DNA from: an uncultured Pirellulales bacterium
Lineage (GTDB): Bacteria; Planctomycetota; Phycisphaerae; Sedimentisphaerales; SM23-30
Reading direction: 5' to 3'
Assembly: GCA_964574885.1 (NCBI GenBank)
Contig: CAZNQT010000061.1
Coordinates: forward strand, 1-13,918
Length of the DNA: 13,918 nucleotides
In this document: positions 1 to 13,918 of the stretch, one piece after another
Numbering within the stretch: position 1 is the first letter of the stretch
Layout of the letters: each line of letters opens with the position of its first letter
Notes under the pieces: model-generated
What the model was told of the DNA's origin: nothing
What the model saw: only the letters and a program-made list of their open reading frames with translations
Databases searched by the model: none
Made by a program: the position numbers and the translations under genes

Positions 1-380
1 GTCACGTCGAATGGCGGGACTTTGATCCAACGGTGCTCGGCGGTAATTATCACGGTCATTATGGATATGGCCCGCAATGTACCGTTACACCGGTTGATCA
101 AGCCCGAAGTCACCCGATTCTTCGAGGCGTCAAACTGCCGTTTATCAGCATGGGCTCCTTATATAAAAACAATCCCTTAAAACCTTCTACTACCTGTCTG
201 CTCATGGGAAATATACCGGATAATAAGACCCCGGAACCGGTCGCCTGGACGAATACCTATAAAACCTCTCGCGTATTTTATACCTCGCTTGGATATCCGG
301 ACGACTTCAAAAATCCTGAATTCGTGCGCCTGCTCGCCAATGCCATCCACTGGGCCCTGGATATGCCCATTCCAAAATAA
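1..380 (+). CDS. ThuA-like (trehalose-utilization / class I glutamine-amidotransferase-like fold) protein, C-terminal part. The gene starts upstream of the window (frame 3 is open back to position 3).
   Basis: The frame is open from nt 3 with no in-frame stop before the ATG at 33, so the listed 115-aa ORF is the tail of a longer gene. The C-terminal motifs (...WTNTYKTSRVFYTSLGYPDDF...ANAIHWAL) match my recollection of the conserved ThuA-family C-terminus. ThuA partners with the Gfo/Idh/MocA enzyme ThuB in 3-ketotrehalose formation, which is coherent with the rest of the locus. Confidence 0.55.
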   Translation, partial: HVEWRDFDPTVLGGNYHGHYGYGPQCTVTPVDQARSHPILRGVKLPFISMGSLYKNNPLKPSTTCLLMGNIPDNKTPEPVAWTNTYKTSRVFYTSLGYPDDFKNPEFVRLLANAIHWALDMPIPK

Positions 381-443
381 ACCATACGTAGTTTCCATCC
401 GTTAGGGATTCATTCCGTTGGCTTCAAGGAAACCGACGTGTGG

Positions 444-475
444 CACCCCCAAGCTCGCGGACTCGCTTGGGGGTG
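444..475 (+). terminator. GC-rich hairpin downstream of the ThuA-like gene, a candidate transcription terminator with no immediate U-tract.
   Basis: cacccccaagc (444-454) and gcttgggggtg (465-475) form an 11-bp perfect stem with a 10-nt loop, 64 nt after the stop at 380. A T-rich stretch (ttccttttc) follows only ~20 nt later. Confidence 0.4.
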
Positions 476-564
476 GAGGTCATCGAAAAGAAATTCCTTT
501 TCAGCGCCGGATTTAATCGGTACGATTACGCATGTTTCAAAATACTCTCTTGTTATAAGAAGAG

Positions 565-729
565 TTTTACAAAATTGAGGTTAGGCATATTTTGGAAAGA
601 AAAAATTCTTGCATAATTTTTTCTTTTCAAATCGCAAGTTGTTGTGTAGTAGTATGTTATAAACTTATTTAAGAAAATCCTTTCCGGGATTTTCTTAAAT
701 AATTTATGCCTAACCTCAATTTTGTAAAA
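565..729. repeat. Symmetric composite inverted-repeat element in the 5' leader of the Nramp-like operon: 25-bp perfect terminal IRs enclosing two 16-bp hairpins.
   Basis: 565-589 ttttacaaaattgaggttaggcata is the exact reverse complement of 705-729 tatgcctaacctcaattttgtaaaa. Hairpin A has stem 592-607/615-630 with loop cttgcat. Hairpin B has stem 665-680/687-702 with loop tttccg. Each hairpin sits 2 nt inside an IR arm and a 34-nt AT-rich core lies between them. Confidence 0.55.
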
Positions 730-766
730 GTTCAGTTATAATTGCCGAACTGGGTAAGGAGCAGGT

Positions 767-2587
767 ATGAGCGAGCAGAAATCTCCATCCACCGAGCAGC
801 AGGAATTAGCCCGTGGTTTACCGATGTTTTCCGCTTCGGATCCGGAGGCGCTGGCGGCAGAGAAAACCAGGCTCTCAGCCGTCCAAAATAAAGGCTTGCT
901 GACCCGCTGGAGAACCTATTTCTCCATGACCGGTCCCGGTTGGTTGCAGAGCGCCATGACGCTCGGCGCCGGCAGCGCGATGGCATCGTTGTTCTTGGGG
1001 GCGTATTATCAATATCGACTGTTGTGGATTCAGCCGCTGGCCATGGTTCTAGGTATCATTATGCTCTCGGCTATGTCGTATCAAACGCTCACCACCGGCG
1101 CCCGACCCTTTGATGCCATGCGAAAATTCATCCATCCCGCGATGGCCTGGGCCTGGGCCCTGGCGGCCTTGGCGGCGACTGTAATCTGGCATTTCCCGCA
1201 ATATGGTCTCGCCGCCGGCATGCTCGAAGACATGATCAAAGCGGCAACAAAATGGGAACCTACCGGTGCAAAACAAACCATTCTTTTATTGGCGATCGGC
1301 ATGGTGTTTCTGATCGTCTCCACCAAGATCACCTGGAACTACGAGGCGGGACATAAAGGTATCCGTATTTATGAAAAAGCCTTAAAGGGCATGGTCTGGA
1401 TGATCGTACTGGCGTTTGGCATCGTGGTGGTTTATACCACCGTACAGGGAAAGATTGCCTGGGGCCAGGTGTGCAAAGGATTTCTCCCCCTGCACATACC
1501 GACCGATTCGATGGGGATCAAAACGATCACCGGCGCCTTCAGTGCCGCGGTGGGAATCAATATGACGTTCTTATTTCCCTATACCCTGTTGGCGCGTGGG
1601 TGGAGTAAAGAGCATCGCGGGCTTTCCCGGTTTGATTTGATCTCCGGGATGCTGGTGCCGTACTGTCTGGCCACCTTGTTAATGGTAATTGCCACCGGAG
1701 GTACCATTTATCATACGCTGGAAAATCTGAACGTGAAAGATATTAAAGATCTTCCTGCTCTGGCGAAAAAGGTAACCGCCCAAGGCGCTCTAACGAATCC
1801 CGGTCCCAGCCGGCGACTCTGGCAGATGTTGGATCCAGACACGCAAACTCTCCTACAGGAAATCGCCCTGGCTAACGAAGCGACCGACGAACAAAAACAA
1901 GCGGTTTGTACGGCGCTGAATACCATCATCGCCAAACCGAATTTTTATACGGAAGAGGATTTCGCGAGCATCAAGGCAAAATTGCCCGTAAACACGAAAG
2001 ATATTCTTAAAAGAGATCAAAACCAATTGATCGACAAGGAAATTCGTTTACGAAATCGCCAAACTCTGGATACCGCCTTCCCGGAGAACATAAACGCATT
2101 ATCCTTACGAGTTTCCCCCACCAAGGCGGCCGGCATGTTTCAAGCGGTTGGTGTTACCCCATTTGTCTCCCGTTATATTTTCGGATTGGGCATACTGGGA
2201 ATTGTATTAAGCTCGATTACCCTGCAGATGTTGATGGCCGGTTTCGGCGCCTGCGAAATATTTAAATGGGAACCGGGCGGCAGAGCCTATAAGCTGGCCT
2301 GTCTGATCCCGGCGCCGGCCGTGCTGGGCGTAGTGCTCTGGAAGTATATGGGCACCTGGATTGCCATTCCGACTTCCGCGATCTGCGGCGTCATGCTGCC
2401 GATTGCCTATATCGGTTTTTTCCTGCTGAATAACAATAAAAAATATCTGGGCGACGCGACGCCGCGCGGCGGCAAAGCCGTATTCTGGAACCTCGGTATG
2501 GTAATTGCCATTGCAGCATCGATCGTCAGTGCCATTTATTTTCTGTATGCCGTATTTTATAAATGGTTGATACATCTATTCTCATAG
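767..2587 (+). CDS. Nramp/MntH-fold membrane transporter (606 aa) with substituted metal-binding residues and a ~140-aa hydrophilic insertion. Substrate unknown.
   Basis: RBS AAGGAG at 756-761. About 11 predicted TM segments. TM1 GPGWLQSAMTLGAGSAMASLFLGAYYQYRLLW aligns with the Nramp signature GPGFL..IAY.DPGN......AGA..GY.LLW, but DPGN is replaced by GAGS. In the TM6 region, AVGINMTFLFPYTLL aligns with A.IMPHN.YLHS, so Met becomes Asn and His becomes Thr. A long hydrophilic segment (aa ~325-465) lies between TM7 and TM8. Confidence 0.75.
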   Translation: MSEQKSPSTEQQELARGLPMFSASDPEALAAEKTRLSAVQNKGLLTRWRTYFSMTGPGWLQSAMTLGAGSAMASLFLGAYYQYRLLWIQPLAMVLGIIMLSAMSYQTLTTGARPFDAMRKFIHPAMAWAWALAALAATVIWHFPQYGLAAGMLEDMIKAATKWEPTGAKQTILLLAIGMVFLIVSTKITWNYEAGHKGIRIYEKALKGMVWMIVLAFGIVVVYTTVQGKIAWGQVCKGFLPLHIPTDSMGIKTITGAFSAAVGINMTFLFPYTLLARGWSKEHRGLSRFDLISGMLVPYCLATLLMVIATGGTIYHTLENLNVKDIKDLPALAKKVTAQGALTNPGPSRRLWQMLDPDTQTLLQEIALANEATDEQKQAVCTALNTIIAKPNFYTEEDFASIKAKLPVNTKDILKRDQNQLIDKEIRLRNRQTLDTAFPENINALSLRVSPTKAAGMFQAVGVTPFVSRYIFGLGILGIVLSSITLQMLMAGFGACEIFKWEPGGRAYKLACLIPAPAVLGVVLWKYMGTWIAIPTSAICGVMLPIAYIGFFLLNNNKKYLGDATPRGGKAVFWNLGMVIAIAASIVSAIYFLYAVFYKWLIHLFS

Positions 2588-2621
2588 AAAGTTCGGATTC
2601 GATTAAACTTGGGAGAGACCT

Positions 2622-3662
2622 ATGAAAGTATGGAATTTTGGCATCATGGGCGCGGGTCTGATCGCGGATTTTCACGCCCGCGCGATCGGTGATATCGAAA
2701 ACGCCCAACTCATCGGCTTTACCGATACGACCCCGGAAAAAGCCCGACAGTTGGCCGATAAGCATTCCTGCCGTGCGTTTGCGGATAATGAGGAATTATT
2801 GAATTGTCCGGATATTGATATTGTCACCATCGCCACTCCCAGCGGCGCCCACCTGGAACCCGCGGTAGCCGCCGCCCAGGCCGGCAAACACGTTATCTGC
2901 GAAAAACCGCTGGAAATCACGCTCGACCGCGTCGATGCCATGATCGCCGCCCACGAAAAAGCCGGTACCCTGCTCGGCGGCGTGTTCCAGAATCGATTCA
3001 ACGAAGCGATGATTCCCCTCCGCGAGGCGGTCCGGGCGCAGCGGTTCGGCAAAATTACCTTTGCCGGCGTCTATGTCCCCTGGTGGCGCGAGGAATCCTA
3101 TTACCAGAGCAGTTGGCACGGTGCCTGGAAACACGACGGCGGCGGCGCCTTAATGAATCAGTCGATCCACACGATTGACATGCTCTGCGATTTGATGCCG
3201 CCGGTCGAATCCGTCCAGGCCTACGCCGACCACCTCGCCCACGACATCGAAGCGGAAGATACCGCGGTCGCCGCCCTGCGGTTTACCAACGGCGCGCTCG
3301 GTTTGATTTACGGCACCACCGCCTCCTGGCCCGGCCAGTTCAAACGATTTGAAATCACCGGCGCCAAGGGCACCGTCGTGTATGTGGAAGACAGTTTAAC
3401 CGTCTGGCAGTTCGCCGAGGAAAAGCCGGAGGATGAAGAAATCCGCCAAAAATACGGCAGCATCCAAAACACCGGCGGCGGCGTAGCCGACCCCGCGGCA
3501 ATCTCCTATCAGGGCCACAGGAAAAATTTCCAGGCGTTTCTCAAAGCCCTCGAAACCGGAGGCGATTTCGAAATCTCCGGCGTCGAAGGCCGTAAGTCCA
3601 TCGAACTCATCCTCGCCATCTACCAATCCGCCAAAGAAAAGAAACTCATTCGTCTGACATAG
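2622..3662 (+). CDS. Gfo/Idh/MocA family NAD(P)-dependent oxidoreductase, cytoplasmic.
   Basis: N-terminal Rossmann motif GIMGAGLIADFHARAI and the family hallmark HVICEKPLEIT (the EKP motif). No signal peptide. It lies 34 nt after the Nramp-like gene, with GGGAGAG 6 nt before its ATG. Confidence 0.9.
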   Translation: MKVWNFGIMGAGLIADFHARAIGDIENAQLIGFTDTTPEKARQLADKHSCRAFADNEELLNCPDIDIVTIATPSGAHLEPAVAAAQAGKHVICEKPLEITLDRVDAMIAAHEKAGTLLGGVFQNRFNEAMIPLREAVRAQRFGKITFAGVYVPWWREESYYQSSWHGAWKHDGGGALMNQSIHTIDMLCDLMPPVESVQAYADHLAHDIEAEDTAVAALRFTNGALGLIYGTTASWPGQFKRFEITGAKGTVVYVEDSLTVWQFAEEKPEDEEIRQKYGSIQNTGGGVADPAAISYQGHRKNFQAFLKALETGGDFEISGVEGRKSIELILAIYQSAKEKKLIRLT

Positions 3663-3676
3663 GAAAAGAATATCTC

Positions 3677-5083
3677 ATGAAAATAGATATAACACCAGTA
3701 GCGGCTCAACTGTATTTTCTCCCCGTCCAAACCCGCGTGCCGCTCAAGTTCGGTCCGGAAACCCTGACCTCCGTCACCTGTGCGCGGGTCTGTTTGACCG
3801 TGCAGGATCGACCGGGTAAAACCGCCCAAGGCTGGGGCGAAACGCCCTTGAGCGTGCAGTGGGCCTGGCCCAGTTCGATCAGTCTGCAGGAGCGAACGGA
3901 CGCCATGCAGCAATTCTGTCAGTTCTTAACGGAGGTATGGGGACTTGTCGTGGACGACTGGGGGCATCCCCTGGAAATTGGGTATCAATTTCAGAGCGAT
4001 TTTTTAACCAGTACTTTAAAGAAATTTAATCTGGAGGAGCGCAAGGATCGAGAACCCCTGCCGCACCTAGCCGCTTTGATCTGCAACTCCGCTTTCGACA
4101 TTGCGCTGCACGATGCTTATGGAAGTCATTTGGAACAGGATGTTTATACTACCTACAACTCGAATTTCATGAACGCCGACTTGGAGAAATATCTAACTCC
4201 CGCGGAGGGAGCGAACATATCGTTCGCGGGTAAATATCCCGCCGATTTTATGATCTTCCCTCCGCCGCAGCAACTGTCCGCCTGGCACCTGGTCGGCGGG
4301 AAAGATCTATTAGAGGAATCCGAACTCACCGGCGATGAACCGGATGATGGCTATCCGGTCTTGTTGCCGGACTGGATCCGACGCGACGGCTTGACTTGTC
4401 TTAAAGTGAAGCTCCGCGGTAACGATGCCGAATGGGATTATGATCGCTTAGTCAAAGTCGGCGCCATCGCGCTGAAACATGACGTCCTCTGGCTCACCAG
4501 CGATTTCAACTGTACCGTCAGCGATCCCGCCTACGTAAACGAAATCCTCGACCGCCTGACGATAGAACACCCTCGGATCAGTCAGATGATCCTCTACGTC
4601 GAGCAGCCATTCCCCTACGACCTGGAGGCCAACCAGATCGACGTCCACAGCGTTTCGGCTCGCAAACCTCTGTTTATGGATGAAAGCGCCCACGACTGGA
4701 AATTTGTCAAGCTCGGTCGCACGCTGGGTTGGACCGGCGTCGCTTTGAAAACCTGTAAAACCCAGACCGGCGCCCTGTTGAGCCTCTGCTGGGCCAAGGC
4801 TCACGGTATGACGCTGATGGTACAGGACCTGACCAATCCCATGCTCGCTCAAATCCCCCACGTTCGCCTGGCCGCTCACGCCGGCACCATCATGGGTGTC
4901 GAAACCAACGCCATGCAGTTTTACCCCGCCGCCTCCGAACTCGAAGCGAAAATCCATCCCGGCATCTATCAACGCCGTAACGGCCGGGTGGACCTCTCCT
5001 CAGTCCACGGCCCCGGCTTCGGCTACCGCCTCGACGAAATCCGACGCGAATTACCCCCACCCGCCGCTTCCTGCTCCCGGTAA
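3677..5083 (+). CDS. Enolase-superfamily protein of the mandelate racemase / muconate-lactonizing-enzyme type (468 aa), candidate sugar-acid or sugar-lactone cycloisomerase or dehydratase.
   Basis: The KxK motif LKVKL is present. Candidate metal ligands are D in LTSDFNC, E in YVEQPF and D in FMDESAHD. A second-half Lys lies in ALKTCKTQTG. There is an N-terminal capping-domain-like region. The gene starts 14 nt after the Gfo gene, so it is in the same operon. Confidence 0.8.
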   Translation: MKIDITPVAAQLYFLPVQTRVPLKFGPETLTSVTCARVCLTVQDRPGKTAQGWGETPLSVQWAWPSSISLQERTDAMQQFCQFLTEVWGLVVDDWGHPLEIGYQFQSDFLTSTLKKFNLEERKDREPLPHLAALICNSAFDIALHDAYGSHLEQDVYTTYNSNFMNADLEKYLTPAEGANISFAGKYPADFMIFPPPQQLSAWHLVGGKDLLEESELTGDEPDDGYPVLLPDWIRRDGLTCLKVKLRGNDAEWDYDRLVKVGAIALKHDVLWLTSDFNCTVSDPAYVNEILDRLTIEHPRISQMILYVEQPFPYDLEANQIDVHSVSARKPLFMDESAHDWKFVKLGRTLGWTGVALKTCKTQTGALLSLCWAKAHGMTLMVQDLTNPMLAQIPHVRLAAHAGTIMGVETNAMQFYPAASELEAKIHPGIYQRRNGRVDLSSVHGPGFGYRLDEIRRELPPPAASCSR

Positions 5084-5126
5084 TACTCCATACCACCAGG
5101 TCCCGTTGCGCTTTGCCGCTCACACT

Positions 5127-6497
5127 TCATTTGTATTTACGGAGAAAATATCGATATTGATGGTAAGACAGGCCCACGTCGCGGGCGGCCTGGGCCTGGT
5201 TGCCGGCAGCCTGCTCCAGCGCTTCCGTGATGAGGTGTTTTTTAAAGGCTTCCACCTTTTCGTTAAAGGTATTGCCTCTTATGGCAGTGGACGTTTCCGG
5301 TAAAAAGCCCAAATCCTCCGGAGTAATTTCATTGGTGGTATCGCGATAGGCGGCACGCTCGATAATATTTTTCAGTTCGCGGACATTGCCGGGAAAATCA
5401 TACTTTTCCAGGACGTCCAAAGCGGTTTTACTGAGCCGTTTGCCGCCGAGGGAAGGAATTTCCTGCATAAATTGAGATAGAAAGTGTCGCGCCAATAGGG
5501 GGATGTCTCCTTCTCTCCGGCGTAGTGGCGGCACCGAGATGATCTCAAAACTGAGGCGATCATAGAGGTCGCGTAGGAATTTGCCTTCCTCCATCTTCTT
5601 TTTCAGATCGACATTAGTGGCGGCGATGATACGCGTATTGACCTGAATCTCCATTGATCCCCCTACCCGGGTAAAGGTGCCGTATTCCACCACGCGGAGA
5701 ATCTTTTGTTGGAACGGAAGCGACATATTGCCAATTTCATCCAGAAACAGTGTGCCGCCGCTGGCCAACTCAAATTTGCCGTGCACCTGGTGATCGGCGC
5801 CGGTAAAAGCGCCTTTTTCGTGGCCAAACAACTCTGCTTCCAGCAAGGAATCCGGAAAGGCCGAACAATTGACCACCACCATGGGCCGACCGCTGTCACC
5901 GGCGGCAGTATGGATCGCCCGCGCCACCAACTCTTTCCCCGTTCCGCGCTCACCGAGAATCAACACTGGACGTGGGATGGTCGAGACGCGTTCGATCTGT
6001 TCGAGAACTTTTCTGATCTGAGGTGAGTCTCCGCCGATCCGGAACCGCTGCCGGGCCGTTTCCTGGAGCAGCATATTTTGCTCCCGAAGGATTCGGTTGC
6101 GATGGATTAGATTCAGATGGGGGCGGAATTTATTCAAAAAGGTGGTAACGCGATCGCCCAGTTTACCGGTCCGAACAAGAAAATCGTTGGCGCCGGCTTG
6201 AATGGCCTGGGAGACAATTTCCACATCTCCTCGCTCGGCCACGATCACAATCGGCAGGTCCGGAAATTCCCGACGAATCATCGGCAATAATTCAATGCCG
6301 CTCGACTGCCCATCGCCGATTTCATAATCCATAATCAGCAGATCCCCCGTCAATCCGCTGCGCAATTTCTCCAACAGACGCTGAGCGGAAAACACTCTCT
6401 CAATTTGACAGTCATTCTTGGATGCCTGCGTGAACGCTTCGATGAGAGTATCGAGCCGATTTTCAGGCGTATCAAGAAAGATAAATTTTCTATTCAT
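5127..6497 (-). CDS. Sigma-54-dependent transcriptional activator (NtrC-family response regulator: receiver, AAA+ sigma-54 interaction and Fis-type HTH domains).
   Basis: The receiver domain carries a phospho-acceptor-like Asp (LLIMDYEIGD). Walker A is GERGTGKE. The GAFTGA motif (EKGAFTGA) defines sigma-54 contact. Walker B is LFLDEIG. The C-terminal HTH is AARDVGLSYHQYRYFLRKY. The track ORF begins at a TTG (6521). The ATG at 6497 (MNRKFIF...) is the more likely start. Confidence 0.9.
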   Translation of the reverse strand: MNRKFIFLDTPENRLDTLIEAFTQASKNDCQIERVFSAQRLLEKLRSGLTGDLLIMDYEIGDGQSSGIELLPMIRREFPDLPIVIVAERGDVEIVSQAIQAGANDFLVRTGKLGDRVTTFLNKFRPHLNLIHRNRILREQNMLLQETARQRFRIGGDSPQIRKVLEQIERVSTIPRPVLILGERGTGKELVARAIHTAAGDSGRPMVVVNCSAFPDSLLEAELFGHEKGAFTGADHQVHGKFELASGGTLFLDEIGNMSLPFQQKILRVVEYGTFTRVGGSMEIQVNTRIIAATNVDLKKKMEEGKFLRDLYDRLSFEIISVPPLRRREGDIPLLARHFLSQFMQEIPSLGGKRLSKTALDVLEKYDFPGNVRELKNIIERAAYRDTTNEITPEDLGFLPETSTAIRGNTFNEKVEAFKKHLITEALEQAAGNQAQAARDVGLSYHQYRYFLRKYK

Positions 6498-6652
6498 AAT
6501 GCATACGATCCAGAAATACAACTGTGCTAGAAATCCAATATCAATTCAACCTATCAGATCAGTACACCGCGGTCAAGGATTTATGATACTTTTCACTACA
6601 TATATAGTAAAAACTCCCATGTATTTCCGCTATAATCCAAGGTACATATTTT

Positions 6653-6679
6653 ATAAGTTATTATTACAAAATAACTTAT
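6653..6679. promoter_or_regulatory. Perfect 10-bp inverted repeat (ATAAGTTATT-N7-AATAACTTAT) immediately upstream of the sigma-54 promoter. It is a candidate activator, IHF or repressor site.
   Basis: Arms are at 6653-6662 and 6670-6679. The IR centre lies 30 bp upstream of the -24 GG, in the divergent intergenic region between the EBP gene and the SPFH operon. Confidence 0.4.
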
Positions 6680-6694
6680 GATCTTTATATCTTT

Positions 6695-6710
6695 TGGCAT
6701 GATAATTGCG
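6695..6710 (+). promoter_or_regulatory. Sigma-54 (RpoN) -24/-12 promoter driving the SPFH operon.
   Basis: TGGCATGataaTTGCg matches TGGCACG-N4-TTGCA. The GG at 6696-6697 and GC at 6708-6709 have the canonical 11-nt register. It is oriented toward the SPFH gene (ATG 6781, RBS AAAGGAG 6768-6774) and sits beside a divergently encoded sigma-54 EBP. Confidence 0.6.
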
Positions 6711-6780
6711 ATTTTCCCTTTCCAGACGGCTATACGGAAGTTTGATGCCTAGGAAATTAATGAATTGAAAGGAGCCCATT

Positions 6781-7809
6781 ATGAAAAAGTTATCCATTCT
6801 TTTATTCAGTCTAGTAGCCCTGGGACTGATCGGCAGTGGATGCAAACCGTATAAAGGGGAAAAATTTGAAGAAGTTCAGAATCACGAAACGGCGTTTGTC
6901 ATACCGTATGAAGGCGATCTGGCCAAACAAGAGAAATTGAAATCTCTGGACGCCCTGGAATCCTATCAGGTAGCGATTAAACGAATCGATATTCCCCGAC
7001 GCTGGAAGAAAACCGGTCGTTTGTGGTGGGCTGGGGAGTGGATCGACGTCGTCAAGGTGATCAAGGTGGATCGCTCGCCCGTGACTCGGGAGTGGACCGC
7101 CAGCCGGGATACCGGTACCAGCGTTCGCAACGAAGGGATCTGGATCGAAAGTGAAGACAGCGTTTCCTTTAGTACGGGATTTACCTGTACGGCGTTCATT
7201 AAGGAGGAAGACGCCGCCCGGTTTTTATATCACTATCCCAACGGCCAACTCGCCGTCATCATGGATAACCAAGTCCGCGCTGAAATTCAATCCAAGGCAG
7301 CGGAAATCGCCGCCCTGTACAAAATGGATGAATTGCGGGCGAAAAAAGCGGAAATCATCCAGGGAGTACGCGAACATGTAATTCCATTCTTTAATCAGAC
7401 AGGCATCACGATTACTACCATCGGTATGTTTGGCGGTTATACGTATGAAAATCTGGAGATCCAAAAAGCGATCGACAACACCTTTGTGGCCCAGCAGGAA
7501 AAAGTAATTGCGGCGGCAATGTATGAGGCGCAGGAAGACAAGAATCGCCGCATTGAAAAGGAAGCTGAAGCTCAAAAAACCGCTTCGGTCATTAAAGCCA
7601 ATGGTGAAGCTGAAGCAATTACCATTGTTGCCCGGGCCGCCGAAAACGCTCAAAAGAGTCCGGCCTTTCTGCAACTGCGTAAGTTGGAAGTGGAATCTCT
7701 GCGTATCGAAAAATGGGATGGCCGATATCCCAGTCATTACTGGAACACCGCGAATACCGACGGCCTGGGAATTATCGTCAACACACCGAACCTAACGGAG
7801 AGTGAATAA
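6781..7809 (+). CDS. SPFH/Band-7 (stomatin/prohibitin/flotillin/HflKC-like) domain lipoprotein.
   Basis: Signal peptide with lipobox MKKLSILLFSLVALGLIGSG|C. The SPFH core is followed by a coiled-coil region rich in E, A, Q and K (EAQEDKNRRIEKEAEAQKTASVIKANGEAEAITIVARAAENAQ) that is typical of the family. Confidence 0.8.
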   Translation: MKKLSILLFSLVALGLIGSGCKPYKGEKFEEVQNHETAFVIPYEGDLAKQEKLKSLDALESYQVAIKRIDIPRRWKKTGRLWWAGEWIDVVKVIKVDRSPVTREWTASRDTGTSVRNEGIWIESEDSVSFSTGFTCTAFIKEEDAARFLYHYPNGQLAVIMDNQVRAEIQSKAAEIAALYKMDELRAKKAEIIQGVREHVIPFFNQTGITITTIGMFGGYTYENLEIQKAIDNTFVAQQEKVIAAAMYEAQEDKNRRIEKEAEAQKTASVIKANGEAEAITIVARAAENAQKSPAFLQLRKLEVESLRIEKWDGRYPSHYWNTANTDGLGIIVNTPNLTESE

Positions 7810-8081
7810 TGAAAGCGAAGATTATTAATATGGTATGGTTACTGATCGTGTTATTTGCTTTGAATTTCATATTGCATCAGTGGGCCATACCTCACAACAC
7901 GACGGATCTGGCACTGCAGCAAATGAACGAAGATGGTTCGCGGGAACAGCTACGGGCCTGGGAGGAACTTTCCAACTGGATTACCCTGGGGTTATCGATA
8001 GCGGGATTGGCGGGGATGTTACTCATTTGGTTTAAACCCGACGCCCGGCCCTCGCCATCGGGAACAGGCTTTAGGGCTTAA
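7809..8081 (+). CDS. Small (90 aa) two-TM membrane protein translationally coupled to the SPFH gene, possibly a minimal NfeD-like partner.
   Basis: The start overlaps the SPFH stop (TAATG at 7807-7811). It has two hydrophobic helices (VWLLIVLFALNFIL and ITLGLSIAGLAGMLLIWF) flanking a ~35-aa polar loop. SPFH genes are commonly paired with small membrane partners. Confidence 0.55.
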   Translation: MKAKIINMVWLLIVLFALNFILHQWAIPHNTTDLALQQMNEDGSREQLRAWEELSNWITLGLSIAGLAGMLLIWFKPDARPSPSGTGFRA

Positions 8082-9457
8082 AGCGACCAGGGAGTTCGCA
8101 TGGGTGTGCCGAGCATACGGTTTGCCTGCTCATCGCCGATACACTGTTCCTTCTCAGCGTCCCAATGCAGTTTCCGCTGCAACTTCATGGCGATGTTGCC
8201 CAGGTGACAGACGCTCGTCGAGCGATGTCCCACTTCGATCGGCGTAATCGGTTCGTTCCCGTTCTTGATGCAATCCAGGAAATTGCGGTGATGGTCGGTA
8301 CTCTTGTAGAGGTGGATTTCACTGGGCCCGATCACGGAATCTCGTAATGATTCCGGATAGGTCTTGCAGGTTCGCCAATTCGCCTCGATCCAGCCCTCCG
8401 TCCCTTCGAACCGATGCGTGGTACTCTCCGAGCTGGTCTGGCAAATCACATCGACGCCGTTGGCGTACCCCAATCGAAAATGAACGTACGTTGCCGTCGA
8501 AAACAATCCGTCTTTGGGGAATACTCCTCCGAGATCTTCCACTACCACTGGGCCGGTTCGGTCGGTCCCCATCGCCCACTGTACGATATCGAGTACGTGC
8601 ACTCCCAGGTTGGTCGTCTGTCCGCCGCAGTGATCCCAGACGAACCGAAACGTATAATGCGTACGGTCCCGATGATAGGGCGCCCAGGGCGCCGGCCCCA
8701 GCCACATCTCGTAATCCAGCGTCTTCGGGATCGGCTGACTTTCCCAGGCGCTCGCCGCCGAGGTACGATTGTTCGGACCCACCCAGCACAGTACGCGCTG
8801 GAGTGTACCAATCCGACCGTTCCGGATCAGTTCGCAGACGTGACGGAGATGCTGATTCGCCGAACGATGATGCGTTCCGGTCTGAAACACTACACTGTGC
8901 CGTTGGACCGCCTCCGCCATGGCCCGACCTTCCGCGATGGTCAGACTCAATGGTTTTTCCCCGTAAATATGCTTACCCGCTTTCGCCGCCTGGATCGCCA
9001 GAATCGCATGCCAGTGATCCGGCGTGGCGATCATCACCGCATCGATATCCCCCCGCGACAGCAAGTCCCGAAAATCCCCGTACCCGTCGCAACCTTTGAA
9101 AGTCCCCTTACTGCGCTCGTCGGCGTAATGTTTATTCACCCGTTCCTGTGCCGGTTCGCGTCCCAGGTACCCCCCTTTGTTATACCAGTGATTGTAAATG
9201 TTTGTACCCTGTTCCGGATCGCAGACCGCTACCATTTGCACATCTTTATTGGCCAGGAAGCTCATCATATTATTCGTGCCCATGCCGCCCAAACCAATGC
9301 AGCCCATCACGATCCGATTACTGGGCGCGTTCGCGCCGAATACCGAGGAGGGCACTACATACGGCGCCGCCATTACCGATGCCGCCACCGCGCTCGAACG
9401 CTTTATGAATTCCCGCCTACTTAATTTATTCTTCTGATTGGGGAAAGGCTCGGACAT
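8078..9457 (-). CDS. Tat-exported Gfo/Idh/MocA family oxidoreductase, a periplasmic glycoside-3-dehydrogenase-like enzyme.
   Basis: Twin-arginine signal SRREFIKRSSAVAASVMAAP. The dinucleotide-binding motif is MGCIGLGGMG. The hallmark is HIYGEKPLSLT. The preferred start is the ATG at 9457, where RBS AGGAGAGG is ~9 nt upstream. The track start at 9484 is a GTG abutting that RBS. Confidence 0.9.
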   Translation of the reverse strand: MSEPFPNQKNKLSRREFIKRSSAVAASVMAAPYVVPSSVFGANAPSNRIVMGCIGLGGMGTNNMMSFLANKDVQMVAVCDPEQGTNIYNHWYNKGGYLGREPAQERVNKHYADERSKGTFKGCDGYGDFRDLLSRGDIDAVMIATPDHWHAILAIQAAKAGKHIYGEKPLSLTIAEGRAMAEAVQRHSVVFQTGTHHRSANQHLRHVCELIRNGRIGTLQRVLCWVGPNNRTSAASAWESQPIPKTLDYEMWLGPAPWAPYHRDRTHYTFRFVWDHCGGQTTNLGVHVLDIVQWAMGTDRTGPVVVEDLGGVFPKDGLFSTATYVHFRLGYANGVDVICQTSSESTTHRFEGTEGWIEANWRTCKTYPESLRDSVIGPSEIHLYKSTDHHRNFLDCIKNGNEPITPIEVGHRSTSVCHLGNIAMKLQRKLHWDAEKEQCIGDEQANRMLGTPMRTPWSL

Positions 9458-9483
9458 TATCATTCCTCTCCTGAACGATATCA

Positions 9484-9545
9484 CCCCTGCGCAGGCAGGG
9501 GTCCAGGAACATCTTTATCGACTGGATTCCCGCCTGCGCGGGAAT
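9484..9545. repeat. Two tandem GC-rich hairpins between the DUF1080 gene stop and the Tat-Gfo gene start. They look like a terminator or a recurrent palindromic motif.
   Basis: Hairpin 1 is cccctgc-gcag-gcagggg (9484-9501). Hairpin 2 is attcccgc-ctgc-gcgggaat (9526-9545). Both share the core CCTGCGC(A)GG. The spurious translation of this region reads PAQAGVQ...LDSRLRGND. Confidence 0.45.
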
Positions 9546-9572
9546 GATATATTAGTATCGTTTTGCTGTGGT

Positions 9573-10895
9573 TTATTTATCTTTCTTCACAATCGGAATC
9601 AATACGATATTACGGAATTCCATTGGGGACCCTTCCGCCTGCAGGCAGATCTTGCCGGGCGTCTCCCAGCATTCCGTCGCCGTATTTTGCAGCAAGCCGT
9701 TGACGTAGAGTTCCAGGTTACTTTTGTCCAAATTTATTTCATACTCGTTCCATTGACCGATTGGCTTTTCGTTGGATTTATGCATTTTCCCCGTATGGCG
9801 CCCGTTAGTCCGTGAGGGGTCCACCTTCATGGGGAATTTATCGATATTCCAGATATCGCCCATGGCATCGGATTGCCCCTGGGCTTCGATGGATCGAGGC
9901 CACACCTTGTCCGGGCCAACCATTCGCAGTAGTACGCCCCCATTGCCCTTGCTGATATGCCGCAACTGCATCCGCAGTACGTAATTCGTATAATCTTTGG
10001 TTGTACGGATATACCCGGTAGGTCTGCCTTTATCGACTAAAATGCCGTCTTTCACGAACCAGGCGGCGTCCTCATTTTCACTGGAAAAGGTCCAGCCGTC
10101 GAGATTCTCGCCGTTGAACAGCCGGACGGCTTTGCCGAAATGATCCGGTAACTGTTTAATCCGAATGTCCTTGAAATCTACGATCATCGGCGAGCCTGCG
10201 TGTATCTGCAGCGCCAGTACGCCTTCCAGCAGCGCCCCCTTGCGATCGTTCTTATCTTTGGGATCAACCACCCGGTCATTATCAATTAATTCCATGGTCT
10301 CATAGCCGTTGAGATATTGAATCAGATGATTCCCCCGTGCGACGATCTTATATTCATTCCAGTCTTTCAGTTTATAATAGCCGGCTTTTTTCAGGGCTTC
10401 TACGTCCGAAACTTTACCGACGACGTTCTTGTTGCCTTTTTTATCGATTTCCATGATATCGCCGACGTTGACCAGCCAGCCTCGACCACTTTCATGATAT
10501 AAAAATCCCACCTTGCCCGGTGTATCTTCCACTTCCGCCTGGTAGCCGTTAATGCGCCATTTCTCATGTTCTTTACTGCGGTACTGGATGCCTGAGTTGC
10601 CGTTTTGAATCCGGAATTTAATTTTGAGAATGAAATTCTTGAGCCGCCCGCCCCGCCAGACGCAAAAGGTATTTCCCCGCGCCGGATTTTCCGGCGTCGT
10701 CTGACCTCGAATCGCGCCATCGACGACCTTCCACAACCGCGGATCGCCGTCCCAGCCGGTCAGATCCTTGCCGTTGAAGATCCGGGTAAAGCCCGGCTCC
10801 AGTTTTTCCTCCGCTGCCTGACTCCGGCCGTTCGTGATGCCAATGACCATCCCCATCGCTAACAGCAAACCGATTTGATTCCATTTCCCATGCAT
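9573..10895 (-). CDS. Secreted protein with two tandem DUF1080 / 3-keto-disaccharide hydrolase (PF06439-like) domains.
   Basis: Signal peptide MHGKWNQIGLLLAMGMVIGITNGRSQA. Two repeats each open with the family motif (FNGKDLTGWDGD...W.V.DG and FNGENLDGWTF...WFVKDG) and close with ..Q.HaGSPM.F..I.I. or LQAEGSPMEFRNIVLI. A strong RBS GGAGGTG lies 4 nt before the ATG. Confidence 0.85.
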   Translation of the reverse strand: MHGKWNQIGLLLAMGMVIGITNGRSQAAEEKLEPGFTRIFNGKDLTGWDGDPRLWKVVDGAIRGQTTPENPARGNTFCVWRGGRLKNFILKIKFRIQNGNSGIQYRSKEHEKWRINGYQAEVEDTPGKVGFLYHESGRGWLVNVGDIMEIDKKGNKNVVGKVSDVEALKKAGYYKLKDWNEYKIVARGNHLIQYLNGYETMELIDNDRVVDPKDKNDRKGALLEGVLALQIHAGSPMIVDFKDIRIKQLPDHFGKAVRLFNGENLDGWTFSSENEDAAWFVKDGILVDKGRPTGYIRTTKDYTNYVLRMQLRHISKGNGGVLLRMVGPDKVWPRSIEAQGQSDAMGDIWNIDKFPMKVDPSRTNGRHTGKMHKSNEKPIGQWNEYEINLDKSNLELYVNGLLQNTATECWETPGKICLQAEGSPMEFRNIVLIPIVKKDK

Positions 10896-11345
10896 GATAC
10901 ACCTCCAATTACGTTAGAACCAATCTTGCCTGTTATGACATTGTCGCATCATACCCAAAACAATTCGTGTAGTCCAACTGATTCGACGTGCCACAACGGG
11001 TTATTTATGAAATAAAACTTCACCAATTCCCTCCTGGAGGCTGACCGGTATATCTCGTAAAACACCATACGTTCTGATTACAAACCTTTTGAATTTAACG
11101 CTTTACGGCGCCGGCATTGGTTGCACAGGATGATAATTGATGCCGCTCACTTATCATTATGCTGGGGCCGGCAATGCGAAAAATCCCAGCCCCGAAAAGG
11201 CTGTTTGATAATTCTCTCAACCTAACTTTTTCCGAGGAAAGCGGGAAATTGTGAATCCAACTCGCTCGGACTTGAGTATTCCCGGTCATTATGTTAGAGT
11301 ATTTGGCTCAAAAAACGTGCGTGGTACCGTGATGAGGATAGTACG

Positions 11346-12722
11346 ATGATGGAAATTAAAAACGATCTTACGCCGGCGGACCTGCTGCCGAAAATCGAAC
11401 GTATGTGGGACTTATCCGGCAGAAAAATCAAGTCGATCGAAAGCGTCTGGAAACCTGCCGATGGTTCGCCCGTGTTTACCATCCAGGGCAAATACACCGC
11501 CCAGGGCTGGACCGAGTGGACCCAGGGATTTCAATTTGGTTCTGCCATCCTGCAGTTCGACGCCACGGACGACGAGGACTTCCTGCAAATCGGTCGCGAT
11601 AAAACCTTCCAGGTCATGGCCCCCCATATCACCCACATGGGCGTACACGATCATGGTTTTAACAACGTCAGTACCTATGGCAATCTGCGCCGCTTGATGA
11701 ACGAGGCCCGCATCGAAGAAAATCAGCGGGAGCGGGATTTTTATGAACTCGCTCTCAAATGCAGCGGCGCCGTCCAGGCCCGACGCTGGACGAAGACCAA
11801 GGACGGCGGCGGATTCATCTATTCCTTCAACGGACCGCATTCCCTTTTCTGCGACACGATACGTTCCCTGCGGGCGTTGGCGGTTTCCTATATGTTGGGA
11901 CACGTGCTGATGGAAGAAATGGATAAACCGGTCTCGCTGCTGGATCGACTTTTCCAGCACGCCCGCTCCACGGCTAAATATTCCGTCTATTACGGCGAAG
12001 GCCGCGATAGCTACGACGTCTGGGGCCGTGTCGCTCATGAAAGCGTCTTCAACGTTAACGACGGCAACTACCGCTGCCCGAATTCGCAGCAGGGATTTTC
12101 GCCCTTTACCACCTGGACGCGCGGCTTGGCCTGGATCATGGCCGGATACCCCGCGCAACTGGAGTTCCTCGCTACGCTGAAAGACAGAGAGATCGAACCG
12201 TTCGGCAGACGTACCGAGATGGAAGACATCATGCTCAAAGCCGCCCAGGCCGCTTGCGATTTCTACATCGAAAACACCACGCCCGAAGGCATCCCCTATT
12301 GGGACGCCGGCGCCCCCAACCTCTACAAACTGGGAGATTATCTGAACGCCAAAGCTGATCCCTACAACGAACATGAACCGGTGGATGCTTCCGCGGCGGC
12401 GATCGGCGCCCAGGGATTGGTTCGTTTGGGATGCTACCTCGAAAATAAAGGCGACGCCGAAGACGCTAAACGCTATTTCCAGGCCGGATTAACCGTGCTC
12501 GACACCCTCCTGGACGAACCCTACCTCAGCACCGACGAGAATCATCAGGGCCTGCTGCTGCATTCCGTATATCATCGGCCTAATGGCTGGGATTACATCC
12601 CGGAAGGAAGAAAAATCCCCTGCGGCGAATCCAGCATGTGGGGCGACTACCACTTTCGCGAACTCACCCTCTACGTCCGGCGCCTGGCTAACAATATGCC
12701 CTACTATACCTTCTTCGGTTAA
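11346..12722 (+). CDS. (alpha/alpha)6-barrel protein resembling GH88/GH105 unsaturated glycuronyl / rhamnogalacturonyl hydrolases. The family assignment is tentative.
   Basis: A 458-aa cytoplasmic protein. The C-terminal motif SMWGDYHFRELTLYV resembles the conserved WGDY(Y/F)F.EAL element near the C-terminus of GH88/GH105 enzymes, as I recall it. The acidic, Trp-rich composition is typical of sugar-binding alpha-barrels. RBS GAGGA lies ~8 nt upstream of the ATG. Confidence 0.5.
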   Translation: MMEIKNDLTPADLLPKIERMWDLSGRKIKSIESVWKPADGSPVFTIQGKYTAQGWTEWTQGFQFGSAILQFDATDDEDFLQIGRDKTFQVMAPHITHMGVHDHGFNNVSTYGNLRRLMNEARIEENQRERDFYELALKCSGAVQARRWTKTKDGGGFIYSFNGPHSLFCDTIRSLRALAVSYMLGHVLMEEMDKPVSLLDRLFQHARSTAKYSVYYGEGRDSYDVWGRVAHESVFNVNDGNYRCPNSQQGFSPFTTWTRGLAWIMAGYPAQLEFLATLKDREIEPFGRRTEMEDIMLKAAQAACDFYIENTTPEGIPYWDAGAPNLYKLGDYLNAKADPYNEHEPVDASAAAIGAQGLVRLGCYLENKGDAEDAKRYFQAGLTVLDTLLDEPYLSTDENHQGLLLHSVYHRPNGWDYIPEGRKIPCGESSMWGDYHFRELTLYVRRLANNMPYYTFFG

Positions 12723-12781
12723 TCCGGGATTGTATAGATGTCATCCTGAGCGCAGCGAAGGATCTAAAATTGGCTGGGTGG

Positions 12782-12806
12782 CATGCTCAAGCGGAGCTTG
12801 AGCATG
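12782..12806 (+). terminator. Candidate intrinsic terminator downstream of the GH88-like gene.
   Basis: catgctcaagc-gga-gcttgagcatg forms an 11-bp stem with a 3-nt loop, followed by ...ttgtttta. It lies 60 nt after the stop at 12722. Confidence 0.45.
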
Positions 12807-12858
12807 AACGAATTGTTTTATACGCCATTCAATATGGAAATTTTCAGGAGTGATCATT

Positions 12859-13305
12859 GTGAATATCATCGATATCAGGAATATCGAAGGTCGCACCTAT
12901 CCGGCCCGTCGGCGCACCCGACCGCTCGTCGGTCCGGGATTGTCGATCGATACGGACAAGTTCAGTCTTGGCTACGTCGAACTGGAGCCAAACGGCGGTC
13001 AGGTCCCCTGGCACAATCAGGATCAGGTGGAAATCTATCTTCTCCTCGAAGGAACCTGCGAAATGTGCCTGGGCGCAGAAAAGCAAACTATGACCGCAGG
13101 CCAAATCATCGAAATTCCCTCCGGCGTATTCCATCAGATTACCAATATCGGCGACACTCCTGCCCGGATGATATACTGCTATTCCCCCGGCGGCGACGTC
13201 GCCCACTGGCGCCAGGAACTCACCGGCGCCCTGCCCAAGGCCGGTGACGACGCGCCTCCTTTACCTGACGGAGCTCATCCCCAATGCACGGATAAACCTG
13301 AGTAA
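12859..13305 (+). CDS. Cupin-domain (RmlC-like beta-barrel) protein.
   Basis: Cupin motifs: G(X)5HXH-like region ...PNGGQVPWHNQDQVEIYLLLEG and second motif G..IEIPSGVFHQITNIG. The ORF-track start at 12850 is a GTG overlapping the RBS CAGGAG. The GTG at 12859 with 8-nt spacing is preferred. The stop overlaps the RBS of the next gene. Confidence 0.7.
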   Translation: MNIIDIRNIEGRTYPARRRTRPLVGPGLSIDTDKFSLGYVELEPNGGQVPWHNQDQVEIYLLLEGTCEMCLGAEKQTMTAGQIIEIPSGVFHQITNIGDTPARMIYCYSPGGDVAHWRQELTGALPKAGDDAPPLPDGAHPQCTDKPE

Positions 13306-13316
13306 GGAGTAATAAT

Positions 13317-13918
13317 GACCACGCATAATATCGGCATCATCATGAACGGCGTCACCGGACGCATGGGTACGAACCAGCATCTCATTCGGTCGATTTGTGC
13401 CATCCGCGAGCAGGGCGGCGTCAGACTCGACAACGGCGATACGATCATGCCCGAACCGTTACTGCTCGGTCGTAATCCCGACAAACTCAAAGCCCTTACG
13501 GAAAAAGCCGACATCGAAAAATGGTCCACTAATTTGGACGAAGCTCTGGCCGATCCGAATTACTCCGTCTATTTCGACGCCCAGACCACCAACCGTCGCT
13601 ACGAATGTGTCAAACAGGCCATCGCCGCCGGCAAGCACATCTACTGCGAAAAACCCACCGCTGAATCCTGCGCCCATGGTATGGAACTATATCGCCTGGC
13701 GCAAGCAAAAGGGGTTAAAAGCGGCGTCGTACAAGATAAACTTTGGCTGCCGGGTTTGCTCAAACTCAGACGCCTGATCGAGTCGAATTTTTTCGGTCGT
13801 ATCATCACGATCCGCATTGAGTTCGGCTACTGGGGCTTTGAAGGCCATCGCACACCCGCCCAGCGACCGTCCTGGAATTTCCGCAAGGAAGACGGCGGCG
13901 GCATTATCGTCGATATTC
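13317..13918 (+). CDS. Gfo/Idh/MocA family oxidoreductase, 5' part only. It runs off the 3' end of the window and is absent from the ORF track because there is no stop in the window.
   Basis: ATG at 13317 with RBS AAGGAG (13303-13308) overlapping the cupin stop TAA. Translation MTTHNIGIIMNGVTGRMGTNQH...AIAAGKHIYCEKPTAES contains the EKP hallmark. The frame stays open to 13918. Confidence 0.85.

Follow-up and report, generated by a model that had tools for sequence, protein, structure and literature searches.

Two described systems bear on the genes considered here. In the oxidative (3-keto) pathway of glycoside cleavage, represented by the AL3/AL2 and BT2158/BT2157 enzymes, the DUF1080 protein alone serves as lyase and as an efficient hydratase (bioRxiv 10.1101/2024.03.25.586180). 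In the UGL enzymes of family GH88, residues D88, D149, H193, F46 and W42 have been named as functionally important (PMC4528949). A planctomycete contig with genes resembling both was previously read, from its letters alone, as one locus for a possible variant of the oxidative route, in which an enolase-superfamily enzyme, a GH88-like protein and a cupin replace the usual TIM-barrel lyase. This sequence-only reading is partly supported by the analysis described below.

Gene content and layout of the contig

The window, that is, the whole stretch of DNA analysed, is a complete contig of 13,918 bp. Its genes, three of them of the Gfo/Idh/MocA family, make up four or more transcription units, with genes on either strand, rather than a single operon:

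1..380 (+), unit 1: last 125 codons of a ThuA-domain protein truncated at the contig end (PF06283, E 1.2e-13)
767..2587 (+), unit 1: Nramp-fold membrane transporter, 606 aa (PF01566, E 1.5e-16)
2622..3662 (+), unit 1: Gfo1, cytoplasmic Gfo/Idh/MocA oxidoreductase, 346 aa (PF01408/PF22725/PF02894)
3677..5083 (+), unit 1: Enol, divergent enolase-superfamily enzyme, 468 aa (PF13378, E 1.4e-10)
5127..6521 (-), unit 2: NtrC-type sigma-54 enhancer-binding response regulator (PF00158, E 1.4e-62; Response_reg; HTH_8)
6695..6710 (+), unit 2: sigma-54 -24/-12-like element TGGCATGATAATTGCG, from a pattern search, some 70 bp before the SPFH gene
6781..7809 (+), unit 2: SPFH/Band-7 putative lipoprotein (PF01145, E 3.8e-8)
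7809..8081 (+), unit 2: 90-aa ORF following the SPFH gene
8078..9484 (-), unit 3: Tat-Gfo, Tat-exported Gfo/Idh/MocA oxidoreductase with a GFO_C2 C-domain (SRREFIK motif, TIGR01409, PF19051)
9573..10895 (-), unit 3: secreted tandem DUF1080 or "3-keto-disaccharide hydrolase" protein (PF06439 in two stretches, E 7e-67)
11346..12722 (+), unit 4: GH88L, cytoplasmic member of a divergent GH88 subfamily (hhalign, HMMER against 1vd5, Foldseek)
12850..13305 (+), unit 4: monocupin, about 148 aa, starting probably at codon 4 (PF07883, E 1e-15; H-x-Q...E...H metal motif)
13315..13918 (+), unit 4: Gfo3, N-terminal 201 codons of a cytoplasmic Gfo/Idh/MocA protein of roughly 383 aa, cut by the contig end (PF01408/PF22725)

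The families assigned to these genes from sequence alone were all confirmed by HMMs, profile comparisons and fold searches, including the enolase, GH88-like and cupin families, the GH88-like one by hhalign and fold, with a Pfam match (E 0.0036) under the gathering score. The window encodes no PF01261 TIM barrel, as had been claimed, and its intergenic gaps are too short for one; the nearest relative with a long contig lacks one as well over some 33 kb spanning these genes, and the absence from the window itself is uninformative on the rest of the genome. Polysaccharide lyase, KduI/KduD and KdgK/KdgA genes are likewise absent from the window. We tentatively read the contig, from a Sedimentisphaerales-like planctomycete, as a mosaic in which exported, cytoplasmic, inserted and ThuA modules can be told apart.

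The proposal of a single locus thus stands in its gene content, and for the cytoplasmic genes also in synteny across about six related contigs, but not in its unity, given the four units and an unrelated insertion. That insertion, the sigma-54 activator with the SPFH gene and the 90-aa ORF, has nothing to do with sugar metabolism. The block is absent from all syntenic relatives, the activator being missing from the clusters in L014-L018 and L029. A Sedimentisphaerales MAG (L006) carries an SPFH orthologue (75%) with the activator nearby. The SPFH protein begins with MKKLSILLFSLVALGLIGSGC, and HMM searches gave no family match for the 90-aa ORF. The -24/-12-like site upstream of the SPFH gene is the only one so placed, and since such matches are no more numerous in the window than expected by chance, its position alone is suggestive. 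At the start of the contig, the ThuA piece is 85% identical to the end of an ORF in L014 that joins GH129, isochorismatase and ThuA domains in one frame, and is probably the tail of such a large fusion.

The exported pair

Tat-Gfo and the tandem DUF1080 protein are the counterparts of AL3/BT3 and AL2/BT2 in the 3-keto pathway already described, Tat-Gfo being AL3/BT2158-like. Tat-Gfo passes the TIGR01409 cut-off (19 against 16.7 bits), matches PF19051 (E 3.8e-40) and has 8tdf/8tdh as PDB matches (E 3e-30), but lies far under the NCBIfam equivalog threshold of BT_2158_fam (168 against 750 bits); its translation may in fact begin a few codons after the GTG. The DUF1080 gene, whose product has a Sec-type N-terminus and matches 4jqt (E 1.7e-16), precedes Tat-Gfo on the same strand with an 88-bp gap; in the window, as in L014, L015 and L029, it points away from GH88L.

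With roles taken from the published system (bioRxiv 10.1101/2024.03.25.586180), the Tat-exported enzyme, with tightly bound NAD, would oxidise a glycoside at C3, and the DUF1080 domains would eliminate the aglycone and then hydrate the glycal. As DUF1080 alone already provides both lyase and hydratase there, the exported module is complete as it stands, and a TIM barrel would not be required.

A conserved cytoplasmic gene set

No signal peptide is present in Enol, GH88L, the cupin, Gfo1 or Gfo3, as read directly from the sequences. In L017, Nramp-Gfo1-Enol is directly followed by GH88L-cupin-Gfo3, and Enol runs directly into GH88L in three independent contigs. In L014/L015 the Tat-Gfo/DUF1080 pair alone separates the two cytoplasmic halves, and in a 218-kb contig (L029/L001), where Tat-Gfo is missing, some 9 kb containing dnaA separate them. 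Furthermore, the neighbor pairs GH88L-Gfo3 and cupin-Gfo3 are seen again, at 58-70% identity, in Planctomycetota, Bacteroidota and Acidobacteriota.

The transporter, syntenic with Gfo1-Enol in L001, L014 and L017, scores far under the NCBIfam Nramp cut-offs. Compared with E. coli MntH, it lacks the metal-binding motifs (GAGS for DPGN; MPH not conserved), and it may be the importer of the Gfo1-Enol operon. Gfo1 adjoins Enol in every locus that extends past the Enol gene; its top NCBIfam match is IolG-like (144 bits, under the cut-off) and its top PDB matches are 3q2k/3q2i (E 4e-55), which we take to be sugar C3-dehydrogenases. Enol, with at least 8000 homologues (the best 120 at 72-88% identity), retains the full MLE-subgroup catalytic set (K243-x-K245, D276, E309, D335, K358); the motifs KxK/DxN/EQP/DES/K can be aligned to 3ik4 and do not vary among 40 homologues. 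Foldseek finds MR/MLE structures at E about 1e-14 with an AF2 model that is only moderately confident (pLDDT 71) and weakest in the barrel loops. Enolase-superfamily chemistry requires a carboxylate, and the preserved carboxylate-directed machinery argues for an acidic substrate rather than neutral 3-keto-glycosides.

The same argument is made by GH88L, a deeply conserved protein (68-73% identity across phyla) that aligns with canonical GH88 at 99.8% hhalign probability (E 3.8e-29) and whose AF2 model (pLDDT 82) has GH88 UGLs as top Foldseek matches (TMt 0.75-0.81). Its UGL-type active site is complete: W58, F62, D102, D170, H231, Q249, W257, R259, W263, Y409 and H410 correspond to UGL W42, F46, D88, D149, H193, Q211, W219, R221, W225 and Y338-H339. 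Both catalytic Asp are kept and the residues are invariant in 40 homologues; UGL Arg221 would bind the carboxylate. The cupin, with homologues 66-74% identical in Planctomycetota and Bryobacteraceae, has no detectable similarity to KdgF or KduI and is paired with Gfo3 in L017, L018, L029 and L030-L033; in Bryobacteraceae the two occur with a sulfatase and an MFS transporter. A full-length Gfo3 orthologue in L029 (84%) matches the uncharacterised structure 3oqb (E 3e-153), and orthologues at 58-66% in other phyla have GH88L, cupin, Enol-like and DHDPS-like genes as neighbors.

Enol, GH88L and the cupin are not substitutes for the TIM-barrel lyase, as had been proposed, because their orthologues sit next to PF01261 TIM barrels in other lineages, in the orders Enol-TIM-Gfo1, GH88L-TIM-Gfo3 and GH88L-cupin-Gfo3-TIM; they also lack signal peptides, whereas the oxidase and DUF1080 are exported. 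Other neighbourhoods point to carboxylated-sugar catabolism, probably of an unsaturated uronate, since Alphaproteobacterial operons combine a Gfo3 orthologue (58%) with Enol-like (hhalign probability 98.3%, motifs kept), DHDPS-family and TIM genes, and that of Paroceanicella adds a tripartite tricarboxylate transporter. A Rhizobium Enol-like gene lies with a KduI/IolB-family cupin, GH39, TIM and 2-hydroxyacid dehydrogenase genes. Against this reading count the absence from the window of the polysaccharide lyase, KduI/KduD and KdgK/KdgA genes, with a KDG-kinase-like PfkB located no closer to GH88L than some 7.5 kb, in a single Phycisphaerae contig, as well as the cupin's lack of resemblance to KdgF and KduI and the monosaccharide-type transporters among the neighbors of GH88L. 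On such a substrate, GH88L would hydrate the vinyl ether as UGL does, releasing an unsaturated uronate; the cupin and Gfo3 may isomerise and reduce the resulting keto-acid, and Gfo1 and a Mg-dependent, MLE-type Enol may oxidise and then dehydrate, cycloisomerise or epimerise a carboxylated partner.

Other readings of the gene set

The oxidative route can be recast in a revised, two-compartment form, which we nonetheless consider unlikely. Here Tat-Gfo, aided by DUF1080, would oxidise or eliminate in the periplasm, and a keto-glycoside or 2-hydroxy-3-keto-glycal would be imported; the GH88-fold enzyme would act as a vinyl-ether (glycal) hydratase, and Gfo3 as a 3-keto reductase; elimination or isomerisation would fall to the cupin or a TIM barrel, and Enol would have an accessory role. 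In Nibrella (Bacteroidota), GH88L-TIM-Gfo3-SDR-TatGfo-MFS forms one operon whose Gfo_C2 protein carries SRREFLKK, and Chondrinema is similar. The Tat-Gfo in this operon is unexplained by a lyase-derived uronate and fits the two-compartment scheme better; a single TIM gene and no evident hydratase are present in such operons, and vinyl-ether hydration is what GH88 enzymes catalyse. The divergent DUF1080-GH88L arrangement, the monosaccharide-type transporters next to GH88L and the presumed C3-dehydrogenases nearest Gfo1 are also in its favor. Against it stand the carboxylate demanded by Enol, all checked UGL pocket residues of GH88L, including the Arg and Gln expected for an unsaturated uronate, and the DHDPS-family and tricarboxylate transporter neighbors. 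Moreover, the known system already has an efficient hydratase in DUF1080, the cluster lacks Tat-Gfo in L029 and L017, and a GH88-fold keto-glycal hydratase was not found in the literature searched. Of the oxidative route, the exported pair matches published enzymes; the cytoplasmic genes suggest an acidic substrate. For the supposed variant pathway, the Nibrella operon speaks in favor and the canonical, carboxylate-directed catalytic residues against.

It is improbable that the tandem DUF1080 protein is instead a secreted glycanase feeding acidic oligosaccharides to the GH88L cluster, with Tat-Gfo incidental. Thermogutta DUF1080 proteins are up-regulated on xanthan and were proposed to be backbone glycosidases (PMC5673643), THTE_1561 is cited as an endo-xanthanase/lichenase (PMC9007349), an orthologue still adjoins GH88L where Tat-Gfo is absent (L029), and a paralogue lies near GH88L in L016; yet the co-oriented placement next to the AL3-like Tat-Gfo, in the window and L014/L015, is the characterised BT/AL pairing.

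Planctomycete genomes hold very many Gfo/Idh/MocA, DUF1080, ThuA and TIM paralogues, and co-occurrence carries little weight, DUF1080 being enriched in Planctomycetes (PMC5673643) and stretches of about 20 kb in related contigs holding 4-5 Gfo and 3 TIM genes. Conserved synteny is a stronger argument than co-occurrence alone, and a chance juxtaposition of carbohydrate genes sharing no pathway beyond two- or three-gene operons, suggested by the variable Tat-Gfo and sigma-54/SPFH blocks, the halves split around dnaA and a GH88L alone beside his genes (L019), is improbable in view of the direct Enol-GH88L succession, the common Enol and Gfo3 operons of Alphaproteobacteria and the cross-phylum pairings of Gfo3.

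Taken together, a new version of the oxidative glycoside pathway is not demonstrated and the contig is a useful lead. Families, folds, the conservation of catalytic residues, predicted compartments and synteny patterns are shown by the analysis; substrates, regiochemistry, step order and any transfer between the exported and cytoplasmic enzymes are inferred. The contig's Nramp-fold importer, Gfo1, Enol, GH88L, cupin and Gfo3 would constitute a distinct, conserved and uncharacterised catabolic unit, whose substrate, judging from the retained residues and gene neighbors, is most likely a carboxylate-bearing sugar, namely a 4,5-unsaturated uronate-containing saccharide.

Gene content and modular organization of the cluster

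Six-frame ORF listing and translation place 12 coding regions across almost the whole contig, and Pfam and NCBIfam scans confirm each of the families named in the sequence-only reading. The 13,918 bp are the complete contig, as this is also the length of the longest contig behind the 99%-identical cluster representative from the cupin search; the only other exact copy is a 906-bp Logan contig, and homologues are annotated as Sedimentisphaerales, Phycisphaerae or Planctomycetota.

Coding regions of the window (coordinates, strand, product)
1-380, +, tail of a ThuA-domain protein
767-2587, +, Nramp-fold membrane protein, 606 aa
2622-3662, +, Gfo1, a Gfo/Idh/MocA protein
3677-5083, +, Enol, an enolase-superfamily protein, 468 aa
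5127-6521, -, NtrC-type sigma-54 activator
6781-7809, +, SPFH lipoprotein
7809-8081, +, 90-aa ORF
8078-9484, -, Tat-Gfo, a Gfo/Idh/MocA protein with a Tat signal
9573-10895, -, DUF1080x2, a tandem-DUF1080 protein
11346-12722, +, GH88L, a GH88-like protein
12850-13305, +, cupin
13315-13918, +, Gfo3, a Gfo/Idh/MocA protein, N-terminal part

The Pfam scan finds no PF01261 xylose-isomerase-like TIM barrel among these 12 coding regions, and since the intergenic gaps do not exceed 450 bp, room for an undetected one is excluded; in this respect the sequence-only reading, which described a window devoid of the TIM-barrel lyase, was correct. Rfam gives no match in the window, and sigma-70 promoter and terminator scans of it do not rise above shuffles. 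Long ORFs of 154-336 aa at 8414-9424 (+), 11412-12374 (-) and 12783-13247 (+) run antisense to or out of frame with Tat-Gfo, GH88L and the cupin; they encode Arg/Pro-rich products of low complexity and seem to reflect codon composition rather than real genes.

Comparative gene contexts, cross-checked by tblastn, show that the cluster consists of separable modules. Among near relatives, in which GH88L is 92% identical, one contig (L017) carries Nramp-Gfo1-Enol-GH88L-cupin-Gfo3 on one strand, two others (L016, L018) have GH88L directly after Enol, and a further two (L014, L015) hold the Tat-Gfo/DUF1080x2 pair between the two cytoplasmic halves. On a 218-kb contig from an 88%-identical relative, DUF1080x2 (-), GH88L, the cupin, a 100-aa ORF and Gfo3 are followed by about 9 kb containing dnaA and then by Enol-Gfo1-Nramp-GH129 on the opposite strand; Tat-Gfo is absent from this region, and no PF01261 domain occurs in the approximately 33 kb around the orthologues (L001 and L029). 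A TIM barrel immediately beyond the window would have refuted the sequence-only reading; what comes after Gfo3 in this nearest long relative is a 95-aa ORF and then dnaA.

Mapping ortholog contexts, a check proposed with the sequence-only reading, bears it out in that the modules recur and goes against it in that TIM barrels directly adjoin the orthologues in more distant lineages. Two planctomycete contig families have Enol-TIM(278 aa)-Gfo1, Nibrella and a Chondrinema plasmid have GH88L-TIM(~275 aa)-Gfo3-SDR, and the cupin-Gfo3 context L033 has GH88L-cupin-Gfo3-TIM. Enol, GH88L and the cupin therefore normally accompany a TIM barrel and do not replace it, and in the window lineage the barrels are either lost at these positions or kept elsewhere in the genome. 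Orthology between the Enol-associated and GH88L-associated barrels was considered and rejected at only 21% identity. In L033 (6647-9593, an ENA contig), GH88L is split into 293 and 158 aa and Gfo3 is called at 263 aa through apparent frameshifts, which may represent pseudogenization or an assembly error. Two other relatives (L002:1-21401 and L004:1-18010) hold within about 20 kb four to five Gfo/Idh/MocA genes, three TIM barrels, ThuA, DUF1080 and DUF6807, with Tat-Gfo-ThuA-Gfo as one arrangement, a density that makes co-occurrence alone weak evidence.

Among the contigs syntenic for the sugar cluster, the window alone has the activator, the SPFH lipoprotein and the 90-aa ORF. The activator is divergent from the other two (5127-8081); homologues of activator and SPFH, 70-75% identical, lie close together in a Sedimentisphaerales MAG (L006), and across genome and metagenome contigs the SPFH protein has relatives at no more than 75% identity. 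Sigma-54 control of the sugar operons was rejected, as -24/-12-like matches are no commoner than chance and the sole intergenic one, TGGCATGATAATTGCG at 6695-6710, lies upstream of SPFH. Most likely, this block was inserted here as a self-contained module with a stress or membrane function.

At the left edge of the window, the ThuA domain recalls the ThuA/ThuB trehalose 3-dehydrogenase of rhizobia, but is present as a C-terminal fragment only, and unlike the rhizobial system there is no adjacent ThuB-type Gfo, the next gene encoding the Nramp-fold transporter. A 3-ketotrehalose system of this type, invoked by the sequence-only reading, would place a stand-alone ThuA beside a ThuB-type Gfo, and the arrangement found here speaks against it. 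In L014 (2-1876, 85% identical), ThuA is the C-terminal part of a 1283-aa ORF with CBM4_9, GH129/DUF5696 and isochorismatase domains, an unusual glycosidase-ThuA fusion; the L001 counterpart is CBM4_9-GH129 without ThuA.

In the Nramp-fold protein, GAGS aligns to the DPGN motif of TM1, and the MPH motif of TM6 is not conserved, INM taking its place in a local alignment (the reference being the E. coli MntH sequence). Scores against NCBIfam Nramp models reach 27-29 bits versus cut-offs of 50-430. Without the DPGN/MPH metal site, the protein is probably not a metal transporter, and it may instead use the Nramp fold to import organic solutes. A large insertion of about 130 residues follows approximately residue 330 (gene at 767-2587), and its orthologues in relatives, 83-86% identical, share an operon with Gfo1-Enol.

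The predicted exported oxidase and its DUF1080 partner

Tat-Gfo bears an SRREFIK motif, scores 19 bits against TIGR01409 TAT_signal (cut-off 16.7), matches PF19051 at E 3.8e-40 and finds its best PDB matches in 8tdf/8tdh (E 3e-30). Against BT_2158_fam (NF058561) it reaches 168.5 bits versus a curated cut-off of 750, below equivalog level. It is accordingly recognizable as a homologue of AL3/BT2158 with predicted export, an assignment confined to homology and export. Adjacent to it and in the same orientation, DUF1080x2 matches PF06439 twice (E 7e-67) and begins with the Sec-type signal MHGKWNQIGLLLAMGMVIGITNGRSQA.

In the published AL/BT system, the 3-dehydrogenase is AL3/BT3, a Gfo/Idh/MocA enzyme that is exported by Tat and binds NAD tightly; the DUF1080 protein AL2/BT2 acts both as a 3-keto-alpha-glucoside 1,2-lyase and as the glycal hydratase, and the TIM-barrel protein AL1/BT1 is the beta-lyase (Nasseri et al.; bioRxiv 10.1101/2024.03.25.586180). 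Like AL1-AL5/BT2156-BT2160, the window places a Tat-exported GFO_C2 oxidase beside a secreted DUF1080 protein with further Gfo/Idh/MocA genes nearby; unlike them, it has neither a secreted TIM beta-lyase nor a DUF6377 regulator, its DUF1080 is in tandem, and its other Gfo proteins are cytoplasmic and not BT_2159-like (at most 31 bits). By analogy, Tat-Gfo and DUF1080x2 would cover oxidation, alpha-elimination and hydration, so that nothing would be missing from the exported module, and the comparison shows the pair as a putatively self-sufficient module of known type. Planctomycetes are enriched in DUF1080 proteins, for which a role as glycosidases of the xanthan backbone has also been proposed (PMC5673643; PMC9007349); the DUF1080x2 orthologue of L029 is kept without Tat-Gfo.

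Catalytic machinery and operon contexts of the cytoplasmic genes

From their sequences, Enol, GH88L, the cupin, Gfo1 and Gfo3 start directly with their catalytic folds, and completing the exported oxidase's reaction with this cytoplasmic set would therefore need an import step. In Pfam, Enol matches PF13378 only and gives no match to the N-terminal domain PF02746. Its structural model (pLDDT 71) has 210 PDB matches at E ≤ 0.001, the best 50 of which are all MR/MLE-type (Foldseek; top E 2.4e-14, TM 0.5-0.57), and the modelled protein appears to combine a capping domain with a modified TIM-barrel fold. The MLE-subgroup signature comprises KxK on strand 2, D/E/D metal ligands on strands 3-5 and a Lys on strand 6. 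In register with 3ik4, the Enol family profile presents KxK at K243-V-K245, DxN at D276 (SDFN), EQP at E309 (VEQP), DES at D335 (MDES) and the strand-6 Lys at K358, all invariant in the family alignment. Enol thus shares with this subgroup, which includes muconate lactonizing enzyme, dipeptide epimerases and lactone and anhydro-sugar-acid cycloisomerases, the KxK, the D/E/D ligands, the strand-6 Lys and the architecture of capping domain and barrel, and it is predicted to perform Mg-assisted proton abstraction next to a carboxylate. It is unlike solved members in length (468 versus about 360 aa) and is 12-19% identical to any of them. Enol constitutes its own family, whose genes always neighbor one for a Gfo/Idh/MocA protein and in many cases one for a TIM barrel.

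GH88L scores 16.8 bits against PF07470, under the gathering score of 26.6. A profile of its family (40 sequences) matches unsaturated glucuronyl hydrolase (UGL) 1vd5 at E 3e-12 and aligns with canonical GH88 at an hhalign probability of 99.8% (E 3.8e-29), and the AlphaFold model (pLDDT 82) finds GH88 enzymes 3wiw, 2zzr and 1vd5 as nearest structures (Foldseek E 6.5e-12 to 2.5e-10, TMt 0.75-0.81), consistent with an (alpha/alpha)6 barrel. Residues of UGL map onto GH88L as W42 to W58, F46 to F62, D88 to D102, D149 to D170, H193 to H231, Q211 to Q249, W219 to W257, R221 to R259, W225 to W263 and Y338-H339 to Y409-H410, and all mapped pocket residues are invariant across the 40-homologue alignment. 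R221 of UGL is presumably the contact to the uronate carboxylate; the literature searched gave no roles for Arg221 or Gln211. Functionally important UGL residues include D149, H193, D88, F46 and W42 (PMC4528949). Like Bacillus sp. GL1 UGL (1vd5), GH88L has the (alpha/alpha)6 fold and keeps the two catalytic Asp along with His193 and the remaining pocket residues that were aligned; unlike characterized GH88 enzymes, to which it is about 20-27% identical, it is some 80 residues longer. Its pocket is that of an unsaturated-uronide hydrolase, and this is its predicted activity. Across Planctomycetota, Verrucomicrobiota, Armatimonadota, Bacteroidota and Balneolaceae, members of the subfamily share 68-73% identity (homologues P0121-P0240), a conservation unusually strong for a glycoside-hydrolase fold that suggests one small, universal substrate.

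The order GH88L, cupin, oxidoreductase parallels UGL followed by KdgF/KduI (cupins) and KduD. Unlike in that route, the cupin is not detectably KdgF/KduI-like, the oxidoreductase is of the Gfo/Idh/MocA and not the SDR type, and no polysaccharide lyase is nearby. Assignment of the cupin to KdgF/KduI was rejected, as it matches generic Cupin_2 and related models only, without PF04962 KduI/IolB, and its PDB matches at E ≤ 0.1 include no KdgF/KduI. The SDR of the Bacteroidota operons was similarly rejected as KduD, being a PRK12745 member with KduD models below cut-off. Gfo3, through its L029 orthologue, matches the uncharacterized structure 3oqb at E 3e-153, and the best solved relatives of Gfo1 are 3q2k and 3q2i, which we take to be WlbA UDP-GlcNAcA 3-dehydrogenases; at 24% identity the two are not recent paralogues.

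In Alphaproteobacteria, Gfo3 orthologues of 58-61% identity share operons with Enol-family members, indicating a functional link, beyond simple adjacency, between the two halves of the cytoplasmic cluster in the window. The alphaproteobacterial Enol-like proteins are 26% identical to Enol and align with it over 409 columns (hhalign probability 98.3%) with motifs kept; the Sinorhizobium homologue, at 26% identity, retains the catalytic motifs, KxK and the strand-6 Lys among them. The Sinorhizobium operon reads TetR followed by Gfo3-DHDPS-like-Enol-like-TIM-Gfo, and that of Paroceanicella tripartite tricarboxylate transporter-TetR-TIM-Enol-like-Gfo3-DHDPS-like-TIM. DHDPS-family enzymes act on 2-keto-3-deoxy acids. 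The conserved operon (L034:8992-14922, L035:6777-12158) joins the Gfo3 orthologue, the Enol-like gene, TIM barrels and another Gfo to an enlarged DHDPS-family protein of about 390 aa with no NCBIfam match, and the Gfo3-DHDPS pair recurs on Rhizobium, Chelatococcus, Nitratireductor and Pseudoroseomonas plasmids. No characterized pathway was identified for the Gfo3-DHDPS-Enol-like operon; among matched pSymB records the Sinorhizobium version is absent except in strain Ak57, so that no locus tag links it to published fitness data.

Plasmid pRL10 of Rhizobium johnstonii 3841 (L023:3287-9341) groups a KduI/IolB-family cupin, GH39, TIM, a 2-hydroxyacid dehydrogenase and an Enol-like protein, and is a further uncharacterized acid-sugar-like operon around the same enolase family; it also encodes an opp-type ABC transporter, and its Enol-like protein is 26% identical to that of the window. 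In a haloarchaeon, the surroundings of an Enol-like gene include heparinase II/III and sulfatase genes, and in Bryobacteraceae a sulfatase and an MFS transporter precede cupin-Gfo3. These rhizobial, haloarchaeal and Bryobacteraceae contexts agree with an acidic-sugar theme. Taken as three independent lines, the GH88L pocket, the MLE machinery of Enol and the alphaproteobacterial operons point to a carboxylate-bearing substrate.

A proposed acid-sugar route and its alternatives

On the acid-sugar reading, which serves as our working model, the Nramp-fold protein would import the substrate, GH88L would hydrate an unsaturated uronide, the cupin and Gfo3 would convert the released keto-acid, and Gfo1 and Enol would oxidize and then dehydrate, cycloisomerize or epimerize a carboxylated partner. 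Such a scheme resembles the route from UGL to KdgF/KduI/KduD, but with non-orthologous parts (another cupin and Gfo-type oxidoreductases), as well as oxidative acid-sugar routes in which a sugar dehydrogenase works together with a dehydratase or cycloisomerase of the enolase superfamily. Like levoglucosan LgdA/B1/B2/C and the C-/O-glycoside beta-eliminases (DgpA/BC, OGE), the cluster joins Gfo dehydrogenases to elimination and hydration catalysts, although the window scores 62-102 bits against the LevoglcsnDh model with its cut-off of 650; relatives of the window modules carry PF01261 barrels, as in the logic of those systems, whereas the window lineage does without them.

A two-compartment oxidative route is a serious though less likely alternative, and several contexts favor it. 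The Nibrella operon continues from GH88L-TIM-Gfo3-SDR into the genes for a Gfo_C2 protein, whose Tat signal is SRREFLKK, and for an MFS transporter; the Chondrinema arrangement is similar, and the exported genes of the window lineage lie next to GH88L. It is hard to see what an exported oxidase would do in a route supplied with uronides by lyases, GH88L neighbors include monosaccharide-type transporters, and the vinyl-ether hydration performed by GH88 is what a 2-hydroxy-3-keto-glycal needs. On the other side stand the three lines that point to a carboxylate, and the literature searched reports no GH88-fold (keto-)glycal hydratase. In its full form, in which the exported AL3-like oxidase and DUF1080 make a keto-glycoside or 2-hydroxy-3-keto-glycal, possibly a uronide, that is imported for a GH88-fold hydratase, a Gfo3 reductase and MLE-type carboxylate-directed elimination or epimerization, the route seems unlikely.

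The 3-keto-glycoside route of the sequence-only reading consequently holds for the exported pair and possibly touches the GH88L module, but lacks support where it makes Enol, the GH88-like protein and the cupin alternative catalysts for the TIM lyase, a replacement that neither synteny nor compartment nor active-site residues back.

Oxidative, non-Koshland glycoside cleavage has been described only recently. If the two-compartment route were true, it would add new elimination and hydration catalysts in several phyla (seen in Planctomycetota, Bacteroidota, Acidobacteriota and Alphaproteobacteria). The acid-sugar reading and this route make mutually exclusive predictions for the GH88L substrate, an unsaturated uronide versus a keto-glycal. 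Four strongly conserved, uncharacterized families (the GH88 subfamily, the MLE-type enolase, the monocupin and the 3oqb-type Gfo) recur across phyla in varying combinations, and whichever substrate proves right would provide an annotation for thousands of environmental genes from Planctomycetota, Verrucomicrobiota, Bacteroidota, Acidobacteriota and rhizobia.

Follow-up and report, generated by a model that had tools for sequence, protein, structure and literature searches.

The element at positions 559-734 of the window (the whole stretch of DNA that was analysed, an entire NCBI contig of 13,918 nt) is very probably a MITE, a non-autonomous DNA transposon, which would have inserted into the upstream region of an Nramp-like gene and duplicated a target of 7-8 bp, GTTATAA(T). 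This assignment was reached from a size below about 500 bp, terminal inverted repeats (TIRs), target-site duplications, dispersed copies, empty orthologous sites, absence of coding capacity and absence of an Rfam match. The preliminary description of the region had placed three readings side by side, namely a MITE-like insertion, a structured cis-regulatory RNA and a binding platform for a dimeric regulator, and it is the first of these that is borne out by other copies, target duplications and empty orthologous sites.

The left arm (565-589, TTTTACAAAATTGAGGTTAGGCATA) and the right arm (705-729) were exact reverse complements over 25 nt, as first described, and none of 200 shuffled sequences contained such a 25-mer repeat even with three mismatches allowed; the symmetric structure at 565-729 is not due to chance. 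The length first given, about 165 bp, did not hold, since comparison with other copies placed the ends at 559/560 and 734, which makes the true element 176 bp long with TIRs of about 30 bp, 25 bp of them perfect. An imperfect inverted repeat of 37 nt (86%) could be followed from 553 to 741. Outside the arms lay the left terminus GAAGAG (559-564), a part that was variable across the family, and the right terminus GTTCA (730-734), which was assigned from the family alignment. Two AT-rich internal hairpins, also noticed earlier, were confirmed with arms of 17 nt (94% complementary) and 19 nt (95%). Subterminal hairpin H1 (591-631) consisted of TTTGGAAAGAAAAAATT, a 7-nt loop and AATTTTTTCTTTTCAAA, with arms at 591-607 and 615-631, and H2 (662-704) consisted of AACTTATTTAAGAAAATCC, a loop and GGATTTTCTTAAATAATT, with arms at 662-680 and 687-705; a variable centre (632-661) separated them. 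The G+C content was 26% in the element region against about 52% in the flanks. The RNA fold of 545-770 reached -84.3 kcal/mol (z = -11.6 against shuffled sequence), and the DNA fold of 559-734 had a z of -14.0 on the same kind of comparison. No ORF of at least 60 aa was present inside the 176 bp, where a mechanical listing gave only ORFs of 25-26 aa. The Shine-Dalgarno (SD) sequence AAGGAG (756-761) and the ATG (767-769) of the Nramp-like gene, both on the plus strand, are host sequence outside the element.

The heptamer GTTATAA was found at 552-558 and 735-741, directly abutting the element on both sides; with the inclusion of G559, the duplication extends to 8 bp, of which 7 match. The preliminary description had seen these heptamers as displaced and reported no clean target-site duplication; since the element extends 5-6 nt beyond each perfect 25-mer, they in fact flank it directly as a duplication. 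The TATAAT at 737-742 that it had pointed out is present (GTTATAA plus T742), but it is the right-hand copy of duplicated target DNA, because the orthologous empty leaders carry a single TACAAT with which the right-hand copy aligns. The left-hand copy of the split -10-like motif now reads TATAAG.

Empty sites were recognized through the Nramp-like protein, which had close homologues at 86%, 83% and 82% identity. The leaders of three orthologous ThuA-Nramp loci (L122, L123 and L124) ran uninterrupted across the insertion point, so that presence and absence of the element are both represented. L123 and L124 kept an upstream gene end matching the ThuA-like ORF of the window, and L122 kept the same downstream genes (GFO/IDH/MocA and enolase-like). 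The empty leader of L123 reads ...caaaatacgcactttTTACAATtgccgtacaggtaaggag..ATG, against ...ctcttGTTATAA[176 bp]GTTATAAttgccg... in the window, and the empty sites carry one (T)TTACAA(T) where the window has GTTATAA. The target motif TACAAT is a -10-like hexamer conserved in the relatives, 14 nt upstream of the SD. Since the TATAAT of the window matches the TACAAT of the relatives, the element breaks up the native upstream region instead of having evolved within it.

The same intergenic region held a second lineage-specific insertion of about 50 nt at ~434-483, which was absent from the orthologous leaders. It contained a perfect 11-bp G+C-rich hairpin with arms at 444-454 and 465-475 (CACCCCCAAGC / GCTTGGGGGTG) and CGA on both sides, and no further copies of it were found in the window or in the fetched loci. 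The Nramp-like protein itself (767-2587) had 606 aa, and the Pfam Nramp domain matched residues 78-334 only. Most of its database homologues were about 476 aa long and covered about 52% of it, and only a small group of about 590-620 aa aligned over the full length.

The exact 25-mer was found in one genome of a species-representative collection, a MAG labelled Pirellulales (L001), where the copy sits between two unrelated minus-strand ORFs. A 19-mer common to all four arms then known (AAAATYGAGGTTAGGCATA) matched at least 120 metagenome contigs; further copies, the search for which had been set in the preliminary description as the test of a mobile element, are thus carried by at least 120 contigs. 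All family counts given here are among the listed matches, which comprised 121 element-carrying loci and 0.71 Mb of loci in all. These loci contained 80 arm pairs, from which 76 distinct complete copies with flanks were obtained, and nhmmer found 141 non-overlapping copies or fragments in the same 0.71 Mb, 77 of them near full length. In the window only one copy was found by nhmmer, some listed contigs carried two copies, and many single arms lay where contigs stop, as is common for repeats on which assemblies break. The listed copies had a common architecture of ~5 variable nt, a 25-nt arm, H1, a variable centre, H2, the second arm and ~5 variable nt.

Target duplication was a property of the family. 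Flanking direct repeats scoring at least 7 were found for 46 of the 76 listed copies and those scoring at least 9 for 34 of the 76, against 1.0% and 0.13% in a null in which left and right flanks were paired between different copies. The typical duplication in the listed copies was 9-11 bp long, for example TATTGCTACAA (L010), TTTATAATAAG (L026), TGAAGGACGA(A) (L072) and TGAAATCGGTTAT (L119), and the duplicated sequences were AT-rich without a clear consensus. Between duplication and conserved arm, the family alignment showed 5-6 element-specific nt.

The window copy belongs to a minor subfamily, in which the arms begin with TTTTRC and the 6-nt termini resemble CTGAAC or GAAGAG. Its members L001, L048, L084b and L091 had AT-only duplications of 6-7 bp, against 9-11 bp in the main subfamilies, a range below which the 7 bp of the window copy also falls. 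The closest listed relative was L091 with 87% identity, the family average being 74%. These data gave no sign of recent or current mobility.

All complete listed copies were intergenic, and their neighbours were unrelated to each other (rpsF, ribH, a ZnuA-like gene and others) and occurred in both orientations. Pairs of copies bracketed single housekeeping genes, namely those for ribosomal protein S6, lumazine synthase and a ZnuA-like binding protein; such pairs were seen at L025:3202-4331, L041:3992-5291, L084:9350-10202 and L003:8931-10444. Since essential genes are bracketed, transcription must cross the elements or start within them.

More distant Nramp homologues carried the source labels Planctomycetota and Sedimentisphaerales. 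Genes near the copies encoded Tat and lipoprotein signal sequences, and one ORF had a prepilin-type N-terminal segment, features which we take to be typical of Planctomycetota. Together these labels and signals point to Planctomycetota as the hosts of the family. The host of the window was probably a Phycisphaerae/Sedimentisphaerales-like planctomycete, and the contig names suggest that the carrier contigs come from sediment metagenomes.

Solo arms in the middle of contigs had a recurrent junction, GGCATA|ACTCT, as expected from a deletion that joined two GCATA direct repeats, one at the inner end of an arm and one at the outer end of its partner (TTTTGCATAACTCT). Such remnants were located at L009:~5650-5690, L015:~1300-1335 and L049:~500-540 and in L035, L019 and L109, and many solo arms lay just upstream of an SD and start codon. 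In further fragments, the deletion ran from a hairpin loop to the far arm. These internal-deletion derivatives, together with the arms at contig ends, fit a decaying and poorly assembling repeat. One locus pair differed at a shared insertion site: L055:2680-2854 and L112:11724-11999 are orthologous, with flanks about 95% identical and the same duplication (TTAGACCAAAT), and hold members of different subfamilies in opposite orientation, whose arm ends are 165 nt and 266 nt apart. This could have arisen by in-place inversion or conversion via the arms, or by repeated insertion at the exact site.

No transposase gene adjoined any arm among the listed element-carrying loci, and no cognate autonomous IS with matching ends was present among the 121 loci (0.71 Mb). 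Arm pairs 0.5-3 kb apart, which were collected as nhmmer half-elements, were two MITEs flanking ordinary genes in each case and gave no autonomous element. The mid-contig solo arms had been candidates for the ends of an autonomous element and turned out to be the internal-deletion derivatives described above. When 525 ORFs of the loci were clustered all against all, no multi-copy group resembling a transposase emerged, and viral, plasmid and phage collections gave no match to the element. As for the IS5 family (IS903/ISAba12-like, ends GGCTTTGTTG...), only loose end similarity was found, and no transposase.

Promoters in the element were also considered. The element as an outward promoter was rejected, since no conserved outward sigma-70-like site was found in the family. 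A weak sigma-70-like site pointing inward was seen at the H2 end in at most 27 of 63 copies; the window copy had one in each arm. By eye, no match to the sigma-54 pattern GG-N10-GC was seen in the leader.

Conservation was not uniform along the element. In an alignment of 63 copies, pairwise identity was 94% in the arms, 91% in the H1 stem and 93% in the H2 stem, against 64% in the H1 loop, 68% in the H2 loop and 68% in the centre. The outermost 5 nt were the least conserved part (57%), which is unusual for transposon tips. Judged from these sequence comparisons, the internal hairpins appear to be under constraint, which could come from a requirement of the transposase or from a role as RNA at host level, and the data favour neither. 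Covariation was thin, with 6 pairs showing double changes against 4.7 in shuffles: one H1 pair had a compensatory change (AU 50, GC 7, GU 5), a second H1 pair varied as UA 35 and AU 6, and no H2 pair with a compensatory change was present in the 63-copy alignment. Mismatches read on the top strand were 23 G.U and 3 A.C in H1, and 38 A.C and 10 G.U in H2 (alignment A2, 63 copies). With this opposite skew, pairing in each hairpin is better on the strand that runs inward from the nearest element end; since sequences were counted, not independent events, the skew is only a hint.

Longer variants carried insertions of 22-42 nt, richer in G+C, at the tips of the H1 and H2 loops or close to them. Such insertions were present in the H1 loop of L004, L017, L050, L076, L083, L110 and L121 and in the H2 loop of L041, L092 and L104; an example of the H1 module is TCCCCACTTTCGTGAGGACAAG, and the modules lengthen the helices. 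The longest variant, L112 (L112:11724-11999), had an extra insertion in the centre too and reached 276 nt, and in its predicted fold the insertions cap H1 and H2 with stem-loops. Insertions that extend a helix point to single-stranded DNA or RNA folding back on itself more than to an operator in duplex form. Rfam searches with the window element and with L112, at gathering and at permissive thresholds, returned only sub-threshold hairpin noise.

The position of the copies relative to ribosome-binding sites was unexpected. An SD-like motif (GGAG, AGGA or GAGG) lay 13-19 nt from one end in 53 of the 76 listed copies, whereas 2.7% of random intergenic positions on the same contigs satisfied a similar, though not identical, rule (an SD core at 14-18 nt with a start codon after it). 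The motif was on both sides in only 2 of the 76, and a start codon with an open frame followed it in 38 copies. Outward of the element, 49 of about 64 occurrences of GGAG within 60 nt fell at 14-18 nt, and complementary motifs in the outward flanks had no positional peak. Examples of the spacing are L105:3383-3557, L032:1148-1330 and L089:1988-2162. Either end could face the gene (25 copies against 30), and the ribosome-binding site was host sequence that had not been duplicated. The window copy was an outlier with its GGAG 23 nt from the end, and others in its subfamily also fitted poorly.

Copies with perfect duplications showed the same SD bias (about 7/13), and in the reconstructed intergenic spacers, which were 20-100 nt long, the insertions lay at the end nearest the SD. 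We infer that the spacing reflects target choice more than survival bias. Possibly, and we advance this tentatively as somewhat short of probable, the transposition machinery picks its target relative to the ribosome-binding site, and the family is a mobile element aimed at translation-initiation regions whose hairpins act single-stranded. The MITE literature that was consulted yielded no case of target choice relative to ribosome-binding sites. Two further ideas were tried and rejected. A target that is always a -10 box would fit the window copy, but TAnnnT had no peak upstream of the SD in 326 genes and the duplications had no -10 consensus. An outward ATG in each arm fused in frame to the downstream gene was excluded by end-to-start distances that covered all three residues modulo 3.

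The two regulatory readings in the preliminary description have to be weighed against these results. A riboswitch or attenuator that serves the Nramp-like operon alone would suit the leader position and the very stable fold, and metal regulation of a transporter is plausible, but the same leader exists in three relatives without the element, copies stand beside dozens of unrelated genes in both orientations, a target duplication flanks the element, and with covariation thin and no Rfam match even at permissive thresholds, a dedicated cis-regulatory RNA is extremely improbable. Palindromic operators in duplex DNA, serving a dimeric regulator of the operon, could draw on the AAGAAAA half-site common to the H1 and H2 palindromes. 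The spacing of the half-sites is not kept, however, since the loops vary and take the 22-42-nt insertions, and the platform would be a mobile element that adjoins unrelated genes in both orientations and is missing from the orthologous leaders, which conserve a different motif; we consider it highly improbable. That motif, CGCCGGATTTAATCGGTACGATT at 505-527 of the window, was largely invariant in all four orthologous leaders and partly palindromic (CCGGATTTAATCGG), and from its sequence conservation it is a better candidate than the MITE for the native regulatory site of the Nramp-like cluster.

An extension of the MITE explanation, compatible with it, is that co-option has turned the element into a mobile leader or a regulatory module, the hairpins acting in RNA or single-stranded DNA and the copies being placed or retained upstream of ribosome-binding sites because they alter mRNA stability, processing or translation. 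Stems as conserved as the arms (91-93% against 94%) beside loops and centre at 64-68% speak for such a role, as do the loop insertions that fit fold-back better than a duplex binding site, the one compensatory H1 pair, the opposite G.U and A.C skews of the two hairpins, the spacing from SD-like motifs (53/76 against 2.7%), and the copies upstream of or between essential genes such as rpsF, which would be transcribed through or be start sites. Stem conservation is nevertheless explained equally well by a requirement of the transposase, covariation barely exceeds that of shuffles (6 pairs against 4.7, none in H2), and the skew does not count independent events. There is also no conserved outward sigma-70-like promoter, orientation to the gene is random (25 against 30), and the subfamily of the window breaks the spacing rule. 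Co-option is thus rather unlikely, and the MITE explanation holds with or without it.

The closest functional counterpart of this MITE family is the Correia element (CREE/NEMIS) of Neisseria. Correia elements are likewise MITEs, of ~100-160 bp with ~26-bp TIRs, present in many copies and mostly upstream of genes, and in both families transcripts can fold into a long arm-arm stem. RNase III cuts this stem in Correia elements, which can also invert in place (PMC10969869); the opposite orientations at the same site in L055 and L112 may be compared with such inversion. Correia elements duplicate TA and this family 6-11 bp, and the former have functional outward promoters and an IHF site, whereas no conserved outward sigma-70-like promoter was found here. 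The sequences are unrelated, the host phylum is another, and this family is marked by conserved subterminal hairpins. The differing duplication and sequence ruled out a Correia element proper.

MITEAba12 of Acinetobacter is 113 bp long with 9-bp duplications in AT-rich targets, and has only inverted repeats in common with its proposed partner ISAba12 (PMC6382973). The main subfamilies here resemble it in their ~9-bp duplications in AT-rich targets, and its repeat GGCTTTGTTGCACAAA is loosely like the end AAGGCTTCTGCAAAAT (GGCTT.TGCA.AA), a weak match that needs a gap. The ends here begin two nt further out, with A(A/T), the inverted repeat is ~30 bp instead of 16 bp, no partner IS was found among the listed loci, and the window subfamily has 6-7-bp duplications. 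Kinship with ISAba12/MITEAba12 is only a lead.

Other intergenic repeats were more distant. ERIC/IRU, RUP and similar MITE-like repeats of bacteria are imperfect palindromes that are co-transcribed with their neighbours and can affect mRNA processing (PMC10969869); they differ in sequence and host, and no fixed spacing from ribosome-binding sites is reported for them. REP2 of Neisseria and IR of Borrelia are found directly in front of many genes and contain two internal stem-loops (PMC3184786), but they have no TIRs and themselves include a promoter, ribosome-binding site and ATG, whereas here the ribosome-binding site is outside the element. REP/BIME sequences were rejected, being 20-40-nt G+C-rich palindromes with GTAG/CGTC heads and neither TIRs nor duplications, while both are present in the element, which is AT-rich and 176 bp long. 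A full-text literature search with the arm sequences and for MITEs in Planctomycetes/Sedimentisphaerales gave no description of the family. Apparently, this is an undescribed MITE family, widespread in sediment Planctomycetota. The element is of an ordinary kind, and the ribosome-binding-site spacing is the part worth following.

Which kind of transposase acted, and what the insertion does to the Nramp-like gene, we infer as follows. A transposase supplied in trans would mobilize the MITE by binding its inverted repeats and cutting the target at staggered positions, 7 bp apart for this subfamily and ~9 bp for the main ones. The target in the window was the conserved -10-like TACAAT/TATAAT motif, 14 nt upstream of the SD. 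If transcription starts upstream of the insertion, the mRNA would carry a very stable folded leader of 176 nt, and the 25-30-bp arm-arm stem could be a substrate of RNase III, by analogy with Correia elements. Alternatively, transcription could restart at the right-hand TATAAT, without the native upstream sequence.

The structure upstream of the Nramp-like gene was a tempting lead to a metal riboswitch or operator, and that lead is now removed. As the insertion split the conserved -10-like motif, the strain may express its transporter cluster unlike its relatives. Many contigs end in the family, so that the MITE fragments metagenome assemblies, and the family can mislead searches for RNA motifs. 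If the bias for positions 15 nt upstream of ribosome-binding sites is due to targeting, this would be an unusual way of choosing targets and would add to variation in gene expression.

Follow-up and report, generated by a model that had tools for sequence, protein, structure and literature searches.

The gene at positions 767-2587 of the analysed window (the whole stretch of DNA, 13,918 nucleotides) encodes a genuine, though very distant, homologue of Nramp. This carrier is a member of a distinct, deep and uncharacterised clade of Pfam family PF01566. The clade almost certainly does not transport Mn/Fe. The gene neighbourhood, taken by itself, suggests with slightly better than even probability that the carrier is a secondary Nramp/LeuT-type importer of a carbohydrate-derived solute. 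A sequence-only reading of this DNA had proposed a repurposed Nramp scaffold that imports a sugar or sugar-derived substrate. Its observations were confirmed in part, and its interpretation was supported in part. The carrier gene and its start region are as follows.

756-761, plus strand: AAGGAG, a Shine-Dalgarno-like motif read from the sequence, 5 nt before the ATG of the carrier gene.
767-2587, plus strand: Nramp-fold carrier gene, 606 amino acids, with 11 predicted transmembrane (TM) helices and a LeuT fold; uncharacterised clade of PF01566.
800-907, plus strand: conserved cytoplasmic N-terminal segment, residues about 12-47 (RGLPMF.AS.PEAL..EK..L), with short predicted helices before TM1.

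The AAGGAG motif is kept in the homologous loci L001 and L005. The N-terminal segment is conserved among the close relatives (alignment A1), and its helices in the model span residues 10-13, 19-22 and 26-39.

The Pfam threshold for PF01566 was passed by the 606-aa carrier (60.8 bits; gathering score 29.8). The match consisted of two stretches, the best of which covers residues 78-334, and all listed homologues of the carrier carry PF01566. Similarly, the alignment of a 64-sequence family profile with 9 canonical MntH sequences via hhalign gave a probability of 98.5-99.6% and an E-value of 1.7e-15, extending from TM1 to TM11. The structure was predicted by AlphaFold2 (pLDDT 86.7, pTM 0.87), and the model was used as a Foldseek query in the PDB. 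All of the best 25 matches were of Nramp type: Nramp, NRMT and NRAT entries, plus a deposited model of YcsG, which is a relative of Nramp. Across these ranks 1-25 the E-values went down to 4.7e-10, the TM-scores normalised to DraNramp were 0.74-0.81, and the identity in the structural alignments was just 10-16%. The Pfam match and the Nramp-like predicted structure thus bear out the Nramp-fold assignment of the sequence-only reading. The curated NCBIfam cut-offs were not reached by the carrier: TIGR01197 gave 28.9 against 272.5 bits, NF001923 (MntH) 28.2 against 430, and NF037982 (Nramp_1) 26.7 against 50. The family profile matched the solved Nramp, NRMT and NRAT structures weakly (E 4e-8 to 8e-4), and the best match among them was the Mg2+ transporter EleNRMT (E 4e-8).

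The clade of the carrier occurs in at least 567 species, mainly from Planctomycetota and Bacteroidota; cultured organisms that have such a gene include Parabacteroides acidifaciens 426-9 (L072) and Kolteria novifilia Pan216 (L082). Its signature is GPGWLQSA.TLG.G[ST] followed by GINMTF, and both motifs are present in the carrier. The close relatives reach E-values of 0 to 1e-184. When the family profile was searched against 1.84 billion representatives, 978 clusters at 50% identity were matched at E<=1e-3 and 242 such clusters at E<=1e-30. Many members are named manganese/iron or "divalent metal cation" transporters in public databases. In the literature library searched, no paper was found linking Nramp with Gfo/Idh/MocA, ApbE or SusD operons; what matched for ApbE and SusD was incidental or unrelated.

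The loss of the metal ligands is clearest in TM1.

929-976, plus strand: TM1 signature T55-G-P-G-W-L-Q-S-A-M-T-L-G67-A68-G69-S70, with G67-S70 at the Nramp Asp-Pro-Gly-Asn positions.

The residues L66-G67-A68-G69-S70 correspond to the (I/M/L)-D-P-G-N of Nramp, and the register is identical in every alignment. This robust register agrees with the earlier claim that the DPGN motif is substituted, Asp by Gly and Asn by Ser. No Asp, Glu or Asn was found when residues 48-81 of the carrier were scanned. At the Asp position, Gly is invariant in 66 diverse family members, and the TM1 motif persists in family members with as little as about 30% identity.

In TM6, the Met-Pro-His (MPH) motif is missing from the carrier, and the precise register is uncertain.

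1544-1585, plus strand: TM6 break region A260-A-V-G263-I-N265-M266-T-F-L-F-P-Y272-T, with a helix break predicted at G263 by DSSP of the model.

Met-Pro-His was looked for in residues 248-276 and was absent. The HMMER profile searches left TM6-TM7 unaligned. One hhalign run placed F270-P271-Y272 on MPH; the second, with the 64-sequence profile and MntH, placed G263-I264-N265 there. The single-sequence run was too weak for the TM6 register. The better-supported run and the earlier reading concur that F268-T273 corresponds to N-L-Y-L-H-S. Compared with Nramp, the unwound stretch G263-T267 (G-I-N-M-T) has two extra residues, so the Met may map to G263, I264 or N265 and the His to N265, M266 or T267. 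Among the registers found, none keeps Met and His together. Thus TM1 aligns as convincingly as was first stated but TM6 does not, and the substitution of Met by Asn and His by Thr (N-M-T) is just one of several registers. Beside the break, at least 90% of the 66 diverse family members in alignment A3 have M266; N265 does not vary in A1 and hardly varies in A3.

In the loop that joins TM7 (helix 281-313) to TM8 (helix 465-498) sits a hydrophilic insert.

1709-2107, plus strand: insert of about 133 aa, residues about 315-447, in the extracytoplasmic TM7-TM8 loop; predicted all-helical domain.

The insert is real, and the earlier estimate of about 140 aa (nt ~1720-2160) is revised to these limits. 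It is predicted to be helical with a pLDDT above 90, and no structural relatives of the domain were detected. The insert is missing from most family members, and it is therefore lineage-specific; the commonest family form is short and insert-less. Lys/Arg residues in the short predicted loops number 14 on the cytoplasmic side vs 4 on the extracytoplasmic side, and some relatives carry the periplasmic enzyme ApbE after TM11. Both observations place the TM7-TM8 loop outside the cytoplasm, as the sequence-only reading had expected. Across the family, unrelated inserts of 13-231 aa cluster in the extracytoplasmic loops 5-6 and 7-8.

The carrier gene is followed by two enzyme genes and preceded by a palindromic element.

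553-741, no strand assigned: nested palindromic element in the 5' leader/promoter region, found by repeat search.
2622-3662, plus strand: Gfo/Idh/MocA oxidoreductase (Pfam), 346 aa, without signal peptide; the N-terminus opens with the Rossmann motif.
3677-5083, plus strand: divergent enolase-superfamily protein, 468 aa (Pfam MR_MLE_C, 41.7 bits).

The gaps in the three-gene set are 34 nt between the carrier and the Gfo/Idh/MocA gene and 14 nt between the latter and the enolase-superfamily gene. The closest solved relatives of the Gfo/Idh/MocA protein are PDB 3q2k (E 3.9e-55) and 3q2i (E 1.2e-50), which we take to be WlbA-type sugar 3-dehydrogenases. The PDB annotation of these two entries is just "oxidoreductase" and "dehydrogenase". 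The enolase-superfamily protein had no match in the PDB by sequence; weak NCBIfam matches were to MenC and N-acetyl-D-Glu racemase. The same three-gene order is found in L001, the closest relative, and the enolase-superfamily partner is common to these two only. The operon described in the sequence-only reading is therefore present with both genes downstream, but its enolase partner is not family-wide. The remaining window also codes sugar-oxidation functions: ThuA, a Gfo/Idh/MocA protein with a TAT signal and a double 3-keto-disaccharide-hydrolase protein.

The 553-741 element folds very strongly (z-score -11.6). A riboswitch or leader RNA was considered there and rejected, since the element has no Rfam match and is absent upstream of L001 and L005, including the 86%-identical homologue. 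It is probably an inserted repeat outside the conserved system. Rfam searches of the region upstream of the carrier and of the whole window gave no match, so no M-box or other riboswitch was found. Sigma-54 control of the operon was similarly rejected, as no -24/-12 match was found upstream of 767. The lone good -24/-12 match in the window (6695-6709) precedes an SPFH gene, so the adjoining sigma-54 activator probably serves that gene. Promoter and terminator scans gave nothing above chance.

The gene neighbourhood was then compared across the family. Among the immediate neighbours in 72 loci, Gfo/Idh/MocA proteins were the commonest family (25/110), and xylose-isomerase-like TIM barrels accounted for 9/110. 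Further recurrent neighbours were GNAT, DUF6807, SDR and ThuA, and no metal-related family is among the 25 most frequent. The Gfo/Idh/MocA association is found in both crown clades and in several phyla. Gfo/Idh/MocA proteins are very abundant in Planctomycetota, which raises the background rate, yet not up to 23% of the immediate neighbours. Gfo/Idh/MocA genes thus adjoin the carrier gene throughout the family and in different phyla, and this lends real comparative support to the earlier proposal that the substrate is a sugar or derived from one. In Bacteroidota, the carrier gene lies within SusC/SusD (polysaccharide-utilisation) operons, with a Gfo/Idh/MocA gene on one side and a TIM-barrel enzyme gene on the other, the flanking enzymes having no signal peptides. 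The Gfo/Idh/MocA partners there have 393-396 aa and an N-terminus without signal peptide. Across the family, many adjacent Gfo/Idh/MocA proteins bear TAT signals, i.e. they are periplasmic. No recognised glycoside hydrolase was found in the stretch examined of the gut Bacteroidota polysaccharide-utilisation loci. The carrier is the sole inner-membrane transporter recognised in the Bacteroidota SusC/SusD operons, and one of these loci has a LacI-family regulator.

Early-branching members of the family carry a C-terminal ApbE domain after TM11 (E 1e-63 to 1e-81), predicted to lie on the periplasmic side. These fusions are present on several independent long contigs, and in two cases a Gfo/Idh/MocA gene with a TAT signal directly follows. 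The core motifs of TM1, TM3, TM6 and TM8 are common to the carrier and the fusions. An ApbE gene was nearby in 1/84 loci. A scan of the Gfo/Idh/MocA neighbours for flavinylation-type motifs came up empty for unfused members and gave one loose match, in a Gfo/Idh/MocA protein beside an ApbE fusion.

In the proposed mechanism, H+ or Na+ would drive a rocking-bundle alternating-access cycle in a carrier of 11 TM helices, whose N-terminus would lie inside and whose C-terminus would lie outside. The imported solute would be small, polar and carbohydrate-derived, for example a sugar, a sugar acid, a polyol or a keto-sugar. Going by the sequence and by how LeuT folds are usually laid out, conserved uncharged polar residues would line the central pocket, namely Q61, S62 and S70 (TM1), H142, Q145 and Y146 (TM3), N265 (TM6), and S482 and T485 (TM8). 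The co-transcribed cytoplasmic Gfo/Idh/MocA protein would oxidise the imported solute and the enolase-superfamily enzyme would process the product, a role that the xylose-isomerase-like TIM-barrel enzyme may fill in relatives. The helical periplasmic insert would be an accessory, lineage-specific decoration outside the core mechanism. Where the Gfo/Idh/MocA partners are TAT-exported, the carrier would take up a product or might serve the periplasmic enzyme otherwise. Some observations fit this mechanism less well. A carboxylate substrate is implied by the partner from the enolase superfamily, but no conserved Arg/Lys was seen among the candidate pocket residues. The conservation of M266 counts against carbohydrate import, and the fusions to ApbE, a flavin transferase, are not explained by a simple sugar importer.

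Other explanations were weighed against the same data. Import of a non-carbohydrate organic solute of small size and polar nature, such as an amino-acid derivative, a lactam or an N-acyl compound, is unlikely. An Asp-less PF01566 branch offers a precedent for an organic solute (PMC13274462), the orphan-type relative L093 adjoins a hydantoinase/oxoprolinase gene, GNAT acetyltransferases recur as neighbours, and the weak matches of the enolase-superfamily protein noted above would fit such a solute. However, the dominant, phylum-spanning partners are Gfo/Idh/MocA proteins and xylose-isomerase-like TIM barrels; the SusC/SusD operons, ThuA and 3-keto-disaccharide-hydrolase genes indicate carbohydrates; and the family shows no special closeness to the orphan/PxpT type when other Nramps are compared (40.8 bits on L093), and its motifs differ. 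The ApbE fusions, with core motifs shared with the carrier, and the TAT-signal Gfo/Idh/MocA genes beside fused and many unfused members raise another reading, namely that the carrier moves a cofactor (FAD or other flavin) or exports what periplasmic redox enzymes need. We regard this as quite unlikely. Typical substrates of LeuT folds are far smaller than FAD, and an ApbE fusion could join two pathway steps without FAD being transported by the carrier. The Gfo/Idh/MocA partner next to the carrier in the window and the Gfo/Idh/MocA partners in Bacteroidota also have no signal peptide and are apparently cytoplasmic, and the scarcity of nearby ApbE genes and of flavinylation-type motifs beside unfused members points the same way. 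In a bolder form, the clade would be an unrecognised class of inner-membrane Nramp-fold carriers with obligate Gfo/Idh/MocA partners, whose ancestral role, as the ApbE-fused early-branching members with TAT-exported Gfo/Idh/MocA partners would reveal, was the movement of a redox cofactor (FAD, for example) or redox-linked solute across the membrane for periplasmic sugar oxidation. This is speculative, and we give it a low probability.

Cation transport through a re-formed site, for example S70, N265 and M266 with backbone carbonyls, is very unlikely. The essential Asp is Gly family-wide and TM1 has no acidic residue; no conserved acidic residue was seen in the aligned TM3 segment, where the Nramp proton-pathway acids lie. 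The scores fall far under every curated Nramp/MntH cut-off, the 25 most frequent neighbour families include none related to metals, and Rfam gives no riboswitch upstream. In favour of a cation stand the passed Pfam threshold, the database names ("divalent metal cation transporter", "Mn2+/Fe2+ NRAMP family transporter"), the conservation of N265 and M266, and EleNRMT as the best profile match among solved structures. Finally, the insert hot spots in loops 5-6 and 7-8, the ApbE fusions and the tight pairing of many members with TAT-exported Gfo/Idh/MocA proteins could fit a non-transporting membrane sensor (transceptor), or a docking partner that holds periplasmic oxidoreductases through its extracytoplasmic loops. 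This is highly improbable: conservation peaks in the intramembrane core of TM1, TM3, TM6 and TM8, the place of substrate binding in LeuT folds, the short insert-less form is the commonest, and Pfam finds no signalling domain attached to the carrier.

The database name of a metal transporter is almost certainly wrong for this clade, a point that matters when the metabolism of Planctomycetota, Bacteroidota and related phyla is reconstructed. If the import of a carbohydrate-derived solute is true, the Nramp scaffold would serve nutrient uptake as other LeuT-fold families do. The missing inner-membrane importer would then be supplied for the widespread Gfo/Idh/MocA and TIM-barrel oxidative clusters, including the polysaccharide-utilisation loci of gut Bacteroidota. 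The clade would offer a natural experiment in which a metal site was turned into an organic-solute site. If the redox-cofactor reading is true instead, the clade would mark a route of flavin to periplasmic ApbE.

Compared with known systems, the carrier shares PF01566 and the 11-TM LeuT-type fold with the SLC11/Nramp/MntH transporters (DraNramp, E. coli MntH, ScaDMT and human DMT1). The GPG...GA..Y.LLW framework of TM1 and TM2 is also found in the carrier, and the TM7 Asp is kept (D290, equal to E. coli D238). In contrast to MntH/Nramp in the strict sense, the carrier has G67-A68-G69-S70 in place of the TM1 Asp-Pro-Gly-Asn, has no MPH and shows no conserved acid in the aligned TM3 segment, and its neighbours are sugar-oxidation genes, not metal-homeostasis genes. 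NRMT (EleNRMT, Mg2+) and plant NRAT (Al3+) are, like the carrier, divergent PF01566 members with altered binding sites, and NRMT shares the Pro-to-Ala change in TM1 (D-A-G-G in NRMT, G-A-G-S in the carrier). However, NRMT and NRAT keep the TM1 Asp and carry metal cations. When EleNRMT "GNDAGG" was aligned with the carrier "TLGAGS", the NRMT Asp was absent from the carrier; similarly, NRAT 8ont "LDPSNLE" was aligned with "LGAGSAM", and the D-P-S-N motif was not found. In an earlier study (PMC4072509), NrmT genes lay downstream of M-box riboswitches, often with a link to MgtE-like fragments; Pfam detected no MgtE-like neighbour of the carrier in the window.

The nearest precedents for the loss of the Asp lie elsewhere. 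Asp-less PF01566 members are already recognised as an "orphan outgroup" (PMC9606685, PMC10606218) with TM1 GPGT and TM6 V..Y substitutions (PMC10606218), and the Nramp-family proteins YcsG/PxpT are linked by genetics to the utilisation of 5-oxoproline, an organic non-metal (PMC13274462). The earlier claim of a further step away from known divergences therefore holds against NRMT and NRAT but not against these proteins, which are Asp-less, repurposed Nramp scaffolds like the carrier. The orphan example L093, probably of YcsG/PxpT type by its motif and neighbour, has a GPGT TM1 and G-T-T-V-V-G-Y in TM6, whereas the carrier clade has TLG.G[ST] and G-I-N-M-T-F. The similarity of the family profile to L093 is weak, and the deposited YcsG model 9a52 was not found by sequence with the carrier or the family profile. 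No pxp or hydantoinase gene was present among the carrier-clade neighbours (window and 72 loci). The partners of the orphan and YcsG/PxpT proteins are hydantoinase/oxoprolinase or pxpABC, whereas those of the carrier clade are Gfo/Idh/MocA proteins and TIM barrels. The YcsG/PxpT precedent nevertheless counts in favour of organic-solute import by the carrier.

The carrier gene and its ribosome-binding site are placed as follows:

756-761, ribosome-binding site (AAGGAG), upstream of the carrier ORF
767-2587, + strand, carrier ORF, first start-to-stop reading, 606 amino acids

The product scored 60.8 bits against the Pfam Nramp model PF01566 (gathering score 29.8), and just 27-29 bits against the NCBI curated Nramp and MntH models, for which the cut-offs are 50-430. 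A family profile built from 64 diverse relatives was compared by hhalign with nine canonical MntH proteins. The match reached 98.5-99.6% probability (E 1.7e-15) and spanned the whole membrane domain. The AlphaFold2 model, predicted with 36 relatives as input, had a pLDDT of 86.7 and a pTM of 0.87. When it was compared with the PDB by Foldseek, the top 25 entries were all Nramp-type (Nramp, NRMT, NRAT, and a deposited YcsG model), with TM-scores of 0.74-0.81 for the best matches, normalised to DraNramp; the next ranks were taken by NKCC1 and further carriers of the LeuT fold. The Pfam, hhalign, and AlphaFold2/Foldseek matches indicate that the carrier is a genuine, though very distant, Nramp-fold homologue. 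The Nramp fold claimed by the sequence-only reading was recovered, and its observation was largely right; its weak point is the TM6 register.

The protein search retrieved 2585 relatives at E<=1e-3, the nearest being 86% identical. The profile search of 1.84 billion representatives returned just 978 clusters (50% identity) at E<=1e-3, 242 of them at E<=1e-30, which we take to mean that canonical Nramps mostly lie beyond the reach of the family profile. Its matches to solved structures were weak (EleNRMT 4e-8, NRAMP1 3e-7, NRAT 4e-5, BfraNramp 8e-4). The carrier belongs to a coherent clade. The relatives are encoded in at least 567 species genomes, and the hosts include Planctomycetota (Sedimentisphaerales, Pirellulales, and the cultured planctomycete Kolteria novifilia), Bacteroidota (Alistipes, Bacteroides, Muribaculaceae, and Parabacteroides acidifaciens), Verrucomicrobiota, Omnitrophota, and Acidobacteriota. 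Motif conservation was followed within the family, and these features were kept to about 30% identity:

TM1, GPG[WY][LM]QSA.TLG.G[ST]
TM3, W.xPQ[YF]
TM5, YE..[LI]K
TM6, A[AT]VGINM[TVL]FL.PY
TM8, rich in Ser/Thr

Two tandem carrier paralogues (593 and 605 aa) were seen in one fetched locus (L002, 6174-9818), and short and long copies on either side of two Gfo/Idh/MocA genes in three others (L023, L025, and L027). Such pairs may reflect two specificities or a hetero-oligomer.

The TM1 register was identical in all alignments, with L66-G67-A68-G69-S70 over (I/M/L)-D-P-G-N. GAGS therefore sits on DPGN as proposed earlier, and Asp, Glu, and Asn are all absent from the carrier TM1. The TM6 alignment, previously called convincing, held only in part. 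TM6-TM7 remained unaligned by HMMER, and two hhalign runs disagreed: F270-P271-Y272 was placed over MPH in the first, and G263-I264-N265 in the broader-profile run, with M266-T267 as an insertion. However, F268-T273 matched N-L-Y-L-H-S in both the earlier register and the broader run, and the TM6 helix of the AlphaFold2 model breaks at G263. This agreement and the break indicate that the M-P-H triad maps somewhere within G-I-N-M-T, a stretch that exceeds its Nramp counterpart by two residues. No register that preserves Met together with His was found. In an alignment of 66 diverse members, M266 is shared by at least 90%. The loss of the TM1 ligands, and the absence of any metal-related family among the 25 commonest neighbour families, strongly support the earlier view that the carrier does not transport metal.

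The short loops contain 14 Lys/Arg on the predicted cytoplasmic side versus 4 on the extracytoplasmic side. The fold has 11 TM helices, and in some relatives an ApbE domain, which acts in the periplasm, lies C-terminal of TM11. Together, these three features predict an N-terminus inside and a TM7-TM8 loop outside. The relatives come in two sizes: the large majority measure about 476 aa and the others about 600 aa, and the difference is accounted for by an insert:

residues 281-313, TM7 helix
residues ~315-447 (nt 1709-2107), insert
residues 465-498, TM8 helix

The extracytoplasmic position proposed for it between TM7 and TM8 is thus borne out. Across the family, loop lengths are 13-231 aa between TM7 and TM8 and 18-140 aa between TM5 and TM6. 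No homology of the carrier insert to those of other clades was found by hhalign (probability 1%). Rather than a defining module, the insert is a decoration particular to its lineage, placed at a hot spot for insertions. Its suggested role in binding or gating is unsupported. Unrelated inserts were seen in three other protein clusters of the clade: a 168-aa insert in loop 7-8 that matches DUF7507 weakly (P0129, 653 aa), 140 aa in the extracytoplasmic loop 5-6 (P0122, 611 aa), and a repetitive, helical 231-aa stretch in loop 7-8 (P0132, 722 aa).

For the neighbourhood, ORFs in 84 loci were called and clustered, the clusters were named by Pfam, and 110 immediate neighbours were counted in 72 loci. 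Gfo/Idh/MocA oxidoreductases were the immediate neighbour in 25 of the 110, xylose-isomerase-like TIM barrels in 9, and GNAT acetyltransferases in 5; DUF6807, SDR, ThuA, and PQQ-type proteins also recurred. The adjacent Gfo/Idh/MocA proteins are of three kinds: 345-352 aa without a signal peptide, including that of the window; 393-396 aa without a signal peptide, in Bacteroidota; and 449-494 aa with a TAT signal. The nearest solved structure to the window type is PDB 3q2k (E 3.9e-55), which we take to be a WlbA-type sugar 3-dehydrogenase. The Bacteroidota loci run SusC, SusD, (3-keto-disaccharide-hydrolase-like), Gfo, carrier, and TIM barrel, and the genes are separated by anything from a few bases to a few tens. 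A LacI-family regulator is present in one such locus, and no second inner-membrane transporter was recognised in these SusC/SusD carrier operons. When the family was arranged in a rough neighbour-joining tree, which carries no support values, the Gfo and TIM association occurred throughout both crown clades.

In the window, the carrier is separated by 34 nt from the Gfo/Idh/MocA gene, which is separated by 14 nt from the enolase-superfamily gene. The same order is found in the closest relative, L001, and the enolase-superfamily partner occurs only in these two loci. Since enzymes of the enolase superfamily remove the proton adjacent to a carboxylate, the substrate in the window operon may be a sugar acid. 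The remainder of the window also points to carbohydrate use, as a carbohydrate-oxidation island:

33-380, + strand, ThuA C-terminal fragment
8078-9484, - strand, TAT-signal Gfo/Idh/MocA, glycoside 3-dehydrogenase-like
9573-10895, - strand, protein with two 3-keto-disaccharide-hydrolase domains
11346-12722, + strand, weak GH88-like match
12850-13305, + strand, cupin

Nested palindromes (553-741) lie immediately 5' of the carrier's ribosome-binding site, with 37-nt arms (553-589 and 705-741) around hairpins at 591-631 and 662-705, and an RNA fold z-score of -11.6. The element has no Rfam match, is missing upstream of the 86%-identical homologue in L001, and looks like an inserted palindromic repeat of MITE or REP type. 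A sigma-54-type -24/-12 match (6695-6709, TGGCATGATAATTGC, one mismatch) was found 5' of an SPFH gene, which is divergent from an activator gene:

5127-6521, - strand, PspF-like sigma-54 activator with receiver domain
6781-7809, + strand, SPFH/Band-7 gene

The target of the activator is probably the SPFH gene rather than the carrier operon. Directly 5' of the carrier, the closest relatives L001 (5445-7811) and L005 (907-3303) encode a GH129-like protein that bears a carbohydrate-binding module, and a short tandem repeat (GGTGCCAGATCGTAAGTC-like) occupies the L001 intergenic region at about 7830-7900.

The best-supported reading, and a moderately supported one, is that the carrier would bring in a small polar solute derived from carbohydrate by secondary, ion-coupled transport, and that the cytoplasmic Gfo/Idh/MocA enzyme would then oxidise this solute. 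The sugar-derived import suggested earlier is supported to the same degree. The analysis shows the fold, the missing TM1 ligands, the arguments for the topology, and the neighbour counts; that the carrier transports at all, in which direction, with which coupling ion, and with which pocket-lining residues is inferred. Less probably, the carrier moves a cofactor. This rival draws on the early-branching P0135, P0153, P0175, and P0206, which carry a C-terminal ApbE (FAD:protein FMN transferase) fusion (E 1e-63 to 1e-81), present on several independent long contigs; the fusion links the family with redox chemistry in the periplasm. P0273 belongs to the same ApbE-fused early-branching set, which was followed in loci L094-L099. 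Two fusions (L097; L098/L099) are followed immediately 3' by a TAT-signal Gfo/Idh/MocA gene, the one in L097 containing EVAQGAT, similar to the ApbE flavinylation motif; two others are surrounded by housekeeping-type genes. However, the window's Gfo/Idh/MocA partner has no signal peptide, an ApbE gene lies nearby in only 1 of 84 loci, and, next to unfused members, the Gfo/Idh/MocA proteins showed no flavinylation-like motif.

Precedent exists for non-metal Nramp relatives. NRMT and NRAT retain the TM1 Asp, as the sequence-only reading had stated and the alignments confirm, whereas the carrier has Gly there. PF01566 has been described as made up of Slc11, NRMT, and an "orphan outgroup" without the Asp, Asn, Ala, Met, His set (PMC9606685, PMC10606218). 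That outgroup is matched by L093, encoded on a Halocatena marina plasmid (NZ_CP109980.1, 186-1394), which likewise lacks the Asp: its TM1 reads GPGT and its TM6 G-T-T-V-V-G-Y. It is annotated as "Nramp family divalent metal transporter" and adjoins a hydantoinase/oxoprolinase gene; we infer that it is of YcsG/PxpT type. Genetics ties the Nramp-family YcsG and PxpT to 5-oxoproline utilisation (PMC13274462). The orphan type differs from the carrier clade in motifs and partners, and similarity is weak (40.8 bits for L093). No published description of the carrier clade was found in the literature searched. Since Asp-less Nramp relatives are already known, the clade is a variant that adds other motifs and partners, not a new category. 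Even so, the family is large and widely mis-named, its proposed substrate class is new and testable, and its link to ApbE is intriguing.

Follow-up and report, generated by a model that had tools for sequence, protein, structure and literature searches.

A sigma-54 activator divergent from a putatively sigma-54-promoted SPFH-lipoprotein and small-membrane-protein operon in Planctomycetota

A planctomycete contig of 13,918 bp, analysed over its entire length (hereafter, the window), carries at positions 5127-8081 a module of three genes, in which the gene for a sigma-54 activator (EBP) is divergent from an operon encoding an SPFH protein and a small two-TM protein. The sequence supports the reading of this locus as an NtrC-family activator divergent from a sigma-54-promoted operon for an SPFH lipoprotein and a small membrane protein. 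It is probable, in our estimation, that the three genes make up a self-contained regulatory module, in which the EBP acts on the sigma-54 operon, leading to production of an SPFH scaffold and its two-TM partner. The gene content, the conservation of motifs, the fold and the co-occurrence of the genes are computationally established. Our literature search found no paper describing a sigma-54 activator-SPFH module, and the pairing of EBP and SPFH genes across dozens of related genomes offers a rare regulatory handle on bacterial SPFH function.

Pfam domains and ORF calls bear out the divergent arrangement that a previous, sequence-only reading of this DNA had described (Table 1). The EBP ORF spans 5127-6521 on the minus strand. 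The ATG at 6497 (MNRKF..., 456 aa) is the more likely start, because both start and length then agree with those of the closest ortholog, in locus L002. The protein has what is expected of a bEBP, namely an AAA+ domain in which the Walker A and B motifs and the GAFTGA loop (the latter as previously claimed) are all present, and a C-terminal HTH accompanied by a conserved putative upstream site; it also matches AAA_lid_14 in Pfam. In the alignment of EBP orthologs the HTH stretch ...GLSYHQFRYY... is kept, and this domain is presumed to be the reader of the upstream inverted repeat described below. The top NCBIfam match is the PspF equivalog, with 340.5 bits for TIGR02974 (cut-off 443.55) and 282.5 for NF008622 (cut-off 529); NtrC and NifA models score nearly equal, and the scores of the NtrC-family equivalogs are all far under their cut-offs.

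Table 1. Features of the EBP-SPFH module, numbered from the first nucleotide of the window
Feature	Position	Strand	Evidence or remark
EBP, 456 aa: receiver-like N-domain, AAA+, Fis-type HTH	5127-6497	-	Pfam
C-terminal Fis-type HTH (HTH_8)	5133-5252	-	PF02954, E 1.3e-6
AAA+ sigma-54 interaction domain	5547-6032	-	PF00158 (Sigma54_activat), 1.4e-62
Walker B LFLDEIG	5730-5750	-	motif located in EBP
GAFTGA	5796-5813	-	EBP aa 229-234
Walker A GERGTGKE	5931-5954	-	motif located in EBP
Receiver-like N-domain, aa 1-125	6123-6497	-	Response_reg, E 2e-11
Putative upstream activator site	6583-6616		inverted repeat and conserved block
AT-rich perfect 10-bp inverted repeat, ATAAGTTATT-N7-AATAACTTAT	6653-6679		between activator site and promoter
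Predicted sigma-54 -24/-12 promoter, TGGCAT-GATAA-TTGCG	6695-6710	+	GG 6696-6697, GC 6708-6709
Shine-Dalgarno AAGGAG	6769-6774	+	6 nt ahead of SPFH start codon
SPFH/Band-7 protein, 342 aa	6781-7809	+	Pfam Band_7 PF01145, 34.0 bits (cut-off 23.6)
Two-TM protein, 90 aa	7809-8081	+	TAATG overlap with SPFH gene

The intergenic region between the EBP and SPFH genes is 283 bp long, with a GC content of 33%. It contains the near-consensus -24/-12 element that had been noticed ahead of the SPFH gene, TGGCATGATAATTGC (6695-6709, plus strand), which is the sole exact match to TGGCAY-N5-TTGC on both strands of the window; 0.10 matches are expected by chance, and at least one occurred anywhere in the window in 20 of 200 shuffles. 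As in sigma-54 promoters, GG and GC doublets 10 nt apart precede the gene to be regulated; the -12 region ends in a G, where the consensus has A or T. The element lies 71 nt 5' of the SPFH start codon and transcription is predicted to start near 6720. The sequence-only reading had made conservation of the promoter hexamers in orthologous loci a test that could refute it, and they are conserved: the GGC...TGC columns are invariant in an alignment of ten orthologous intergenic regions, and an equivalent element stands at the matching position in L002-L005, L007-L009, L011, L034 and L046. A variant, CGGTAC-N5-ATGC (GG-N10-GC), is found in Bremerella, and the -24 or -12 element is weaker in some related loci (TTGA, TTGG, TTCC). 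R. baltica, also a planctomycete, has and expresses rpoN, the gene for sigma-54 (PMC2754498). We infer that the operon depends on sigma-54 in vivo.

Further upstream lies an inverted repeat, TTTTCACTA (6590-6598) and TAGTAAAAA (6605-6613) separated by 6 nt. The midpoint of the repeat precedes the -24 element by about 95 bp and is separated from the EBP start codon by about 100 bp. The block containing the repeat is conserved in the ten-locus alignment at a constant offset (-105 to -73). The strict form of the pattern was found in 8 of 94 loci, only in EBP-SPFH intergenic regions, and once in the window, where 0.05 sites are expected; in Bremerella volcania (CP036289.1), a cultured carrier of the module, the upstream site is a perfect palindrome with 16-bp arms. 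From these features, the repeat is likely to be the activator-binding site. A sigma-70-like -35/-10 pair for the EBP gene, identified by consensus match only, runs from 6611 to 6583 and overlaps it. Since the site is next to the promoter of the EBP gene itself and probably overlaps it, the EBP probably autoregulates. The second inverted repeat of the region is AT-rich, and at its end stands an RTTAYG block that is present in most of the aligned orthologous loci. This repeat may serve DNA bending or the binding of an architectural protein.

The assignment of the effector to the Band-7 family, made in the sequence-only reading, stands, with a score above the Pfam cut-off (Table 1), and the family to which it belongs counts 903 representatives. 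Its N-terminus, MKKLSILLFSLVALGLIGSGC, has the features of a signal peptide followed by a lipobox-like ...GSGC ending in Cys21. The window lipobox, G-S-G-C, has a Gly and not a Leu at -3 (consensus [LVI][ASTVI][GAS]C); among 21 SPFH homologs, position -1 is Gly in 20, and many have L, V or I at -3. Cys21 and Cys136 are both invariant in these 21 sequences, and Cys21 could pair with Cys136 instead of being lipidated. The N-terminal Cys is also kept in SPFH forms that are fused to a two-TM segment. Because of the signal peptide, the lipobox and these natural fusions to a two-helix anchor, the SPFH lipoprotein should lie at the cytoplasmic membrane, on its periplasmic side.

The AlphaFold model of the SPFH protein, of moderate confidence (pLDDT 73.8), comprises SPFH1/SPFH2, a long coiled-coil helix spanning residues 225-291 and another helix at 294-311. 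Its elements agree with the make-up of cage formers, in which a membrane anchor is followed by SPFH1/2, a long coiled-coil wall helix and a C-terminal cap. Foldseek aligned it over about 300-350 columns, giving full-length matches to prohibitin, stomatin, HflK/C, erlin, QmcA and flotillin (E 2.7e-11 to 1e-7). At the sequence level the similarity to solved SPFH proteins is marginal, the best match being prohibitin (E 0.022). The protein models as a full prohibitin/HflK/stomatin-type subunit, and this fold leads us to expect that it forms a ring or cage of the prohibitin/HflK/C kind.

The small gene follows through a TAATG at 7807-7811, the coupling previously proposed, and its product has the two TMs attributed to it (hydrophobic segments at about 4-27 and 57-75). 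It has no Pfam match (E up to 0.1) and no match to an NCBIfam or PADLOC family. The loop motif P..t.dLAlqQmneDgsreqLR is conserved and is assigned to the periplasm. The two-TM gene is 3' of the SPFH gene in the window and in L002; elsewhere the two-TM segment either has an ORF of its own ahead of the SPFH gene or forms an in-frame fusion with the SPFH N-terminus, and these three arrangements occur across Planctomycetota and Verrucomicrobiota. The two-TM protein is probably enclosed by the SPFH cage or docked to it. All the Verrucomicrobiota loci and some Planctomycetota loci have the SPFH plus two-TM unit without an EBP; the regulator is therefore an add-on, which the scaffold does not require.

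The conservation of the gene pairing was also examined: in orthologous planctomycete loci the EBP-SPFH pair is kept together with the promoter and the upstream inverted repeat. The EBP ortholog adjoins an SPFH gene in 12 other planctomycete loci (L002-L009, L011, L034, L046 and L094), in which an equivalent GG-N10-GC element recurs as well, and the EBP orthologs divergent from SPFH genes are 53-70% identical. In L002, the closest relative, a single promoter is followed by a flotillin-like SPFH gene, an SPFH-lipoprotein gene and the two-TM gene. A reverse search from the EBP N-terminal domain yielded 39 metagenome loci, about 30 of them assessable. At least 17 of these have a divergent neighbour of the SPFH family, which falls into three classes: the SPFH lipoprotein (3 loci), a flotillin-like protein of about 700 aa (at least 8) and a Band_7/Flot protein of about 540 aa (4, two of them with tandem SPFH genes); two more show the flotillin-like N-terminus. 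In about 11 of the roughly 30, no SPFH gene was found within the available sequence, so that either the clade is not exclusively SPFH-linked or its targets are further off. We propose that the EBP clade is dedicated to SPFH scaffolds generally, whether of the lipoprotein, the 700-aa or the 540-aa flotillin type.

We suggest the following scheme. An oligomer of the EBP would bind DNA through its C-terminal HTH, at the conserved inverted repeat whose centre lies some 95 bp ahead of the -24/-12 promoter; ATP hydrolysis and the GAFTGA loop would then open the sigma-54 holoenzyme complex, leading to transcription of the bicistronic SPFH/two-TM operon. The SPFH lipoprotein would form its ring or cage on the periplasmic face of the cytoplasmic membrane, with the two-TM protein as its obligate membrane partner, and the signal would enter the EBP through the degenerate receiver-like domain. 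We infer DNA binding by the EBP, cage formation, this topology, autoregulation, a membrane-stress signal and a function as a stress module. A wider reading, which we put forward as speculative, is that of an undescribed envelope-homeostasis circuit of the Planctomycetota, in which a clade of sigma-54 activators with a non-phosphorylatable pseudo-receiver would sense the state of the membrane and switch on the three SPFH classes. SPFH scaffolds would then sit on both faces of the cytoplasmic membrane, and the scaffolds or their small partners would possibly feed back directly on the activator, by analogy with PspA and PspF. If true, this circuit would do with SPFH proteins what the phage-shock response does, as its functional counterpart.

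The nature of the signal depends on the receiver-like domain. A phosphorylatable receiver carries, in CheY numbering, the acidic pocket D12/D13, the acceptor D57, T/S87 and K109. The window EBP keeps Asp9 and Asp57; its residue at the CheY D13 position is non-acidic, and Ala and Arg occupy the T87 and K109 positions. When the window EBP is aligned with CheY and 40 relatives, the acceptor column is occupied by D in about 15 sequences, by H in 9, by P in about 15 and by other residues in 2, and the Bremerella ortholog has no Response_reg match on record. By sequence, then, the domain is degenerate across the clade and, in most relatives, is predicted to be unable to accept phosphate. The input is accordingly less likely to be a classical kinase than contact with a protein or ligand that signals membrane state. 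The alternative of an ordinary two-component regulator, phosphorylated on Asp57 by an unlinked kinase and making the module a conventional phosphorelay output, seems to us the less probable, though it draws on the Response_reg match and on the acceptor Asp and the Asp at the CheY D12 position, kept in the window EBP and in about 15/41 relatives. Against it stand the altered positions of the window EBP and the His or Pro at the acceptor of orthologs that have the same target operon, site and promoter. Moreover, no histidine kinase was found within the window or adjoining the module in the loci examined, so that the cognate kinase expected from the sequence-only reading is doubtful. NtrC, ZraR, AtoC and GlrR share the order REC, AAA+ (GAFTGA) and Fis-type HTH with the EBP, which differs from them in falling under the equivalog cut-offs, in its degenerate receiver catalytic residues and in having no linked kinase.

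The adjacency of EBP and operon might also be incidental, a sigma-70 or ECF promoter driving the SPFH operon, TGGCAT-N5-TTGC arising by chance and the EBP acting elsewhere. The shuffles (an exact match somewhere in 13.9 kb in 10% of them) and the EBP-less units of Verrucomicrobiota are compatible with this, and yet we find it very improbable: the match lies in the 283-bp intergenic region, on the correct strand and 71 nt from the start codon, GG-N10-GC and the inverted repeat recur with fixed spacing in every EBP-linked locus examined, and of about 30 independent loci with a member of the EBP clade, at least 17 have an SPFH gene next to it. Scarcely more credible is the idea that the genes arrived recently as a mobile cassette within a sugar-catabolic locus, a version of the separately acquired cassette hinted at in the sequence-only reading. 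The module genes do have the lowest GC3 among the larger window genes (0.54-0.59 versus 0.61-0.71), and the module flanks are not syntenic with it in any other locus. The gap is small, however, other window genes standing at 0.61-0.62; the AT-richness then ascribed to the module is only partly borne out, since it holds for the intergenic region, and the GC3 of the coding sequences is only modestly under that of other large genes. The window showed neither an integrase or transposase nor a tRNA or flanking repeats, and the closest homologs (75% and 70% identity) are from another Sedimentisphaerales genome, assigned to the same order-level lineage, which fits vertical descent. Planctomycete genomes commonly carry GFO/IDH/MocA and 3-keto-disaccharide-hydrolase genes; for example, a GFO_IDH_MocA gene is also found near the Bremerella module.

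As for the effector, it could regulate a membrane protease such as FtsH in the manner of HflK/C, the operon then tuning proteolysis rather than acting as a membrane-integrity scaffold. HflK/C-FtsH structures (9cz2, 7wi3, 7vhq) are among the best, full-length fold matches, HflK/C likewise forms a periplasm-facing cage in the inner membrane, and some homologs carry the JGI label 'regulator of protease activity HflC'. We regard this as unlikely, since there is a single SPFH gene instead of a K/C pair, a lipobox-like motif instead of an N-terminal TM helix, negligible sequence similarity to HflK/C and no NCBIfam match, and since the conserved partner is the 90-aa two-TM protein and no protease gene is linked to the module in any locus examined; HflK/HflC membership was rejected on these grounds.

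The resemblance to the phage-shock system is one of layout. In the E. coli psp locus, a divergent bEBP, intergenic activator sites near its own promoter and a sigma-54 promoter control an oligomeric membrane-associated scaffold; PspF has no N-terminal domain, and PspA feeds back on it. The likeness to pspF-pspABCDE drawn in the sequence-only reading holds as an analogy, extending to the divergent activator, upstream site, -24/-12 promoter and membrane-scaffold effector, and PspF is the top equivalog match. That the module is a divergent true Psp system is nevertheless hardly conceivable: the EBP scores below the PspF cut-offs and almost equally with NtrC/NifA models, and it has an additional, degenerate receiver domain. 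The effector is SPFH, not PspA/ESCRT-III, and is predicted to face the periplasm, whereas that of Psp is cytoplasmic; and no PspA/IM30, PspB or PspC homolog was found in the window or among the related-locus proteins scanned. The missing PspA-family effector and the non-PspF type of the EBP contradict true membership.

The preferred reading, an SPFH scaffold with a two-TM partner under its own activator, has partial parallels elsewhere. SPFH-NfeD pairs (QmcA-YbbJ of E. coli, PDB 8z5g; YuaF-FloT of B. subtilis; PH1510-PH1511 of Pyrococcus) likewise associate an SPFH protein with a small membrane partner in the operon, sometimes fused, and QmcA is among the fold matches of the window protein. 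The assignment to this class was rejected: the partner lacks the NfeD C-terminal OB-fold, for which 90 aa leave no room, and any Pfam match. In addition, the SPFH protein is here predicted to be lipid-anchored, theirs being TM-anchored, and there is a dedicated sigma-54 activator. Precedents tying SPFH proteins to envelope stress are B. subtilis pspA-ydjGHI, whose SPFH protein YdjI connects PspA with the membrane, and the bac operon of P. aeruginosa, whose PA3729 we take to be SPFH-like. According to a passage of PMC10948618 that cites Scholz et al. 2021 (PMC8581546), this operon, bacABCDEF, which includes the PspA-like PA3731, has a sigma-54 promoter predicted from sequence. Both systems are centred on PspA, and neither has a dedicated divergent EBP with a conserved site, whereas the module described here lacks PspA and has the SPFH protein itself as its main cargo.

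The module at 5127-8081 is best read as an SPFH operon under the control of sigma-54 and of a divergently encoded enhancer-binding protein (EBP), a reading well supported by sequence comparison. The EBP shows Sigma54_activat (1.4e-62), AAA lid and HTH_8 domains and a weaker Response_reg match (2e-11) in Pfam, with only sub-threshold equivalogs in NCBIfam; its GAFTGA, Walker A and Walker B motifs are all intact, which bears out its assignment to the NtrC family in the sequence-only reading. We prefer to place its start at the ATG at 6497 (456 aa) rather than at the TTG at 6521, because the former agrees in start and length with the closest ortholog. The -24/-12 promoter that had been proposed upstream of the SPFH gene was also recovered. 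It reads TGGCATGATAATTGC at 6695-6709, the sole exact TGGCAY-N5-TTGC match on the two strands of the window (0.10 expected per window). It is correctly oriented for the SPFH gene, which starts 71 nt further downstream, and lies inside a 283-bp intergenic region (33% GC), with an AAGGAG ribosome-binding site between promoter and start codon. The TAATG stop/start overlap from the SPFH gene to the 90-aa gene is real, as claimed, and the 90-aa protein does carry two hydrophobic helices. At the other end of the operon, the stop codons of the small-TM gene and of the convergent oxidoreductase gene share 4 nt (8078-8081), which leaves no space for an intergenic terminator, and a terminator consensus scan found no hairpin of that type at the overlap. 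A search of Rfam returned nothing in 6400-8200 at E up to 1, that is, no known leader RNA.

Protein-coding content of the window, a complete contig of 13,918 bp from an uncultured planctomycete
Feature	Position	Strand	Basis
Nramp-like transporter, 606 aa	767-2587	+	weak partial Nramp match in two stretches, far under MntH equivalog cut-offs
GFO/IDH/MocA oxidoreductase	2622-3662		ORF listing, Pfam/NCBIfam
Enolase-superfamily protein	3677-5083		ORF listing, Pfam/NCBIfam
EBP	5127-6497	minus	ORF listing, Pfam/NCBIfam
SPFH protein	6781-7809		ORF listing, Pfam/NCBIfam
90-aa two-TM protein	7809-8081		ORF listing
Glycoside-3-dehydrogenase-like GFO/IDH/MocA oxidoreductase, convergent	8078-9484	minus	BT_2158-family model, sub-threshold
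3-keto-disaccharide hydrolase protein, two such domains	9573-10895	minus	ORF listing, Pfam/NCBIfam
Two further proteins of unknown function			

Lack of conservation of the promoter hexamers in orthologous loci had been named beforehand as a refuting outcome, and it did not occur: a GG-N10-GC element stands at the equivalent position in each EBP-linked intergenic region compared. It reads TGGCCC-N5-TTGCA in L002, the closest relative of the window, TGGCAC-N5-TTGCA in L005 and L034, TGGCAC/T-N5-TTGCT in L046 and L011, TGGCAC-N5-CTGCT in L003, CGGCAT-N5-TTGCC/G in L007, L008 and L009, CGGCAT-N5-ATGCA in L004 and CGGTAC/T-N5-ATGC in Bremerella. Ten aligned intergenic regions share, in addition, a conserved block of consensus ATGTGAnAAATTTCACTAnATGTAGTGAAAA, 73-105 nt upstream of the -24 element. 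In the window it forms the repeat TTTTCACTA (6590-6598) / TAGTAAAAA (6605-6613), and in Bremerella volcania the perfect palindrome GTGAGACTTTTCACTA-CATC-TAGTGAAAAGTCTCAC. The strict pattern TTCACYA-N3-7-TRGYRAA is present in 8 of 94 loci, every time in the EBP-SPFH intergenic region and nowhere else, and the window holds one activator site against 0.05 expected. The repeat is thus a putative upstream activator sequence for the EBP, its position and symmetry being those expected of one. It lies about 100 nt from the EBP start codon in the window and 20-50 nt in other loci, and is overlapped by a sigma-70-like -35/-10 match for the EBP gene (a hint only: the sigma-70 and terminator consensus scan did not rise above shuffles); this makes autoregulation plausible. 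Between the activator site and the promoter, an AT-rich perfect inverted repeat (6653-6679) and an RTTAYG block found in most of the aligned loci may constitute a DNA-bending site.

The link between the EBP and SPFH genes was followed in both directions. In a forward survey of 53 genome loci encoding relatives of the SPFH protein, the divergent gene upstream codes for an EBP ortholog (53-70% identity) in L002-L009, L011, L034 and L046, and the same holds for the cultured isolate Bremerella volcania (L094), a total of 12 loci. This pairing does not extend to any of the Verrucomicrobiota loci or to several Planctomycetota loci of the survey, where the EBP has no counterpart. No conserved alternative regulator was found upstream of these EBP-less SPFH genes, whose neighbours are unrelated (ABC ATPase, thioredoxin-like proteins, Cu/Zn SOD, bPH_2 protein and others). 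For example, a bPH_2 membrane protein lies just upstream of the fused SPFH gene in a Sedimentisphaerales locus without EBP (L013:4035-4778 (+)), and a periplasmic Cu/Zn superoxide dismutase (L015:4857-5417 and L019:4877-5413) precedes the fused gene of L015 and of L019. In L015 (7085-8179), L019 and about 10 other Verrucomicrobiota loci, none of which shows an EBP or a -24/-12 element, the fused gene is followed by a conserved protein of about 350 aa which, on visual inspection, resembles an OB-fold plus HD-domain protein.

In the reverse test, metagenome contigs were scanned with an alignment of the N-terminal 150 residues of the EBP, which gave 39 loci whose EBPs are 50-67% identical along the entire length. 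The divergent neighbour is the SPFH lipoprotein in L063, L072 and L091, a Band_7 (+Flot) protein of about 540 aa in L058, L062, L081 and L088 (L062 and L081 each having two SPFH genes in tandem), and a flotillin-like protein of about 700 aa in L057, L060, L064, L073, L076, L082, L089 and L092; the N-terminus of this last type is also seen at the divergent side of L071 and L080. In many metagenome loci, related EBPs have this flotillin-like protein (N-terminal TM, Band_7 at 1e-16) as their only divergent target. It is homologous to an extra gene of L002 (2520-4721 (+)), in which one promoter is followed by the flotillin-like, SPFH lipoprotein and two-TM genes; the window lacks the first. Overall, about 30 loci have upstream sequence long enough to be judged, and in at least 17 of these the EBP's divergent neighbour is an SPFH-family gene. 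In the other assessable loci, the available sequence contains genes for small membrane proteins or for FHA/PP2C proteins, or no recognisable one. The association of the EBP clade with SPFH genes is thus general, and not peculiar to this contig. Many of the metagenome intergenic regions carry related tandem TGAGA-N5-7-TCTCA motifs and TGGCAC-N5-TTGN elements. In L081, L088, L058, L057, L056 and L059 a good TGGCAC -24 is paired with a -12 devoid of the canonical GC (TTCC, TTGA, TTGG, TCTC). Sigma-54 promoters may be atypical at these loci, or else the promoter may have been misassigned there.

The SPFH protein matches the Band_7 profile of Pfam above threshold, and NCBIfam has no family for it or for the small protein. 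Since a sequence profile of the family gave only marginal matches in the PDB (best E 0.022), a fold search was needed. An AlphaFold model built from 21 homologs (pLDDT 73.8) consists of a signal helix, beta-rich and alpha/beta SPFH domains, a 67-residue helix and a second helix. Over about 300-350 columns, Foldseek aligned it with human prohibitin (2.7e-11), stomatin and HflK/C in the FtsH complex, as well as with erlin, QmcA-YbbJ, flotillin and major vault protein. These full-length alignments indicate that the modelled protein has the architecture of cage-forming SPFH proteins. After the hydrophobic N-terminus, Cys21 is invariant in the 21 homologs, as is Cys136; Gly occupies position -1 of Cys21 in 20 of the 21, and many homologs have a good lipobox. 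An exhaustive HMMER scan found only 903 representatives of the subfamily at 50% identity, and of these 377 have an E of 1e-30 or lower; there are named members in Planctomycetota and Verrucomicrobiota, with a best named relative at 75% identity in a Sedimentisphaerales MAG. By these sequence criteria such SPFH proteins form a compact, divergent subfamily.

The two-TM partner has no match in any profile library tried (Pfam, NCBIfam, PADLOC). Nevertheless, a homologous segment, in which TM1 and TM2 are joined by a loop whose motif is P...LAxxQ...(D/S)......R, accompanies the SPFH gene in most related loci, in three arrangements. It is encoded downstream of the SPFH gene in the window and L002, as a separate upstream ORF in L003, L005, L007, L009, L034 and L046, and fused in frame to the SPFH N-terminus in Pirellulaceae, Bremerella among them, and in the majority of Verrucomicrobiota loci. 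The combination of permutation and fusion is a classic sign of physical partnership, and this pattern points to such a partnership here; it makes the segment a candidate for a new class of SPFH clients or anchors. The order in the fusions (TM1, loop, TM2, basic linker, third hydrophobic segment, Cys, SPFH domain) would put the SPFH domain on the loop's, periplasmic, side, anchored to the cytoplasmic membrane. In these fusions (for example L015:5734-7041, L094:6001-7368 and protein P0068), the lipobox-like Gly-Cys stays invariant although it is internal, preceded by a pair of TM helices. This would mean processing of an internal lipobox or another role for the Cys, for instance in a disulfide with Cys136.

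How the EBP receives its signal was approached by aligning 41 members of its clade with CheY. The column of the D57 acceptor holds Asp in about 15, His in 9, Pro in about 15 and another residue in 2; in addition, the second acidic-pocket residue is absent, T87 is mostly Ala and K109 is Arg or Leu. Orthologs with a His or Pro acceptor adjoin the same operon and the same predicted site. Their apparent control of that operon through that site suggests that phosphorylation would be dispensable for the function of the clade. The Asp is kept in the window EBP (Asp57) and in L002, and the window protein itself may still be phosphorylated. A cognate histidine kinase, to be looked for nearby according to the sequence-only reading, is not linked to the module in the window or in the loci examined. 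A profile search with the EBP N-domain in a set of 5.8 billion proteins returned only 18, mostly fragmentary, and is uninformative for taxonomy. FHA-domain (FhaA-like) proteins come after the flotillin-like gene in L064 (1545-2417 (-)) and L073 (1599-2471 (-)), and in L085 the EBP-linked promoter is followed, in the same orientation, by an FHA-domain protein and a PP2C phosphatase (3722-4588 (-) and 1928-3700 (-)), which hints that Ser/Thr phospho-signalling is attached in one subclade. As regards sigma-54 in planctomycetes, the EBPs of Pirellula (R. baltica) were reportedly surveyed in silico by Studholme and Dixon in 2004. The rpoN gene is present and expressed in R. baltica (PMC2754498).

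The module had been likened to the Psp system. The resemblance to pspF-pspABCDE holds for the layout: the EBP gene is divergent, the upstream site is close to that gene's own promoter, and a sigma-54 promoter serves a membrane scaffold that is oligomeric, here by prediction. It goes no further, because the module has no PspA-family protein and its EBP falls under the PspF thresholds and bears an extra N-domain; it is not a Psp system. The nearest descriptions in the literature are of a sigma-54 site predicted from sequence ahead of the PspA-like bac operon in P. aeruginosa (PMC10948618) and, cited in the same paper, of the tethering of PspA by the B. subtilis SPFH protein YdjI. Like SPFH-NfeD operon pairs, the module has a small membrane partner, but one without an NfeD domain; like HflK/C, its SPFH protein is predicted to face the periplasm, but it stands alone, has a putative lipobox and is not linked to a protease gene. 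PADLOC does not indicate a known defence system: its matches for the EBP were all to generic RtcR/PspF AAA+ proteins, and there were none for the SPFH protein or its partner. The AT-rich composition is confirmed only in part, and the case for horizontal acquisition that had been drawn from it is weak: the GC3 of the three genes is 0.54-0.59, against 0.61-0.71 in the other large genes. By megablast, the module has no counterpart in complete E. coli genomes; the window is not enterobacterial. We see in it a putative sigma-54 envelope module whose effector belongs to a new class and whose activator carries a pseudo-receiver; a stress-response function, a feedback mechanism, lipidation and cage formation are inferred for it.

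SPFH proteins (flotillins, HflK/C, QmcA, YqiK) occur widely in bacteria, and recent work has solved the structures of their cages, but little is known so far of what triggers them physiologically (PMC12005517). In the literature searched, sigma-54/EBP control is not described for SPFH, flotillin, stomatin or band 7 genes. A dedicated activator, a recognisable site and a sigma-54 promoter, tightly off by default, imply a specific inducing signal, and the arrangement gives an experimental handle, as a reporter fusion could be screened against stresses. The function of an enigmatic family thereby becomes approachable by experiment, and is testable since the module is present in the cultured Bremerella volcania; CP036289.1 and OY771506.1 are among the complete genomes that have it. 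The pseudo-receiver clade is, in addition, an example of sigma-54 activators that have apparently moved away from phosphorelay control.

The flanking sugar and oxidoreductase genes of the window are syntenic with the module in no other locus compared. The protein encoded at 767-2587 is atypically long for an Nramp-like transporter, and the adjoining genes at 8078-9484 and 9573-10895 suggest a 3-keto-glycoside degradation route.
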